From NCBI GenBank assembly GCA_050252755.1, contig JBFWKI010000014.1:4347-68346 (forward strand): a stretch of DNA of 64,000 nt, read 5' to 3'. The notes beneath the pieces were generated by a model that did not search any database, had not been told where the DNA came from, and saw only the letters and a list, made by a program, of their open reading frames with translations. The translations under genes and the position numbers were made by a program. Of this stretch, positions 1 to 64,000 are shown piece by piece. How positions within the stretch are numbered: position 1 is the first letter of the stretch; each line of letters opens with the position of its first letter. This DNA comes from Sphingobium sp. GTDB lineage: Bacteria > Pseudomonadota > Alphaproteobacteria > Sphingomonadales > Sphingomonadaceae.

Positions 1-639
1 GACGGCTACAACAAGGAAGTTTCCACATCCTACGAGGTCGGCGCGAAAGTCCGCCTCTTCAATCGCCGGCTGTCGATTAACGCCGCCGCATTCAAGACCG
101 ACATTTCCGGCGCGCAGCAATTCCAGTTCCAGCCTTCCGCCGGATTGCAGACCACGATCAGCATCGACAAGGTGAAGCTGAAGGGCTTCGACCTCGATTT
201 CGATGCGCAATTGCCGATGGGCCTGCATCTGTTCGGCGGTTATGGTTACACGCATGGCCGTGTCGCAGCCTTCGCCGGCAACCCGGCGGCGGTCGGCAAT
301 GTCGCGCCGGGGGCTTTCAAATATACGCTGAACCTGGGCGCCAGCCAGATCATCGACCTGACCGACGAATTGACGGTTGTCCCGCGGGTCGAAATGAACC
401 GTTACGGCTCCATCTGGTGGGACGTCGACAATTTCGCGGGCACGAGGCGCAACCCCCTGACGCTGCTGAAGGCGCGCCTTTCGCTCAAAAGCGCCAATGG
501 CTGGGAAATCTCCGCCTATGGGGACAACCTCACCAACAAGAAATATTTTCAGGAAGTCGTGCCGCTGCTGTCGGTCTTCACCGTCAATTATCGCGGCCCG
601 ACCCGCAGTTACGGGCTGGAAGCCCGCGTCGACTTCTGA
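1..639 (+). CDS. TonB-dependent receptor, C-terminal fragment (5' end outside window)
   Basis: Frame 1 is open from base 1. Beta-barrel-like sequence ends in ...RSYGLEARVDF, with the terminal aromatic residue typical of outer-membrane barrels. TGA at 637-639. Confidence 0.85.
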   Translation, partial: DGYNKEVSTSYEVGAKVRLFNRRLSINAAAFKTDISGAQQFQFQPSAGLQTTISIDKVKLKGFDLDFDAQLPMGLHLFGGYGYTHGRVAAFAGNPAAVGNVAPGAFKYTLNLGASQIIDLTDELTVVPRVEMNRYGSIWWDVDNFAGTRRNPLTLLKARLSLKSANGWEISAYGDNLTNKKYFQEVVPLLSVFTVNYRGPTRSYGLEARVDF

Positions 640-698
640 ACCTCTCCCTGGGATCCGGCATGGCGCCGGATCCTTTTTCTTTTCCCGGAAGGAAAGAC

Positions 699-1130
699 AT
701 GAACCTCGAATGGGAACAGGACTGGCTGGAACAGTTCGACAATCGGCTGGAAGAACTGATGGCCAATTATCCCGAAGAGTTTGAATATGAGGATATGAAC
801 TTCGGCGTACGCATAGACAATGATCGCGAAAGGCTGCGTCGCTGGTTCATGACGTTTGAAAATGCCGACCCCGACAAGTCCAGACATTATTTCAATGCGA
901 CCCGCTATCATGGCGATGAACATGGGGGTTGTCTGGAATGGACATGGGAGATCCATCACAGGTCCGATTTTCTGGGCCTGCCCGCAACGGGCAGGACCAC
1001 ATTGGTTCAGGGCATGACTATCCACGCCTTCAGGGATGGAAAGATCGTGCTGGAACGCAGCCTGTGGGATACCGCCGCGCTGATGCGGCAACTGGGCCTT
1101 CAGGCACCGGTCGAAGTGGAGTTTCATTGA
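699..1130 (+). CDS. SnoaL-like / ester-cyclase type NTF2-fold protein
   Basis: ATG at 699 is preceded by GGAAGGAAAG. The 143-aa product (MNLEWEQDW...GMTIHAFRDGKIVLERSLWD) resembles SnoaL-type cyclases. The longer ORF from 417 overlaps the receptor gene and is not used. The stop overlaps the next start (TGATG). Confidence 0.7.
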   Translation: MNLEWEQDWLEQFDNRLEELMANYPEEFEYEDMNFGVRIDNDRERLRRWFMTFENADPDKSRHYFNATRYHGDEHGGCLEWTWEIHHRSDFLGLPATGRTTLVQGMTIHAFRDGKIVLERSLWDTAALMRQLGLQAPVEVEFH

Positions 1131-1897
1131 TGTTCGACCTGACCGGGAAAGCCGCTATCGTTACCGGAGCGGGATCGGGCATCGGCGCCGCCATCGCCCG
1201 GCGCTTTCGTGCCGCCGGCGCCGATGTGCTGGTTGCCGACATCAATCCACAGGCAGAAATGCCGGCCGCGTCATGGGGCTGCGCCTTCCGCCGCACCGAT
1301 GTCGGTCAACCGGATGAAATGGCGGCACTGTGCGAGGCGGCGGCATCCCGTTTCGGCAAGCTCGACATATTGGTCAACAATGCGGGCGTCGCTGCGGCCG
1401 CGGCAATTTCCGATGCCGATGAGGCGCGATCGCAGCGCTTCTGGCGCGTCCATATATTGGGTGTGCAGATGGGCATGAAGGAGGCCGCCGCGCGAATGAT
1501 GGCAGGGGGCGCGATCGTCAACATCTCGTCGATCACCGCGCTGCGCGGCTTCCTGCAATGGGGCGAATATGCGGCGACCAAAGCGGGAATCATCTCGCTG
1601 ACCCAGACCGCCGCTGTCGAATATGGCCCGCGCGGCATCCGCGTAAACTGCATCGCGCCCGGCATCATCGACACACCGCTGGCGATGGACGAAGCCCCCG
1701 GGATGGTGACTCGCAACGCCAATGTCTTTACCCTGCTCGGCCGGATCGGCCAGCCCGATGAACTGGCCGCAGCCGTTCATTTCATGGCGAGCGACGACGC
1801 CAGCTATATCACCGGACAAACGCTGCTGGTGGACGGAGGCTGGAGCACGGGCACCTCGACGCAAGGCATCGAACTGGCGCTATCGACCGCCATGTGA
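1130..1897 (+). CDS. short-chain dehydrogenase/reductase (SDR)
   Basis: MFDLTGKAAIVTGAGSGIGAA (TGxxxGxG), NNAG and YAATKAG (YxxxK) motifs. Start chosen at the ATG overlapping the upstream stop. Confidence 0.9.
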   Translation: MFDLTGKAAIVTGAGSGIGAAIARRFRAAGADVLVADINPQAEMPAASWGCAFRRTDVGQPDEMAALCEAAASRFGKLDILVNNAGVAAAAAISDADEARSQRFWRVHILGVQMGMKEAAARMMAGGAIVNISSITALRGFLQWGEYAATKAGIISLTQTAAVEYGPRGIRVNCIAPGIIDTPLAMDEAPGMVTRNANVFTLLGRIGQPDELAAAVHFMASDDASYITGQTLLVDGGWSTGTSTQGIELALSTAM

Positions 1898-1926
1898 GTG
1901 AGGCGCAGCATCGCATGTCATGGCGC

Positions 1927-2175
1927 TCAGGCCAGAATATGTGCGCCCCAAATCATCATGCCGCTAAAGACCACCAGCACGTCGAAGACCAGCCGCCAGG
2001 CAAATGGCGCAACGCGCAATTCCATATAATGATGCACGATCAGATAGGCCTTGACCGTCGCCGCAAGCATCACCAGCCCGAATTGCCATCCCGCGACACC
2101 GGCGCCGCCGACCCCCGCCAGCGTCGCAAGCATCAGCAGCGCCCAGATCGCGGTGGGACCGGCCGGGCGGGTCAT
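1927..2175 (-). CDS. small membrane protein, prokaryotic oxidase subunit IV-like (COX4_pro / NorF-sized)
   Basis: 82 aa and hydrophobic, with a ...AYLIVHHYMELR segment reminiscent of CyoD/QoxD-type subunit IV family proteins. ATGA overlap with the upstream subunit III-like gene. Confidence 0.55.
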   Translation of the reverse strand: MTRPAGPTAIWALLMLATLAGVGGAGVAGWQFGLVMLAATVKAYLIVHHYMELRVAPFAWRLVFDVLVVFSGMMIWGAHILA

Positions 2176-2747
2176 CGGGCGCCCTGTAGATACAGCAAGG
2201 CGAACAGAAAGACCCAGATCACATCGACCATATGCCAGAAGAGCGCGCAGGATTCGATCCAGCCCGTAAAGCCGGGACCGGTTCGGCCCGGCCGCGCCTT
2301 GGCCAGCGACGCGATCAACAGGGCGATGCCGATGGCGTAATGCAGCAGATGGATGCCGGTGAATATGTAGTAAAAGGTGAAGAATGCATTGGTCTGAAGC
2401 GTCAGGCCGTGTTCGATCTTGGCTGTATATTCAATGGCCTTGACGACACCGAAGCACAGACCGATGCCGATGGCGAATTGCAATCGGCGGCGCGTCTTGC
2501 CTATGTCCTCCGCCCGCGCCGCCTCCACCGCCAACGCGACCAGCCAACCGCTGGTGATCAGGATGACGGTGTTGAGAACCCCCAACCGCAGATCCAGCAT
2601 CGCGGCAGATCGCGCAAACAGAACCGGCTGGGCCATGCGCTCGACCATGAAATAGCCGAAAAACAGAATGAAATTGGCGATGTCGGCCGCGATAAAGGTC
2701 AATATGCCGGGGACCGGCCGGGCGTGGCGCAAGGCTGCGTCATTCAT
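2172..2747 (-). CDS. heme-copper oxidase subunit III family protein (CoxIII/NorE-like)
   Basis: 191 aa and polytopic. FTGIHLLHYAIG and the C-terminal FWHMVDVIWVFLF motif are characteristic of oxidase subunit III. Confidence 0.8.
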   Translation of the reverse strand: MNDAALRHARPVPGILTFIAADIANFILFFGYFMVERMAQPVLFARSAAMLDLRLGVLNTVILITSGWLVALAVEAARAEDIGKTRRRLQFAIGIGLCFGVVKAIEYTAKIEHGLTLQTNAFFTFYYIFTGIHLLHYAIGIALLIASLAKARPGRTGPGFTGWIESCALFWHMVDVIWVFLFALLYLQGAR

Positions 2748-3492
2748 GCGGGGACTGGCCCCCGGCGTCCTTTTCCAATCGGGTCAGGGCGCGAAGCGTG
2801 AAGATCGACAGGATCAGCATCGCCCAGAAAAAGAGCGAAAATTCCACCCAATAATTGAAAAAACCGCTGCGCGAGAAAGGGCCGTCGTGAAAAAAGGGAA
2901 GGAAGCAAAAACCCATGAACACGATCGCCACCCAGATCGCGAACCATGAAACCGGCTTGGGGACAAGCGGCGCGGCGCGCCAATCGTTGAGGAAGCAGAC
3001 GGCGAAAGCCGTGACTTGCAGCATGGTCAATGAAAAGGCCATGTCGAACATGATCCAGCCCGTGTCGTAGAGCATCCTCAATATGGCGGGGTCGGCCTCT
3101 GGCCGGAAGGCGGCGGACAGCCAGAAGGCAGGCGGGAATACCAGCACCAGCGTCGTGAATCCCGCCCCCCATAGCTGCAATCGCGAAAGCACGTCATTGT
3201 CGCGCTCTGCCGCTTCCATCACTTTCGTTATGCCCATTCCCCATATCAGATAGAGCACGCCGGACACCATCATGCCGGTCATGCCGATCCGCGCGGATGT
3301 CGTATGTTCACGGAAATGCGCGGCGATTTCCTGCGCCGGCGCCGCCGCCGAATAGGGGGGAATATTATGTCCCAACAGCGCGAAGAAGATGATCAGAAGG
3401 ACGAGCAGCGCCGGTCCCATCCAGAGGCAGAACCGGACATAGCGAAAGGGGGCGGCCGCTGGCGCGACCCGATCAGGTTCCCATACCGCCAT
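2740..3492 (-). CDS. polytopic membrane protein of unknown function
   Basis: About six hydrophobic spans. Its stop overlaps the CoxIII-like start by 8 nt. Start set at ATG 3492 (MAVWEP...) because the first 41 codons of the 3615-start ORF have visibly lower third-position GC. The true start is uncertain (3615, 3492 or an internal Met). Confidence 0.55.
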   Translation of the reverse strand: MAVWEPDRVAPAAAPFRYVRFCLWMGPALLVLLIIFFALLGHNIPPYSAAAPAQEIAAHFREHTTSARIGMTGMMVSGVLYLIWGMGITKVMEAAERDNDVLSRLQLWGAGFTTLVLVFPPAFWLSAAFRPEADPAILRMLYDTGWIMFDMAFSLTMLQVTAFAVCFLNDWRAAPLVPKPVSWFAIWVAIVFMGFCFLPFFHDGPFSRSGFFNYWVEFSLFFWAMLILSIFTLRALTRLEKDAGGQSPHE

Positions 3493-3662
3493 GTTCACGG
3501 ACGGATGACAGGCAGGCTCGCTGCCAGCTTTGGATGCTTCCACCAGTCTCCACTCCTGCGTTCCGGCATATTGGCCGGTTTTTCCGGCAGGATAGAGTCC
3601 CGCATTCCCCGCCACGATGACTCATCGTGCCGTCACAAGGCCAATCGCGCCAAAGTTGACGG

Positions 3663-4718
3663 TCAGTCGTCGATCTGGCTGCGCCCCTCGACCGACCGGC
3701 CTTCCCGCCACACGCTGGGTCGCTGCGCGGTCCAGCGCATGAAGGCGCGTGAAAAGGTGCTGCTGCTCGAAAAACCCAGCAGATAGGCTATGTTCTCGAC
3801 CGTCAGATCGGCGCGGCGCAGATAGTCATATGCCAGTTCCTCGCGCAGCCGGTCCAGCACCTCCTGAAAGGTCGTGTTCTCCTCTCGCAATCGCCGCAAC
3901 AGCGTACGCTCGGTCATGGCCAGCAGGCGCGCGGTTTCCTGCTTGCTGGGTTCGCCATTGGGAAGCTGGCCGATCAGCGCATCGCGCACCTTGCGGGAAA
4001 AACGGCTGGAAAAGCGAAAAGCGAGATATTTGGCCGTCATCTCGTCCAGCATCGTGGCCAGTTCTTCATTGGCGGAGGGAATCGGCCGTTCCAGCACTTC
4101 GGGCGGGAAAAGAATGCTGTTGATCGGCTGGCCATAGCGTATCGGACAGCGGAACACATCACGATAGACCTGGTCATCGGCAGGCCGGGGGTGGCGAAAG
4201 CTGACCTCGATGGGCGTGATCGTCGCGGATAATATCCATTCGCACAGCAGGAAAAAGCCTGCGAGCATCGTGTCGATCGTCTGGTAGATCGGTTGGCGGC
4301 CCCCAGTATTGAGATCGACCGTCAGGCGATACCCCGCATCCTCAAGCTGAAAGGACACGGCCGCCGAATCCGAAATCAGCCGGGCCGAATGCGCGAAACG
4401 TTCCGCCGCCCGGCGCAGCGTCGAACTGCACGACATGGCGTAACCGACGACATGGAAGGTGGACGGCCGGATATGCCGGGCGACTTTCAGCCCGAAATTA
4501 GGGTCGCCGGTCGCGTCCACGGCGGCGATCCACAGGCTCGTAACCTGATCCTGAGAATAACGATGGCTCAGGTCGCCGACACGGCTGGCGTCCATGCCAA
4601 TGCCGCGCATCAGCTTGTCCGGATCGACGCCCGCGTCATCCAGCGCCTTCACGATCGCCAATATCCACGCCGACAAACCGGTTTGCACGCCGTACCCCTC
4701 CCCCTGCCCGCACTGCAC
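3663..4718 (-). CDS. AraC-family transcriptional regulator (N-terminal ligand-binding domain plus C-terminal HTH)
   Basis: The C-terminus ...IAYLLGFSSSSTFSRAFMRWTAQRPSVWR is a typical AraC HTH. The N-terminal half resembles the OruR/ArgR-type AraC-binding domain. The start could be a few codons downstream. Confidence 0.85.
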   Translation of the reverse strand: MQCGQGEGYGVQTGLSAWILAIVKALDDAGVDPDKLMRGIGMDASRVGDLSHRYSQDQVTSLWIAAVDATGDPNFGLKVARHIRPSTFHVVGYAMSCSSTLRRAAERFAHSARLISDSAAVSFQLEDAGYRLTVDLNTGGRQPIYQTIDTMLAGFFLLCEWILSATITPIEVSFRHPRPADDQVYRDVFRCPIRYGQPINSILFPPEVLERPIPSANEELATMLDEMTAKYLAFRFSSRFSRKVRDALIGQLPNGEPSKQETARLLAMTERTLLRRLREENTTFQEVLDRLREELAYDYLRRADLTVENIAYLLGFSSSSTFSRAFMRWTAQRPSVWREGRSVEGRSQIDD

Positions 4719-4852
4719 GGGTCACGGCCATGTTGCAGAGGCCCGGCGGGAAAGGCAAATTTATGCGACCCGCTTCAGGAAGAAAAAGCGCCGCCAATCG
4801 TGCCGCCGCGGCCAGAGCGCCCATGAAGGATGCAGGATCGGTCGAACAAGGA

Positions 4853-5170
4853 TCAATCCTCTGGCGCGATGATGACGTCCAGCCGCTCGACCGCGTCCCC
4901 GATGATCAACTGGCATGCCAGGCGCGATCGCTCGTCGCGGTGATCGCTGCTGTCGAGAAGGTCATCCTCGTCGTCGGTCATCGCCTCGAACTGCCCGGCC
5001 TGTTCGGGGGATATATAGACATGGCAGGTCGCGCAGGAGCAACATCCGCCGCAAAGCGCCAGCAATTCGTCCAACCCTGCGTCCCTGATGCTCTCCATCA
5101 GGTTGATGCCGGGGACGATCGCAATGTCATGCACATCCCCGCCACGCGAAGTAACCCTTATCACGCTCAT
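4853..5170 (-). CDS. [2Fe-2S] ferredoxin, putidaredoxin/adrenodoxin type
   Basis: 105 aa with [12 protein letters not shown]...C cluster ligands (Cx5Cx2C...C) and the [17 protein letters not shown] motif. ATGA overlap with the upstream hydratase gene. Confidence 0.9.
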   Translation of the reverse strand: MSVIRVTSRGGDVHDIAIVPGINLMESIRDAGLDELLALCGGCCSCATCHVYISPEQAGQFEAMTDDEDDLLDSSDHRDERSRLACQLIIGDAVERLDVIIAPED

Positions 5171-6096
5171 GCCGCAGGCGCCCTGGTTTTCCGGTTCAGA
5201 AATGCCGCGACTCTTTCAGCGGCGGCCGGGGTGCGCGCTATAGTGAGGAAATAGCGGCTTTCGATCCGCAGCGCGGCATTCATGGGCACCTGCGCGCCTT
5301 CATAGACCGCCTTGAGGATGCTCCCGTCCGCATCACGGCCGCGCCCGTCCCCGCGCCGGACGGCGAGAGCCGGACCGAAGGCCGCATATCCCGCCGACGT
5401 GTGGGGGCCGCCTCCGGGCAGACGAAAGCCCTTTTCATCCCATGGCGCATTGTGACGGCCCACCTCGACTATCCATTGCCGCGCCCGGTCCATGGCCTGT
5501 TCGCTGCCGGCCTTCTCATCGATGATGCCCATAACCAGCGCGTCCTCGATACCGATCGGCTCGCCGTCGAGCAGATAAGGCAGCGCCGGATTCATGCCCG
5601 CCAGCCGGATCAAGCGCTGCGTGCCGCCTGCCCCCGGCATCAGGCCGAGCGTCGCTTCCGGCAAGCCCAGACGCAGGCCATCCTCATCTATCGCGATACG
5701 GTAATGACAGCCCAGCGCGAGTTCCAGCCCGCCGCCCAGCGCCACGCCGCCGATCACCGCCACCAAGGGCTTGCCGACCGTTTCAAGGCCGCGAATATGG
5801 CCGCTGAAGTCACTGGCTTCCGACAGGGCCGCCCGCAAGGATTCCTGCGTGTCCGCCGCCCGCCAGCGCTCCATATCGGCTTGCAGTTCATGGAGATCGG
5901 CTCCCGCGCAAAACCCGGCGCTCTTGCCCGAACAAAGGATGGCGCCGACGATCCTTTCATCCTGACGAAGGACATCGGCCAGCAGGCCCAGATCCCGTTG
6001 CACGGCATGACTGATCACATTCATGGATCGGCCCGGCATGTCGAACGTGATGATGGCAACGCCGTCCGCGCCGACATCCATTGTGAAATTTTCCAT
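5167..6096 (-). CDS. enoyl-CoA hydratase/isomerase, stand-alone FadB/FadJ N-terminal-type domain
   Basis: Crotonase motifs CSGKSAGFCAGADL and GGVALGGGLELALGCHYRIA. The C-terminal linker ...ILKAVYEGAQVPMNAALRIESRYF matches the hydratase half of multifunctional FadB. Confidence 0.9.
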   Translation of the reverse strand: MENFTMDVGADGVAIITFDMPGRSMNVISHAVQRDLGLLADVLRQDERIVGAILCSGKSAGFCAGADLHELQADMERWRAADTQESLRAALSEASDFSGHIRGLETVGKPLVAVIGGVALGGGLELALGCHYRIAIDEDGLRLGLPEATLGLMPGAGGTQRLIRLAGMNPALPYLLDGEPIGIEDALVMGIIDEKAGSEQAMDRARQWIVEVGRHNAPWDEKGFRLPGGGPHTSAGYAAFGPALAVRRGDGRGRDADGSILKAVYEGAQVPMNAALRIESRYFLTIARTPAAAERVAAFLNRKTRAPAA

Positions 6097-6111
6097 GTCT
6101 CGTCCTTCCCG

Positions 6112-7317
6112 TCAGACGCGCTCGATGGCCGTCGCGGTCCCCATGCCCGCGCCGACGCAAAGGTTGATGAGCGCCGTCGCCTTGCCCGATCGTTCCAGTT
6201 CGTCCACCATCGTCCCCAAAATCATGCCGCCGGTCGCACCCAATGGATGCCCCATGGCGATCGCGCCGCCGTTGACGTTGATCTTCGCCGGATCGATATC
6301 GAGCGCCTGAATGTAGCGGAGGACCACCGCCGCAAAGGCTTCGTTCAGTTCGAACATATCGATATCATCGCGCTTCATGCCCAGACGGTCGAGCAGCTTG
6401 CGCGTCACGAATTCCGGCCCCGTCAGCATGATGGTCGGGTCGGACCCGATCGAGGCCGCGCCGAGAATCCGCGCGCGGGGCTTCAACCCCGCAGCCTCGC
6501 CCGCTTCCTTCGATCCGATCAGCACGGCTGACGCGCCATCGACGATGCCGGACGAATTGCCGCCATGATGGACATGGTTGATCGGTCCCATGTCGGGATA
6601 GCGCGCCTGCGCCACCGCGTCATAGCCAGACTCCCCCATTTTGACGAAGGCGGGCTTCAGCTTGGCGAGCGAATCCATATCCGTCTGCGGGCGCATATGT
6701 TCGTCATGATCGAGGATGACGAGTCCTGCCTGGTCCAGCACCGGGACGATCGACCGCGCGAAACGGCCTTCCTGCCACGCCCGGGCGGCACGCCGCTGGC
6801 TTTCGACGGCATAGGCATCGACATCGTCCCGCCCGAAGCCGTGAATAGTTGCGATCATGTCGGCGCCGATCCCCTGCGGCGCATAATAATGATCGAAGGC
6901 GAAGGCCGGATCGACCATCATCGCGCCGCCATCGGCCGCCAAGGCGACGCGCGACATGGATTCCACGCCGCCGGCAATAGCGAAGCGCGCCTCGCCCATC
7001 GCGACCTTAGCCGCCGCCATATTGCACGCCTCCAGCCCCGACGCGCAGAAACGGTTGACCTGCACGCCGGGCACGCTCTGATCATAGCCCGCGACCAACG
7101 CGGCGATGCGGGCGATATCGCTCCCCTGCTCCCCCACGGGCATGACGCACCCCATGATCACATCGTCCACCAGCGCGGTGTCGAGGCCATTGCGATCCCG
7201 GATCGCCTGCAACATCTGCGACGCCAGCGAAAGCGCCGTTATCTCATGCAACGAACCGTCCGGTCGTCCTTTTCCGCGAGGAGTACGGACGGCGTCGTAA
7301 ATATAGACATCAGGCAT
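6112..7317 (-). CDS. acetyl-CoA C-acyltransferase (3-ketoacyl-CoA thiolase)
   Basis: [18 protein letters not shown] (active-site Cys), GHPLGATG and the CVGAGMG thiolase signatures. Confidence 0.95.
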
Positions 7318-7334
7318 CGCGAACGCCCCCTTCT

Positions 7335-8117
7335 TCAGCGCGGAGCGAGACGGATCGCGCCATCCAGGCGGACGGCCTCGCCGTTCAAATAGCTGTTGCC
7401 GATCATGTGCAGCGCGAGCGCCGCATATTCCTCCGGCGCGCCCAGCCGCTTGGGGAAAGGCACCGAGGCACCCAGAGCAAGCTGAACATTTTCGGGCAGG
7501 CCCCGCATCATCGGAGTCAGAAAAAGGCCGGGCAAAATGGTGTTGACGCGGATGCCCTCGCCCATCAGATCGCGGGCGATCGGCAGGGTCATGCCGAGGA
7601 CGCCCGCCTTCGACGCCGAATATGCCGCCTGCCCCATCTGGCCATCCTGCGCCGCGACGCTGGCGGTGCAGACGATAGCGCCGCGCTCGCCGTCCTCCAG
7701 CGGCTCCAGATCGAGCATGCCCTGCGCCGAAGCGGCGATGCAGCGGAACGTGCCCATCAGGTTGATCTGCACGGCCCGCTCGAAATCCTTCATCGGAAAG
7801 CGAGTCGTGCCGCCATCCCCCTTATTGCGCGACACCGTCTTGATGCCATTGGCAATGCCCGCGCAATTGACGAGAATGCGCTCCTGCCCATGGGCCGCGC
7901 GCGCCTTTTCGAACGCCGCATCGACCTGCTCGTCGGAGGTTACGTCCACCTTGCAGAAAATGCCGCCAATCTCTCGCGCCGTCGCTTCGCCGCTCGCCTC
8001 GTTCATGTCGAAGATCGCCACGCGCGCGCCGGCCTGCGCCAATGCCCTCGCGCTTGCCTCACCCAATCCAGAAGCGCCGCCCGTCACCACCGCGGCAACC
8101 TGACCGTCAATCCGCAT
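7335..8117 (-). CDS. SDR-type 3-hydroxyacyl-CoA dehydrogenase (type II HADH-like)
   Basis: Start moved to ATG 8117 ([21 protein letters not shown]). YSASKAG catalytic motif. Overall resemblance to HSD17B10-like HADH, and a paralog of 40728-41501. Confidence 0.9.
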
Positions 8118-8517
8118 CCTCGCCCACTCCAATTGAAACGTGATTTTCCAATTCTCTGGCATCAGCCTGACGAATGACGAATGGCGCCGGGTGACAAGCG
8201 ATGACTTTTCAGGACAATCTGCGCCGATCACCTGTTCGACAGGCAGAAGGAACGCATGGCCCCCCGGTTGATGGGCCGATTCAAGAGCGGCACCGGACGG
8301 CGCGGCGAAGGCAGGCCATGGCCGTCATGCCTTCAGACAGCGTCGAGGGGCGTTGCCGCCTCTCGATGGAATCCGCCGTGAAAGCGCCGCCCCAGCTGTC
8401 ATTGCGCCGGGCCGGTCCCGGAATTGCGCGCCTGCGAACGCGCCCCGTCCCGCAACGTCTTGCGATGGCCGACGCTTGTGCTAAGCGGGCGGCAAAGGCT
8501 CAGCCCACGGGGATATA

Positions 8518-10056
8518 ATGGTGGCACCATCGCAAGGCGCAAACCGCAGCAAGCTTCATCGCTGGTGGAAAATCTGGGTTATCGGCGGGGTCGATCATGC
8601 CGCCATATTGAAACAGATTGCGGAAGATTCGGGCTGGTCGGGCCGCTATGCGTTCCTCATCCTGATTTCGGCCTCTCTTTCCCTGCTCGGCCTGTTGATG
8701 CCGTCGGTCGCGGTGCTGATCGGGGCCATGCTGCTCTCGCCGCTGATGATGCCGATCATCGGGCTGGGCTTCGGCATCGCCACGCTGGATTTTCGCGAGA
8801 TCCGCCGCGCCGCCTTCGCGCTAGGCATGGGGTCGGCGGTCGCGGTGCTGCTGTCGGTGGTGCTGGTGTCCATCTCTCCGGTGCAGACCATCACCAGCGA
8901 AATCGCCGGGCGCACCCAGCCCACGCTGTTCGATCTGCTGGTCGCGCTGCTCTCCGCCATTGCGGGCGCCTATGCGCTGATCCGGGACCGGGGCGGCACG
9001 GTCGTCGGCGTCGCCATCGCCATCGCGCTGATGCCTCCGCTGGTCGTGGTGGGCTTTGGCCTCGCGACATGGAACTGGACCGTCTTTGCCGGCTCGCTCC
9101 TGCTGTTCCTCACCAACGCCGTGACCATCGCGCTGACCGCCGCGCTGGTCGCGCGCGTTTATGGTTTCGGCAGCCATCTCTCCCCCCATCATACCGGGTG
9201 GCAGCTTGTCCTTTTCATCGTCGCGCTGGGCGTCCTGTCGGTGCCGCTGGGGACGGCGCTGCGTCAGATCGCGTTCGAGGCGGTCGCGCAGCGGCAGGTG
9301 CGCGACACCATTCGCGCGCGCTTTCCCAACGGCGCGCGCCTCAGTCAGGTGGACATAGATTTCGGCCGTTCGCCCATGCAGGTCAGGGCGGTGATGCTGA
9401 CCCCGGACATTGTGGCGGACGTGGACCGGGCGCTCGCCCGGGAGTTGCACCAACGCCTGTCCCAATCGGTGGACATCCATGTCGATCAGTTGCGCACTTC
9501 GCTCGAAACCAGCGCGGCGGAGGCCGCGCAGATCGCGCGGGCCAATGACATGGCCGGACGCGCCGCCACGGCCAATCGCGATCAGGCCGTGACGGCGCTG
9601 GCGCTCATCGCGGGCAGACAGCCCGCAGATGTGGACGTGGACATGGAAGCGCGCGGCCTCTCGGTCGCCGCCGCGGAACTTCCCGGCCTTGGGGTGGAAG
9701 GCTATCATGCGCTGGAAAAGCGGGTGAGCGCCGCCTTTGCCGGATGGTCCGTCGCGCTCGCGCCGCCCGTTACCCTCGCGCCGCCCGATATCGCGATCCG
9801 GCAAGGCGTGGTGGACGCAAAAGCGCTGGACCTTGCCGCATGGGCCTCGGCGCGCCTCTCCCGCGCCCTGTCGGTGACAGGCGGCACCAGCGCCCAACGC
9901 GAGGCAGTGGCCGAAGGTCTTGTCGCGCGCGGGGCGCAGGCCGAAGCGGGGCCGCCGGGCGGCTCGTTGCGCCTGCTCTGGGTGGAACCGCCACCCGAAG
10001 CGGAAGGGCAGGAGGCAGAAGGACAGGAGACCTCGACGCCTTCATCCCGGCCATAG
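8518..10056 (+). CDS. DUF389-family integral membrane protein with long hydrophilic C-terminal extension
   Basis: The N-terminal half (...LLSPLMMPIIGLGFGIA...IAIALMPPLVVVGFGLA...) matches my recollection of the DUF389/TIGR00341 repeat architecture. The C-terminal tail carries a short EAEGQEAEGQE duplication. Confidence 0.8.
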   Translation: MVAPSQGANRSKLHRWWKIWVIGGVDHAAILKQIAEDSGWSGRYAFLILISASLSLLGLLMPSVAVLIGAMLLSPLMMPIIGLGFGIATLDFREIRRAAFALGMGSAVAVLLSVVLVSISPVQTITSEIAGRTQPTLFDLLVALLSAIAGAYALIRDRGGTVVGVAIAIALMPPLVVVGFGLATWNWTVFAGSLLLFLTNAVTIALTAALVARVYGFGSHLSPHHTGWQLVLFIVALGVLSVPLGTALRQIAFEAVAQRQVRDTIRARFPNGARLSQVDIDFGRSPMQVRAVMLTPDIVADVDRALARELHQRLSQSVDIHVDQLRTSLETSAAEAAQIARANDMAGRAATANRDQAVTALALIAGRQPADVDVDMEARGLSVAAAELPGLGVEGYHALEKRVSAAFAGWSVALAPPVTLAPPDIAIRQGVVDAKALDLAAWASARLSRALSVTGGTSAQREAVAEGLVARGAQAEAGPPGGSLRLLWVEPPPEAEGQEAEGQETSTPSSRP

Positions 10057-10097
10057 GGCGCGAGGGGCACAGCCCCCCGTCCGCTCCTTCCTGAACG

Positions 10098-10137
10098 CGG
10101 CGCCTGTTCCTGTCACGGATGCCGAAAACAGGCGCCG
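10098..10137. terminator. hairpin between convergent DUF389 and P450 genes
   Basis: CGGCGCCTGTT (10098-10108) pairs with AACAGGCGCCG (10127-10137), an 11-bp stem with an 18-nt loop. There is no clear U-tract. Confidence 0.4.
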
Positions 10138-10145
10138 GATCGGGC

Positions 10146-11366
10146 TTACCGCCCGGCGGGAACGTCCCATTTGATCGGCAGATGCTCCAGCGCCATCACC
10201 ATCCCCGGACGCCAAGCCGGCTTTTCGTCGGAAGCGAGCGAGAAGCGCGGGATGCGCTCCAGCCAGATGCGGGTGAACACGCGCATTTCCAGCCGCGCCA
10301 ATATATTGCCGATGCAGGTATGGGCGCCGATGGAAAAGGTGATGTGGGCGCGGTCGGGACGGTCGATGTCGAACACCTCCGGGTCGTTGTTGCGGCGATC
10401 ATCCAGACCGGCCGAAGTCAGCGGGCAGATCACCATCTGGCCGGCGCGGAAATGGGCGCCCTTGATGACGATATCCTTCTTGACGATTCGCGTCTGGTTC
10501 ACGACCGCGAAACGCCGCAGCGATTCCTCGACGAAATCGGACAGTTTTTCCGGCTCGGCGGCCAGCCGTTCCTGCAAATCGGGCCGCTGCGCCAGATTGC
10601 GGAACGACATGGTGATCAGATTGGCGACGGTATCCAGCCCGCCCAGAAACAGCACGAACCCGATGGATTCCAGTTCCTCCTGCGTCAGCTTGCGCCCGCG
10701 CACCTCTTCGCGCAGCAGCGCGCTGGCCAGATCATCGCCCGGATTGCGGCGTTTTTCGTCATAAAGCGCCCGCATGATCTCAAAGATGCGGTCCTGCAAC
10801 TGGCCGCGCCGTTCGGGGGTGATGTTCTGGAAATATTCCAGCACGATCATGCGGAACTCCTCGAACCGGTCGAGCGACATGCCCATCAGTTCCATGAACA
10901 CCGAAACCGGAAAAGCCGCGCCCAGAACCTCTGTGAAATCGCATTCGCCCTTGTCGATCACCCGGTCGATCAGGCGATTGGCCCATGCGACCAGCTTGGG
11001 TTCCATCCGGCTGATCGGGCCGGGGCCGAACGTGTGCAGCAGGACGGCGCGATACCGGGTATGTTCGGGCGGATCGAGGTTGAGCGGGATCATCACATTG
11101 CTGTTGAACATCGGCGGAATGTGCAGTTCCTTGCTGGAAAAATGCTCCGCATCCTTCAGCACCGCAACCTGATCGTCATAGCGCATGATGACCCAATGCC
11201 CGCCATTACGCGGGGTCCAGAATATGTCGGGCGCCGTTTCATGCAGGGAATGCCAGCCCAGATGAATGTCCTCGCACAGCTTCTTTTCCGTATAGATGTC
11301 CCAATCGACGACCAGATCCTCGTCGATCCCTTCCGGCATGGACCATTCCGCAACCATCGTATCCAT
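10146..11366 (-). CDS. cytochrome P450, class I (CYP101/P450cam-like)
   Basis: Heme-thiolate loop FSIGAHTCIGNILA and the EXXR motif (VEESLRRF). The N-terminal region ...WTPRNGGHWVIMRYDD...HFSS resembles P450cam-family enzymes. Confidence 0.95.
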   Translation of the reverse strand: MDTMVAEWSMPEGIDEDLVVDWDIYTEKKLCEDIHLGWHSLHETAPDIFWTPRNGGHWVIMRYDDQVAVLKDAEHFSSKELHIPPMFNSNVMIPLNLDPPEHTRYRAVLLHTFGPGPISRMEPKLVAWANRLIDRVIDKGECDFTEVLGAAFPVSVFMELMGMSLDRFEEFRMIVLEYFQNITPERRGQLQDRIFEIMRALYDEKRRNPGDDLASALLREEVRGRKLTQEELESIGFVLFLGGLDTVANLITMSFRNLAQRPDLQERLAAEPEKLSDFVEESLRRFAVVNQTRIVKKDIVIKGAHFRAGQMVICPLTSAGLDDRRNNDPEVFDIDRPDRAHITFSIGAHTCIGNILARLEMRVFTRIWLERIPRFSLASDEKPAWRPGMVMALEHLPIKWDVPAGR

Positions 11367-11463
11367 CGCAATTCTCCCGCCGGAAATCCGGCCTGTTTGA
11401 TTATGTCTCCCTATATATCAGAATAGTATTCACATTCTATTCGCTTTCTGGCATTCCTGCCGG

Positions 11464-12165
11464 ATGAACGATGAGGAACAGAGCGAACGGGCGCCGCAGC
11501 ACAAGACGCTGCAACGGCGGCGATTGCCGCGGCAGCAGCGCGCGCGCGAAACGGTGGAAGCCATTTTCGAGGCGACCGAACAACTCGTCGCCACTCATGG
11601 TTTCAACGCGGTCAATACGCGCATGATCGCGGAACGCGCCGGGGTGGGCATCGGTTCGCTCTATCAATATTTCCCGACCTATGAGGCGATATTGCTCGCC
11701 TGGTATGAGCGCGTTTCGACCATGGCGGCGCAACAGATCCGGCTCGCGACGATCGAGGTCATGGACCAGCGGCCGGTCGAGGCCGTGCACAATGCCCTGC
11801 GCCGCCTGCTCGACCTCTATATGGAATATCGGCTGCCGCTTATCGAAATGCCCCATCAGGTGCCGCAGATAGAGGAAGTCATCCGTCATACCTCGCTGGA
11901 GGTGCTCAACCGGGGGACCATCCGCCTCTATCTCGGCCAGCATCCCGAATTTGACGCGACGCGCACCGAAAGCCAGGTCTTTTTCCTGGAAACCGTCGTT
12001 CATGCGGTGCTGCGGCGCTATGTGCGGGAAACGCCGGATTTCCTCGAACCGGAGGAAGTCGTCGAACAGATCGCGCTGTCCATCCTGCCCTATCTCGCGC
12101 AACGCGGCGTCGGGAAAGGCCCGCCCGAAAGCACCGATAATCAGGAGAGGAACGCGCAATCATGA
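11464..12165 (+). CDS. TetR-family transcriptional regulator
   Basis: N-terminal HTH ...FNAVNTRMIAERAGVGIGSLYQYFPTYEAIL. Divergent from the P450 gene. Confidence 0.9.
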   Translation: MNDEEQSERAPQHKTLQRRRLPRQQRARETVEAIFEATEQLVATHGFNAVNTRMIAERAGVGIGSLYQYFPTYEAILLAWYERVSTMAAQQIRLATIEVMDQRPVEAVHNALRRLLDLYMEYRLPLIEMPHQVPQIEEVIRHTSLEVLNRGTIRLYLGQHPEFDATRTESQVFFLETVVHAVLRRYVRETPDFLEPEEVVEQIALSILPYLAQRGVGKGPPESTDNQERNAQS

Positions 12166-12779
12166 CGCAAAGCGCGAAGGGCGCAGCGCCCGCCAGCGAT
12201 CTTGAAGACCGCATCATCGCGGCCGCCTATGCCTGTTTCGAGAAATTCGGCATCGCCAAGACCACGATGGAGGACATAGCGCGCGGGGCCAATGCATCGC
12301 GCCAGTCGGTCTATCGCTATTTTGCGGGCAAGGACGCCATTTTCGACACCATATGCTGTCGCGAAGCGGTCAGGATCAACGCGGCGGTGCGTACCCGCAT
12401 CCGGCGCGACATGGATTTCGCGGGCATCGTGACCGAGGCGCTGTTCATCATCATCACAGAGGGCAACAACAATCCCTATCTGCGGCAGGTGGTCGAAAAT
12501 CCCGGCCTGCAATCGCTCGCCTCCCGTCCGGGCAGCCGCTTCTATCAGCTCAATGCCGAATATTGGCATGAACTGATGCGCCGCGCGCTCGACCGGGGGG
12601 AACTGGCGGCGGATCTCTCGCTTCACGAAATCATCGGCTGGCTGCTGATGATGCAGTCGGTGCTCCAGTTGCGTCTGGCCGACGGCCTGATCGACGAATC
12701 CGAATTGCGCCGGCTCATCCGCCGGTTCACGGTCGCCCCGCTGCTGGCCGCCCCGCCGCCACCGCCGCCCAGCGCATGA
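12162..12779 (+). CDS. TetR-family transcriptional regulator (second, translationally coupled)
   Basis: HTH ...IAKTTMEDIARGANASRQSVYRYFAGKDAIF. ATGA overlap with the upstream TetR gene, and CAGGAGAGG lies 12 nt upstream of the ATG. Confidence 0.9.
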   Translation: MTQSAKGAAPASDLEDRIIAAAYACFEKFGIAKTTMEDIARGANASRQSVYRYFAGKDAIFDTICCREAVRINAAVRTRIRRDMDFAGIVTEALFIIITEGNNNPYLRQVVENPGLQSLASRPGSRFYQLNAEYWHELMRRALDRGELAADLSLHEIIGWLLMMQSVLQLRLADGLIDESELRRLIRRFTVAPLLAAPPPPPPSA

Positions 12780-12785
12780 CGGCGC

Positions 12786-12813
12786 GGCGAAGGACGCAAT
12801 TCTGTCCTTCGCC
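12786..12813 (+). terminator. stem-loop after the TetR pair
   Basis: GGCGAAGGAC (12786-12795) pairs with GTCCTTCGCC (12804-12813), a perfect 10-bp stem with an 8-nt loop, followed by a T/C-rich stretch. Confidence 0.5.
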
Positions 12814-12877
12814 TCCACCTTCTCCTCCGCCGCTCCCGCTCACCCTTGCCGCGCCAACATGGGCGGCACGTCCGGCA

Positions 12878-14041
12878 TCAGGCCGATAAAAGCGCTTCGA
12901 CGCTCCGGTGGAACGCGACCATTTCCCGCTCCATGCCGCCGCAGGTCATATAGGGCACCACGCCGCTTTTCGCGCCGATGCTGCCCAGTTCGGCCACCCA
13001 GAAATCCTCCTTGGTGGTGATCTGCTTCATCAGGGCGAGCGACTTGTCATAATGCGCGATCTCGCGGTCGGTCTCCGGCAGCTTGTCCACCATCATATAA
13101 TAGTTCACGACCGTATGATCGACCGCCTGCGGCGAAAGCAGCATCACGCTGACATAAGTGGGGCTGGTGATGACCAGAGCGCCCGGCACGATGGTATAAT
13201 GGGCGACCGCCGATTTGCGAAATTCCTCATAGGTGGACATGTCGCTGCCCTGCCGGAAATCGGCACGGCCCGACATCACCCGCAAATGTTCGCCGATCAT
13301 TTCGCAGGAGGTTTTCCGGTCCACGAACATCTTGCCCAGCGATTTGGCATGCAGCCGCGTCACATGGTAATTTTCCGAAAAGCTGTCCACGATCAGCTTC
13401 CAGTTCGCCTGCACGTCGATCCGCAGATGATGGCATATCTTCTGATCGCCGAGGCCGATGGCATCGAAATCCGCGCCCAGTTCGCCCGTTACGATGGAGA
13501 AATCGGCCTTGCGCGCAGCGTCCAGATTTACCCAGATCAGCCCGCCCGCCTCCACGCATTCCAGTTCGACAAGGCCCTTTTCCTTCTTGTCGAGGCCGGG
13601 GAAACTTTCCGGTCGGGGCAGAGCCTTCAACTGCCCCTTCATGTCGAAGCTCCACGCATGATAGGGGCATATGATCAGCCCGCCCTTCTGCGTTTCCTTC
13701 GCCTGGCACAGCTTGATGGAGCGGTGCGTGCAGATGTTGTAAAACGCATGGACCTGCCCGTCGCCGTCGCGCGTCAGCAGCAGGGATGTGCCATAATCGT
13801 CGATCGCGATATGGCTTTTCGGCGTGGGCAACAGCGCCGACACGCCGACCGGCACCGGCCGCCCCCGGAACAGCTTTTCCTGTTCCAGATCATAGCGTTC
13901 CTGCGATGCATAAATGGAGGTCGGCAGATAATCGACCTCACGCGAAATGGTGGTGGGGTCGGAATCCTCGACCCCGGCCAATTGCCTCAACTGCGCCTGC
14001 GTCAAGGGCCGCGTCCTATCCCGTTCCATCTGATCCAGCAT
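12878..14041 (-). CDS. Rieske [2Fe-2S] non-heme-iron oxygenase alpha subunit (KshA-like, no beta subunit nearby)
   Basis: Rieske motif CTHRSIKLC...CPYHAW and mononuclear-iron motif ENYHVTRLH. AGGAG lies 8 nt upstream of the ATG. Confidence 0.9.
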   Translation of the reverse strand: MLDQMERDRTRPLTQAQLRQLAGVEDSDPTTISREVDYLPTSIYASQERYDLEQEKLFRGRPVPVGVSALLPTPKSHIAIDDYGTSLLLTRDGDGQVHAFYNICTHRSIKLCQAKETQKGGLIICPYHAWSFDMKGQLKALPRPESFPGLDKKEKGLVELECVEAGGLIWVNLDAARKADFSIVTGELGADFDAIGLGDQKICHHLRIDVQANWKLIVDSFSENYHVTRLHAKSLGKMFVDRKTSCEMIGEHLRVMSGRADFRQGSDMSTYEEFRKSAVAHYTIVPGALVITSPTYVSVMLLSPQAVDHTVVNYYMMVDKLPETDREIAHYDKSLALMKQITTKEDFWVAELGSIGAKSGVVPYMTCGGMEREMVAFHRSVEALLSA

Positions 14042-14056
14042 GATTCGTGCTCCTGC

Positions 14057-14101
14057 TTGCTATATTACATGTTACATATATCGTATTATGTAATATAGCA
14101 A
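14057..14101. promoter_or_regulatory. perfect 14-bp inverted repeat (candidate operator or 5'-leader hairpin)
   Basis: TTGCTATATTACAT (14057-14070) and ATGTAATATAGCAA (14088-14101) are exact reverse complements separated by 17 nt. The element is AT-rich in GC-rich DNA and directly abuts the SD of the Rieske gene. Confidence 0.6.
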
Positions 14102-14202
14102 GAGCCTCACCTGCGGCCTTGAAGCCACAGTCCGCATCAAAACGGCACCACTCATTCAGAAAGCCGATCTTTCGGGATTGACAGCCGGGCCGATTACCGC
14201 TC

Positions 14203-14236
14203 AACACATTATCGCTCTTAAGTGCGATTAACGCAC
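14203..14236 (+). promoter_or_regulatory. tandem PcaR/IclR-like boxes upstream of TonB receptor 1
   Basis: AACACATTATCGCTC (14203) and the palindromic GTGCGATTAACGCAC (14222), with a 19-bp start-to-start offset. Confidence 0.55.
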
Positions 14237-14258
14237 TATTTTGGAAGAGGATCAAGCC

Positions 14259-16457
14259 GTGTCTCTTTTTACGTCGAGTCTGAATCTCCCTGCATCCGTC
14301 CGCAACGCCGCCTCGCTCGCAGTGATCGGACTTTGCCTGGTCCAGCCCGCCTTCGCCCAGCAGGACGCGCAGCCTGCGGACGCCCCGGCCACGCAGGCGG
14401 CGGACGTCAACGAAATCAATGAAATCGTCGTCACCGCCCAAAAGCGCAGCGAACGCCTTCAGGATGTTCCCATCTCCATTTCGGCGGTAACGAACGAAAC
14501 GCTGGAAAAGCAGAGCATCTCGCAAGTCTCGCAGATTTCCATGTCGGTGCCCGCCATCCGCATCGACTTCAGCGGCAACACCGTGCAGCCGACCATTCGC
14601 GGCGTCGGCAGCGCCATCGCCGGCCCCGGCACCAATTCCAACATCCCGACCTATATCGACGGATATTATATCCCCAATCCGGTCGCGACCGATCTCAACC
14701 TCATCAACATCGAATCGCTCAGCGTGCTGAAGGGTCCGCAAGGGACGCTGTTCGGCCGCAACGCGACCGGCGGCGCGCTTCAGGTCACGACGCGCAAGCC
14801 GCAGCACGACACGACCGTGCTGGCGCGGATCGGCTATGCCCGCTTCTCGCACATCACAACGGGCGTCTATGGCTCGACCGGCCTTACCGACACGCTCGCG
14901 GTCGATCTTGCCGCCTCCTATGAAACCGGCGACGGCTTCAAGCGCAACATCGTCACCGGCGACAGCAATGTCGGCCGCTTCCGCAAATGGGCGGTGCGCG
15001 CCAAGGCGCTGTGGGAACCGGCGGACGGCGTCAGCTTCCTGGTCGCTTATGGTCACAGCTATAGCGACGATCCGTCCCCCAATATGGTCAACGCGCGCGA
15101 GGGCATGAGCGCCGGTGCGCTGATCCCCGGCACCGTCGTCGCGTCCGGGCGGCGCGACGTATCCAACACCCGGCCGAATTTCGACATATTGAAAACCGAT
15201 TCGATCACGCTGACCAGCAGCTTCGACCTCGGCTTCGCGGACCTGACCTCCTATACCGGCTATCGTGAGGAAAATGACTATCAGGGCTTCGACTATGATG
15301 CGTCGGCGGCCGAAATTCAGGCTGCGATCTGGACCATCCCGGAAAAGACCTTCACCCAGGAAATCAACCTGACCTCCAAGCCCGGCGGCCGGTTCAACTG
15401 GGTGCTCGGCGCATTCTACCTCTATAATTCGAGCGAATATCACTATAATCTCGCCGCGGGCGGCGCGGATTATTTCCGCCTGTTCGATTCCAGGAACAAG
15501 ACCAACTCCTACGCCGTGTTCGCGGACGGCACCTATGAGGTGATGGACAAGCTGTTCGTGACCGTCGGCGGCCGCTACAGCGTGGACAAGCCGGAAGTGG
15601 CGTTCGATCTTTATGCCGTGGACCCGGCCTTGTCGGACGCGGGCAAGAAGAAGTTCACCAACTTCTCGCCCCGCGCGGTCGTCCGCTATGAAATCACGCC
15701 GCGTTCCAGCGTCTATGCCTCCTACACCAAGGGGTATAAATCCGGCATCCTGCCCGCCTCTTCCTTCTCGACCATCGCGGTCGACCCGGAAAAGATCGAC
15801 GCCTTCGAAGTGGGCTTCAAGACGGCCAGCGGCCCGCTGCGTTTCAACCTCGCTTCCTTCTACTATAAATATAAGGACGTGCAGGTCGCATCCTTCTTCG
15901 GGCAGGGCGTATCGGTGATCCGCAACGCGGCGAGCGCCGAAATCTACGGCGTGGACGGCGAGCTGTCCTATGACGTGACGCCGGACCTCAACCTGTTCGC
16001 CAACGTCGCCTGGACCCATGCCGATTACGACAAATTCCCCAACGCGATCGGCTATCAGCAAGATCTGGATCCCACCAGCCCGAACTATTCGACGTTCCAG
16101 CCGGTCAATATCGACGCATCCGGCTATCAGGTGCTACGCTCGCCGCGTCTCGCCTTCAATGTCGGCGGCAATTACGGTTTCGATCTTGCCGGGGGACGGA
16201 TGGCGCTCAACGCCAATTATTTCCACACCAGCAAATTCTATTTCGATGCGGTGGAGCAATTCGGTCAGAAGGCCTATGGCCTGCTCAACCTGCGGGCGAC
16301 ATGGACCGACCCGACCGATCGTTTCGACCTGTCGGTGTTCGGCACCAACGTCACCGACACCAAATATATCACCCAGACGCTGCCCGACACGGTCGCCATT
16401 CGTCAGGCCTATGGCGAGCCTGCGGTAATCGGGGCCTCGATGACCTTCCGCTACTGA
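14259..16457 (+). CDS. TonB-dependent receptor
   Basis: GTG 14259 is preceded by GGAAGAGGA. Signal peptide ...LCLVQPAFA/QQ, plug motif EIVVTAQKRSERLQDVPISI, and a barrel ending ...GASMTFRY. The start could instead be the TTG at 14241. Confidence 0.95.
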   Translation: MSLFTSSLNLPASVRNAASLAVIGLCLVQPAFAQQDAQPADAPATQAADVNEINEIVVTAQKRSERLQDVPISISAVTNETLEKQSISQVSQISMSVPAIRIDFSGNTVQPTIRGVGSAIAGPGTNSNIPTYIDGYYIPNPVATDLNLINIESLSVLKGPQGTLFGRNATGGALQVTTRKPQHDTTVLARIGYARFSHITTGVYGSTGLTDTLAVDLAASYETGDGFKRNIVTGDSNVGRFRKWAVRAKALWEPADGVSFLVAYGHSYSDDPSPNMVNAREGMSAGALIPGTVVASGRRDVSNTRPNFDILKTDSITLTSSFDLGFADLTSYTGYREENDYQGFDYDASAAEIQAAIWTIPEKTFTQEINLTSKPGGRFNWVLGAFYLYNSSEYHYNLAAGGADYFRLFDSRNKTNSYAVFADGTYEVMDKLFVTVGGRYSVDKPEVAFDLYAVDPALSDAGKKKFTNFSPRAVVRYEITPRSSVYASYTKGYKSGILPASSFSTIAVDPEKIDAFEVGFKTASGPLRFNLASFYYKYKDVQVASFFGQGVSVIRNAASAEIYGVDGELSYDVTPDLNLFANVAWTHADYDKFPNAIGYQQDLDPTSPNYSTFQPVNIDASGYQVLRSPRLAFNVGGNYGFDLAGGRMALNANYFHTSKFYFDAVEQFGQKAYGLLNLRATWTDPTDRFDLSVFGTNVTDTKYITQTLPDTVAIRQAYGEPAVIGASMTFRY

Positions 16458-16479
16458 GCCGGAAAAACAGGAATAAGGA

Positions 16480-16511
16480 CCGGCCTCACCTTGGTGTGGG
16501 GCCGGTTTTTT
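16480..16511 (+). terminator. rho-independent terminator of receptor gene
   Basis: CCGGCCTCAC / GTGGGGCCGG stem (one G-U pair) followed by TTTTTT. Confidence 0.75.
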
Positions 16512-16568
16512 ATGTGCCGAACATATGGGTTCGCCAGCATTCCGACGCGCTGATGATGTGCCGAATCG

Positions 16569-16612
16569 AAAAAGGCGGCTTTCGCGAGCCAGAGCGCGAA
16601 AGCCGCCTTTTT
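16569..16612. terminator. bidirectional rho-independent terminator
   Basis: AAAAA-GGCGGCTTTCGCG-(8 nt)-CGCGAAAGCCGCC-TTTTT, a perfect 13-bp stem flanked by an A-run and a T-run, between convergent genes. Confidence 0.8.
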
Positions 16613-16669
16613 ATCTCATGGAACGGCTATAAGAGCCGCGTGGGGGGACGCCGGCCCCAGCGCCCCGTC

Positions 16670-19176
<2,507 letters not shown>

Positions 19177-19224
19177 ATTGTCCTCATTCTGAAAAAAATG
19201 ACCTTATCATATTTTGGTCAAAAA

Positions 19225-19258
19225 GTTCGATTATCGCCCTTGCGTTCTATTATCGCCA
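19225..19258 (+). promoter_or_regulatory. tandem PcaR/IclR-like boxes overlapping a putative promoter
   Basis: GTTCGATTATCGCCC (19225) and GTTCTATTATCGCCA (19244), offset 19 bp. The embedded TTCGAT-N16-TATTAT looks like -35/-10 hexamers about 55 nt upstream of ATG 19309. Confidence 0.6.
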
Positions 19259-19308
19259 CCATTAGCCATTATAGCGACATTGACAAGGGCCAAGAGAAGG
19301 AGAGTCGA

Positions 19309-20052
19309 ATGGGAGAATTACGCTCGGCAATTGTAACCGGGGGCGCCAGCGGCATCGGAAAGGCCTGCGTCGAGGGTCTGGCCGCGCAGGGCTGGGCCAT
19401 CACCCTTGCGGATCGCAACGAGGAAGGCGAAGCCATCGCCGCCGCCATCCGCGATGCGGGCGGCAAGGCGCAGTTCGTCGCCGTCGACGTCACCGATGAA
19501 CAGAGCGTGCGAGCGATGGTGGATCGCGCGACCGATGCCTATGGGCAATTGCACGGCGCGATCAATTGCGCGGGCATCGCCGGTTGCTCCAAGCCCATTC
19601 ATGAAATCGACGCGGCCGAATGGGATCGCGTTCACGCCATCAACCTGCGCGGCATGTTCTTCTGCCTGAAATATGAAATCGCGGCGATGTGGCCCCATAA
19701 GGTCGGGTCGGTCGTCGCCATGTCCTCGGCGGCGGCGATGAAGGGCCTGCCGTGGAGTTCCGACTATTGCGGGTCAAAGGCGGGCATCGACGGAATGGTA
19801 CGCGGCGCGGCGATGGATTGCGCAGAACAGAATATCCGCGTCAATGCGATCCTGCCCGGCGCGACGATGACGCCGCTGGCCATGGGATCGAGCAACGCCA
19901 ACCCCGCCCTCGCCAAGACGCGCACCCGCCCGATGGGCCGCATGGCCGATCCGTCGGAAATCGCATCGGCGGCGCTGTGGCTGCTGTCGGACGGGGCAAG
20001 CTTCACCACCGGCATTTCCATGCCCGTCGATGGCGGCATGGTCATCGCATGA
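19309..20052 (+). CDS. short-chain dehydrogenase/reductase (SDR)
   Basis: ATG is preceded by AAGGAGAG. AIVTGGASGIGKA and YCGSKAG motifs. The 18595-start ORF is an artefactual extension antisense to the ALDH gene. Confidence 0.9.
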   Translation: MGELRSAIVTGGASGIGKACVEGLAAQGWAITLADRNEEGEAIAAAIRDAGGKAQFVAVDVTDEQSVRAMVDRATDAYGQLHGAINCAGIAGCSKPIHEIDAAEWDRVHAINLRGMFFCLKYEIAAMWPHKVGSVVAMSSAAAMKGLPWSSDYCGSKAGIDGMVRGAAMDCAEQNIRVNAILPGATMTPLAMGSSNANPALAKTRTRPMGRMADPSEIASAALWLLSDGASFTTGISMPVDGGMVIA

Positions 20053-20153
20053 GGGTCATCGCATGAGGATGGCCGCGCCCCGCTCCGGCTCAACGGAATG
20101 GCGGGCGGGCGCGGGCATCGGCACCGCTTCAGCCCTCGGGTCGCACCGGGCTG

Positions 20154-20193
20154 CGGGATCGTTTCAGGTTCATCACGAACCGGAACGATCCCG
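20154..20193. terminator. compound hairpin between convergent SDR and Rieske genes
   Basis: CGGGATCGTT (20154-20163) pairs with AACGATCCCG (20184-20193), with an inner GGTTC/GAACC stem. No strong U-tract. Confidence 0.45.
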
Positions 20194-20261
20194 GAAATGA
20201 CGTTACCGCACCGCCAGCATCGGCGTGACGGAAGCGCTACCCATTTTCCCGATTACATATT

Positions 20262-21437
20262 TCAGGAGCCTTGGAGGCACTCCGTCACGGCATCCTGAAA
20301 CATGCGAATCTGCACCTCCATCCCGCCGAGTTGGACCTCCTTCATCGTGCCGGAGGAAAGCCCTTCCTGACACATGGAGGCGGCCCAATAATCTTCCTCG
20401 CCGAACACCCGCGTCATCAGTTCCATAGAGCGCTTGAGCCGGTCCTCGGCCCGATCGGTCTTCGGCTTTTCGTGGGCGAGCAGATAATAATCGACCGCGC
20501 ATTCGTCGATCGCGATCGGGCGCACCACGCCGAGGCTGGTATAATGCGGGCTGACGACGATGATCCCGTTGGGAAATCCGATATAGGAAAACACCATGAT
20601 CCAGCGCAGTTCATCATGGCGGCGCGTGATCTTGGCGCGTTCGAAATTGCTGCGATGCGCGGCGTTGCGGATATGCGGGCCGATACGGTCGATCTGATTT
20701 TCCGAATCGACCGAAAACTGCGCCAGCGAATCCTTATGCAGCCGGGTCACATGATAGCTGTCGAGCATCGAATCCATGACCAGCTTCCAGTTCGCCTTCA
20801 CCGGGAAGGTCGCATGGTCGTAAAGATAAGCCCGGCTAAGGCCGATGGCGTCGAGATCATCCGCCAGTTCGCCTTCGACCGGGGCGAAATCGAATGTCTT
20901 TTCCGCGTCCAGCCCAACCCAGATCAGCCCGCCCGCCTCACGCGCGGGCAGTTCGAGCAGGCCGAGATCCGATTTCGACAGGCCCGGAAAAATCTCCGAC
21001 CGGGGCAGGCCGATCAGCTTGCCGTCCAGATCATAAGTCCATGCATGATAGGGGCAGACGAGGCGCGGCGCCTTCTGGGTGTCGGTCGCCGTGCACAGCT
21101 TCATCCCGCGATGGCGGCAGACATTGGCGAACGCCTTGACCACGCCGTCCTTGTTGCGGGTGAGCAGCACGGGCATGCCCGCTATCGTCACCTGATGATA
21201 GGATTTGGGTTCGGGCAGCAGCGCGCCGGGCGCGGCGATGACCGGCACGCCCTTCCACACCGCCTTCAACTCCGCCTCATAGCGCGCAGGGTCGATATAG
21301 TTCGCGGCGGGAATGGTGTCGCGCACCTCCGGGTAATGGCAATCCGCCAGTTCGGGCATCGCGTCGAGCAGGCGTTGCTGACCCGGCGTTACCTCGCCCT
21401 GTTCCGCCGCCGGGCGATTGCTGGTGATCTGGTCCAT
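20262..21437 (-). CDS. Rieske [2Fe-2S] non-heme-iron oxygenase alpha subunit (paralog of 12878-14041)
   Basis: CRHRGMKLC...CPYHAW Rieske motif and DSYHVTRLH iron motif. Lies 12 nt downstream of the last acyl-CoA dehydrogenase gene. Confidence 0.9.
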   Translation of the reverse strand: MDQITSNRPAAEQGEVTPGQQRLLDAMPELADCHYPEVRDTIPAANYIDPARYEAELKAVWKGVPVIAAPGALLPEPKSYHQVTIAGMPVLLTRNKDGVVKAFANVCRHRGMKLCTATDTQKAPRLVCPYHAWTYDLDGKLIGLPRSEIFPGLSKSDLGLLELPAREAGGLIWVGLDAEKTFDFAPVEGELADDLDAIGLSRAYLYDHATFPVKANWKLVMDSMLDSYHVTRLHKDSLAQFSVDSENQIDRIGPHIRNAAHRSNFERAKITRRHDELRWIMVFSYIGFPNGIIVVSPHYTSLGVVRPIAIDECAVDYYLLAHEKPKTDRAEDRLKRSMELMTRVFGEEDYWAASMCQEGLSSGTMKEVQLGGMEVQIRMFQDAVTECLQGS

Positions 21438-21449
21438 GGTCTTCCTCCG

Positions 21450-22559
21450 TCAAGCCTTTTGCGCGACCAACGCGCCGGTGTCTTCCGCGCCCTCGAAACG
21501 CAGGTACGCCGCCCTGTCCCGATGCCGCGCCGAACTGCCGAAAAGCTGCTGGCTGAGCTTTGCCCGTTTAAGGAACAGGTGGCAGGGATGTTCCCATGTG
21601 AACCCGATGCCGCCATGCAGTTGCACCGCGTCGCCGCAGAACGCCGCATAAATGTCGCAAGCATAGGCTTTCGCGGCCGATGCCACGGCGGAGGCATCGG
21701 CTGCTCCCGCCTCGCCCAGCGCTGCGGCATGCCGCGCCAGCGCGGTCGTCGCCTCGATCTTGACCTTCCAGTCCGCCGCCCGGTGCTTGAGCGCCTGAAA
21801 CGAACCGATGGGTCGCCCGAACTGCTCGCGTATCTTCAGATATTCCACGGTCATATCGAGCAGCACCGCCGCCCCGCCCACCGCGTCGCAGGCGAGGCCC
21901 AACGCGGCATGATCGGCAAGGACGTCCCAGTCGCGTTCATCCAGCAAGAGCGCCATTACGGGGTCCGCCGCGACATTATCGAGCGTTACCCGCCCCATGC
22001 TGCGGGTCAGGTCCACCAGCGGGCGCGGCTCCACGGATACGCCCGGCGTCGCGGGTTCGAGCAGGGCAAGCCCCATGCCCGCGGCATCGCGCACGGGGAC
22101 CAGCAGCAGCGTCGCCACATCGGCGAAAAGCATATGGTCGATCACGCCATTGATGCGCCCGTCGGGGCTGGCTTCCGCCATATTCCCATCGCCGGGCAGG
22201 CTGATCGCGGCGACCACCTCGCCCGCGGCGATCTTCGGCAGCCAGCGCGCCTGCATGGCCGCATCGCCATGGGCGGCGATCAGGCTCGCCGCGATCATGG
22301 TGGACAGCGCGGGCACCGAGGCAAGCTGCCGCCCCAATTCCTCATACAGCACCGCGAGATGGGACAGGCCGAGGCCAAGGCCGCCATGCTCCTCCGGTAT
22401 CGCCAGCCCCAGCCAGCCGAGCGCCGCCATCTCCCGCCACAGGTCACGGTCAAAGCCGCGCCCTTCCTCGCCGGGGATGTCGAAGCTGTCCCCGGCACGG
22501 TCAGTCAGCACATCGCGGATGGCCTCGCGCAGTTCGGCGGTATCGAATATCTCGCTCAT
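21450..22559 (-). CDS. acyl-CoA dehydrogenase family protein (likely partner of 22556-23512)
   Basis: Start set at ATG 22559 (MSEIFDTAELREAIRD...), which makes an ATGA overlap with the upstream gene. C-terminus ...LHGGIGFTWEHPCHLFLKRA. The 515-aa ORF extension is not supported. Confidence 0.9.
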   Translation of the reverse strand: MSEIFDTAELREAIRDVLTDRAGDSFDIPGEEGRGFDRDLWREMAALGWLGLAIPEEHGGLGLGLSHLAVLYEELGRQLASVPALSTMIAASLIAAHGDAAMQARWLPKIAAGEVVAAISLPGDGNMAEASPDGRINGVIDHMLFADVATLLLVPVRDAAGMGLALLEPATPGVSVEPRPLVDLTRSMGRVTLDNVAADPVMALLLDERDWDVLADHAALGLACDAVGGAAVLLDMTVEYLKIREQFGRPIGSFQALKHRAADWKVKIEATTALARHAAALGEAGAADASAVASAAKAYACDIYAAFCGDAVQLHGGIGFTWEHPCHLFLKRAKLSQQLFGSSARHRDRAAYLRFEGAEDTGALVAQKA

Positions 22560-23512
22560 TGCGCCACCGCCTCGTTTTCCGACTGTTCCACCCCGGCCCA
22601 GCGGTCCGCCGCAATGGCGAGCGCCGTACCATAAAGCCCCCCGGCTTCGGGCTGAAGCGCGCGGATGCGGTAGGTCCAGAAATGCAGCAGATGCTCGGTC
22701 GTCACGCCCATGCCGCCATGGAACTGGTGCAGATCGAACAGCAACGCCTGAATGCCCAGTTGCGCATGACAGGCGGCGATATCGGCATCGCTGGCCTGCC
22801 CGCTCCACGCCGCCCGCATCGCCAGATAATAGAGGCTTTTCGCCCAGCCATGGCGCTGCACCAGCCGATGCTGCACCGCCTGAAACGAAGCGACCGGCCG
22901 CCCGAACACATGGCGTTGCTTCACATAATCGAGGGTGAAGGCAATCGCCGCATCCGTCGCGCCGGCGATTTCCGCTGCCAGCCCGACCCGCCACCATTGC
23001 CGCATCGCCGCAGCCGCGCCCTCGAACCGGGCCGCGCCGGAAAGGTCGGGCTGCGCGGTGAAGCGGCCATAGGGATAGGCGTAGATGCTTTCGACCGGCT
23101 CGACCCCGGCGGCATCGACGGGCAGCACCGCGACATCATCCCCCAGATCGACGAGCAGCGTGCCCGCGATCGGCAGGTTGCGGATCGCCTTATCCAGCCC
23201 GGCCCGCGTCGTCAGCGCGACCGGCCCGGCGAACCGCTCGCCCGGCAGGGTGAGCGGGGCCACCAGACCCGCGCCGATGGTGTCGATCGCCGCAACGCCC
23301 TTCGCCACCTCGAAGGTGACGAGCGCCGCCTCCAGCGGACCGATCTCCCGCCCGGCATCAAGAAAGCCATTATCGGCGAGCAATCCCTGCAACCCGGCAT
23401 CGTGCCACGCAAAGCTGAACCGTTCGTCCTGCGGCAGGTCCGCATGGTCGGTCATGATGGCCTGAAGCGCGGATACAAGCGCCTGCTGATCGTCTGTAAG
23501 CTGGAAATCCAT
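22556..23512 (-). CDS. acyl-CoA dehydrogenase family protein, short form (candidate beta-type subunit)
   Basis: Start at ATG 23512 (MDFQLTDDQQALV...), 318 aa. ...FGRPVASFQAVQHRL and FHGGMGVTTEHLLHF motifs. Shorter than canonical ACADs. Confidence 0.85.
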   Translation of the reverse strand: MDFQLTDDQQALVSALQAIMTDHADLPQDERFSFAWHDAGLQGLLADNGFLDAGREIGPLEAALVTFEVAKGVAAIDTIGAGLVAPLTLPGERFAGPVALTTRAGLDKAIRNLPIAGTLLVDLGDDVAVLPVDAAGVEPVESIYAYPYGRFTAQPDLSGAARFEGAAAAMRQWWRVGLAAEIAGATDAAIAFTLDYVKQRHVFGRPVASFQAVQHRLVQRHGWAKSLYYLAMRAAWSGQASDADIAACHAQLGIQALLFDLHQFHGGMGVTTEHLLHFWTYRIRALQPEAGGLYGTALAIAADRWAGVEQSENEAVAQ

Positions 23513-23513
23513 A

Positions 23514-24656
23514 TCAGCCCCTCGGCAGCCCGAGGCCGCGCCGGGCGACCAGATCGAGCTGAATTTCATTGGTGCCCCCGGTTATCCCGGCCGGCACGTT
23601 GATGCGGTAATAATCTTCGAGCAGAACATCGCCCCCGGCAATGCAATCGGGCACGAACTCGATCAGGAAGTTCATCATCTCCGACACGGCGTCGAGCGCG
23701 ACGATGCGCGCCAGATTGGCGTCGGTGGTCGGCGGCATGCGCTTCACCCGCTGATCGACGACTAGATAGGTGAGCATCCGCGCCGCCTCGAACTTCGCGA
23801 CGATCATCCCCGCGCGCGAACGCGCGATGGGGTCATCATCCCAGCGCCCTTCCCGCTTCAGTTGCGCCACCGCCTGATCGAGCGCGTCGAGGCCGGTATG
23901 ATAGCGCGCCACGCCCACCCGTTCATAGGCGAGCGCATGGGTGACGATCTCCCACGCCTGCCCTTCCTCGCCGACGCGGCTGGCGGCTGGCACGCGGACA
24001 TCGGTGAAGAACACTTCATTGAGATGGCCGGATTTTATGATGCCGGGGAAGCTGGTGACGGAAACGCCGGGCGTATCCATCGGCAGCAGGAAGATCGACA
24101 CGTCCTTGCGCGCGGGGCCGGTGCGGGCGAGCAGGAAGCACCAGTCGGCGGTGCGCGCATAGCTCGTCCAGATTTTCGATCCGTTGATGATATAATCATC
24201 GCCGTCGCGCTCCGCCCGCGTTTTCAGCGCGGCCAGATCGGTGCCCGCATTGGGTTCGGAAAAGCCCTGGCACCAGATCACCCGCCCGCTGGAGATGCCC
24301 TTGAGGTGCTGCTCCTTCTGTTCGGGCGTGCCATAGCGCATCAGCGTCGGCCCGATCCAGTTGACGTTCATATATTGCGGCCCGCGCGGTTCGCCCGCGC
24401 CCTTCATCTCTTCGCCAAGGACGAAATGATCCCAGTCCGCGCTGTTGCTGCCGCCATATTCGACCGGCCAGTGCGGCACCAGCAGCCCGCGCTCCGCCAG
24501 CCCGGCGCAAAATTCGCGGGAAAAGGCGACCTGCAAATCGGACGCATAGCTTTCGGGGACATATTTTTCGTCCCAGTCATCAGGCAAAAGCTCGTCGAGC
24601 GCCGCGCGCACGCGGGTCCGATAATTCTCCTGATCGGGTGCCCAGGCAAATTCCAT
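23514..24656 (-). CDS. acyl-CoA dehydrogenase
   Basis: Start at ATG 24656 (MEFAWAPDQENY...). WCQGFSEPNAGTDLAAL, and a C-terminal GGTNEIQLDLVA with the usual catalytic Glu position. Confidence 0.9.
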   Translation of the reverse strand: MEFAWAPDQENYRTRVRAALDELLPDDWDEKYVPESYASDLQVAFSREFCAGLAERGLLVPHWPVEYGGSNSADWDHFVLGEEMKGAGEPRGPQYMNVNWIGPTLMRYGTPEQKEQHLKGISSGRVIWCQGFSEPNAGTDLAALKTRAERDGDDYIINGSKIWTSYARTADWCFLLARTGPARKDVSIFLLPMDTPGVSVTSFPGIIKSGHLNEVFFTDVRVPAASRVGEEGQAWEIVTHALAYERVGVARYHTGLDALDQAVAQLKREGRWDDDPIARSRAGMIVAKFEAARMLTYLVVDQRVKRMPPTTDANLARIVALDAVSEMMNFLIEFVPDCIAGGDVLLEDYYRINVPAGITGGTNEIQLDLVARRGLGLPRG

Positions 24657-24675
24657 CGTTGTTGTTCTTTCCCTT

Positions 24676-25884
24676 TTACGCTGTCTTGGCCTGCGGCTCA
24701 CGCGGAAGCTGCAAGCCGCGCTCGGCGATGATGGTACGCTGAATTTCGGAACTGCCGCCAGAGATGGTCCAGGCCCAGGAATAGAGGAAATCCTGCATCC
24801 AATAGCCCGTCTCATTGGCGCCGCCCATCAGCACGGCCTGTAGATATTGCGCGTCGATCCCGCCGATCGCGACGCCCAGTTCGGTAAAATCGCGCAGCAG
24901 ATCGCTGTAATACAGCTTGATGATCGACGGCTCCACCCCGACCGCATCGCCTTTCAGCACGCTGGTAAGCTGATTGTTGACGAGCAGGCGCAGCGCCTCG
25001 ATACGGCTATATATATCGACCAGACGGCGGCGTATCTCGTCATCCTCATAGGGTGTCCGGCCTCCCTTGGGCGCCCGCGCATCGGCCAGCAGCAGCTTGA
25101 AGCCCTCCCGCATCCGCTCTGCCAGTTCGAGGACGGACAGGCCGCGTTCCGACGACAGCGTCGATTGCGCCACCGCCCAGCCGCCATGTTCCGGGCCGAT
25201 CAGATTTTCGGCGGGAATGACAACATCATCAAGGAACAATTCGTTGAAATGCGACGCGCCGGTCATCTGCTTGATCGGGCGCAGGCTGACGCCCGACGTT
25301 TCCAGATCGAGGATGAAATAGGAAATGCCCTTGGTCTTGGAGACGTTCGGGTCCGTGCGCGCGAGCAGCAGGCAATAGCGGGCATGATGGGCGTTGGACG
25401 ACCATGTCTTCTGGCCGTTCACCACATAATGATCGCCGCGCCGCTCGGCCCGCGTGCGCAGGCTCGCAAGGTCCGACCCGGCATCAGGCTCGGAAAAGCC
25501 CTGACACCATATCTCGTCCCCCGCCAGCACGGCGGGCAGGTGGCGGCGGCGCTGTTCCTCGGTGCCCCAGTGCAGCAGCGTGCCGGGCACATGATGCAAC
25601 GCGATGAAATAGAGAATCAGGCGCGGCGCGCCAGCACGGGCGATTTCCTCATAAAGGACGATCTGTTCCGCAAAGGAAAAGCCGCTGCCGCCCCATTCGC
25701 GGGGCCAGTGCGGCGCGCCATAGCCGCCCTCCATCAGCTTGCGGAACCACCATTTCTGAAAGGCGACATGATCCTCCTCGGCAGCGCCGAGCATCTTCTG
25801 CTGCCAGTCGGACGGGAGGTTTGCGGCAAGCCATGCGCGCACTTCGGCGCGAAACGGCTCCAGACGCTTCAGTTCCTCAAGCAT
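24676..25884 (-). CDS. acyl-CoA dehydrogenase
   Basis: Start at ATG 25884 (MLEELKRLEPFRAE...). WCQGFSEPDAGSDLASL and GGSSEIQRTIIAERGL. A paralog of 23514-24656. Confidence 0.9.
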   Translation of the reverse strand: MLEELKRLEPFRAEVRAWLAANLPSDWQQKMLGAAEEDHVAFQKWWFRKLMEGGYGAPHWPREWGGSGFSFAEQIVLYEEIARAGAPRLILYFIALHHVPGTLLHWGTEEQRRRHLPAVLAGDEIWCQGFSEPDAGSDLASLRTRAERRGDHYVVNGQKTWSSNAHHARYCLLLARTDPNVSKTKGISYFILDLETSGVSLRPIKQMTGASHFNELFLDDVVIPAENLIGPEHGGWAVAQSTLSSERGLSVLELAERMREGFKLLLADARAPKGGRTPYEDDEIRRRLVDIYSRIEALRLLVNNQLTSVLKGDAVGVEPSIIKLYYSDLLRDFTELGVAIGGIDAQYLQAVLMGGANETGYWMQDFLYSWAWTISGGSSEIQRTIIAERGLQLPREPQAKTA

Positions 25885-26068
25885 CTCAGGCGCGGTCCTT
25901 CCCCACAGCGCGAACGGGCAAGGTTCGCAAATCGGACCGCAGCCCCCCAGTAACGGCTCTTGCCATGGCCTTTTCCGACCCCCGTTTCGTTCGATTAACG
26001 CTCCAATGTTCCATATAGAAACGATGGGCGTTTTGGCGTCGGCTGTCAACATGATAGGCGAGAATTGA

Positions 26069-26102
26069 CGATGAAAATGTGCGTTTATCGTCCATTTGCG
26101 CT
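26069..26102 (+). promoter_or_regulatory. weak candidate PcaR/IclR-like box pair
   Basis: GTGCGTTTATCGTCC (26069) matches 12/15 of the palindromic consensus. The +19 position reads GCGCTTTATAAGAAC, a poor match that contains TATAAG. About 43 nt upstream of ATG 26145. Confidence 0.3.
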
Positions 26103-26144
26103 TTATAAGAACATTGTATAGGGTGAGAAAGAGAGGGAAAGAAC

Positions 26145-26630
26145 ATGGAAATTCCGCAGAAATCAGCCGCTATCATGGATATAAGCGCCACGAAGGCGCG
26201 CTATTTCCGGTGCGTCGATACGCGCGACTGGCAAGGTCTGCATCATGTGTTCACCGAAGATGCGATCTTCGACCGCACCCATGGCAACAGCGTGCAAGAC
26301 CCGCAGACCGGCGAATGGACGCCCCCCGTTTCGCCCGAACCGCTGCTCGTCCATGGCCGGGACGCGGTGATCGCGATGGTGCAACGCGCCGTTGCCGGGG
26401 TCGTCACCGTCCATCATGGCCATATGCCCGAATTTGCCTTCAACGATTCCGACACCGCACGGGTCATATGGGCGATGAGCGACGAATTGCGCGACCGGCA
26501 GGGACGGCTGATCCTTGCGGGGCGCGGGCATTATCACGATATTTGTCGCCGCACCGCCGAAGGCTGGCGCATCGCGGCATCGCGCCTCACCCGCCTTGTC
26601 CTCCAGCGCGGCGACGGGGTCAGGGAATAG
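26145..26630 (+). CDS. NTF2-fold (SnoaL_4-like) protein
   Basis: ATG is preceded by GAGAGGGAAAG. ...ATKARYFRCVDTRDWQGLHHVFTEDAIFD is typical of SnoaL_4/NTF2-like proteins. Confidence 0.75.
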   Translation: MEIPQKSAAIMDISATKARYFRCVDTRDWQGLHHVFTEDAIFDRTHGNSVQDPQTGEWTPPVSPEPLLVHGRDAVIAMVQRAVAGVVTVHHGHMPEFAFNDSDTARVIWAMSDELRDRQGRLILAGRGHYHDICRRTAEGWRIAASRLTRLVLQRGDGVRE

Positions 26631-26705
26631 AGATTTGCCTTTCATGATGATCGGGGCGGCAAGGCATCGCCATGCCCCGGCAATGTTTCAGGGAGAAATA
26701 CTGTC

Positions 26706-27488
26706 ATGGATATCGGAGTAAAGGGTCGAACGGCCATTGTGTGCGGGGGCAGCAGGGGCATGAGCCGGGCGGCGGCGCGGCGTCTTTCGCTGGAAGGCGC
26801 CAATGTCGTCATCGTGGCGCGCACCCCCGCCTCGCTGGAAGCTACCGCGCAGGCAATCCGCGCCGAAAGCGGTGTCGATGTCGCCCATTTCGCGACCGAC
26901 CTCACCACGCCGGACGGGCGCGCCGCGCTGATCGCCGCGCACCCCGCGCCGGATCTGCTCATCACCAATGCCGGGGTGCCGCAACGGCCGATCCGCTATC
27001 AGGATTTGACCCGCGAGCAATGGCTGTGGTGGTTCGATGCGCATTTCTTTTCCGCCATCGACCTGATCCACGGCTATGCGCCGGGCATGTGCGAACGCCG
27101 CTTCGGGCGCATCGTCAATATCTCGGCCAATTTCATCAAATTCCCGCAGGTGGGCGTCGGCCATTCCCATGCCGCGCGCCTTGCGCTCGCCGGGGCGATC
27201 GCCTCGCTCGTCCGCGAGGTCGCGCCCTATAATGTCACGATCAACAGCATTCTCCCCGGCCTCATCAATACCGAGGCGCTACAGGCCTCGCTTCAGGGCC
27301 GCGCAGATACGCTTGGCGTGCCCTATGAAAGCATCGAGAAGGAGGTGCGCGCCCGCACCGCCGCCGATCGCATCGCCGACCCGCAAGAGGTGGGCGACCT
27401 TATCGCGATGTTCTGCGCCAGCCAGATGGGCTATGTGACAGGGCAGAACATCATCAATGACGGGGGGGCCTTTCAGGGCCTTTTCTAA
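26706..27488 (+). CDS. SDR-family protein of the atypical subgroup lacking the YxxxK dyad
   Basis: AIVCGGSRGMS Rossmann motif and ITNAG. The catalytic region reads GHSHAARLALAG instead of YxxxK. Confidence 0.85.
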   Translation: MDIGVKGRTAIVCGGSRGMSRAAARRLSLEGANVVIVARTPASLEATAQAIRAESGVDVAHFATDLTTPDGRAALIAAHPAPDLLITNAGVPQRPIRYQDLTREQWLWWFDAHFFSAIDLIHGYAPGMCERRFGRIVNISANFIKFPQVGVGHSHAARLALAGAIASLVREVAPYNVTINSILPGLINTEALQASLQGRADTLGVPYESIEKEVRARTAADRIADPQEVGDLIAMFCASQMGYVTGQNIINDGGAFQGLF

Positions 27489-27628
27489 CGCATTTTCAAG
27501 CCGGATGATGACGCCCGACAACCCCGGACGCGGGAAGCAGGGCCGGGATGCTTCGGGCTGATTATCCATCAGCCAGTCCGGCCCCCCGGTCCCTGCCCCC
27601 GATCCCTGTCCTTCCCGCTCGGCTCCTT

Positions 27629-28453
27629 TTACGGGAGGATTTCCGCAAGCTGCGCCTGCATCTCCAGCATGGCGGGCAGGATTTCCGTTTCCACCCGCTC
27701 CGGGGAGCTGCGCGAAACATGCAGGCCGACCGTCACCGCCGCGACGGTATTGCCCGCGAAATTGCGGATCGGCACCGCGATGGAGCGGGAGTTCGTCTCC
27801 AATTCCTGATCGATGAACGCATAGCCCTGATCGCGCACGCGATCTATCTCCGCCATCAGCACCTTGACCGTGGTCAGCGTCCGGTCGGTCAGGCGCTGGC
27901 GGTCACTCGCCTCGATGACCTGCTTGGCCTGTTCGGGCGGCAGCGCAGCCAGCAAAACGCGGCCCAGCGAGGTGCAATAGGCGGGCAGACGGCTACCCGC
28001 ATGCAGCCCCGCGCCGACGATGCGGTGATGCGATGCGCGGGCGATATAGACCACCTCCGTCCCGTCGAGCACAGCCGCCGAACAGCTTTCCCGCAACTGA
28101 TCGGCAAGCTGATCCAGCGATGGCTTGATAAGGCGCGGCAACGAGGCGGCGAGATAGGAATGGCCCAGCCGCAGGATGCGCGGGGTCAGTTCGAAATAGC
28201 GGTCGTCCGTGGTCGCGTAGCGCATTTCGACCAGCGTCAGCAGGCACCGCCGCGCCGATGCGCGATCCAGCCCGCTCAACCGCGCCACCTCCGCGATGGT
28301 CAGGCGATTGCGACCCTGACCGAAGGCCTCGATCACCGACAAACCTTTGGCAAATCCGCCCATTCGATCGACGTCGCGCAACACTCGCCCCGTTCCCTTG
28401 GACGCCGCCTCGACCGGTTGTTCCCTGCTCGCTTCACTCACTCCCTGCTCCAT
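27629..28453 (-). CDS. IclR-family transcriptional regulator (PcaR/PcaU-like)
   Basis: N-terminal wHTH ...KGLSVIEAFGQGRNRLTIAEVARLSGLDRASARRCLLTL, and a C-terminal IclR effector domain (...YAFIDQELE...RSIAVPIRN). Confidence 0.9.
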   Translation of the reverse strand: MEQGVSEASREQPVEAASKGTGRVLRDVDRMGGFAKGLSVIEAFGQGRNRLTIAEVARLSGLDRASARRCLLTLVEMRYATTDDRYFELTPRILRLGHSYLAASLPRLIKPSLDQLADQLRESCSAAVLDGTEVVYIARASHHRIVGAGLHAGSRLPAYCTSLGRVLLAALPPEQAKQVIEASDRQRLTDRTLTTVKVLMAEIDRVRDQGYAFIDQELETNSRSIAVPIRNFAGNTVAAVTVGLHVSRSSPERVETEILPAMLEMQAQLAEILP

Positions 28454-28477
28454 ATATCTTCCCTGAACACCAAGATC

Positions 28478-28492
28478 GTGCGATTATTGCAC
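28478..28492. promoter_or_regulatory. near-perfect 15-bp palindrome upstream of the IclR gene (candidate autoregulatory operator)
   Basis: In GTGCGATTATTGCAC, 6 of 7 arm positions pair. The site lies 25 bp upstream of the IclR start codon and belongs to the same box family as 14222-14236. Confidence 0.6.
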
Positions 28493-28552
28493 ACATCTTG
28501 CAGGCTGTATAGCATCCCTGAACAGCGGCAGGCGCTCGCCATACCCCTGCCG

Positions 28553-30148
28553 TCATGCCTTCTGCCCGATCAGGTCCGCCGCGCGCCAGGCGATTGCCAT
28601 GGCCGGGCCATTGGTGTTTCCGGCGAGCATGAACGGGAACACCGACGTATCGGCCACCCGCAGCCCCTCGACGCCCCGCACGCGCAACGCGGGATCGACG
28701 ACGGACGCCGCATCGCTGCCCATCCGGCAAGTGCCCGATGCATGGTAATTGGCATAGCCGAACTGAAGATAAGCCCGCTCTATATCCTCCTCACGCGCAA
28801 AATCCGCGCCCGGCCGCGTCTCGCCCTCGATCATCGCGGCAAGCGGCGCCTGACGCACGAAGCGGCGGACATAATCGAACATCTTGCCGACGATCGCCCG
28901 GTCCGACGGGTCGCTCTGATAGGCGGGCACGATATCGGGCAGGGCCTCCGGGTCGCGTGAAGAGATCATCACCGATCCGCGCGAATCGGGCCGGATCTTG
29001 TAGACGCAGAAGTTCAACCCGCCATGATCCTCCACGCGTAGCGGCACCGCCGTATAATTGAAGGTATAGGGCGACATCAGGATTTGCAGGTCGGGCCGGT
29101 CCAGCGACGGATCGGACTTGGCATAGCCCGCCATGTCATAGGCGCCGCCCGCCATCGCGCCCTTGCCGGTGAGATAATAGCGCAGCACGCTCGCGATCAG
29201 ACCGGGGCCGCGAAAGGCCTTGTTCTGCGAAATCGCGTCCGGCACCTTCCATTGGAACACGACGCCGCGATGCTCGAACAGGTCGGCGCCCACGCCCGCA
29301 TTATCCTGCACGACCGGAATATCGAGGGCGGAAAGCCGATCCGCCGGTCCCACGCCGGATCGTTGCAGAATGGCGGGGCTGGCCAGCGCCCCGGCGCACA
29401 GGAGGGTTTCGCCTGCGGAATAGGTGACGGACCGGCCATCCTGCCGCGCGGCGACGCCGACAGCGCGCTTGCCCTCGAACAGGATGCGATCGACCGTCAC
29501 GCCGGTCCGCACCGTCAGATTGGGGCGCTTCATCGCGGGGCGCAGGAAGGCGGTGGCGGCGCTCTGGCGCTTGCCCTTGTAGATGGTGCGGGGCGCATAG
29601 CCGACGCGTTCCCGGTCGGCGGGATCGTTGATATCCTCCATCCGCTCCAGCCCCATCGCCTCCCCGGCGGCCAGCACCGCTTCCGTCAGGTCCGATCGAT
29701 AGTCGGGCAAGGTGATATGCAACGGGCCATCGCCGCCACGCGCCGGTCCTGCGCCCAGTTCATGCGCCTCCATCGCGCGATAGGCCTGTGCGATGTTCGC
29801 CCAGTTCCAATCCTCGCTGCTCATGTCCGCCAGCCGGTCGAAATCCTGTTGCGCGCCCCGCACATAGACCATGCCGTTGACCGAGCTCGACCCGCCGAGC
29901 ACGCGCCCACGCGCCCAGCTTTCCGAAACATTGTTGGACCCCGGCTCCGCTTTAGTCGCGAACGGCCAGATGAAACGCAGATTGGACATGACCTTGGCCA
30001 GCCCGCGCGGCATGCGGATGAAGGGATTGTCGTCCTTGCCCCCCGCCTCCAGCAGCAGCACACGGGTCCGGGGGTTTTCGGTCAGCCGATAGGCGAGGAC
30101 GCAGCCAGCAGCGCCCGCGCCGATGATGATATAATCATAGTCTGCCAT
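28553..30148 (-). CDS. GMC-family FAD oxidoreductase (alcohol/choline dehydrogenase-like)
   Basis: MADYDYIIIGAGAAGCVLAYRL (GxGxxG), the GMC signature region, and a C-terminal ...YHASGTCRMG. Confidence 0.95.
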   Translation of the reverse strand: MADYDYIIIGAGAAGCVLAYRLTENPRTRVLLLEAGGKDDNPFIRMPRGLAKVMSNLRFIWPFATKAEPGSNNVSESWARGRVLGGSSSVNGMVYVRGAQQDFDRLADMSSEDWNWANIAQAYRAMEAHELGAGPARGGDGPLHITLPDYRSDLTEAVLAAGEAMGLERMEDINDPADRERVGYAPRTIYKGKRQSAATAFLRPAMKRPNLTVRTGVTVDRILFEGKRAVGVAARQDGRSVTYSAGETLLCAGALASPAILQRSGVGPADRLSALDIPVVQDNAGVGADLFEHRGVVFQWKVPDAISQNKAFRGPGLIASVLRYYLTGKGAMAGGAYDMAGYAKSDPSLDRPDLQILMSPYTFNYTAVPLRVEDHGGLNFCVYKIRPDSRGSVMISSRDPEALPDIVPAYQSDPSDRAIVGKMFDYVRRFVRQAPLAAMIEGETRPGADFAREEDIERAYLQFGYANYHASGTCRMGSDAASVVDPALRVRGVEGLRVADTSVFPFMLAGNTNGPAMAIAWRAADLIGQKA

Positions 30149-30151
30149 GGA

Positions 30152-31654
30152 TCAGGCCTCCTTTGCCGGAAGGGCCGCCGGACGCCCCTGCAACAGAACG
30201 GTCTTGGTTTCGAGATAGGGTTTCAACCCCTCGACCCCGCCTTCGCGGCCGACGCCCGATTGCTTGAAACCGCCAAAGGCGATGGTGAAATCAAGCCGCA
30301 GGCCGTTATGCCCCACCGTACCCGACCGCAAATCCCGCGCAACCCGATAGGCGCGATCGGCATCATGGGTGAACACGGCATTGTTGAGGCCAAAGACCGA
30401 GTCATTGGCGATGCGCACCGCATCGGCTTCATCCGCCGCCGGAATGACGACCAGCACCGGGCCGAAAATCTCTTCTCTCGCAATGGCCGATGCAGGGTCC
30501 ACATCCCCGAACACCGTCGGTTCGATATAAAAGCCGCGATTAAGCCCGGCAGGCCGCCCCCCGCCCGTGCCCAGCCGCGCGCCCGCCGCCCTCGCCCCGG
30601 CAATATAGCCTTCGACGCGGTCGCGATGACGGGCGCTGGCGAGCGGCCCCATGCGCGTCGCCGGATCGAACGGATCGCCCACCCGGACCTTACCGAGCGT
30701 CGCGCTCAGGGCCTCAACCATCGCATCATGCCGGTGCCGAGGCACGATCACGCGGGTCAGCGCCGCGCAGACCTGCCCGGTCATGTCCGGCGTGCGCTTG
30801 CCCAGCGTGGCGGCGGCGGCTTCCACATCATAATCATCAAGAATGATCGCCGCCGACTTGCCGCCCAGTTCCATCGTGTAGCGCGCCATCCGCCCGCCAA
30901 GGATCGAGGCGATGCGCGACCCGGCCGCGCTCGACCCGGTGAAGCTGATCTTGTCCACCCGCTCGTCCCGCACCATAGCCTCGCCCGCGTCGCGATCCGC
31001 GGTGAAAATATTGAGCACGCCCGGCGGCAGGCCGATGGCTTCCGCGACCTCGGCCAGCAACAGCGCATGGCCCGGCGCTTCGGGCGAGGCCTTCAGGACA
31101 AGGGTGCACCCGGCGGCGAGCGCGGGCGCGACCTTGAGGGCCGTCAGCATCGCCGGGGCGTTCCACGGAATGATCGCGCCGACCACGCCGACCGGCTCCC
31201 GCACCAGCAGGCCGGTGCTGGCATTGGCGGTGGTCCGGTGTTCCTCGATGAACGGGAACCGCTCGATGATGTCGGCATAGCTGCGATAGGTGAAGGAAAT
31301 GCCCTTCGACATGGCCTGCGCCATGGTGAACACTATACCCATTTCATTGGGCCAGACATGCGCGAAATCCTCTGCGCGGGCGTCGATGCCGTCCGCCAGC
31401 TTGCGCAGCCATGCGGCGCGTTCCGCCGGGGTCAGGCGCGGCCATGGCCCGGTGTCGAAAGCCTCGCGCGCGGCGGAGACGGCGCGGGCGACATCGGCCT
31501 CTTCGGCCTGCGCCACGGTCACATAGACGTCTTCGGTCGCCGGGTTGATCACGTCGATGGTGGCGGCGCCCGCAGGCGCGACCCACTGGCCGCCGATGAA
31601 GAATTTATCGGGATGCGTCAGCGGGGCGGCATGGGGATGGGTGTCTGTCGTCAT
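30152..31654 (-). CDS. NAD(P)-dependent aldehyde dehydrogenase (paralog of 17680-19176)
   Basis: FTGSSAAG, ELGGKSA and GQVCAA motifs. 3 nt upstream of the GMC gene. Confidence 0.95.
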   Translation of the reverse strand: MTTDTHPHAAPLTHPDKFFIGGQWVAPAGAATIDVINPATEDVYVTVAQAEEADVARAVSAAREAFDTGPWPRLTPAERAAWLRKLADGIDARAEDFAHVWPNEMGIVFTMAQAMSKGISFTYRSYADIIERFPFIEEHRTTANASTGLLVREPVGVVGAIIPWNAPAMLTALKVAPALAAGCTLVLKASPEAPGHALLLAEVAEAIGLPPGVLNIFTADRDAGEAMVRDERVDKISFTGSSAAGSRIASILGGRMARYTMELGGKSAAIILDDYDVEAAAATLGKRTPDMTGQVCAALTRVIVPRHRHDAMVEALSATLGKVRVGDPFDPATRMGPLASARHRDRVEGYIAGARAAGARLGTGGGRPAGLNRGFYIEPTVFGDVDPASAIAREEIFGPVLVVIPAADEADAVRIANDSVFGLNNAVFTHDADRAYRVARDLRSGTVGHNGLRLDFTIAFGGFKQSGVGREGGVEGLKPYLETKTVLLQGRPAALPAKEA

Positions 31655-31663
31655 GGCATCTCT

Positions 31664-32419
31664 CTACTCGAAGGAGGTCTTTTCAGCATCGCGCTTTTCG
31701 GTATCGAAGCGGGCAAGCAATCGCCCCTCGATGGCGGACGCGGGATTGGCGTCGTCGGTTGCGCACAACATCTGTTCGTGCAGGCGAAAGGACAAGGGCT
31801 GTTCGCGCGCCCGATCCGCCATGGCGCGGGCGAGTTCCGCAGCGCGATCGAGCAGCCGGCCGGCGGGCACGATCTCATTGACCAGCCCCCAGCTGAGCGC
31901 GGTATCGGCATCCACGAAATCGCCCGTCAGCATCATTTGCCGCGCGCGACGGACTCCGATCGCCCCGGTCAGCAGCGCTCCCCCGCCCCAGCGAGGGAAC
32001 AACCCGACCTTGCAATGGGTATCGGCAAAGCGGGCGGCGGGCGTGGCGATCGCAAAGGTGCAGGAAAGCGCCATTTCGAGCGCGCCCGTCACGCAGGGGC
32101 CATCAATCGCGGCAATGATGGGCTTGGCAAGGCGGCGCAGGGCCACGCCGGGATTCGGCTCGACCGGCGGAGCGCCGGGCACCCGGTCCTTGAGGTCCAC
32201 GCCGCTGCTGAAAATACCGGCGGCCCCGGTCAGCACCAGCGCGGCAATGGCGGGATCGGCATCGGCGGCGGCAAGGATCGCGGAGAAATCGGCGCGCATT
32301 GCGCGGGTCATCGCATTGCGCGCCGCCGGGCGGTTGAGAATGACGAAGCGCACGCCGTCCCCATCCGCAACGGCGATCGGCGCCTGCGACCCGGCGAGAA
32401 GGCTGGCGGCATCAACCAT
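31664..32419 (-). CDS. enoyl-CoA hydratase/isomerase family protein
   Basis: Start set at ATG 32419 (MVDAASLLAG...), overlapping the upstream stop by 8 nt. Crotonase motifs LTGAAGIFSSGVDL and DGPCVTGALEMALSC. Confidence 0.85.
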   Translation of the reverse strand: MVDAASLLAGSQAPIAVADGDGVRFVILNRPAARNAMTRAMRADFSAILAAADADPAIAALVLTGAAGIFSSGVDLKDRVPGAPPVEPNPGVALRRLAKPIIAAIDGPCVTGALEMALSCTFAIATPAARFADTHCKVGLFPRWGGGALLTGAIGVRRARQMMLTGDFVDADTALSWGLVNEIVPAGRLLDRAAELARAMADRAREQPLSFRLHEQMLCATDDANPASAIEGRLLARFDTEKRDAEKTSFE

Positions 32420-33413
32420 GGCCACGCGCCATTCCCGGCGCCCCGTCCGACATATCGATATCGGCCCGGTCGGGCATGGCGCAGGCGGCGGCATAATCGA
32501 TCCGCAGCCGCTCCACCAACGTCGCCACATCGGGAATATCGTCGATCAGGTCGATGCCCTGCCCCGCGCTCCACAGGTCGCGCCATGGCCGAACACCATC
32601 GGGCAGATGCGCATGGCCCGGGGCGGCGGGCGGAAGCGCATCCGCATCCAGCCCATGCAGCGCCAGCGAGGGCTTCAGCCAGTTGGCAGGCACGCCGGTG
32701 ACGCGGGGCGTATAGGCAAGGTCGCTCGACGTGCCGTCCACCAGCATCGCCTTATAGGCATCGGGCGCGCGGGATTCGCGGGTCGCGATGAAGCGCGTGC
32801 CCAGATAGACGAGGTCCGCGCCCAGCACTTGCGCGGCGCGAATGGCCGCGCCATTGGACACGCTGCCTGCAAAGACGATGGTGCCGTCCCACATGGCGCG
32901 AACCTTCGGCACGAAGGACAGCGCATTCAGCGGCCCCGAATGGCCGCCGCCTCCGCTGCCGATGCAGATCAGCCCGTCCACCCCCGCCGCAATGGCCTTT
33001 TCCGCAAAGCGCAGGCTGGTGACATCGTGAAAGACGGTGCCGCCCCGATCATGGATCGCCTTGGCCATGTCGGTCGGGTCGCCCAGCGCGGTGATGAAAT
33101 GCCGCACGCCATGGGCGATGCAAAGGTCCAGATCGGGCAGTATCTCGGCAAGCGGGCGCTTTGCGGTGATGTTCACCGCCAGCGGCCCGATCCGCGCATC
33201 GGGATCGGCCTCACGCGCGGCATCCAGTTCCACGCGGATCACGCCCAGCCAGCTCGCGAATTCCTCGCCGGAACGAGCATTATGGCGCGGCAGGCCCGCC
33301 ATGATCCCGGCCTTGCAGGCGGCGGCCACCAGTTCCGGCCCGGAAACGATCATCATCGGCGCGCAGATCGCGGGCAACCGCAACGAGGATCGGATATCGG
33401 GATCGAGGCTCAT
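32412..33413 (-). CDS. NMO-family (nitronate monooxygenase-like) flavin oxidoreductase
   Basis: Start at ATG 33413 (MSLDPDIRSSLRLPAICAPMMIVSGPELVAAACKAGIMAG) with GGAGGG 5 nt upstream. ...GIGSGGGGHSG... is a typical NMO segment. Confidence 0.85.
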   Translation of the reverse strand: MSLDPDIRSSLRLPAICAPMMIVSGPELVAAACKAGIMAGLPRHNARSGEEFASWLGVIRVELDAAREADPDARIGPLAVNITAKRPLAEILPDLDLCIAHGVRHFITALGDPTDMAKAIHDRGGTVFHDVTSLRFAEKAIAAGVDGLICIGSGGGGHSGPLNALSFVPKVRAMWDGTIVFAGSVSNGAAIRAAQVLGADLVYLGTRFIATRESRAPDAYKAMLVDGTSSDLAYTPRVTGVPANWLKPSLALHGLDADALPPAAPGHAHLPDGVRPWRDLWSAGQGIDLIDDIPDVATLVERLRIDYAAACAMPDRADIDMSDGAPGMARGHG

Positions 33414-33432
33414 GCGCCCTCCGGTCAATATA

Positions 33433-33466
33433 GTGCGTTAATCGCCCTACTGTTCACATATCGGAC
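33433..33466 (+). promoter_or_regulatory. tandem PcaR/IclR-like boxes in divergent NMO / fadB-like promoter region
   Basis: GTGCGTTAATCGCCC (33433) and GTTCACATATCGGAC (33452), offset 19 bp. The reverse complement of 33432-33448 matches 14221-14237 at 16 of 17 positions. Confidence 0.6.
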
Positions 33467-33528
33467 TTTTGCCTTGTCCTGCCCCCGGTCGTCAAGTAGG
33501 CAGGCATATAAATGAAGGGAGAGCGCCA

Positions 33529-35073
33529 ATGACCACGCCCACTGACATTTCCAGCTACCGGGTCGATGCCGGAATCGCGGTCCTGCGGATCGATTCGCCG
33601 CCGGTGAATGCGCTCAGCCACAAGGTCCGCATCGCCCTGCGCGACGGCGTGACCCGCGCGCTGGACGATCCCGCCGCGCAAGCGCTCGTCCTCGTCTGCG
33701 GCGGCCGGACCTTCTTCGCCGGGGCGGACGTGACCGAACTCGGCAAGCCCATAGAGCCGCCTTTGCTGGGCGACGTGATGGCGACCTTCGAAAGTTCATC
33801 CAAGCCCATCGTTTCGGCCATGCACGGCACGGCGCTGGGCGGCGGGCTGGAACTGGCGCTGGCGGGCCATTACCGGGTCGCGGTCCCCTCGGCGGTCGTC
33901 GGCCTGCCCGAAGTCGCGCTGGGCCTGCTGCCCGGTGCTGGCGGGACGCAGCGCGTGCCTCGCCTGATCGGCGTCGCCGCCGCCGTTGAGATGATCGGCC
34001 TCGGCAAGCCGGTGAAGGCGGACAAGGCGCTGGACACGGGCCTGATCGACGCCATCGTGCCGGAGGGAGAACTGGAAGCGGGCGCGATCGCCTTTGCCCG
34101 CAAGCTGATCGCGACCGGCGCGCCGCTGCGCCGCCTGCGCGATCTGGCGCCGGATATGAGCCTTGACGAGGCGCGCCCCATCTTCGATCGTTTCCGGGCG
34201 GACAACCCCGATCTTTTCATCGGCCTCAAGGCAGCGGACGGCGTGTTGCGCGCCATAGAGGCGGCCATCGCGCTGCCCTTCGATCAGGGCATGGCGCGGG
34301 AGCGGGAGATTGCCCGCGCCCTGACCGCCGGGCCGGAATCGGCGGCGCAGCGGCATCTCTTCTTCGCTGAACGCGCCGCCGCCAAGCTGCCCGGCGCGGA
34401 GAAGGAAAAAGCCGCCGAGGGCAGCGTCGCCATCATCACCGATACAGGCGATCGCGCTGCCTATGGCGAAGCGCTTTCCCGCGCCGAGGCCGATGCCGAT
34501 ATCATCATCGCCACCCGCTTCCTTGACGATCTGGACAGCCTCGCCGCCCCGCTCACGCGGCCCGAAGCGCTGGTCGGCCTGCGGGAGGCGGAGGGCGTCG
34601 CGGAAATCATCGTCGGCGCCCGCACATCGCCCGCCGTCGCGCTGCGGGCGATGGCCATGGCCCGCAAGGACGGCAAGGCCGCGATTTTCGTCACGCCCGC
34701 GCCCGGCGGCGTGATCGGACGTTTGGCCAACCGGCTTGACGCGGCGATCGCGGACCTGATCGCCAGCGGAACCGACCCCCGCGATATCGCCGCGACCGGG
34801 CGTTCCTTCGGCTTTCGCGCGTCGCTACTGCCCGATGGCGGGCGCGCGGATGGCGATGAAGGCGCCCCGAACCCGCTGATCGAGCGGCAACTGGTCTATC
34901 CTCTTCTTGCCGAGGCGCTGGCCCTGCGGGAAGAAGAGGTGGTGAAGCGCGGATCGGACATCGATTTCGCCATGGTGCGCGCCGGGCGCTGGCCGATCTG
35001 GCAGGGCGGGCCGTCTTTCATGGCCGAGCGGGTCGGCGTGGACGCGGTCCGCGCTGAAACCGCGCCCGCCTGA
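33529..35073 (+). CDS. FadB-like protein: intact enoyl-CoA hydratase domain fused to a shortened, apparently degenerate 3-hydroxyacyl-CoA dehydrogenase region
   Basis: ATG is preceded by GAAGGGAGAG. Crotonase motifs CGGRTFFAGADV and GTALGGGLELALAGHYRVA. The C-terminal ...IERQLVYPLLAEALALREEEVVKRGSDIDFAMV resembles the 3HCDH C-domain. Where GxGxxG is expected the sequence reads IITDTGDRAAYG. Confidence 0.85.
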   Translation: MTTPTDISSYRVDAGIAVLRIDSPPVNALSHKVRIALRDGVTRALDDPAAQALVLVCGGRTFFAGADVTELGKPIEPPLLGDVMATFESSSKPIVSAMHGTALGGGLELALAGHYRVAVPSAVVGLPEVALGLLPGAGGTQRVPRLIGVAAAVEMIGLGKPVKADKALDTGLIDAIVPEGELEAGAIAFARKLIATGAPLRRLRDLAPDMSLDEARPIFDRFRADNPDLFIGLKAADGVLRAIEAAIALPFDQGMAREREIARALTAGPESAAQRHLFFAERAAAKLPGAEKEKAAEGSVAIITDTGDRAAYGEALSRAEADADIIIATRFLDDLDSLAAPLTRPEALVGLREAEGVAEIIVGARTSPAVALRAMAMARKDGKAAIFVTPAPGGVIGRLANRLDAAIADLIASGTDPRDIAATGRSFGFRASLLPDGGRADGDEGAPNPLIERQLVYPLLAEALALREEEVVKRGSDIDFAMVRAGRWPIWQGGPSFMAERVGVDAVRAETAPA

Positions 35074-35075
35074 GC

Positions 35076-35639
35076 GTGCGGCTCGGCATCGTCTCCGACA
35101 TTCATGGCCAGTGGCGCGCGCTGGAAGCCGCGATCGCGGCGATGGGGACGATCGACCATCTGGTCTGTCTGGGGGACAGCATTCAACAGGCCGCCTTCTC
35201 CAACGAGACAACCGCGCTGTTGCGCCGGAACGAGGCGCTGACCATCCTCGGCAATCATGAGGAAGCCTTTTTCGCCGGCCCCGGCCGCAACGCCCCCGGC
35301 GTAGACCCGGACCTCGCCGGATGGCTGGCCGCCCGCCCGGCGCGCATCGCCTGCGAGATGGCGGGACGCCGCGTACTGATCGTGCATTCGACGCCATGGC
35401 CCTCCAGCCATGCCTATGTGCCGCCGGGCCACCGCGATTTCGGCCGTTTCGACGAGGCGGACGCGGATATCCTGCTTTACGGGCACACGCATATGCCCGT
35501 GGTGCGGCAGCTTGGATCGACGCTGGTGGTCAATCCCGGCTCCACCGGCGAGGGACGGCCGACGAGCAACGGCTTTGTGCGCAGTTGCGCGGTGCTGGAC
35601 CTTGCGACCGCCGAGGCCAGGATCATCGATCTGGATTGA
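35076..35639 (+). CDS. metallophosphoesterase (YfcE-like)
   Basis: GTG start. Motifs SDIHG, LGD, GNHE and YGHTHMP. Confidence 0.8.
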   Translation: MRLGIVSDIHGQWRALEAAIAAMGTIDHLVCLGDSIQQAAFSNETTALLRRNEALTILGNHEEAFFAGPGRNAPGVDPDLAGWLAARPARIACEMAGRRVLIVHSTPWPSSHAYVPPGHRDFGRFDEADADILLYGHTHMPVVRQLGSTLVVNPGSTGEGRPTSNGFVRSCAVLDLATAEARIIDLD

Positions 35640-35674
35640 AAACGCGCCCGGCCCGGCAGGGACCGGGGCATTTG

Positions 35675-37192
35675 CTATCGTATCTTTTCGAGGAAAGACG
35701 CGGCCTCGCGATATTTCTCGCGCAACAACACCTTGTTGATCTTGGTCGAGGGCAGGCGCGGCAGCGGTTCGGGTTCCAGCGCGATATAGCGCGGCACCTT
35801 GTAACTCGCCAACGCGGTGCGGCAATGGGCGACGATATCCTGCGGGTCGAGCCGATCCGGATCGCCATGAATGATGGCGAGCGGCGTTTCCCCGAAATCG
35901 GCGTCCTGCGCGGCGATCACCACGACCTCATCGACGCCCTCCATTTCGGCAATCGCCCCTTCCACCTCCATCGCGGAAATGTTGAGGCCGCCCGAAATGA
36001 TGATGTCCTTGATCCGGTCGATGAAGGTCAGATTGCCGTCCTCATCCATCACGCCGCGATCGCCGGTGTGCAGCCATCCATCCTGATAGGCCTTGGCTGT
36101 CTGTTCCGGGTCGTTCCAATATCCCACGGTGAGGCCCGCGCTGCGCACCAATATCTCGCCCGGTTCGCCCGGCGGCGCGATGGTCCCGTCCGGCAGCATG
36201 ATCCGGTAATCGCTGAACATCGCGCCCGGGCCGCATGTGTCGGGCTGGGTGAGCGCGGTGCGATCACGCGCCGCCCATGCGCCGCCTGCCTCGGTGCAGC
36301 CATAGGCCTGCCGCAGCACCAGCCCCTTTTCCCGATAGCGTTCCAGCAGGGACGGGTTGACCCGCGCCCCGCTGATTTGCGCGAACTTGATGGAGGACAG
36401 ATCGGCCTGCTCGAATTCCGGCAGGGCGGCGATCCGTTCCCAGAAGATCACCGAAGCCAGAAATGTGGTGATATGCTTTTCCTGCAACAGGCGAAGGGCG
36501 ATTTCGGGCGTGAACCTGTTCTGCGCATGGATGGTCGCGCCGACCGACAAAAATTGCATCAGCAGCAAGGTGCCGGACGACGAGCTGTAAGGCCCGGCGG
36601 CAAGGATGCTGCCGCCATTGCCGGTCGCTGGCTCCATCAGGGCGAACTCGGCCGAATAGGCCATGGTCGATCCATGGGTATAGACGACGCCCTTGGGAAA
36701 GCCCGTCGAACCGCTGGTCCCGATGATGAACAGCGGGTCATCGGGATTCGGCTCATAGGGCGCCGCCGCCGGTTCGGGCGCATCGCGCAGCGCGCGGATG
36801 ATATCGAGCGAACGCAGCTTGTGCCGATCCTGCGCGCCCAGCGCCTCCCCCGCGCAATCCTTGCGTTCGGCATCGCTGAACAGCAGCGCGGGCGCGAGGA
36901 GATCGAGCGAGCGGCGCAATTCGCGCGCGCTGGCGCGGAAGGTCAGCGGCGCATTGATCCCGCCCGCATACATGATCCCGACGATCAGCACCGCATAGTC
37001 GAGCGAATTGGCGGCGATGGTGGAGACACGATCGCCCGGCCTGACGCCCTGCTCTACCAGCCATGCGCCCACGCGGGCGGCCCATGCGTTCAGTTCCGCA
37101 TAGGTGAGCGGCTCCCCTTCATAATCCAGCGCAACGCGGTCGGGCCTGTCCCAGGCCCACCATCTGATCGCGCGGCTAACCGTGAATGCCAT
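35675..37192 (-). CDS. acyl-CoA synthetase (AMP-forming, ANL superfamily)
   Basis: AMP-binding motif IIGTSGSTGFPKGVVYTH, ...YGCTEAG..., ...TGDRGVMDEDGNLTFIDRIKD..., and a C-terminal ...PSTKINK. Confidence 0.9.
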   Translation of the reverse strand: MAFTVSRAIRWWAWDRPDRVALDYEGEPLTYAELNAWAARVGAWLVEQGVRPGDRVSTIAANSLDYAVLIVGIMYAGGINAPLTFRASARELRRSLDLLAPALLFSDAERKDCAGEALGAQDRHKLRSLDIIRALRDAPEPAAAPYEPNPDDPLFIIGTSGSTGFPKGVVYTHGSTMAYSAEFALMEPATGNGGSILAAGPYSSSSGTLLLMQFLSVGATIHAQNRFTPEIALRLLQEKHITTFLASVIFWERIAALPEFEQADLSSIKFAQISGARVNPSLLERYREKGLVLRQAYGCTEAGGAWAARDRTALTQPDTCGPGAMFSDYRIMLPDGTIAPPGEPGEILVRSAGLTVGYWNDPEQTAKAYQDGWLHTGDRGVMDEDGNLTFIDRIKDIIISGGLNISAMEVEGAIAEMEGVDEVVVIAAQDADFGETPLAIIHGDPDRLDPQDIVAHCRTALASYKVPRYIALEPEPLPRLPSTKINKVLLREKYREAASFLEKIR

Positions 37193-37219
37193 ATATGTCG
37201 CTTCCTTGGGATAGGGTGG

Positions 37220-38386
37220 TCAGAGTGTTTCGGCGCTGCCCAGCAGGGCGGTGCTGCCCATCAGGTCGCCGGGTCCGCCGGTGACGAGCGAGAGCTTCGC
37301 CCCTGGCACCTGATTGACCGATGCGCCGCGAATCTGCCGCACCGCCTCCGGGATCAGGCCCATGCCGTGAATGAAGCCTTCGCCCAGATCGCCGCCCGAC
37401 GTGTTGATCGGCAATGTGCCGGAAGGGGCGATCAAATTCTCGAAGGTGCAGAATTCACCCGCCTCTTCCGCGGTGAAGAAACCATGGTCGATCATCGCGC
37501 CGATGCCCATGGAGGTCATGTTCATATAGATTTGCGCCACATCGACATCTTTGGGGCCATAGCCCGATTCGCGCCACAGCCGTTCGGCCAGTTCGGCCTG
37601 ACCCGCCGTCGCATAATAGGGCTTCCAGTTTTCTTCCAGCGCGCCGCCGCCCTCCATGGTTCCCATCGGCGCGGACAGGATATAGGCGGGCGTCTGCTTC
37701 AGATCCTTCGCGCGCTCCGCCGAAACGACAAGTATGCAGGCCGCGCCGTCATTTTCGCGGGAACAGTCAAACAGCCTGTAAGGCTCCGAGATCATGCGCG
37801 CATTGGCATAGACCTCCTCGTTCATCTCCACATTGCGGCCATAGGCGTGGGGATTGTTCTTCGCATGATGATAGCTTGCCTGCACCGCCGCATAGAGGGC
37901 CGATTGGGGCACGCCGTGATATTCCATCAGCCGTTGCGCGCGCAGCGCGAGAATCTGGGCGGGAGAATCCAGCCCGTTCACCAGATATTGCGAGGACGTG
38001 TCGTTCTGCGCGACCACGACGCGCAACCGCTGGCTGTTGCTTTCGGCCATGGACCGATACACCGCGACGACATCGGCCTGACCGGACATCACCGCCATGG
38101 CTGCGACGTTCAGGGTCGCGGGCAATGCGCCGCCATGGAACCACACCAGCGAGGCGAACCGGCACGAGCGCGTGCCGAGCGCGGGCATCAGCTTGGCGGG
38201 GTCGCTGCGTTCGGAGGCATAAGAGACGAAACCGTCAATGTCGCGAACGTCGATCCCGGCATCCTCGGCGGCCTGCGTAATGGCCCGGATCGCGAGTTTC
38301 AGTTCCGGTTCGGGCGAGGTTCCGCGCTTGTAATAGGGGGTTTGCCCGATCCCGACGATTGCCGCCGCGCCACGCATCTTGCTCAC
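37220..38386 (-). CDS. SCPx/Ltp-type thiolase-like protein (lipid-transfer protein family)
   Basis: MSKMRGAAAIVGIGQTPYYKRG..., ...FDCSRENDGAACILV..., ...INTSGGDLGEGFIHGMG. Thiolase fold of the SCP2-thiolase subgroup. Confidence 0.9.
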   Translation of the reverse strand: MSKMRGAAAIVGIGQTPYYKRGTSPEPELKLAIRAITQAAEDAGIDVRDIDGFVSYASERSDPAKLMPALGTRSCRFASLVWFHGGALPATLNVAAMAVMSGQADVVAVYRSMAESNSQRLRVVVAQNDTSSQYLVNGLDSPAQILALRAQRLMEYHGVPQSALYAAVQASYHHAKNNPHAYGRNVEMNEEVYANARMISEPYRLFDCSRENDGAACILVVSAERAKDLKQTPAYILSAPMGTMEGGGALEENWKPYYATAGQAELAERLWRESGYGPKDVDVAQIYMNMTSMGIGAMIDHGFFTAEEAGEFCTFENLIAPSGTLPINTSGGDLGEGFIHGMGLIPEAVRQIRGASVNQVPGAKLSLVTGGPGDLMGSTALLGSAETL

Positions 38387-38407
38387 TTGCCCGCACTCCT
38401 TTGCTTA

Positions 38408-38443
38408 TGTCCGGCTTGCTTGTGCCCGGCTTGCTTGTGTCCA
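38408..38443. repeat. about 2.4 tandem copies of a 15-bp unit in the thiolase-like/DUF35 intergenic spacer
   Basis: TGTCCGGCTTGCTTG (38408-38422), TGCCCGGCTTGCTTG (38423-37), then TGTCCA. Confidence 0.7.
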
Positions 38444-38489
38444 GCCCCGGCTCCGGCTGTTTCTGGCCCGATGATTCCTGCCGCGCGCA

Positions 38490-38924
38490 TCAAAGATCCA
38501 GTTCCCAGACAAGCGACGGATAATTTTTCGTTTTCGCGCTGGGGGGAAGAATCCTGCCCCGAACGGGCGCGCCGATCTTCAGCCCAGCCTCATCGCCTTG
38601 CAGAACGCCCATGACGCGGACATTGTCCGCCTCTGGAATCTCTACGACAAGGGTGACATAGGGCACGTCATCCTTGCGTTCGAGCACCCGGTCGAACGCA
38701 TAGCGCGTACGGGTATGCGTGAAAATCCTGCCCTTCGGTTCCAGCGCCACCCATTCGAAATCCCACGAACCGCACCGGCCGCAGCGGAAATGCGCCGGCC
38801 ATGTCCAGCCCTTGCACCCCGAACAGCGCGGAAGCTGAAACCTGCCGTCCTCCAGACCGCGCCAATATTCATCGTCTGCCTCAATGGCGCCGGTGATCTT
38901 ATGCTGCTCGAAGCTATAGGCCAT
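38490..38924 (-). CDS. DUF35 OB-fold/zinc-ribbon protein (partner of SCPx-type thiolases)
   Basis: Start at ATG 38924 (MAYSFEQHK...) preceded by GAAGGAAAG. Zinc ribbon CSGCKGWTWPAHFRCGRCGS followed by an OB-fold-like segment. Confidence 0.85.
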   Translation of the reverse strand: MAYSFEQHKITGAIEADDEYWRGLEDGRFQLPRCSGCKGWTWPAHFRCGRCGSWDFEWVALEPKGRIFTHTRTRYAFDRVLERKDDVPYVTLVVEIPEADNVRVMGVLQGDEAGLKIGAPVRGRILPPSAKTKNYPSLVWELDL

Positions 38925-38968
38925 GGGCTTTCCTTCGCGAAATTCATCTGACAAACAGTCGCACCATT

Positions 38969-39002
38969 GTGCGAATATGTAACATACGTTCGATCTACGA
39001 TA
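38969..39002 (+). promoter_or_regulatory. tandem PcaR/IclR-like boxes
   Basis: GTGCGAATATGTAAC (38969) and GTTCGATCTACGATA (38988), offset 19 bp, 45 bp upstream of the DUF35 start on the opposite strand. Confidence 0.45.
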
Positions 39003-39067
39003 TTGAACCGAATTTGACAATCCCGATTTATGCGCGCGCGTCCAGCCTTGACAGAGGCGGTGAGGAA

Positions 39068-39115
39068 GTTGATTGTTCGTATATCGCTATTATGAGCGAT
39101 ATACGAACAATCAAC
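39068..39115. promoter_or_regulatory. perfect 48-bp palindrome (21-bp arms, 6-bp centre)
   Basis: GTTGATTGTTCGTATATCGCT (39068-39088), ATTATG, AGCGATATACGAACAATCAAC (39095-39115). The arms are exact reverse complements. Confidence 0.8.
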
Positions 39116-39188
39116 GGGGTGCAATCATGGGCGACAAGGCCGGTATATATCCAGAAAAGCGCAGGGTCGCCTGCGTTGGGCGGCGCGG

Positions 39189-39656
39189 ATGACCGAACCG
39201 CCACGTGATGATCGCCGCTGGGAACTGGTGAGCGAATGCGGGCCGTTCGCCGATCTGATCGGGCCGATGTACGCCAGTCAGGATATGCTGGAACCGGGCG
39301 AAGGCGTCCGCTTCGGCTTTCGCGTCGCCCCGCAGCATTGCAACCCCCGCCCGGTCTGCCATGGCGGCATGCTGGCGAGTTTTCTCGATATAGCGCTGGC
39401 CCGCGGCATCCGCACGATATGGGATTTGCCCGCGCCGCTGCCGACCATCACCCTGTCGCTCGATTATCTGGCGCCCGCGACCCTCGGCGAGTGGATCGAT
39501 GCACGGGTTTCGGTGATCCGCGTGGGCGGCAGCACTTGTTTCGCGCAGGCCTTGCTGCATGGCCCCTCGGTTCCGGTGTTGCGGGGCAGCGGGGTCTTCA
39601 AACATTATGGCGGGGCGGCGCGCAATCTCCATGCCGGACAGACCACGGCCATGTGA
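39189..39656 (+). CDS. PaaI-family hotdog-fold thioesterase
   Basis: ...QHCNPRPVCHGGMLASFLDIAL...ITLSLDYLAPA... is typical of PaaI/YdiI-type thioesterases. Confidence 0.85.
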   Translation: MTEPPRDDRRWELVSECGPFADLIGPMYASQDMLEPGEGVRFGFRVAPQHCNPRPVCHGGMLASFLDIALARGIRTIWDLPAPLPTITLSLDYLAPATLGEWIDARVSVIRVGGSTCFAQALLHGPSVPVLRGSGVFKHYGGAARNLHAGQTTAM

Positions 39657-39713
39657 ACGCCGATCACGGCCGGGCAATCCGGCCGGAAAGACAAGCTAGA
39701 AGGAGAGAGCAGA

Positions 39714-40484
39714 ATGGCAGGCGGAAAGAAAAGAGCAGCGGTGCTCGGCGCGTCGGAGGAAGGCGGCACGGGCTGGGCCATAGCGCATGCGCTCGCGGCG
39801 CGGGGTTTTGCCGTGACGGTCGGCGCGCGCCGCCGCGAAGGAATAGAAAAGCTGGCGGCTGAAATCGATGGCACCGCGATTGCCTGCGACGCCACCGTGG
39901 AAGAGGACGTCGCCCGTTTCTGCGAAGGCGCCGGAGCGGAAGAGGGCATCGATTGCGCCGTGCTCGTTGCCGGGGCAGGCGTCACCGGCCTGATCGACGA
40001 CATCGCGCCCGAAACGCTGGCCCACTGCATGAAACTCAATTTCGAGGCGCCCATGCTATTCGTCCGTCATGCGGCGCGGCGGATGAACGATCATGGCTCC
40101 ATCGTGCTGATGAGTTCGATTGCGGCGACGAATCCATGGCACGGCTATTTTTCCTATGGCTGCGCGAAGTCGGCGGTCCAGACCCTCGTGCGGTATGCCG
40201 CGCTCGAATATGGCCCGCGCGGCATTCGCGTGAACGCCGTCTGTCCCGGACCGATCTCCACCCCCGCGGCGGGCCATCTGCTCGACCACCCCAAGGCCGG
40301 GCCGATCGTCGCGGCAGAGGCGCCGCTGGGCCGCTGCGCCGCCCCCGACGAGGTGGCCGAAGCCATTGCCTGGCTGGGCACCTCGCCCGGCTGGATCACG
40401 GGTGAGACGATCCATACCGATGGGGGCATGCATCTGCGCCGCCCGCCGGATGTGGCCGAGATCCGGGCCGCCATGGCCAAATGA
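39714..40484 (+). CDS. short-chain dehydrogenase/reductase (SDR)
   Basis: ATG is preceded by GAAGGAGAGAG. AAVLGASEEGGTGWAIAHALA Rossmann region and YGCAKSA (YxxxK). Confidence 0.85.
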   Translation: MAGGKKRAAVLGASEEGGTGWAIAHALAARGFAVTVGARRREGIEKLAAEIDGTAIACDATVEEDVARFCEGAGAEEGIDCAVLVAGAGVTGLIDDIAPETLAHCMKLNFEAPMLFVRHAARRMNDHGSIVLMSSIAATNPWHGYFSYGCAKSAVQTLVRYAALEYGPRGIRVNAVCPGPISTPAAGHLLDHPKAGPIVAAEAPLGRCAAPDEVAEAIAWLGTSPGWITGETIHTDGGMHLRRPPDVAEIRAAMAK

Positions 40485-40727
40485 TCTGCCGAATGATCTT
40501 GACGAGCGCCGATCCTTAGCAGAATATTGCACGAATGTACGATAAATGACCATTGGTGGATCAAGGCATGGACAGGCATATTCGGCTGTTCGCGGCGAAG
40601 CGCTGATCCCGCCTCGCCTGCGCTCCGTCTTGCCTGCCCCGCCTTGCCTGTCCTTGTCTCACCCGCCACGCCTCGCCCGTCTGATCTCGCGAGTCGCCGG
40701 TTTCGCTAATTTGAAGGAGCAATATCG

Positions 40728-41501
40728 ATGAAACTTGAGGGATGTTCGGCGGTTGTGACCGGCGGCGCAAGCGGGCTGGGCGAGGCGACGGCGCGGGCGC
40801 TGGCGGCGCAGGGCGTGAAGATCGCGATCTTCGATCTTAATGGCGAACGCGGCGAAAGCGTGGCGAAGGAGATTGGCGGGGTGTTCTGCGCCGTCGATAT
40901 CACCAGCGACGCATCGGTCGATGACGGCTTTGCCAAAGCGCGCGCCGCCATCGGGCAGGAGCGGATTCTCGTCAGTTGCGCGGGGCGCGGCAACACCTTC
41001 AAAACGGCGCAGCGCGACCGGGAAACGGGCGATATCACCCATTTCCCGATCGATCAGTTCGAAAAGATCGTTCTCCTCAATCTGGTCGGCACCTTCCGTT
41101 GCCTCGCCAAATCGGCGGCCGGGATGATGACGCTCGACCCCATGAACGAGGATGGGGAACGCGGCGCGATCGTCACCACGGCATCGGTCGCGGCGACGGA
41201 CGGGCAGGCCGGACAGGCGGCCTATGCGTCCTCGAAAGGCGGCATCGTCGCGTTAACCCTGCCGGTCGCGCGGGATCTGCGCCGCGAGGGCATCCGCGTC
41301 AACACCATCCTGCCGGGCATCATGGATACGCCGCTGTTCGCGACCGCCAAGCCCGAACTGCGCAAGCAACTGGGCGACAGCGTGCCCTTCCCGCGCCGTC
41401 TCGGCCATGCGGAGGAATTTGCCAGCCTCGCGGTGGAGATGTGCCGCAACAGCTATTTCAACGGCGAGCAGGTCCGTCTGGACGGCGCGATCCGCATGTG
41501 A
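40728..41501 (+). CDS. SDR-type 3-hydroxyacyl-CoA dehydrogenase (paralog of 7335-8117)
   Basis: ATG is preceded by [20 protein letters not shown] and YASSKGG. Collinear similarity to 7335-8117 is visible throughout. Confidence 0.9.
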   Translation: MKLEGCSAVVTGGASGLGEATARALAAQGVKIAIFDLNGERGESVAKEIGGVFCAVDITSDASVDDGFAKARAAIGQERILVSCAGRGNTFKTAQRDRETGDITHFPIDQFEKIVLLNLVGTFRCLAKSAAGMMTLDPMNEDGERGAIVTTASVAATDGQAGQAAYASSKGGIVALTLPVARDLRREGIRVNTILPGIMDTPLFATAKPELRKQLGDSVPFPRRLGHAEEFASLAVEMCRNSYFNGEQVRLDGAIRM

Positions 41502-41588
41502 ACGGGCGGTGCGCCCGGCTCGTGCGGAGCGCTTTATCGAATATTTGGGGTGGTAATCGCTGATGATATCGCCAGAAGGGAAAAGACC

Positions 41589-42815
41589 GTGAGCGAAGTT
41601 TGGATCATTGATGCCGCGCGGACCCCGCGTGGGCTGGGCAAGGCGGAGGGCGCGCTGGCGCAGGTGCATCCGCAGCGCCTCTTCTCGCAACTGCTGACGG
41701 CGCTGGCGGAACGGACAGGCCTCGACGCCGGGGACGTGGACGACGTTATCGCCGGGGTCAACACGCAGCAGGGCAAACAAGGCCTGAACCTTGCCCGTAT
41801 GGCGGTGCTGGACGCCGGGTTTCCCGCCACCGTCCCCGGCTTTTCGCTCGATCGTTTCTGCGGCTCCGGCCTCACCGCGATGAACCTCGCGGCGATGGGC
41901 ATTCTTTCCGGCGCGCAGGATATCGTGATCGCGGGCGGGGTAGAGATGATGTCCTACACGCGCACATTGTCGCGTGAATTTATGATGGATTCGGGCAATC
42001 TTGCGCTGCGCAAGAAAATCCCGCAGCCCCATCAGGGCCTCTGCGCGGATGTCATCGCGACGCTGGAAGGCTTCCACCGCGAGGACCTCGACGCACTGGC
42101 GCTCACCAGCCAGCAGCGCGCGGACCGGGCGATCCGGGAGGGCCGCTTCGACCGCTCGCTCATCCCCGTGCGCAATGACGAAGGCGAAATCCTGCTCGAC
42201 CGGGAGCAATATCCGCGCCCGCAAACCACGGCGGAGGCGCTCGCGGGTCTCAAGCCCGCCTTCGAAAGCGTGTTCAACCGCGCGATCGACGAGGAAGGCA
42301 ACAGCTATGGTTCGTTGCTGCGGCAGGTCTATCCCGATCTCGATATCCGCTATATGCACACCGCCGCGACCAGTTCCGGCGTGGTGGACGGCGCGGGCGC
42401 CCTGCTCCTCGCCTCGCCCGATTATGCCAAGGCCCATGGCCTGAAGCCGCGCGCGCGCGTCCGCGCCGTGGCGACGGTCGGGGACGACCCGACGCTGATG
42501 CTGAACGGCCCGGTCCCGGCGGCGCGCAAGGTGCTGGAAAAGGCGGGCATGGCGCTGGGCGACATCGACCTGTTCGAAATCAACGAAGCCTTTGCCGTCG
42601 TGCCGCTGAAATTCATGCGCGACCTCGATCTCGACCCTGAAACCGTCAATGTGAACGGCGGCGCGATGGCGCTCGGTCACCCGATCGGCGCGACGGGCGC
42701 GATCCTGACCGCCACCCTGCTCGACGAGTTGGAACGGCAGGACAAGGCCGTCGGCCTCGTGACCATGTGCGCGGCGGGCGGCCTGGCCCCGGCCGCGATC
42801 ATAGAGCGGATATGA
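41589..42815 (+). CDS. acetyl-CoA C-acyltransferase (thiolase; paralog of 6112-7317)
   Basis: GTG 41589 (VSEVWIIDAARTPRG) aligns with the N-terminus of the paralog. DRFCGSGL, GHPIGATG and CAAGGLA motifs. An alternative GTG lies at 41550. Confidence 0.9.
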   Translation: MSEVWIIDAARTPRGLGKAEGALAQVHPQRLFSQLLTALAERTGLDAGDVDDVIAGVNTQQGKQGLNLARMAVLDAGFPATVPGFSLDRFCGSGLTAMNLAAMGILSGAQDIVIAGGVEMMSYTRTLSREFMMDSGNLALRKKIPQPHQGLCADVIATLEGFHREDLDALALTSQQRADRAIREGRFDRSLIPVRNDEGEILLDREQYPRPQTTAEALAGLKPAFESVFNRAIDEEGNSYGSLLRQVYPDLDIRYMHTAATSSGVVDGAGALLLASPDYAKAHGLKPRARVRAVATVGDDPTLMLNGPVPAARKVLEKAGMALGDIDLFEINEAFAVVPLKFMRDLDLDPETVNVNGGAMALGHPIGATGAILTATLLDELERQDKAVGLVTMCAAGGLAPAAIIERI

Positions 42816-43669
42816 CGATGCGCACGGCGCGCTTTGCGGTGGATACCGGCCTCGACCTTGTGGGCGATGTCGGCGGCGACCCGGACGCGCCGTGCGTCAT
42901 CCTGATGCATGGCGGCGGACAGACGCGCTTTTCCTGGACGAGCGCATGCCACACGCTGATCGACGCCGGATATCATGTGATCAATTTCGACGCGCGCGGT
43001 CATGGCGAAAGCGACTGGGCGGGATCGGGCGGCTATTCGCTGGCCTATCACGCCGCCGACCTGCGGAAAGTGGCCGAAGGGGTGCGCGGGCCGGTGGCGC
43101 TGGTCGGCGCTTCGCTCGGCGGCGCGACGGCGCTGCGGGCGCTGGCGGACGGGATGCAACCGGCCGCCGTCGTGCTGGTCGACATCGTGCCCAACCCGGA
43201 CCCGCGCGGCGTGCAGCGCATCCGCGACTTCATGCTCGCCCGGCCGGAGGGCTTCGATAGTCTGGAACAGGTGGCCGACGCCATCGCCGCCTATAATCCC
43301 CACCGCAATCGGCCGAAAGATCTGGAAGGACTGCGGCGGAACCTGCGGCTGAAGGAGGATGGCCGTTTCCGCTGGCACTGGGACCCGGCTTTTCTGGAAC
43401 CCGATATCGAGCATCAGCGCCGCGAACTGGCGCAAACGGTGGAAGGCGCGCGCGCTGGCCGCGACGTGCCGGTGCTGCTGATTCGCGGCATGAAGAGCGA
43501 TATCGTCGGCGACGAAGGCACCGCGATCCTGCGCGACGTGATGCCGCGCCTCGAAATATTCGACGTGGAGGGCGCGGGCCACATGGTGGCGGGCGACCGC
43601 AACGACGCGTTCAACGCCGGGATGATGCAGTTTCTCGTCCGCCATTTCCCCGCCTCGTCCCCGGCATGA
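42812..43669 (+). CDS. alpha/beta-fold hydrolase
   Basis: ATGA overlap with the thiolase stop. HGGGQTRFSW, nucleophile elbow GASLGG, and a C-terminal ...GAGHMVAGD. Confidence 0.85.
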   Translation: MTMRTARFAVDTGLDLVGDVGGDPDAPCVILMHGGGQTRFSWTSACHTLIDAGYHVINFDARGHGESDWAGSGGYSLAYHAADLRKVAEGVRGPVALVGASLGGATALRALADGMQPAAVVLVDIVPNPDPRGVQRIRDFMLARPEGFDSLEQVADAIAAYNPHRNRPKDLEGLRRNLRLKEDGRFRWHWDPAFLEPDIEHQRRELAQTVEGARAGRDVPVLLIRGMKSDIVGDEGTAILRDVMPRLEIFDVEGAGHMVAGDRNDAFNAGMMQFLVRHFPASSPA

Positions 43670-43717
43670 CGCCACCGCCCGGACGATAAGGCACAGGACC
43701 GATCGACATCGGCCGAT

Positions 43718-43746
43718 GGCCGTCAGCGCCTCCCGCCCTGACGGCC
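43718..43746. terminator. hairpin between convergent hydrolase and ferredoxin genes
   Basis: GGCCGTCAG (43718-26) pairs with CTGACGGCC (43738-46), a perfect 9-bp stem with an 11-nt loop. Confidence 0.45.
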
Positions 43747-43764
43747 CGCAAATGCTTGTCGGTC

Positions 43765-44082
43765 CTAATCTTCCGGGGCGATCTCGATCCGCATCCCCTC
43801 CAGTTCGGCGGTCAGGTGCAACTGGCAGGACAGGCGCGATCGTTCGGTCCGGTGATCCGAACTGTCGAGCAGGTCGTTCTCATCCTCGCTGATCGGCGGC
43901 AGGCGGTCGGCGAAGGCCGGGTCCACATAGACATGGCACGTCGCGCAGGAACAGCAGCCCCCGCACAACGCCAGAAGTTCATCAATGCCATTGTCCCGGA
44001 TCACTTCCATGACCGAATGCCCGGCATCGCCCTCCACCTGTTGTTCCGTCCCGTCCCGCTGGACGACCGTAAAACCCGTCAT
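43765..44082 (-). CDS. [2Fe-2S] ferredoxin, putidaredoxin type (paralog of 4853-5170)
   Basis: [12 protein letters not shown] and [17 protein letters not shown], 105 aa. Confidence 0.9.
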
Positions 44083-44087
44083 AATCT

Positions 44088-44894
44088 TCAGCTTCCCTTG
44101 AATTCAGGCTGGCGCTTTTCGAGGAAAGCCCGCGCGCCTTCGGCATGATCCTCTGTAAAGAGCGTCAGCTGGTCATAGGCGAGCGAGGTTTCGAAGGCCC
44201 CGGCGGTCATCTGCTTGAGCAGCAGGTTGACCGACATCTTGCCATAGGAAATGGCGAGCGGCGCCCCGGCGGCGAGGCGTTTCGCATAGCCGTCCACGAA
44301 ATCATCCAGTTCCGCATCGGGCACGCAATAGTTGATGAGGCCGATCTGCGCGGCCTTGGAAGCCTCGATCGGTTCGCCCAGCATCAGATATTCCTTGGCG
44401 CGGTGGAAACCGAGCAGCAGCGGGAAAAAGGCGACGCCGCCGTCGCCCGGCGCAATGCCCATGCGGACATGCGAATCGCAGAAGCGCGCGCCTTCCGCCG
44501 CAATCACCATATCGCAGGCGAGCGCGATGTTGACGCCCACGCCATAGGCCGGGCCGCGCACCTTGGCGATGATCGGCTTTTCGCTGTCCATCATGCCCCA
44601 GAACAGCCGGCGAGCGCTGCGCGTGGGCGGACGGCCCTTGCGCCCGCCCTGATTTTCCTTGTCCTGCACGGACAGGTCGGTCCCGGCGCAAAAGGCGTCG
44701 CCCTCGCCCGTCAGGATGACGACGCGGATATCGTCATCCATGTCGATATCATCCCATATGCGTTCGATTTCGCGATGCATCGGGCGAGACACCGCATTTT
44801 TGCGGCGCGGATTGTTGAGCGTGAGCGTGGCGACGCCGTCCTCGCGCTTCTCTATCCTGATCCACTCATAGCGGCTGGGGTCGATGGCGGGCAA
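44088..44894 (-). CDS. enoyl-CoA hydratase/isomerase family protein
   Basis: Crotonase motifs [14 protein letters not shown] and [19 protein letters not shown]. Confidence 0.9.
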
Positions 44895-44927
44895 AGCTGG
44901 TCCTTTCCTGATAAAGGGTCGGCGCGG

Positions 44928-46112
44928 TCATGACCGGCGCGAAAAGATCATGGGCAAGGAGATAATCCCCTGCCCCAGACCCGTGGTATAGTCGATCGGC
45001 CGCGTCTCATCGATGCGAAAACCGGAGAAGGTGGCGAGAATGGCCTCGAAGGCGAGGCGCAATTCGGTCTTGGCGATGAAAGAGCCGATGCAGCGATGAT
45101 GGCCCGCGCCGAAACCGACATGCTGGTTCGGCTTGCGATCGGGCCGGATCGTTTCCGGGCATTCGAACTTGGCGGGATCGCGATTGGCGGCGGCGAAGGC
45201 GACCAACACCGAATCGCCCTTTTTCAGTTGGGTGCCGCCAAGTTCGACATCCTCCATCACCTCGCGCCGCAAATAGGTGGAGGGCGAGGCGAAGCGCACG
45301 ATTTCCTCGCTGGCGCTGTCGATCAGCGACGGGTCGGCCCGCAGCCTCCCGGCCGCCTCCGGTTCCGTGGCGAGCCACCACATCATCGTCGCCAGCGCGG
45401 ACGATGTGCTGTCGAAGCCCCCGACAAGAAGCAGGCGCACCATCGACATTTGCTCTTCGGGCGTCAGCGGGCGGCCAAAGGCGGTGCCCAGCAGAATCGA
45501 GGAGACGACATCGGCCTGCGGATCGGTGGCGTCGGCGCGGCGGCGGACGAGCACATTTTCCGCATAGGTCTTGAGCCGCTCCGACGCCCCGGTGGCAACG
45601 CCGGTGGCGACCTCGCGGTGGAGATCGCCCACCATCTGTTCCAGTTCCCCCGCGTCGCTGGCGGGCAGGCCCAGCAGGTCGAGCGCGACGAGGATCGGCA
45701 GGGGGCGGGCAAAGACGCGGACGAAATCGACCGGCTCCCCATCGGGAATCCGGTCCAGCAGATCGGCCACCATGGCCCGCACCAAGGGTTCCCGCGCGCG
45801 CGCATGCGCCGGGGTCATCAGCGGCGCCATCAGGGCGCGATATTCGCGATGGGCGGGCGGATCGACCTCTGCGGGAATATGGAAGCTGCGCACCGTGGCG
45901 GGTGGCGGCAAGGTGATGCCCTTGCCCGAACCGAAGACGGTGGGCTTCATCAGCACGGTCATCACATCCTCAAAGCGGGAAACCACATGGAAACCGCCAT
46001 AGCGCTCATTCCGGTAAAGCCCCGGCGTGTCGCGCATCTGCGCCCACAAGCATTCGGCACCTTCGCGTGCGTTCGCCGCATGGATATCGAAGGTTTCAAG
46101 CGTTTGGCCCAT
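44928..46112 (-). CDS. cytochrome P450, class I
   Basis: Heme loop FGAGHHRCIGSFIA and EXXR (EEIVRF). AGGAGG at 46124-46119 favours ATG 46112 or 46115 over the ORF-track start at 46127. Confidence 0.95.
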   Translation of the reverse strand: MGQTLETFDIHAANAREGAECLWAQMRDTPGLYRNERYGGFHVVSRFEDVMTVLMKPTVFGSGKGITLPPPATVRSFHIPAEVDPPAHREYRALMAPLMTPAHARAREPLVRAMVADLLDRIPDGEPVDFVRVFARPLPILVALDLLGLPASDAGELEQMVGDLHREVATGVATGASERLKTYAENVLVRRRADATDPQADVVSSILLGTAFGRPLTPEEQMSMVRLLLVGGFDSTSSALATMMWWLATEPEAAGRLRADPSLIDSASEEIVRFASPSTYLRREVMEDVELGGTQLKKGDSVLVAFAAANRDPAKFECPETIRPDRKPNQHVGFGAGHHRCIGSFIAKTELRLAFEAILATFSGFRIDETRPIDYTTGLGQGIISLPMIFSRRS

Positions 46113-46156
46113 CATGATCCTCCTCATGCGGCGAATGGAGTGGAACCGGCCTATCG

Positions 46157-46190
46157 GTTCGATATTCGCTCATACGGTTTATATTCGCAC
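46157..46190 (+). promoter_or_regulatory. tandem PcaR/IclR-like boxes upstream of the P450-hydratase-ferredoxin operon
   Basis: GTTCGATATTCGCTC (46157) and GGTTTATATTCGCAC (46176), offset 19 bp, 45 bp from the P450 start. Written on the + strand, but the gene is on the - strand. Confidence 0.5.
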
Positions 46191-46241
46191 ATTAAGAACA
46201 GCATCGCAATCTTGTCAAGCAGGATGCCCAAGGGGGAACGG

Positions 46242-47009
46242 CTATTGCGCGGTCAGCCCCCCGTCCACCACCAGTTCGGCGCCCGTCACATAGCTGGCGT
46301 CGTCGGAAAGCAGGAAGGCGATGGCCGCGCCCAGTTCATCCGCCACCGCCGTGCGGCCGAGCGGAACCGCCGCCGCAATCGCCGCGGATGCACCGCTGGC
46401 GTCGCTGCGGGCGACCTGCTGAATGTCGGTTTCCACCACGCCGGGATGCACGGAATTGACGCGAATCCCATCCCGCCCACATTCGAGCGCGAGGGATTTC
46501 GTCATCAGGCGCACCCCGCCCTTGCTCGCCGCATAGGCAGCCGTGCGCGGCATGCCGACCAGCCCCGCCACCGAAGAGACATTGACGATAGCGCCGCCGC
46601 CCTTTTCGCGGAAATGGCCGATCAGCAGACGGCAGCCAAGATAGGTGCTCGTCAGGTTCACCTCGATCTGGCGATGCCACATCGCCGGGTCGAGGTCTTC
46701 GATCACCGCCAGCACAGCGATGCCCGCATTGTTGACCAGCCCGTGCACGGGGCCGAAACGGTCGCTCGCCTGCGCCAGCACCCGCTCCCACCCGGCCGGC
46801 TGCGTCACATCATGGACGATGCCCAGCGCGGCGCCGCCCAGCGCCTCTATCTCCGCCACCCGTTGGGCGAGCGCATCGCCATCAAGGTCGGTAAGGACCA
46901 CCTGCCCGCCTTCGCGCGCGATCCGCCGCGCGGCGGCAAAGCCGATCCCCCTGACGGAAGCCGCGCCGGTGATGATGACCGTCTTGCCTTCAAACCGCAT
47001 GATGTGCAT
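46242..47009 (-). CDS. short-chain dehydrogenase/reductase (SDR)
   Basis: VIITGAASVRGIGFAAA, NNAG and YAASKGG motifs. Confidence 0.9.
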   Translation of the reverse strand: MHIMRFEGKTVIITGAASVRGIGFAAARRIAREGGQVVLTDLDGDALAQRVAEIEALGGAALGIVHDVTQPAGWERVLAQASDRFGPVHGLVNNAGIAVLAVIEDLDPAMWHRQIEVNLTSTYLGCRLLIGHFREKGGGAIVNVSSVAGLVGMPRTAAYAASKGGVRLMTKSLALECGRDGIRVNSVHPGVVETDIQQVARSDASGASAAIAAAVPLGRTAVADELGAAIAFLLSDDASYVTGAELVVDGGLTAQ

Positions 47010-47027
47010 TCCTTCCGTTCAGGCCGT

Positions 47028-48218
47028 TCAGGATAATTGCCGCGCAAGGGCGCCGTGATGGAGGTTCCAGAGGACGGGATCAGGCAGCGGGCGCAGGACC
47101 GATCGATCGACGGCATCGATGCCGGGCCGGTCGAGATTGGCGACCGTCGCGGTCATGCTACGCCGGAAAAGCGTGAGGATACGCTCCACGCCCGGTTGCC
47201 CACCGGCCGCCAGACCCCAGAGATAGGCCCGGCCGATCAGCACCGCCCGCGCGCCCAGCGCCCGCGCGCGAACGATATCCGCGCCGCGCGTGACGCCGCC
47301 GTCCATCAGCACTTCGCCGCGATCGCCCACCGCATCGGCAATTTCGGGCAGGACGGAAAGGGTCGCGGGCACGCCGTCGAGAACCTTGCCGCCATGGTTG
47401 GAAACGATCACGCCATCAAGACCCATATCGATGGCCCGCTTCGCATCGGCTGCGCGCATCACGCCCTTCAGCAGCATCGGTCCGTTCCAGCGCCGCCTGA
47501 TCCAGCCGAGATCATCCCAACTCGCGGGCGTCGCCGCCAGCAGACGCCCCGCATCCTGCACGCGCAGCAGCGACCCGTCCGCCCGGCGCGGCGCATTGGG
47601 CGCAGGCATGGCCAGCCCCCCACGCAGCAGCGACCAGAGCCAGCGCGGGCGGCTCCAGGCCTCCGGCGCGAAGGCCAGCGCCGCGCGCAGGCTCATCGTT
47701 TCGGGCAAAGGGCGCGCAATCCGGTCCACGGGCGATATGCCCGCTATGTCGGCGGTGACGACCAGAACGCGGCAGCCTGCGGCGCGGGCCATGTCAATGC
47801 ACCAGCCAGCCCCTTCCCGCCCGTTCACCATATAAAGCTGGAACCATGTGTCGGGGTTCGCCGCGACAATCTCCTCCGCCGGGGTGCCGCACCATGTGCT
47901 GATCGCGATCGGCACGCCCGCCGCCGCCGCCGCGCGCGCCGCGCCCAGTTCTCCATCGGCATGGACGATGCGAACAAAGCCCGTGGGCGCGATTGCCAGC
48001 GGCATGGCGATGCGCTGGCCCAGCACCATGGTCGAGCAATCCGGCGCGGTGGCCGTCGGGCAGGCGGGCGCGTCGAACAGCACCCGCCCAAAGGCGGCGG
48101 CATTGGCCGTGACGGTGGTTTCAGCCTCCTTGCCGCCCTCGATATAATGATAGACCGCCGCAGGCAGTTTTCGCCGGGCGATGGCCCGCGCCTCATCGAT
48201 ACTGCCGAACGACCTCAT
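47028..48218 (-). CDS. FMN-dependent alpha-hydroxy acid dehydrogenase/oxidase (LldD/glycolate oxidase family)
   Basis: Start at ATG 48218 (MRSFGSIDEARAIARRKLPAAVYHYIEGG...). The VSNHGGKVLD motif and a C-terminal ...GRAYLWGLAAGG. Confidence 0.9.
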   Translation of the reverse strand: MRSFGSIDEARAIARRKLPAAVYHYIEGGKEAETTVTANAAAFGRVLFDAPACPTATAPDCSTMVLGQRIAMPLAIAPTGFVRIVHADGELGAARAAAAAGVPIAISTWCGTPAEEIVAANPDTWFQLYMVNGREGAGWCIDMARAAGCRVLVVTADIAGISPVDRIARPLPETMSLRAALAFAPEAWSRPRWLWSLLRGGLAMPAPNAPRRADGSLLRVQDAGRLLAATPASWDDLGWIRRRWNGPMLLKGVMRAADAKRAIDMGLDGVIVSNHGGKVLDGVPATLSVLPEIADAVGDRGEVLMDGGVTRGADIVRARALGARAVLIGRAYLWGLAAGGQPGVERILTLFRRSMTATVANLDRPGIDAVDRSVLRPLPDPVLWNLHHGALARQLS

Positions 48219-48350
48219 CAAAGCATCATCCCCGGCCCGACATGCGCCTGTCCGGCCTTTTCTTTCCCGCACATATTCTTTCGCACATGAAAAGGGAGGG
48301 AGGCGCGGACCGGCGCAGGCCGATGCCCCCCTCCTGTCTCCATGTCCGGA

Positions 48351-50570
48351 TCAGTACCGAACAGTCAGCGATGCGCCGATCATCGCCGGGTCGCCCCATG
48401 TCTGGCGGCTGGAATAGCTGTCCACCTGATTATACAGACGATATTTGGTGTCGGTCACATTGGTGCCGAAGATCGAAATATCGAAATGCTCGGTCGGGTC
48501 GGTCCAGGTCGCGCGCAAGTTCAGGATCGAATAATTGCCCTGCGGCAACTGCTTCACCGCGTCGAAGTAGAATTTTGACGTGTGATACAGGCTGGCGTTG
48601 AGCATGAGCCGCCCGCCCGCGACATCCATCCCGTAGGTCGCGCCGATATTGCCCGCAAAACGCGGGGTGCGCGCCACCGGGAAGCCCGTCGCGTCGATGC
48701 CGACGTTCAGGAAGCGTCCATAGGTCGGGCTGGCGGGGTCCAGATCCTGCTGAAGCCCGATCGCATCGGGGAAGTCCTTATATTCGGCATGGGTATAGGC
48801 CGCGCCGATATCGATGGTGAGGTCCGGCGTGACGGTGAACGAAAGATCGCCGTCAATGCCGTAAATCTCCGCCTTGGCCGCGTTGCGCGTCATGCTGGCG
48901 CCGTTGGCGCCAAACGCCGTCACCTGAATATCGCGGTAATTATAATAGAAACCCGCGATGTTCAGCCGCACCATGCGATTGGCGACCTTATAGCCCACTT
49001 CATAGGCGTCGATCTTTTCCGGGTCCACCGGCGTCGTCGAGAAAGCGGAGCCGGGCAGCGTGCCGGACTTATAGCCCTGAGTAAACGAGGCATAGACGTT
49101 GGACCGGGGCGTCAGTTCATACCGCACGACCGCGCGCGGCGAGAAGTTCTTGAACTCCGCATCCCCCTCGCCCGCGAAGTCGGACGGGATGAGGTGAAAC
49201 TTCACCGACGGCTTGTTGATCGAATAACGGCCACCCACGGTCACGAACAGCTTGTCCGCCACTTCATAGGTGCCATCGGCAAAGACCGCGTAGGATTCCA
49301 GCTTGTTCTTCGTGTCGAACAGCCGGTTGAACGGCGCGCCATAGCCATCGTCGGCGCCCGGCGTGTTGGTGTAGAAATGATAGACGTTGGTCGCGTTCAT
49401 GTAGAACGCGCCCAGCACCCAGTTCAGGCGACCGCCGCCCTTCGAGGTGAGGTTGAGTTCCTGCGTGAAGGTCTTGTCGGGGATATGCGAGATCGCGGCA
49501 TAGATATTCGCAGGCGTCGTGTCATAATCCAGCCCTTGACGAATTTCGTCCGTCCGATAGCCGGTATAGGATGTCAAATCAGCAAACCCCAGATCGAACC
49601 GGCTGGTCAGCGTAATCGAATCGCTGTTCACGCGGAAAAAACGGGGGCCAAGACCGGAATAATCGCCGCGATCGTTGACGATCATCGTATCCGGCGCGGT
49701 GATGCCGATGGTGGCGCCATCGCGGGCGCTGGTCAGCACGGCGCGCGGATTATTCTCATAACGGTGCGAATAAGCGAGCGTGAAGCTGGCGAAATCGCTC
49801 GGCTCCCAAAGCACCTTGCTGCGGACCTGCCAGCGGCGGAAGCGGCTCTCATCCTGCTTGCCGGTCGCCACATTCTCTATGAAGCCGTCGCCCCGCTCGA
49901 ACGAGGCGGCCACATCGACCGCCAGCGTGTCGGTAAGGCCGGTCGAACCGTAAAAGGCCGTGGTGATATGGTCATAAGAGCCATAGCCGAGCTTGGCGAT
50001 CATCGTCGGCGTATATTGCGGCTCGCGCGTGTTGAGCTGAATCGCGCCGCCCGTCGCGTTGAAGCCGAACAATGTCCCCTGCGGCCCCTTCAGCACATTG
50101 ACGCTCGACATGCTGATCAGGTCGAAGTCCGACGCGCCGGGGCTGGGGATGTAATAGCCGTCGATATAGACGGGAATGTTGGAATAGAGGCCCGGCCCGG
50201 CAACAAGGCTGCCAATGCCGCGAATCGACGGCTGGACGTTGGTGCCCGCATAGTTGATGCGCAGCGCCGGAACCGATTGCGGCAGTTGCGACACCTGGGT
50301 GAGGCTTTTGCGCTCGATATCGGCGGATGACAACGCCTGAATGGAAATGGGAACGTCCTGAAGGCGCTCACTGCGCTTCTGGGCCGTCACGATGATTTCG
50401 CCGGTGTCGCCAGCGGGCGAAGCGCCAGCGCCCGCCATCGCGGCGGCGTCCTGCGCCGGGGCGGCGGCGTCCTGCACGCCTTCCTGCGCGGCCACCGCAA
50501 GGGGGAACGCAGCCGCGCCAGTCAGCAGCGCAAGCGCCAGCGCCCGGACGGGTCCGGTATGAGTGAACAT
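48351..50570 (-). CDS. TonB-dependent receptor (paralog of 14259-16457)
   Basis: Signal peptide ...AAFPLAVAAQEG, plug EIIVTAQKRSERLQDVPISIQ, and a barrel ending ...GASLTVRY. Many blocks are shared with receptor 1 (LGFADLTSYTGYR, DKLFVTVGGRYS, FKNFSPRAVVRYE). Confidence 0.95.
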   Translation of the reverse strand: MFTHTGPVRALALALLTGAAAFPLAVAAQEGVQDAAAPAQDAAAMAGAGASPAGDTGEIIVTAQKRSERLQDVPISIQALSSADIERKSLTQVSQLPQSVPALRINYAGTNVQPSIRGIGSLVAGPGLYSNIPVYIDGYYIPSPGASDFDLISMSSVNVLKGPQGTLFGFNATGGAIQLNTREPQYTPTMIAKLGYGSYDHITTAFYGSTGLTDTLAVDVAASFERGDGFIENVATGKQDESRFRRWQVRSKVLWEPSDFASFTLAYSHRYENNPRAVLTSARDGATIGITAPDTMIVNDRGDYSGLGPRFFRVNSDSITLTSRFDLGFADLTSYTGYRTDEIRQGLDYDTTPANIYAAISHIPDKTFTQELNLTSKGGGRLNWVLGAFYMNATNVYHFYTNTPGADDGYGAPFNRLFDTKNKLESYAVFADGTYEVADKLFVTVGGRYSINKPSVKFHLIPSDFAGEGDAEFKNFSPRAVVRYELTPRSNVYASFTQGYKSGTLPGSAFSTTPVDPEKIDAYEVGYKVANRMVRLNIAGFYYNYRDIQVTAFGANGASMTRNAAKAEIYGIDGDLSFTVTPDLTIDIGAAYTHAEYKDFPDAIGLQQDLDPASPTYGRFLNVGIDATGFPVARTPRFAGNIGATYGMDVAGGRLMLNASLYHTSKFYFDAVKQLPQGNYSILNLRATWTDPTEHFDISIFGTNVTDTKYRLYNQVDSYSSRQTWGDPAMIGASLTVRY

Positions 50571-50587
50571 GATATCCTCCCAAGATT

Positions 50588-50621
50588 GTTCATTAATCGC
50601 ACAACTGTGCCTTTATTGAAT
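50588..50621 (+). promoter_or_regulatory. tandem PcaR/IclR-like boxes proximal to TonB receptor 2
   Basis: GTTCATTAATCGCAC (50588) and GTGCCTTTATTGAAT (50607), offset 19 bp. On the gene strand the first reads GTGCGATTAATGAAC. Confidence 0.55.
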
Positions 50622-50663
50622 AGCGCCACCTTCGCCGCCGGTCAAACATCTTTCCAGAGATTT

Positions 50664-50697
50664 GTTTGATTATCGCCCGAACGTTCTATATTCATTC
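50664..50697 (+). promoter_or_regulatory. tandem PcaR/IclR-like boxes overlapping a putative MFS promoter
   Basis: GTTTGATTATCGCCC (50664, 14/15 identical to 19225) and GTTCTATATTCATTC (50683), offset 19 bp. Embedded TTTGAT-N16-TATATT. Confidence 0.6.
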
Positions 50698-50764
50698 AAT
50701 CTCAAGAGGCGAACCGGGCCGCCGGACAAGCCATGTGCAGACAGGATATTCGAGGGAGAAGTGC

Positions 50765-52162
50765 ATGAAGCGGTCCATGGAGAATGCCGCCCCGGCGTCG
50801 CGAGCGTCCTGGAAAAGCTGGCTCATCGCCATCCTCCTGTCCGTCTGCTATACTGTCGCCTATCTCGACCGGCAGGTGATCAGCCTGCTGATCCAGCCGA
50901 TTCAGGCGGCGCTGGACATTAACGACACGCAATTCGGCCTGCTTCAGGGCGTCAGCTTCTCCCTTTTCTATGTCGCCGCCTCGCTGCCGCTCGCATGGCT
51001 GGCCGACCGCACCCGCCGCTCCCGCGTGATGGCCGGATGCGTCGCCTTCTGGAGCGTGATGACGATGAGTTGCGGCATGGTGAGCAGCTTCGGCCAGCTC
51101 ATGGCCGCGCGAATCGGCGTGGCGGTGGGCGAATCCGGGCTGACCCCGGCGGCGCTCGCCACGCTTTCCGACCGGTTCAACCGTCGGCAGCTTGCGACGG
51201 CAACCTCGCTCTACATGCTCGCCCCTTTTGTGGGCGGCGGCCTCGCGCTGGGCGCGGGCGGAGCGGTCTATTCCTGGGCACAGGGCCTCGACAGCGAGGC
51301 GATGGGGATATTTTCGGGCTTTTCCGACTGGCAGATCGTCTTTCTGGTGATCGGCGCGGCGGGCCTGCTGCCCGCGCTGCTGCTGTTGCTGATCGTCGAC
51401 CGGCCGGTGCGCGGAAACGCAGGTGAGCGCAAGGGCGCGCAGCTTTCAGAGGTCTTCGCCCTGTTCCGCCGCGAATGGAAAATCTACATGCTGTTCCAGT
51501 TCGCCATGGCGCTGGTGATGGTCGTCCTTGCCGGATATGTGACCTGGCTGCCCGCCGCGATCATGCGGTCGAAGGAGATCAGCGAAGCGGAAGTAGGCGC
51601 GCTGTTCGGCCCGATCTATCTGATTTCGGGCGCGCTGGGCACGATTTCGGCAGGCACATTGGTGGCGTTGCGCGCCGGGGACGACCCGGTAAGGACCGTG
51701 TTCCGCTATATGCTCGTCATGCTCATTCTGTTCTGGCCGCTGGGCGCGCTGGGGTTGATGACCTCATCGCTCCATGCCGAACTTGCGATGATGGGCGCGG
51801 CGCTGTTTCTCATCAGTTCCGTGACGAGCCTGTCCTCGCTGCCTTTCCAATATATAACGCCGCGCCATCTGCGCGCTCAGGCCATCGCGCTGATGGCGAT
51901 GGTCGCGGCGCTGTTCGGCACCGGGCTGGGGCCAGTGCTCGCGGGCGTGCTCAGCGACCATCTCACCGGCGTGCAGCACCCGCTTTCCGTCTCGCTTTCG
52001 CTGATCGTCGCCATATGCATTCCGGTCGTGATCCTGCTGGTCTGGATATCGTTGCGCGAACATGCGCGGCGGCGGCTGGATATCGAGGTGGCCCATGCCG
52101 ACGCTGCGGCCCTATCGTCAGGGGCAGAATCGTCAGGGGCGGGGCCAACCGTCACCGCCTGA
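50765..52162 (+). CDS. MFS transporter
   Basis: Start at ATG 50765 (MKRSMENAAP...), 12-TM-like hydrophobicity, and ...YLDRQVISLL...WLADRTRRSRVMAG, an MFS loop 2-3 type motif. An alternative start is at MENAAP. Confidence 0.85.
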   Translation: MKRSMENAAPASRASWKSWLIAILLSVCYTVAYLDRQVISLLIQPIQAALDINDTQFGLLQGVSFSLFYVAASLPLAWLADRTRRSRVMAGCVAFWSVMTMSCGMVSSFGQLMAARIGVAVGESGLTPAALATLSDRFNRRQLATATSLYMLAPFVGGGLALGAGGAVYSWAQGLDSEAMGIFSGFSDWQIVFLVIGAAGLLPALLLLLIVDRPVRGNAGERKGAQLSEVFALFRREWKIYMLFQFAMALVMVVLAGYVTWLPAAIMRSKEISEAEVGALFGPIYLISGALGTISAGTLVALRAGDDPVRTVFRYMLVMLILFWPLGALGLMTSSLHAELAMMGAALFLISSVTSLSSLPFQYITPRHLRAQAIALMAMVAALFGTGLGPVLAGVLSDHLTGVQHPLSVSLSLIVAICIPVVILLVWISLREHARRRLDIEVAHADAAALSSGAESSGAGPTVTA

Positions 52163-52286
52163 ACCGCGCTTAGCGCCACTCAACCGCGCCTCGATCCACG
52201 CGAGAACGCGCCGGGGTGCGTGATGCGCAGACCTGCCTCGCGAATGCGGACGCTGCGCGCGGCGACCCTTCGCCCTGCTCCGCCAA

Positions 52287-52775
52287 TCAATCCGGGTCGG
52301 ACCGGTCGATCGCGCCGCTGTCGAGCAGCGGGGCGGCATCGATATGCTGGGCGTCCAATATGGTGGCCAGCCGCTCCACCGCCGTCAGGATCATCGCCTG
52401 CTCCCAACCGGGAAGGCCGGGAAACCGGTCCACGAACAAATGCTGGAGCATGTCCGGCGCGCCCGCTAGCGCCGCCCGGCCTTCCGCCGTGACGGTCAGC
52501 AGAAATTGCCGCTTGTCCCTGACATTGCGGTCGCGGGTCACGAAATTCAGCGCAACCAGCCGGTCGACGATCGCGGTGATCGTCGCCTGACTGAATTGCA
52601 GGCTGCCCGCGATCATGCCGGGGGTGGGGCGATCGAGCGTCTCGATCTCCCGCAGCACCAGCAATTGCGAGGGCGTCAGCCCGGTGGCGGCGGCAAGTTG
52701 GCGGCTGCCGATTTCGGTGGCGCGCAAGATGCGGCGCAAGGCGCGCAAGGTCAGATTCGGGATCGTCGATTCCAT
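52287..52775 (-). CDS. ectR: MarR-family regulator, EctR-like (divergent from ectA)
   Basis: The MarR wHTH region ...LTPSQLLVLREIETLDRPTPGMIAGSLQFSQATITAIVDRLVALNFVTRDRNVRDKR. The position divergent from ectABCD matches the known EctR arrangement. The symbol is assigned by context. Confidence 0.75.
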   Translation of the reverse strand: MESTIPNLTLRALRRILRATEIGSRQLAAATGLTPSQLLVLREIETLDRPTPGMIAGSLQFSQATITAIVDRLVALNFVTRDRNVRDKRQFLLTVTAEGRAALAGAPDMLQHLFVDRFPGLPGWEQAMILTAVERLATILDAQHIDAAPLLDSGAIDRSDPD

Positions 52776-52819
52776 CGTCAGGCCCTAACCCAGCGCAGCC
52801 CCGCAACCAAATAAAATCC

Positions 52820-52862
52820 TTCGATTTCCAAAGCATTCCCAAGGGATATTTTGGAGATCGAA
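52820..52862. promoter_or_regulatory. imperfect inverted repeat in ectR-ectA intergenic region (candidate EctR operator)
   Basis: TTCGATTTCCAAA (52820-32) and TTTTGGAGATCGAA (52849-62). The arms match at 12 of 13 positions over the left arm, with 16 nt between them. Confidence 0.4.
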
Positions 52863-52883
52863 GCATCTATTTTCATAAAAAGG

Positions 52884-52913
52884 TTGAAAATATCCATATA
52901 ATCCGCATATAAG
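52884..52913 (+). promoter_or_regulatory. putative sigma70-type ect promoter
   Basis: TTGAAA (52884-89), an 18-nt spacer, then TATAAG (52908-13), in a strongly AT-rich stretch about 140 nt upstream of ectA. Confidence 0.4.
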
Positions 52914-53054
52914 GCGCCCTCGCAAAGGGGAAGCGATTCCTTCTTGAAGCATAAATATTTCGGGAGATGAATAATCTTCGATGACAAAACCGATGCAGCC
53001 TCGTTGCTGCCACGGGATTTTGCGCGCCATGCTCCGGCCACCGATGCTCAGGCC

Positions 53055-53585
53055 ATGGCGACTTCCATTACCCTGCGCAGGCCGGTTGCGACCGATGGCC
53101 CCGCCATTTCCGCGCTGATCGCCGCCTGCCCCCCGCTCGACACCAATTCGGCCTATTGCAACCTGCTGCAATGTACCCATTTCGCGGATCATTGCATCGT
53201 GGCCGAGGACAAGGAAGGCATTGCGGGCTGGGTATCGGGCTATCGCCCGCCATCCGACCCCGCCACCTTCTTCGTCTGGCAGGTCGCCGTCGATACCCGT
53301 GCGCGCGGCAGAAAACTCGCGCAGCATATGATCGAGGCGTTGCTGGCCCGGCGGGCCGCTGCGGGCGTTACCCACCTCATCACCACCGTCACGGCCGATA
53401 ATACGGCCTCATGGGCCTTGTTCGAGAGGCTGGCGCACCGCTGGGCCGCCTCGCTGGACAAAAGCGCCCTGTTCGAGCGCGACGCCCATTTCGGCGGCGC
53501 GCATCCCACCGAGTGGCAGGCCCGCATCGGGCCCCTGCCGCATCCCATCCGCTCCATGCAGAAACAAGAGCAGGAGATACGATAA
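53055..53585 (+). CDS. ectA: L-2,4-diaminobutyrate acetyltransferase
   Basis: ...ITLRRPVATDGPAISALIAACPPLDTNSAYCNLLQCTHFADHCIVAE...FFVWQVAVDTRARG... is EctA-like GNAT sequence. First gene of an ectABCD array. Start at ATG 53055 (the ORF-track start at 53004 is also possible). Confidence 0.85.
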   Translation: MATSITLRRPVATDGPAISALIAACPPLDTNSAYCNLLQCTHFADHCIVAEDKEGIAGWVSGYRPPSDPATFFVWQVAVDTRARGRKLAQHMIEALLARRAAAGVTHLITTVTADNTASWALFERLAHRWAASLDKSALFERDAHFGGAHPTEWQARIGPLPHPIRSMQKQEQEIR

Positions 53586-54896
53586 ATGACCACCATCCTT
53601 GCCCCCGAACCGACCCGCCATGCGCCCGACACGGCCATTTATGAGCGGCGCGAATCCGCCGTGCGCAGCTATGCCCGCGCCATGCCGCGTCAATTTCACC
53701 GTGCGCAGGACGTATGGATGCATGACAATCAGGGGGGGCGCTATCTCGATTTTCTGTCGGGCTGTTCGTCGCTGAACTACGGGCATAATCATCCCGTGTT
53801 GAAGCAGGCGCTGCTCGATTATATCGCGGATGACGGCATCACCCATGCGCTCGATCTGCACACCGACGCCAAGGCGGATTTTCTCGATGCGCTGGAAAAG
53901 GTCATACTGAAGCCGCGCGGCCTCAATTATCGCGCCATGTTCACCGGCCCCACCGGCACCAATGCGGTGGAAGCGGCGATCAAGCTGGCGCGCAAGGTGA
54001 CGGGCCGCGAAATGGTGATCGCGTTCACCAACGGCTTTCACGGCATGACCTTGGGCGCGCTGGCCTGCACCGGCAACGCGGCCAAGCGCGGTGGCGCGGG
54101 CGTGCCGCTGGGCCATGTCTCGCATGAGCCTTATGACGGCTATTATGGCCCGGACGTGGATACCGCCGAACTGCTCGACAAGCGCCTGTCGGACCCGTCG
54201 AGCGGCCTTGATGCGCCCGCCGCCATCCTCGTCGAAACCGTGCAGGGCGAAGGCGGCCTGAACGCTGCCTCCCCCGAATGGCTGCGCGCGGTCGCGGAGA
54301 TCGCCCGCCGTCATGGCGCGCTGCTGATCGTCGATGATATTCAGGCGGGTTGCGGCCGCACCGGCGGATTTTTCAGCTTCGAGGATATGGGCTTCACGCC
54401 CGATATCGTCACCCTGGCCAAATCGCTTTCCGGCATGGGCCTGCCCTTCGCGCTGACCCTGTTCCGGCCGGAACTCGACCGCTGGTCGCCGGGCGAGCAT
54501 AACGGCACCTTCCGCGGCAACAACCATGCGTTCGTCACCGCCGCCACGGCCATCCGCCATTTCTGGGGCGATGATCGCCTGCGGCAGCATATCGATCGTC
54601 AGGGCGAAGTGCTGCGGCGCAGGCTGGAGGCCATCGCCGCCGAACATGGGCTGACGACCAAGGGCCGGGGCATGATGCGCGGCATCGACATCGGGTCGGG
54701 CGAGGCCGCGCAGGCTATCACCGCCGCCTGTTTCGCGCGCGGCCTCATCATCGAAACGAGCGGCGGGCATGACGAGATCGTCAAGGTGCTCGCACCCCTC
54801 GTCATCGAGGAGGATCTGCTGATGGCCGGCCTCGATATTCTGGAACTGTGCGTCCGGGAGGCGCTGACCGCGTCTTTCGGCATGGCCGCCGAATAA
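53586..54896 (+). CDS. ectB: diaminobutyrate--2-oxoglutarate transaminase
   Basis: Class-III aminotransferase: ...YERRESAVRSYARAMP..., ...DDIQAGCGRTG..., PLP-Lys region TLAKSLSG. The ATG directly follows the ectA TAA. Confidence 0.95.
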   Translation: MTTILAPEPTRHAPDTAIYERRESAVRSYARAMPRQFHRAQDVWMHDNQGGRYLDFLSGCSSLNYGHNHPVLKQALLDYIADDGITHALDLHTDAKADFLDALEKVILKPRGLNYRAMFTGPTGTNAVEAAIKLARKVTGREMVIAFTNGFHGMTLGALACTGNAAKRGGAGVPLGHVSHEPYDGYYGPDVDTAELLDKRLSDPSSGLDAPAAILVETVQGEGGLNAASPEWLRAVAEIARRHGALLIVDDIQAGCGRTGGFFSFEDMGFTPDIVTLAKSLSGMGLPFALTLFRPELDRWSPGEHNGTFRGNNHAFVTAATAIRHFWGDDRLRQHIDRQGEVLRRRLEAIAAEHGLTTKGRGMMRGIDIGSGEAAQAITAACFARGLIIETSGGHDEIVKVLAPLVIEEDLLMAGLDILELCVREALTASFGMAAE

Positions 54897-54938
54897 GGCG
54901 CCGAACCAAGACGTCGAATAAGACTGGGAGATTCAAAC

Positions 54939-55346
54939 ATGATTGTCCGCAATCTGGAAACTGTCCGCGCGTCCGATCGTCATGTGGAGTCGAAGGGATG
55001 GGAAAGCACCCGCCTGCTCCTCAAGGATGACGGCATGGGCTTTTCCTTCCACGTCACCACCATGTATGCGGGTGAGGAATTGCAGATGCATTATCAGAAC
55101 CATCTGGAGGCCGTGCTGGTCCTGAAGGGCACCGGCACGATCGAGGATCTGGGCACCGGCGAAATCCACACGCTGGAACCGGGCGTGATCTACGCCCTCA
55201 ACGCCCATGACCGGCACATCGTCCGGCCGAAGACCGACATCGTCACCGCCTGCGCCTTCAACCCGCCGGTGACGGGGCGCGAGGTGCATGACGAAAACGG
55301 CGCCTATCCCGCCGATGCCGACATGGCCGCGTCCGCCGCGTCCTGA
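54939..55346 (+). CDS. ectC: ectoine synthase
   Basis: MIVRNLE...[25 protein letters not shown]...[14 protein letters not shown]... is the canonical EctC cupin. GGGAG lies 8 nt upstream. Confidence 0.95.
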
Positions 55347-55374
55347 CCACCCCTTGCCGAGCGAAGAGGATTTC

Positions 55375-56304
55375 ATGACGGATATCTACCCCTCGCGACA
55401 GGGTGGTGAGGCCCATATGATGCCCCGCCGCGACCCTGTCAGCCGCCTGCCGTGGAGCGCCGACGCGCCGATCAGCCAGGCGCAGATCGACCAGTTCGAC
55501 CGGGACGGCTATCTCGTGCTGGAAGACCTGTTTTCCGAAGAGGAAATCACCTTCCTGCAACGGGAGGCGGGCGGCCTGCTGGGCGATCCCGATGCGCTGG
55601 ACGCGGACACCATCATTACCGAGCCGGGCAGCCGGGAAATCCGGTCCATCTTCGACATTCACCGGCAAAGCGCGGCGATGGCGCGCCTCGCCGCCGATGA
55701 GCGGCTGGCCGCGCTGGCCGGGTTCCTGCTGGGCGATGAGGTCTATATCCATCAATCGCGCCTCAACTATAAGCCAGGGTTTCAGGGCAAGGAATTTTAT
55801 TGGCATTCCGATTTCGAAACCTGGCATGTGGAAGACGGGATGCCCCGCATGCGGGCGCTTTCCATGTCGGTGCTGCTGGCCGAGAACACGCCCCATAACG
55901 GGCCGCTGATGCTGATCCCCGGATCGCATCACAGCTTCCTCGCCTGCGCCGGGGAAACGCCGGAGGATCATTACAAGGCCTCGCTGAAAAAGCAGGAATA
56001 TGGCGTGCCGGATGAAGACAGCCTCGCCGAGCTGGCGCATGAACATGGCATCGTCGCGCCCACCGGCAAGCCGGGAACGATCATCCTGTTCGAATGCAAC
56101 GTCATGCACGGGTCGAACGGCAATATAACGCCCTTCCCGCGCGCCAATGCGTTTCTGGTCTATAATGCGGTGTCGAACCGGCTGCGCGAGCCCTTCGGCA
56201 CGCAAAAGCCGCGTCCGCCCTTCATCGCGGCGCGGGGGAAGCCCGCCGCGATCACGCCCCGGCGGGGATGCCTGACCCTGCACGAAGAAGAGGCAGCGGC
56301 CTGA
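55375..56304 (+). CDS. ectD: ectoine hydroxylase
   Basis: Contains the EctD signature FYWHSDFETWHVEDGMP. Start at ATG 55375 (MTDIYPSRQ...) preceded by GAAGAGGA. Confidence 0.95.
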   Translation: MTDIYPSRQGGEAHMMPRRDPVSRLPWSADAPISQAQIDQFDRDGYLVLEDLFSEEEITFLQREAGGLLGDPDALDADTIITEPGSREIRSIFDIHRQSAAMARLAADERLAALAGFLLGDEVYIHQSRLNYKPGFQGKEFYWHSDFETWHVEDGMPRMRALSMSVLLAENTPHNGPLMLIPGSHHSFLACAGETPEDHYKASLKKQEYGVPDEDSLAELAHEHGIVAPTGKPGTIILFECNVMHGSNGNITPFPRANAFLVYNAVSNRLREPFGTQKPRPPFIAARGKPAAITPRRGCLTLHEEEAAA

Positions 56305-56344
56305 CCCCCGCTCCCCTCGCCTCCTTCCGCCCGATGGTGGCCCC

Positions 56345-57589
56345 ATGTCGATGATCGCCGCCATCGCGCCCGTGCGCAGCCTGCTTCTCGCCATCTTCAT
56401 CCTGATGGCGGGCAGCGGTTTTCTCGCGACGCTGCTGGCCTTGCGGCTGGAACGGGCGGGCAGCGGCACGATGCTGATCGGCATCGTCGCGACCGCCTAT
56501 TTCGCCGGGCTGGTGGCGGGCGCCCTGCGCGCTGGCGAAGTCGTGCGGCGGGTCGGCCATATCCGCGCCTTCGCCGCCTTCGTCGCGCTGCTGTCCGCCA
56601 GCACGCTCTCCTATGCGCTGGTGCAGAACGCCTTCCTGTGGGCGATGCTGCGGCTGGTCGACGGGATCTGCGTCGCAGGCGTGTTCATATGCCTTGAAAG
56701 CTGGCTCAACGACCGGGCGGAGGCCGAAACGCGGGGCGGCATCCTCGCCGCCTATATGGTCGCCCTCTATTCCGGGCAGGCGTTGGGGCAGATGTTGCTC
56801 GCGGCGGTGGGCGGCATGGCGTCGGTGCCGTTCCAGATCGCGTCCATCCTCATTTCGCTTGCGATCCTGCCGCTCTGCCTCACCCGCGCCGCCGCGCCCG
56901 CGCCTGCCGATTCCGGTCATTTTTCCCTTCACACCCTGTTTTCCGCCTCCCCGCTGGGCGCGACCGGCGCGGCGGCGACGGGGCTGATGCTGGGCGCTTT
57001 TTATGGCCTTGCGGCTGTCCATGTCCGCCGCCTCGGCCTCGATCTGGCCGAGACCGCCAGTTTCATGATGATCGTCATTCTGGGCGGGGTCTTGCTGCAA
57101 TGGCCGCTGGGGCGGCTGTCGGACCGGTACGATCGCCGCCGGGTCATCGTGCTGGGGTTCGCCGCAACGATGGTCATCAGCATCGCGCTGGCGCTGACGC
57201 ATCATGTGGGGCCGCCGCTGTTCCTGCTCGGCGCGCTGTTCGGCGGGCTAAGCTTCGCGCTCTACCCCCTCTGCGTCGCGCACAGCAATGACCGGCTGCT
57301 GGCCACCGAGCGCGTGGCGGCGAGCGGCAGGCTGGTGCTGATCTACTCCGTCGGCGCGGCGATCGGCCCGCTGGGCGGCGCGACGATCATGACCCTGACG
57401 GGAACCAGTGGCCTGTTCCTGTTCATCGCCCTGTGCGCGGGAATGATCCTTGCCCTCGGCCTGTGGCGGCAAAGCACCCGCGAACCGGTTCCCGCCGCCA
57501 TTCAGCAGGATTTCCAGATCATGCCGCGCACCACGCCGATGGCGACCCTGCTCGATCCCAACACTCCCGATGAGGAGCCGCAATCATGA
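56345..57589 (+). CDS. MFS transporter (12-TM) downstream of ectD
   Basis: Hydrophobic throughout, with ...MAGSGFLATLLALRL... and ...ESWLNDRAEAETRGG.... Lies 41 nt after the ectD stop. Confidence 0.85.
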   Translation: MSMIAAIAPVRSLLLAIFILMAGSGFLATLLALRLERAGSGTMLIGIVATAYFAGLVAGALRAGEVVRRVGHIRAFAAFVALLSASTLSYALVQNAFLWAMLRLVDGICVAGVFICLESWLNDRAEAETRGGILAAYMVALYSGQALGQMLLAAVGGMASVPFQIASILISLAILPLCLTRAAAPAPADSGHFSLHTLFSASPLGATGAAATGLMLGAFYGLAAVHVRRLGLDLAETASFMMIVILGGVLLQWPLGRLSDRYDRRRVIVLGFAATMVISIALALTHHVGPPLFLLGALFGGLSFALYPLCVAHSNDRLLATERVAASGRLVLIYSVGAAIGPLGGATIMTLTGTSGLFLFIALCAGMILALGLWRQSTREPVPAAIQQDFQIMPRTTPMATLLDPNTPDEEPQS

Positions 57590-58938
57590 GCCGTATCGTC
57601 AGGATTCCCGGCCAGCCCGAGCCGAACCCCGCCCCGTTGCAGGGAACGCCGGGCGCGACGCTGCGCCGCGCCATCGCCGCGTCCGCCATGGGCAATGCGA
57701 CCGAATGGTTCGACTATGGCATCTATGCCTATGGCGTCACCTATATTTCCGCGGCGCTCTTTCCCGGTTCGATGGACGAGGCGATCCTGTTCGCGCTGGC
57801 GACCTTCGCCATCTCTTTCCTCGTGCGTCCGCTGGGCGGGCTGTTCTGGGGGCCGCTGGGCGACAGGATCGGGCGCAAGGGCGTGCTGGCGTTCACCATC
57901 CTCCTGATGGCCGGGGCGACATTTTGCGTCGGCCTCATCCCCGCGCATGACAGCATCGGGATATGGGCGCCGGTCCTGCTGATCCTGCTGCGGATGATAC
58001 AGGGCTTTTCGACCGGCGGCGAATATGGCGGCGCGGCCACCTTCATGGCCGAATATGCCCCCGATGACCGGCGCGGCTTTTACGGCAGCTTCCTCGAATT
58101 CGGCACGCTTGCCGGTTTTTCGCTGGGCGCGTCGCTGATGCTGGGCTTTTCGCTGATATTGGGGGAAACGCAGATGCACGCATGGGGCTGGCGCATTCCC
58201 TTCCTCGTCGCCGGGCCGATGGGGCTTATCGGCCTCTATCTGCGATCGAAAATGGAGGACACGCCGATTTTCCGCGCGGCGGAGGCCGAACGGGTCGCCA
58301 CACCGTCCCTTTCCACCCTTGCGCATCGTTACTGGCGGCCCCTCCTTGTCGTGGGCGGCCTTGTCGTCGCGCTGAACGTCGTCAATTATACGCTGCTCAG
58401 CTACATGCCCACCTATTTGCAGCGGCGGATCGGCCTGTCCGCCGACGAAGCGCTGATCGTCCCCATTATCGGCATGCTGTTCATGATGATCTGCCTGCCC
58501 TTTGCGGGCCTGTTGTCCGATCGCGTGGGGCGGCGGGCGATGTGGCGCGTCTCGCTGGTCGGCCTGCTGGTGTTGGCGGTGCCGCTCTATATGCTGATGG
58601 GCACCGGCATGGCGGGCGCGGTGGCCGGTTTCATCCTGCTCGGCCTGCTCTATGTGCCGCAGCTTGCGACGATCTCCGCGACCTTCCCGGCGCTGTTCCC
58701 GACCCATGTGCGCTTTGCCGGGTTCGCCATTGCCTATAATATCTCGACCTCGCTGTTCGGCGGCACGGCGCCTGCGGTCAACAGCGCGCTCATCGGCGCG
58801 ACCGGCGACCCGCTGGTGCCCGCTTATTATATGATGCTGGCCTGCCTCATAGGGCTTGCGGCGCTGCGCTTCATGCCGGAAACGGCGGGCCATTCCCTCA
58901 ATCAGGATCCCTTTGCACGGAGGACAGCGGAAAAATGA
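57586..58938 (+). CDS. MFS transporter of the MHS family (ProP-like osmolyte/H+ symporter)
   Basis: ...GNATEWFDYGIYAY..., ...VRPLGGLFWGPLGDRIGRKG..., ...QGFSTGGEYGGAATFMAEYAPDDRRGFYGS... are hallmark MHS/ProP motifs. ATGA overlap with the upstream MFS gene. Confidence 0.9.
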   Translation: MSRIVRIPGQPEPNPAPLQGTPGATLRRAIAASAMGNATEWFDYGIYAYGVTYISAALFPGSMDEAILFALATFAISFLVRPLGGLFWGPLGDRIGRKGVLAFTILLMAGATFCVGLIPAHDSIGIWAPVLLILLRMIQGFSTGGEYGGAATFMAEYAPDDRRGFYGSFLEFGTLAGFSLGASLMLGFSLILGETQMHAWGWRIPFLVAGPMGLIGLYLRSKMEDTPIFRAAEAERVATPSLSTLAHRYWRPLLVVGGLVVALNVVNYTLLSYMPTYLQRRIGLSADEALIVPIIGMLFMMICLPFAGLLSDRVGRRAMWRVSLVGLLVLAVPLYMLMGTGMAGAVAGFILLGLLYVPQLATISATFPALFPTHVRFAGFAIAYNISTSLFGGTAPAVNSALIGATGDPLVPAYYMMLACLIGLAALRFMPETAGHSLNQDPFARRTAEK

Positions 58939-60296
58939 CCTTTGCGGGCACGATTCCCCAATTCGATCGGCTGATCGCAAGCTATGTCGCCCACCCATGG
59001 TTGCAGTCGATGCTCTCGCTCGCCGCGCTGCTGCTCTTCGCATGGCTGGCCAACTGGGTCGCCAAGCGGGTCGTGCTGCAACTGGTGCTGCGCCTGATCG
59101 GCCATCTGCCCTTCTCGGTGGAGGCGCATCATCTGGGGCGGATCGTCGCCCGGCTTGCCAACATCGTGCCCGCGCTGGTCATCCAGAACGGCATCGGCGT
59201 GGTGCCCCACCTGCCCGCATGGACCATCGCGCTGGTGAAAAGCGGCTGCGCGGCGTTCATCATCCTGACCATCGCCATCGCGCTGTCGGGCGCGCTCAGC
59301 CTTGCGAACGAACTCTATCAGCGGCGGCCGGACGCCGTTAACCGCCCGATCAAGGGCTATGTGCAGGTCGTCAAGATCATCCTCTACGGCGCGGCGATCA
59401 TCCTCATCATCGCGGTGCTGATGAACCAGTCGCCGTTCCTGCTGCTGTCGGGCCTGGGCGCTATGGCCGCGGTGCTGATGCTGGTGTTCAAGGACACGAT
59501 CCTCTCGCTCGTCGCATCGGTGCAGATCGGCTCCACCGACATGGTGCGCGTGGGGGACTGGATAGAGATGCCGCAACTCAACGCCGATGGCGACGTGATC
59601 GACATCGCGCTGCACACGGTAAAGGTGCAGAATTTCGACAAGACCATCACCACCATCCCGACCTATCGCCTGATTACCGAGAGCTTTCGCAACTGGCGCG
59701 GCATGTCGGAATCGGGCGGGCGGCGGATCAAGCGCGCCTTTCACCTCGACCAGAACAGCATCCGCTTTCTGGATGAAGGCGATATCGACGGGCTGTCCCG
59801 CTTCGGCCTGCTGGCGGACTATCTGGAGGAAAAGCGCGACACCCTGACCCGCTGGAACGCGGAAAAGGGCGTGGAGGAACCGATCAACCGCAGGCGGCTG
59901 ACCAATATCGGCACCTTCCGCGCCTATGTGGTCGCCTATCTGCAATCACGGCCGGACATTGCAGAGGACAAGACGATGATCGTCCGCCAACTCGCCCCCA
60001 CCGAATATGGCCTGCCGCTGGAAATCTACGCTTTCGCCAATACGACGGCATGGGGCGCCTATGAGGATATTCAGGCGAACATATTCGATCATTTGCTGGC
60101 GATATTGCCGGAATTCGGGCTGCGCATCTTCCAGCGGCCGACCGATCTTTCCCGCGAACTATTGCGGGTCGATGGACCGGGGCCGGGGCCGGGGCCGGGG
60201 CCGGGGCCGGGGCCGGGGCCGGGGCCGGGGCCGGGGCCGGGGCCGGGGCCGGGGCCGGGGCCGGGGCCGGGATCGAGGGCAGCGCAGGACGATTGA
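58935..60296 (+). CDS. MscS-family mechanosensitive channel (YbdG/MscM-like) with C-terminal (Gly-Pro)16 tail
   Basis: Pore-helix region GLGAMAAVLMLVFKDTILSLVASVQI, beta-domain ...VRVGDWIEM...GDVIDIALHTVKVQNFDKTITTIPT.... ATGA overlap with the ProP-like gene. Confidence 0.9.
   Translation: MTFAGTIPQFDRLIASYVAHPWLQSMLSLAALLLFAWLANWVAKRVVLQLVLRLIGHLPFSVEAHHLGRIVARLANIVPALVIQNGIGVVPHLPAWTIALVKSGCAAFIILTIAIALSGALSLANELYQRRPDAVNRPIKGYVQVVKIILYGAAIILIIAVLMNQSPFLLLSGLGAMAAVLMLVFKDTILSLVASVQIGSTDMVRVGDWIEMPQLNADGDVIDIALHTVKVQNFDKTITTIPTYRLITESFRNWRGMSESGGRRIKRAFHLDQNSIRFLDEGDIDGLSRFGLLADYLEEKRDTLTRWNAEKGVEEPINRRRLTNIGTFRAYVVAYLQSRPDIAEDKTMIVRQLAPTEYGLPLEIYAFANTTAWGAYEDIQANIFDHLLAILPEFGLRIFQRPTDLSRELLRVDGPGPGPGPGPGPGPGPGPGPGPGPGPGPGPGPGSRAAQDD
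60174..60271 (+). repeat. hexanucleotide microsatellite (GGGGCC)15, in-frame (GP)16
   Basis: 15 perfect GGGGCC units span 60179-60268. In the MscS frame, codons GGA/GGG-CCG repeat 16 times (60174-60269) and are followed by GGA TCG. Confidence 0.95.
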
Positions 60297-60413
60297 AGCA
60301 CCGAGGCAAGGGCGATGGCAAGGGCGACGGCGCGGGCCTTTCCACGCGGCGCGCCCTTGCTCACCATGATCCGCCCCGCCTGTTTGACAGGCCGTTTCGA
60401 GACGGCAACGGGA

Positions 60414-60445
60414 GGTGACAGGCGCGATCTCATGACGCCGTCACC
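60414..60445. terminator. hairpin between convergent mscS-like and ompA-like genes
   Basis: GGTGAC(A)GGCG pairs with CGCCGTCACC, a 10-bp stem with one bulged A and an 11-nt loop. No clear U-tract. Confidence 0.35.
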
Positions 60446-60457
60446 GGAACAAAAGGC

Positions 60458-61078
60458 CTATTCCTCTTTTTCGTCGGCCGGCGCTGCCCCAGTGTCGGCG
60501 GGTGGCAGGCCCACCTCCATTTCGACGCGACGATTTTTCGCCCGGCCATCGGGATCGTCGCTGCCGTCCGGTTTGGCGCTGGGCGCGACGGGCCGATATT
60601 CGCCCAGAGCGATGACGGTGATGCGATCGGCCGCCACGCCCTTGGCCAGCAGATAATCCCGCACCGCTTCCGCCCGGTGCCGGGACGCCACCAGATTATC
60701 CGCATCCGAACCGCGCGCATCGCTGTGCCCGCGCAGGACGATCGGCCCCTTTTCCGCCATGATCGGCTGTTCCAGCAACGCGTCGATCTGGCCCTGCCCC
60801 GCCTCATCCAGCTTCATCCCGCGATCGGGAAAAGGAATAGTGATCGCGGCCGGTTCCGGCTTGGGCGGTGTGGCCGGTTGCACGACGGAGGGGCGAATGA
60901 TCGACCGGGAGGCGTGGGCCGCCGCCGCGTTGACGCTGTCTTCCGACGCCGCATTGCCCATGGCGGCGTCGGCGATATTTTCAGCCGCCGCCGATTCCTC
61001 CCTATCCGGCTTCCCCCCCTCGCAACCCGCGAGCATCAGGATAAGGGGCAGGACATAAAGGGTCGGTTGCTGTCTCAT
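60458..61078 (-). CDS. OmpA-domain lipoprotein (Pal-like peptidoglycan-binding protein)
   Basis: Lipobox ...LILMLAGC, and a C-terminal OmpA_C-like domain ...VLRGHSDARGSDADNLVASRHRAEAVRDYL...NRRVEMEV. ATGA overlap with the upstream antiporter gene. Confidence 0.85.
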   Translation of the reverse strand: MRQQPTLYVLPLILMLAGCEGGKPDREESAAAENIADAAMGNAASEDSVNAAAAHASRSIIRPSVVQPATPPKPEPAAITIPFPDRGMKLDEAGQGQIDALLEQPIMAEKGPIVLRGHSDARGSDADNLVASRHRAEAVRDYLLAKGVAADRITVIALGEYRPVAPSAKPDGSDDPDGRAKNRRVEMEVGLPPADTGAAPADEKEE

Positions 61079-62934
61079 GCTATGTTCTGGCTCCTGCTAT
61101 CATCCTCGTTCGTCTTTGCCTCCCTTTCCCCCGCCGCTTCGCCGTGACGGAACGGGGCGTAGGAAAGGATCATGTCCCCCGGTTGCGGCGTGGGACGCGT
61201 TGCATGGGTAAAGAACAGCAATTTCCCGTCGCGGCGGATGAGCAGCAGCATATCGCTGCCTTCCGGCAGGCTTTGCTGCGCCGCTTCGAAATCGAACTGC
61301 TCGCTGATCCGGGTCTTGCGGAAAACCCATCCGTCTCTTTCCCGCGCCATGATTTCTTCCACGCCGAGGCCGGAGGCAAACATCGCGCGGCCGCGCAGCG
61401 CTTCGGGCAGGCTGCGATGATCATCCGCCCCGCTGGCGACGCCCAGTTGATAGACCGCGTCCCGGCCGATATCCGGGGCGAATTCACTACACACCAGCGC
61501 ATTATAGGCTTCGTTGTCGGTGGTCGCGGCCAAGACCTGAAAACGGGCGAAATCCAGCCGTTCCTCGGTCGATTCCGCCAATATCTCCCCATGATAGGTA
61601 TCGAGGCCCGCCTGCCGGGCCGGAGCCAGCCGGTTCCAGCTCGTGTCGCTGATCGTCACCGGCACGCCGACCTGCTTGAGCTGGCCCGCCAGTTCGAGGC
61701 TCCACGAGGTCGCGCCCACGATCAGCAGACCCTTTTCCTCCGCGCCCGTCACCTTGAGCCAGCGCGCGACCCGGCGGATGCTGAATCCATGGGCGATGAT
61801 GGTCACGACGACGACGGAAAAGGACAGGGTGACGAGGATGCTGCCGTCGCTATAGCCGATGCGGTCGAGCCGCAGGGCGAACAGGCCGGACACCGCCACC
61901 GCGACGATGCCGCGCGGCGCGATCCACGCCACCAGCAGCCGCTCGTTCCACGGCACCCGGCTGAAGGCGAGGCTGAGCAATACCGTCGCGGGGCGCACCA
62001 GAAACAGCAGGGCAAGGAGGAAAGCGAGGAACCGCCATTCGAACTGGCGCAGCACTTCGAGGTTGAGCGACGCCGACAGCAGCACGAACACGCCGGAAAT
62101 CAGCAGGACGGTGATATTCTCCTTGAACGGGTGAATATCCCGCATGCTGTCCAGCCGCATATTGGCGATGGCGATGCCCATGATGGTGACGGCCAGCAGG
62201 CCGGTTTCCTGCTGCACCATGTTGGACAGCACGAACGCGCCGATAACGGCGACCAGCAGCACCGGCGCCTTGAGATATTCCGGCACATGGCCGCGCGGGA
62301 AGGTCCATGCGATGGCGCGGGCCATGCCGTAGCCGATCAGGCCCGCCACCACCGTCGCGCCCGCAAGAGAGATGATGACGGCCAGCAGCGTGCCCCCGTC
62401 CTCCGCCCGCCGCAGATATTCATAGGTGATGACGGCGCACAGCGCGCCAAAGGGATCGTTGACGATCGCTTCCCATTTCAGGATGGCGCGGGGGCGCGGC
62501 GCGATATTGCTCTGGCGCAGCAGCGGCAGGACGACGGTGGGACCGGTGACGACCAATATGCCGGCGAACAATATGGCGACGGGCCAAACCAGCCCCGCGA
62601 CATAATAACAGGCGATCGCGCCCAATACCCAGCCGACCGGAACGCCGATCATCACCAGCCGGGTGACGGCGCCCTCCGTCTTGCGCAATTCCCGGAAATT
62701 GAGACTCAGCCCCCCTTCGAACAGGATCAGCGCCACGGCGATGGACACCATGGGTTCCAGCATCTCGCCAAATGTATGTTCGGGGTGGATCAGGCCGGTG
62801 ACGGGGCCGGCAAGGAAACCCGCGGCCAGCATCAACGCGATGGCGGGCCATCCGGTGCGCCATGCGATCCACTGCGCGCCTATACCCAGAACGCCGATCA
62901 GCGCGATGACAAGTGCCTGCTGTTCCATTGCCAT
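61075..62934 (-). CDS. CPA1-family cation/proton antiporter with C-terminal TrkA/RCK-like domains
   Basis: ...AGPVTGLI...FEGGLSL...TGPTVVLPLL...ESGLND-like segment (AIVNDPFG). The C-terminal ...LLIVGATSWSLELAGQLKQVGVPVTISD... is a Rossmann-like RCK domain. Start at ATG 62934 or 62928. The 837-aa ORF extension has low GC3 and Arg-rich junk and overlaps the next gene. Confidence 0.85.
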   Translation of the reverse strand: MAMEQQALVIALIGVLGIGAQWIAWRTGWPAIALMLAAGFLAGPVTGLIHPEHTFGEMLEPMVSIAVALILFEGGLSLNFRELRKTEGAVTRLVMIGVPVGWVLGAIACYYVAGLVWPVAILFAGILVVTGPTVVLPLLRQSNIAPRPRAILKWEAIVNDPFGALCAVITYEYLRRAEDGGTLLAVIISLAGATVVAGLIGYGMARAIAWTFPRGHVPEYLKAPVLLVAVIGAFVLSNMVQQETGLLAVTIMGIAIANMRLDSMRDIHPFKENITVLLISGVFVLLSASLNLEVLRQFEWRFLAFLLALLFLVRPATVLLSLAFSRVPWNERLLVAWIAPRGIVAVAVSGLFALRLDRIGYSDGSILVTLSFSVVVVTIIAHGFSIRRVARWLKVTGAEEKGLLIVGATSWSLELAGQLKQVGVPVTISDTSWNRLAPARQAGLDTYHGEILAESTEERLDFARFQVLAATTDNEAYNALVCSEFAPDIGRDAVYQLGVASGADDHRSLPEALRGRAMFASGLGVEEIMARERDGWVFRKTRISEQFDFEAAQQSLPEGSDMLLLIRRDGKLLFFTHATRPTPQPGDMILSYAPFRHGEAAGEREAKTNEDDSRSQNIA

Positions 62935-63017
62935 TGCATAACCACGAAAGATGGAAATGATAACCATTCCCTTGCGTAAATTCTTTCCCCCTCGCCGCCC
63001 CCGCGCACGGCGGAAAG

Positions 63018-64000
63018 CTACTGGCCGGGCCGGGCCTTGGCCGGTGCTTGCGGGGAGAGGATATGCTCGCGGCGGATGCCCAGACCCAGCAACCGCGCTG
63101 GTATCCCCTGCAAGGGCGGGATGATTTGCAGCACGCGCACAAGAGCGGGCGCGCGCGGTGTCCGGCTGCGCATCGCGGCGCCGATGACGCGGCGATGGAT
63201 GATCCGCTGAAGGGACTGAATCACCTTGACCGGCAGCATCCGCCGCCGCTCCACCCGCTGCAACAGCGGATCGGGATCGGCGCCTTGTAAAAGCGGTTCC
63301 GCAAGGATGTTGGCCGCCGCGACGGCATCCTGAATGGCAAGGTTGATCCCGACGCCGCCCACCGGCGACATGGCATGCGCCGCATCCCCGATCGCCAGCA
63401 GGCCGGGGCGGTTCCAGCGCGTCAGCCGGTCGAGCGACACGGTCAGGCGCTTGACATCCTCCCACCGGGTTATCGCGCCGATCTCGCCTGCAAGGGCCGG
63501 AACCGTCGCGGCGACATCCTTGCAAAAGCGCTCGATACCCTCGGCCCGGACCTTCTCGGCCGTGCCCTTGGCAATCACCCGCGCACATTGGAAATAATCG
63601 CCCCGATCGATCGTGATGATCATCTCGCCCCCGTCGACATAGCCTTGCGTCCGATTATCCGGCGTCCGTTCCTTGGGCACGCGGAACCATAATATATCGA
63701 TGGGCGCGCCAAGATCCTGACGGGGCAGCCCCGCCGCGTCCCGCAAGGCGGAATCCCGCCCGTCCGCCGCGATCACCAGCGCCGCCCGGATCGTTTCCCC
63801 GCTCGCCAGCCGGACACCCTCTATCCGCCGCGCCCCCGCCAGCAAGCCGGTCGCCTCCTCCCCCATCCGCAGGGAAAAAGCGGGGAATCGCCGCGCCTGT
63901 TCGGCCACGAAATCGAGGAAATCCCATTGGGGCATCATCGCGATAAACCGCGCCTTGCCCGGCAAACGGCGGAAATCGGCGATCGCATAGGGTTGACCGG
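63018..64000 (-). CDS. FAD-dependent monooxygenase (UbiH/PHBH-fold), N-terminus outside window
   Basis: ...VIAADGRDSALR... and ...LLAIGDAAHAMSPVGGVGINLAIQDAVAAAN (FAD/substrate-binding fingerprints). The reading frame stays open to base 64000. Confidence 0.85.
   Translation of the reverse strand, partial: GQPYAIADFRRLPGKARFIAMMPQWDFLDFVAEQARRFPAFSLRMGEEATGLLAGARRIEGVRLASGETIRAALVIAADGRDSALRDAAGLPRQDLGAPIDILWFRVPKERTPDNRTQGYVDGGEMIITIDRGDYFQCARVIAKGTAEKVRAEGIERFCKDVAATVPALAGEIGAITRWEDVKRLTVSLDRLTRWNRPGLLAIGDAAHAMSPVGGVGINLAIQDAVAAANILAEPLLQGADPDPLLQRVERRRMLPVKVIQSLQRIIHRRVIGAAMRSRTPRAPALVRVLQIIPPLQGIPARLLGLGIRREHILSPQAPAKARPGQ

Follow-up and report, generated by a model that had tools for sequence, protein, structure and literature searches.

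A close relative of the system considered here is the IclR-family regulator PcaR of Pseudomonas putida. PcaR occupies the pcaIJ operator, including its -35 and -10 elements, as a dimer of dimers, and it autorepresses its own promoter at positions -20 to +4 (bioRxiv 10.1101/2023.07.27.550818). In the native host PcaR together with β-ketoadipate activates pcaIJ, whereas in E. coli it represses the same operator, and in a Ralstonia strain a PcaR homologue was found by genetics to be a repressor. The form GTNCG-N5-6-CGNAC characterizes the motif group of PcaR, PcaU, PobR and relatives (PMC13273656). The published PcaR operator box is GTTCGATAATCGCAC (PMC12455658), as was correctly stated in the first-pass annotation of the DNA described below.

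Boxes of the same form recur in a 64,000-nucleotide stretch of Sphingobium sp. DNA, the whole of which was analyzed and is referred to as the window. The box is a 15-bp quasi-palindrome, GTKCG-ATWAT-CGMAC (that is, GTNCG-N5-CGNAC), and the window holds 11 pairs of it, with a 4-bp spacer between paired boxes (19 bp start to start), along with one single box at the iclR promoter. The best explanation, to which we assign a probability of about 0.8, is that the PcaR-subfamily IclR protein encoded at 27629-28453 uses the boxes as its operators, with paired boxes bound by a dimer of dimers that represses transcription. The regulator gene and the boxes, with their matrix scores, are as follows.

27629-28453, reverse strand: gene for a 274-aa regulator of the IclR family (Pfam HTH_IclR and IclR_C), PcaR/PcaU/PobR subfamily (TIGR02431)
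28478-28492, no strand assigned: single near-perfect palindromic box GTGCGATTATTGCAC (19.1 bits), without a ±19 partner, 24 nt upstream of the iclR ATG
14188-14236, forward strand: three boxes, 14188 (11.6 bits), 14203 (3.1 bits) and 14222 (20.7 bits), upstream of TonB-dependent receptor 1 (GTG 14259); TTGACA at 14178-14183
19225-19258, no strand assigned: pair 19225 (20.5 bits) and 19244 (13.1 bits), in the gap that separates the ALDH-NMO unit (start 19176, reverse) from the divergent SDR gene (19309, forward)
25989-26022, reverse strand: pair 25989 (18.5 bits, gene-proximal) and 26008 (6.7 bits), upstream of the 4xACAD-Rieske operon (ATG 25884, reverse); TTGACA at 26049-26044
26079-26112, forward strand: pair 26079 (16.7 bits) and 26098 (4.7 bits), upstream of SnoaL-SDR (26145, forward)
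33433-33466, no strand assigned: pair 33433 (19.7 bits) and 33452 (7.6 bits), between the NMO-ECH-ALDH-GMC operon (ATG 33413, reverse) and the fadB-like/metallophosphoesterase unit (ATG 33529, forward); CTTGACG at 33496-33490 (reverse)
38969-39002, reverse strand: pair 38969 (12.1 bits, proximal) and 38988 (6.9 bits), upstream of the DUF35/Ltp2-like/AMP-ligase operon (ATG 38924, reverse)
39068-39115, forward strand: pair 39075 (12.4 bits) and 39094 (16.5 bits), together a perfect inverted repeat (arms of 21 nt) ahead of the 4HBT thioesterase-SDR unit (ATG 39127, forward); CTTGACA at 39047-39053
40518-40551, forward strand: weaker pair 40518 (3.9 bits) and 40537 (13.1 bits), upstream of SDR-thiolase (40728, forward)
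46157-46190, reverse strand: pair 46157 (17.8 bits, proximal) and 46176 (11.5 bits), upstream of P450-ECH-ferredoxin (ATG 46127, reverse); CTTGACA at 46219-46213 (reverse)
50588-50621, reverse strand: pair 50588 (17.2 bits, proximal) and 50607 (8.2 bits), upstream of TonB-dependent receptor 2-FMN_dh-SDR (ATG 50570, reverse); TTGACC at 50645-50640
50664-50697, forward strand: pair 50664 (17.0 bits) and 50683 (7.9 bits), upstream of the MFS transporter (ATG ~50765, forward); the boxes carry TTTGAT-N16-TATATT

All 15 box strings quoted in the first-pass annotation were recovered at their positions. Its seven listed pairs stand, but the list was incomplete, lacking 25989/26008, 39075/39094 and 40518/40537 as well as the third box at 14188; the "weak copy" it placed at 26069 in fact lies at 26079 and, at 16.7 bits, is a strong box partnered by 26098. 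Four of the 11 pairs are therefore additions to that list.

The motif emerges de novo from the intergenic DNA and is largely confined to it, an enrichment that holds against both shuffled and coding controls. EM from 500 random seeds, with a local-GC background and a fixed site prior, returned the palindrome GTGCGATAATCGCAC as its top motif with an LLR of 157, against maxima of 69-89 in 12 shuffled sets. The local-GC background replaced a global one, under which EM fell into poly-C/poly-G composition, and likewise a mismatch-count ranking of seeds that was swamped by GC-rich low-complexity words. The degenerate consensus GTKCGATWATCGCMC, allowing up to three mismatches, has 42 matches versus 15.2 ± 4.6 in dinucleotide shuffles, none of 100 shuffles reaching 42. 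With a symmetrised matrix, the 4.2 kb of intergenic DNA contains 14 sites of at least 12 bits and 10 of at least 16 bits, against means of 0.14 and 0.008 in 500 dinucleotide shuffles. This same DNA served to train the matrix, a circularity that is mitigated by results on independent sequence, the pcaIJ operator and related loci described below. About 60 kb of coding DNA yields four sites of at least 12 bits, none of them with a ±19 partner, and none of at least 16 bits, all 10 of the latter being intergenic.

The offset of exactly 19 bp claimed earlier holds. A partner of at least 3 bits lies at ±19 for nine of the 10 strong anchors (at least 16 bits), and for eight of them it scores at least 4 bits, where the 99th percentile of intergenic DNA is 0.5 bits. 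No other offset from 8 to 45 gives more than one partner among these anchors. The partner is weaker than its anchor, and 13 phased pairs are observed versus none in dinucleotide shuffles of intergenic DNA. Scored with the window-only matrix, the P. putida pcaIJ operator (Table S2, PMC12455658) carries boxes at 36 (14.0 bits) and 55 (21.5 bits), 19 bp apart, a geometry identical to that of the window.

The arrangement is conserved well beyond this genome. Ten loci encoding IclR orthologues were compared (L001, L003-L008 and L010 among those named). Partners at ±19 accompany 18 of their 34 anchors, while every other offset yields 0-2. Boxes and the IclR orthologue occur together in eight of the ten, spanning three bacterial orders, and seven have a solitary box 20-75 nt ahead of iclR, the only conserved block there. 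In two loci, orthologues of about 67% identity are accompanied by few boxes (L005) or none (L006). Orthologous promoters with conserved pairs include those of the P450, MFS, NMO/fadB, DUF35 and ALDH units, the MFS-promoter pair (50664) being kept in L001, L003 and L008 and the DUF35-operon pair (38969) having an orthologous pair in L004 and L010. Boxes, 19-bp pairs and the single iclR box persist across genera at orthologous loci while the flanking DNA diverges. A PLSDB search with the central 10 kb gave only short gene-level matches and no annotated relative.

The protein encoded at 27629-28453 contains PF09339 (HTH_IclR, E = 1.5e-14) and PF01614 (IclR C-terminal effector domain, E = 9.8e-38). 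It scores 311.2 bits against TIGR02431 (PcaR/PcaU/PobR), above the curated cut-off of 284.75, whereas the model of the next family, BhcR, gives 109 bits with a cut-off of 350. PDB matches are 8eju (P. putida PcaR, E = 5.5e-60) and 2ia2 (E = 8e-61). In the alignment with 8eju the recognition helix is conserved (RASARRCLLTL vs RAAVRRCLHTL). PcaR itself responds to β-ketoadipate or short dicarboxylates; among its ligand contacts Y151, T177 and S240 are kept in the window protein, while N257 is replaced by T and S259 by G. Because of these two replacements the effector is probably neither β-ketoadipate nor succinate. The box at 28478 overlaps the -10 (AATAAT, 28488-28483) of the predicted iclR promoter, TATACA-17-AATAAT, and is the only conserved block in a five-species alignment (A1). 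The autoregulation proposed in the first-pass annotation is in keeping with this single predicted operator, conserved at orthologues, through which the regulator would repress its own gene.

At the other promoters the position of the boxes relative to the promoter elements is more varied. The TTCGAT/TTTGAT-N16-TATTAT/TATATT hexamers reported to overlie the 19225 and 50664 pairs are present there, and a pcaIJ-like placement of boxes over both -35 and -10 holds for a minority of promoters (SDR 19309, MFS and SnoaL), but not for most others, which have a (C)TTGAC farther upstream. In 17 of 31 pairs a TTGAC precedes the weak box by 24-31 nt, never standing on the strong-box side, and on account of this spacing the pair would sit at or past the transcription start, which suggests repression at that point. 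No consistent -10 hexamer was found 16-18 nt from the conserved TTGAC, which makes the promoter geometry, and with it the choice of repression over activation, tentative. A generic sigma-70 scan had a low yield, in one half of the island below that of shuffled sequence, and was useful only for the iclR, NMO and 40499 promoters, the last a predicted TTGACG-18-AATATT at 40499-40528 with its -10 inside box 40518.

The order at most promoters is (C)TTGAC, about 22-24 nt, weak box, 4 nt, strong box, 17-104 nt and start codon, with the pair most likely spanning the transcription start and the early transcribed region. Each 15-bp box may accommodate one regulator dimer, and a strong and a weak box 19 bp apart may be bound cooperatively by a dimer of dimers, repressing transcription; an effector related to the pathway would relieve this by hindering tetramer formation and so releasing the weak box. 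The motif, its phasing and conservation, the family of the protein and the geometry shared with pcaIJ are shown directly, and binding by IclR, cooperativity, the sign of regulation and the effector are inferred.

The same regulator and operators could instead serve effector-dependent activation, as with PcaR at pcaIJ, with the promoter hexamers inside the boxes: the -35 would occupy positions 1-6 of the distal box and, after a 17-nt spacer, the -10 would fall at positions 5-10 of the proximal one. In every pair the proximal box resembles a -10 at these positions (GATAAT, TATTAT, GATTAA, GAATAT and others), its distance of 17-50 nt to the start codon fits short leaders, and the -10 elements linked to TTGAC are weak. 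The geometry is also that of pcaIJ, where -35 TTGCGA and -10 GATAAT sit in the two boxes and PcaR activates in a β-ketoadipate-dependent manner. We regard activation as possible but rather unlikely, given the upstream (C)TTGAC in 17 of 31 pairs, the poor in-box "-35" hexamers (GTGCGA, GTCCGA, ATTCAA) and the repression exerted on the same operator by PcaR in E. coli and by its homologue in Ralstonia. A different binder, a PcaR-type paralogue from elsewhere in the genome such as a genuine β-ketoadipate regulator that cross-regulates the island, is improbable. The box is nearly identical to that of P. putida PcaR, GTNCG-N5-CGNAC is common to the subfamily and the view of the genome spans 64 kb, but the boxes accompany the IclR orthologue in eight of ten loci from three orders, a box of the autoregulatory type stands singly and directly upstream of iclR in seven loci, and the window is without pca genes.

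The two TetR proteins (11464-12779) and the MarR protein (52287-52775) of the window are encoded at the island edges, and such regulators also bind short palindromes. Different inverted repeats adjoin their genes (14056-14102 and 52809-52873), however, and the motif fits the IclR group-1 consensus. The pairs are kept in L003, L004, L007, L008 and L010 with no TetR or MarR gene within 10 kb, loci on whose evidence these proteins are rejected as the binder, the idea keeping a very low probability. Chance, AT-rich intergenic composition or recent promoter-gene duplication is of negligible probability. The box centre is AT-rich and -10-like, and intergenic DNA has 40-55% GC versus 64% overall, but the shuffles reached neither the site counts (0.14 vs 14 of at least 12 bits), the phased pairs (0 vs 13) nor the LLR (at most 89 vs 157) of the actual DNA. 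Identity is 57% inside the boxes versus 25.6% in the pair flanks; since the flanks are unrelated, the pairs do not stem from promoter duplication, and duplication of promoter-gene units is rejected. The conservation of boxes across genera likewise speaks against chance, composition and duplication.

With the boxes taken as repressor operators of the IclR protein, the eleven pairs would serve some 13 transcription units that lie in the interval from 14.2 to 50.8 kb, and the PcaR-like regulator most likely controls the whole 37-kb lipid-type degradation island. Predicted targets include the two TonB-dependent receptors, the MFS transporter, the P450-ECH-ferredoxin, 4xACAD-Rieske, DUF35/Ltp2-like/CoA-ligase and NMO-ECH-ALDH-GMC operons, the fadB-like gene, the thioesterase, SDRs and the thiolase. 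One IclR regulon joining the scattered modules, as the first-pass annotation envisaged, is supported as a prediction. Support also extends to a predicted regulon larger than that proposal, adding the 4xACAD-Rieske, SnoaL-SDR, NMO-ECH-ALDH-GMC, ALDH-NMO and thioesterase-SDR units, and the SDR-thiolase unit probably belongs to it.

The P450 gives no clue to the substrate, being equidistant from P450cin, MycG, CYP125 and CYP153. The Rieske proteins are closest to stachydrine/carnitine-type monooxygenases, with KshA absent among the matches, and the amidases of the Sphingobium Chol11 bile-salt side-chain cluster were not found in the window. The only specific substrate pointer is the match of the thiolase-like protein to 6ok1 ("Lipid-transfer protein", E = 1.9e-58), which we take to be the Ltp2-ChsH2(DUF35) steroid side-chain aldolase.

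These features together prompt a tentative proposal, to which we give slightly less than even odds as a whole: that a regulator of the PcaR subfamily, taken over from the control of aromatic-acid pathways, is now the master switch of a catabolic island of ~37 kb that is conserved but not yet characterised, with a tripartite promoter (CTTGAC, weak box, strong box) and, given the changed pocket residues N257 and S259, a new effector. The island brings together P450/ferredoxin, GMC oxidase, ALDH, CoA ligase, two ACAD pairs, an aldolase-like Ltp2-DUF35 pair, TonB receptors and MFS, and is found in sphingomonad genomes and metagenome contigs as well as in MAGs labelled Steroidobacter and Hydrogenophilaceae. 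The operator map joins ~34 genes in ~13 transcription units into one predicted regulon, which delimits a pathway whose modules are scattered on both strands, and uptake (two TonB receptors, MFS transporter) and catabolism would be co-regulated. If the proposal is true, the regulon map and a biosensor would offer a direct handle on a steroid-, terpenoid- or lipid-like substrate, the regulator being a candidate sensor for effector screening. Re-use of the regulator for a non-aromatic pathway in distant lineages would also have left the exact operator geometry of PcaR intact, with 15-bp boxes phased at 19 bp and one autoregulatory box standing alone. The underlying principle is textbook IclR biology, and the surprise to specialists should be modest; a search of one collection of papers found none describing an IclR regulator for such islands in sphingomonads.

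By way of analogy only, the actinobacterial steroid regulons of KstR and KstR2 also pair a local repressor with many operators over a large lipid or steroid catabolic island. Unlike the window regulator these are TetR-family proteins with a different motif, and the TetR proteins of the window score 40 bits against the KstR model (cut-off 280). PheR of Sphingobium sp. SHPJ-2, likened here by description only, is a sphingomonad IclR-family repressor with a 44-bp footprint across the transcription start (-21 to +23), and the title of the paper links it to both uptake and catabolism of phenanthrene; it differs in its core motif, GCAACG, and in controlling a single operon. TtgV, E. coli IclR and BlcR bind as a dimer of dimers to two adjacent sites over the promoter or transcription start, and effectors shift their dimer-tetramer balance, both as proposed for the window. 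Their box sequences and spacings are different, however, and the proteins are distant from the window IclR (E = 1e-14 to 1e-16). PcaU and PobR of Acinetobacter baylyi, together with CatR, GenR, HmgR, MhpR and TphR, share the motif class and multi-box operators, and the kinship of the window IclR with the PcaU/PobR group rests on its TIGR02431 score. Three-box sites have been described for some of this group, and 14188/14203/14222 may be one; unlike the window, their targets are aromatic-acid pathways, usually with one divergent promoter. PcaR of P. putida shares with the window TIGR02431 membership, the 15-bp box, the 4-bp spacer, the weaker upstream box and, at the promoter of the regulator gene itself, one unpaired box at the -10. 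In place of pca genes, none of which occurs in the window and none of which (pcaIJ, pcaF or pcaBDC) is a predicted target, the boxes would serve ~13 units in an island of the P450/ACAD/Ltp2-DUF35 type that is CoA-dependent and includes TonB receptors. Most pairs follow a separate (C)TTGAC and do not themselves supply the -35 and -10, and eleven pairs are gathered in one locus, compared with the one or few operators of PcaR.

Intergenic DNA of the window is rich in a 15-bp quasi-palindromic box. The box sequences reported in a first-pass annotation, which had proposed a regulon controlled through 19-bp-spaced box pairs by the IclR-type regulator encoded at 27629-28453, all lie exactly where they had been placed. 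The GC content is 64% for the window and 40-70% for its intergenic DNA. The degenerate consensus GTKCGATWATCGCMC has 42 matches with at most three mismatches in the window, vs. 15.2 ± 4.6 in dinucleotide shuffles, and this count was reached in none of 100 shuffles. An EM motif search of 30 intergenic regions, each with 20-bp margins (500 random seeds, local-GC background), returned as its top motif the palindrome GTGCGATAATCGCAC with an LLR of 157, whereas maxima in twelve dinucleotide-shuffled sets were 69-89. A symmetrised matrix from this motif, trained on the window's intergenic DNA and validated on independent sequences, was used to scan the whole window and found 18 sites of at least 12 bits, 14 of them inside the 4.2 kb of intergenic DNA. 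The ten that reach 16 bits are all intergenic (14222, 19225, 25989, 26079, 28478, 33433, 39094, 46157, 50588, and 50664). Expected numbers per shuffle, from 500 shuffles of intergenic DNA, were 0.14 and 0.008 for the two thresholds. The shuffled and coding controls envisaged at first pass thus place the boxes far above chance, with no site of at least 16 bits in coding DNA.

The boxes are distributed over a catabolic island that runs from about 12.9 to 52.2 kb in the window. Its genes and the regulators of the window, annotated with Pfam and NCBIfam, are as follows.

11464-12779: two tandem TetR regulator genes
21450-25884: four acyl-CoA dehydrogenase (ACAD) genes in tandem
27629-28453, minus strand: IclR regulator gene
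52287-52775, minus strand: MarR regulator gene
Island, uptake: two TonB-dependent receptors and an MFS transporter
Island, oxygenases: two Rieske alpha-type proteins and a P450-ECH-ferredoxin operon
Island, further oxidoreductases: a GMC oxidoreductase, two aldehyde dehydrogenases, two NMO-family proteins, and an FMN-dependent dehydrogenase
Island, other: SnoaL-like and SDR proteins
Island, beta-oxidation type: several enoyl-CoA hydratases, a fadB-like protein, an AMP-ligase, a thioesterase, and a thiolase

In addition, a thiolase-like protein, encoded next to a DUF35 protein, has as its best PDB match 6ok1 ('Lipid-transfer protein', E = 1.9e-58), the Ltp2-ChsH2(DUF35) steroid side-chain aldolase. 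By eye, a ~15-nt unit, GCTTGCTTGTGYCCG, recurs in about three direct copies at 38405-38447, in the short stretch that separates the DUF35 stop from the Ltp2-like start codon. One of the four ACAD genes (22556-23569) matches the C-terminal ACAD domain only; the four genes are suggestive of two heteromeric pairs, the type used for bulky or steroid-type acyl-CoAs. The island would be directed at steroid-, terpenoid-, or lipid-like compounds.

The exact 19-bp offset claimed at first pass was borne out when all offsets of 8-45 bp to either side were scored for the ten strong anchors (at least 16 bits). A partner of at least 3 bits stands at exactly 19 bp from nine of the ten, and one of at least 4 bits from eight (for comparison, intergenic scores have their 99th percentile at 0.5 bits), whereas any other offset yields at most one such partner. 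Phased pairs were absent from 500 shuffles of intergenic DNA and from the four coding sites of at least 12 bits that were checked. The sole unpaired box among these anchors is the palindrome at 28478 upstream of the IclR gene, as originally described. The pairs first listed are all present, but the list lacked 25989/26008, 39075/39094, and 40518/40537, together with a third box at 14188 that abuts 14203; a copy placed at 26069 and called weak in fact starts at 26079, scores a strong 16.7 bits, and is paired with a box at 26098. Start codons were revised by homology for NMO (33413), fadB-like (33529), MFS (about 50765), and ACAD (25884) genes. Once these starts are used, pairs precede their start codons by 17-104 nt, or by 176 nt at the weak 40518 pair, which puts every pair in a true promoter region.

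Individual sites vary in architecture. The promoter of TonB receptor 1 holds three consecutive boxes at 14188-14236 (14188, 11.6 bits; 14203, 3.1 bits; 14222, 20.7 bits), which may form a three-box site of the kind predicted for certain IclR subgroups. Taken whole, the 39075/39094 pair makes up a perfect 48-bp palindrome at 39068-39115 (inverted repeat with 21-nt arms, 100%, and a 6-nt loop), a symmetry much greater than that of any other pair. A single 9-bit box, GTTTGATTATGTCTC, at 11395-11409, where a second P450 gene (10146-11366, minus strand) diverges from the first TetR gene, may belong to the regulon as a weak outlying site.

At the protein level the window has a match of 100% identity in a Sphingobium MAG. 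Ten related loci encoding IclR orthologues of 65-84% identity were compared, from Sphingomonas, Novosphingobium, metagenome contigs, Steroidobacter (two loci, one in a MAG and one in a metagenome contig), and a Hydrogenophilaceae MAG. In the loci with called genes (L003-L010) the orthologue lies among the same kinds of catabolic genes. Five of them (L003, L004, L007, L008, and L010) share with the window an NMO-ECH-ALDH-GMC-IclR block or variants plus fadB-like/metallophosphoesterase genes and, where the contig is long enough, also DUF35-Ltp2-ligase, P450-ECH, FMN_dh, TBDR, and MFS genes. The arrangement of the predicted regulon is conserved across several lineages. In L005 and L009 the orthologue also has the four-gene ACAD block beside it. 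Seven of the ten loci have a single box 20-75 nt upstream of iclR, and 19-bp pairs recur at orthologous NMO/fadB, P450, MFS, DUF35, and ALDH promoters, in keeping with the conservation looked for at first pass. Pooled over the related loci, which include no training DNA, a ±19 partner accompanies 18 of 34 anchors, and every other offset has 0-2. In alignments of orthologous promoters the boxes stand out as conserved blocks while the remainder is divergent. On this comparative evidence the predicted link between box and IclR is strong but not universal, since boxes are few in L005 (Hydrogenophilaceae) and no box of at least 10 bits occurs anywhere in the 20 kb of L006 (Steroidobacter metagenome contig, 1-20816). 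The L006 orthologue (67% identity) sits among genes that are mostly of other kinds (GFO/IDH, amine oxidase); it is either a paralogue or a regulator of drifted specificity.

Recent duplication of whole promoter units, raised at first pass as another source of the similarity, is ruled out because the pairs have unrelated flanks: identity averages 25.6% there vs. 57% within boxes, and BLAST matched physically overlapping fragments only. Binding of the boxes by the TetR or MarR proteins is argued against by the five loci named above, which keep the pairs although neither a TetR nor a MarR gene lies within 10 kb. Other repeats lie near these regulator genes. An inverted repeat at 14056-14102 (CTTGCTATATTACATGTTAC / GTATTATGTAATATAGCAAG; 20-nt arms 90% complementary, 7-nt loop), unrelated in sequence to the IclR box and 15 bp from the start of a Rieske oxygenase gene (14041), is a candidate operator for one of the tandem TetR genes (11464-12165, 12162-12779). 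An imperfect inverted repeat at 52809-52873 (31-nt arms, 74%), between the MarR gene and a GNAT acetyltransferase gene (53004, plus strand), probably serves as the operator of MarR and marks where the IclR regulon ends on the right.

Each quasi-palindromic box would fit one dimer, and a strong and a weak box with a 4-bp spacer would allow cooperative dimer-of-dimers binding, as reported for PcaR. Two promoter designs occur. In one, seen in 17 of 31 pairs overall and in 6 of the window's 11, the weak box is preceded at 24-31 nt by (C)TTGAC(A/G). This element is always on the weak-box side, and it does not vary in the alignments of P450 and NMO promoters. CTTGAC is the alphaproteobacterial -35 consensus. 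If the element is a -35, the -10 would abut the weak box and the pair would cover roughly -1 to +33, a repressor geometry; matching -10 hexamers are unconvincing. In the other design (SDR-19309, MFS, and SnoaL promoters) TTGAC is absent, the order is strong box, weak box, gene, and -35- and -10-like hexamers lie inside the boxes as in pcaIJ. Hexamers within boxes had been proposed at first pass for two of these promoters, at the 19225 and 50664 pairs. The single box at 28478 overlaps the predicted -10 of the iclR promoter (TATACA-17-AATAAT), which likens it to PcaR, an autorepressor acting at -20 to +4 of its own promoter (bioRxiv 10.1101/2023.07.27.550818). The main competing mode, activation or dual control, sits less well with PcaR repressing this operator type in E. 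coli and with a PcaR homologue acting as a repressor in Ralstonia; effector-relieved repression is the likelier mode of the predicted control, at a probability of roughly 0.6.

The IclR protein scores 311 bits against TIGR02431 (PcaR/PcaU/PobR subfamily; curated cut-off 284.75), matches P. putida PcaR from end to end (PDB 8eju, E = 5.5e-60), and has a nearly identical recognition helix. Three of five succinate-contact residues of PcaR are conserved (Y151, T177, and S240) and the others are changed (N257 to T, S259 to G), which hints at a different, possibly larger, effector. The PcaR box is GTTCGATAATCGCAC (PMC12455658), and on the pcaIJ operator PcaR binds as a dimer of dimers over -35 and -10 (bioRxiv 10.1101/2023.07.27.550818); such a 15-bp box and its overlap with both promoter elements had been stated at first pass. 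GTNCG-N5-6-CGNAC is common to PcaR, PcaU, PobR, CatR, GenR, HmgR, MhpR, and others (PMC13273656). In the pcaIJ promoter (...TTGCGATTATCGGCC GTTT GTTCGATAATCGCAC...; Table S2, PMC12455658) the window-derived matrix finds one box at position 36 (14.0 bits) and another at 55 (21.5 bits), weak upstream and strong downstream and exactly 19 bp apart like the window pairs, so the 19-bp offset is the canonical PcaR operator geometry.

By sequence, operator type, and geometry the regulator is a true PcaR/PcaU/PobR-subfamily member. Functionally it is not a 'PcaR', since no pca gene is among its predicted targets in the annotated window. The term IclR is absent from the Chol11 and tardaugens steroid papers examined, and the literature searched on steroid and bile-salt degradation by sphingomonads yielded no account of an IclR regulator for clusters of this kind. 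The predicted regulon, stated here for 64 kb of genome, is useful for pathway delineation and biosensor work. Subfamily, operator type, and 19-bp geometry are PcaR-like and only mildly surprising; what is new is their context, a predicted regulon of about 13 transcription units, outer- and inner-membrane uptake genes included, in an uncharacterised CoA-dependent island.
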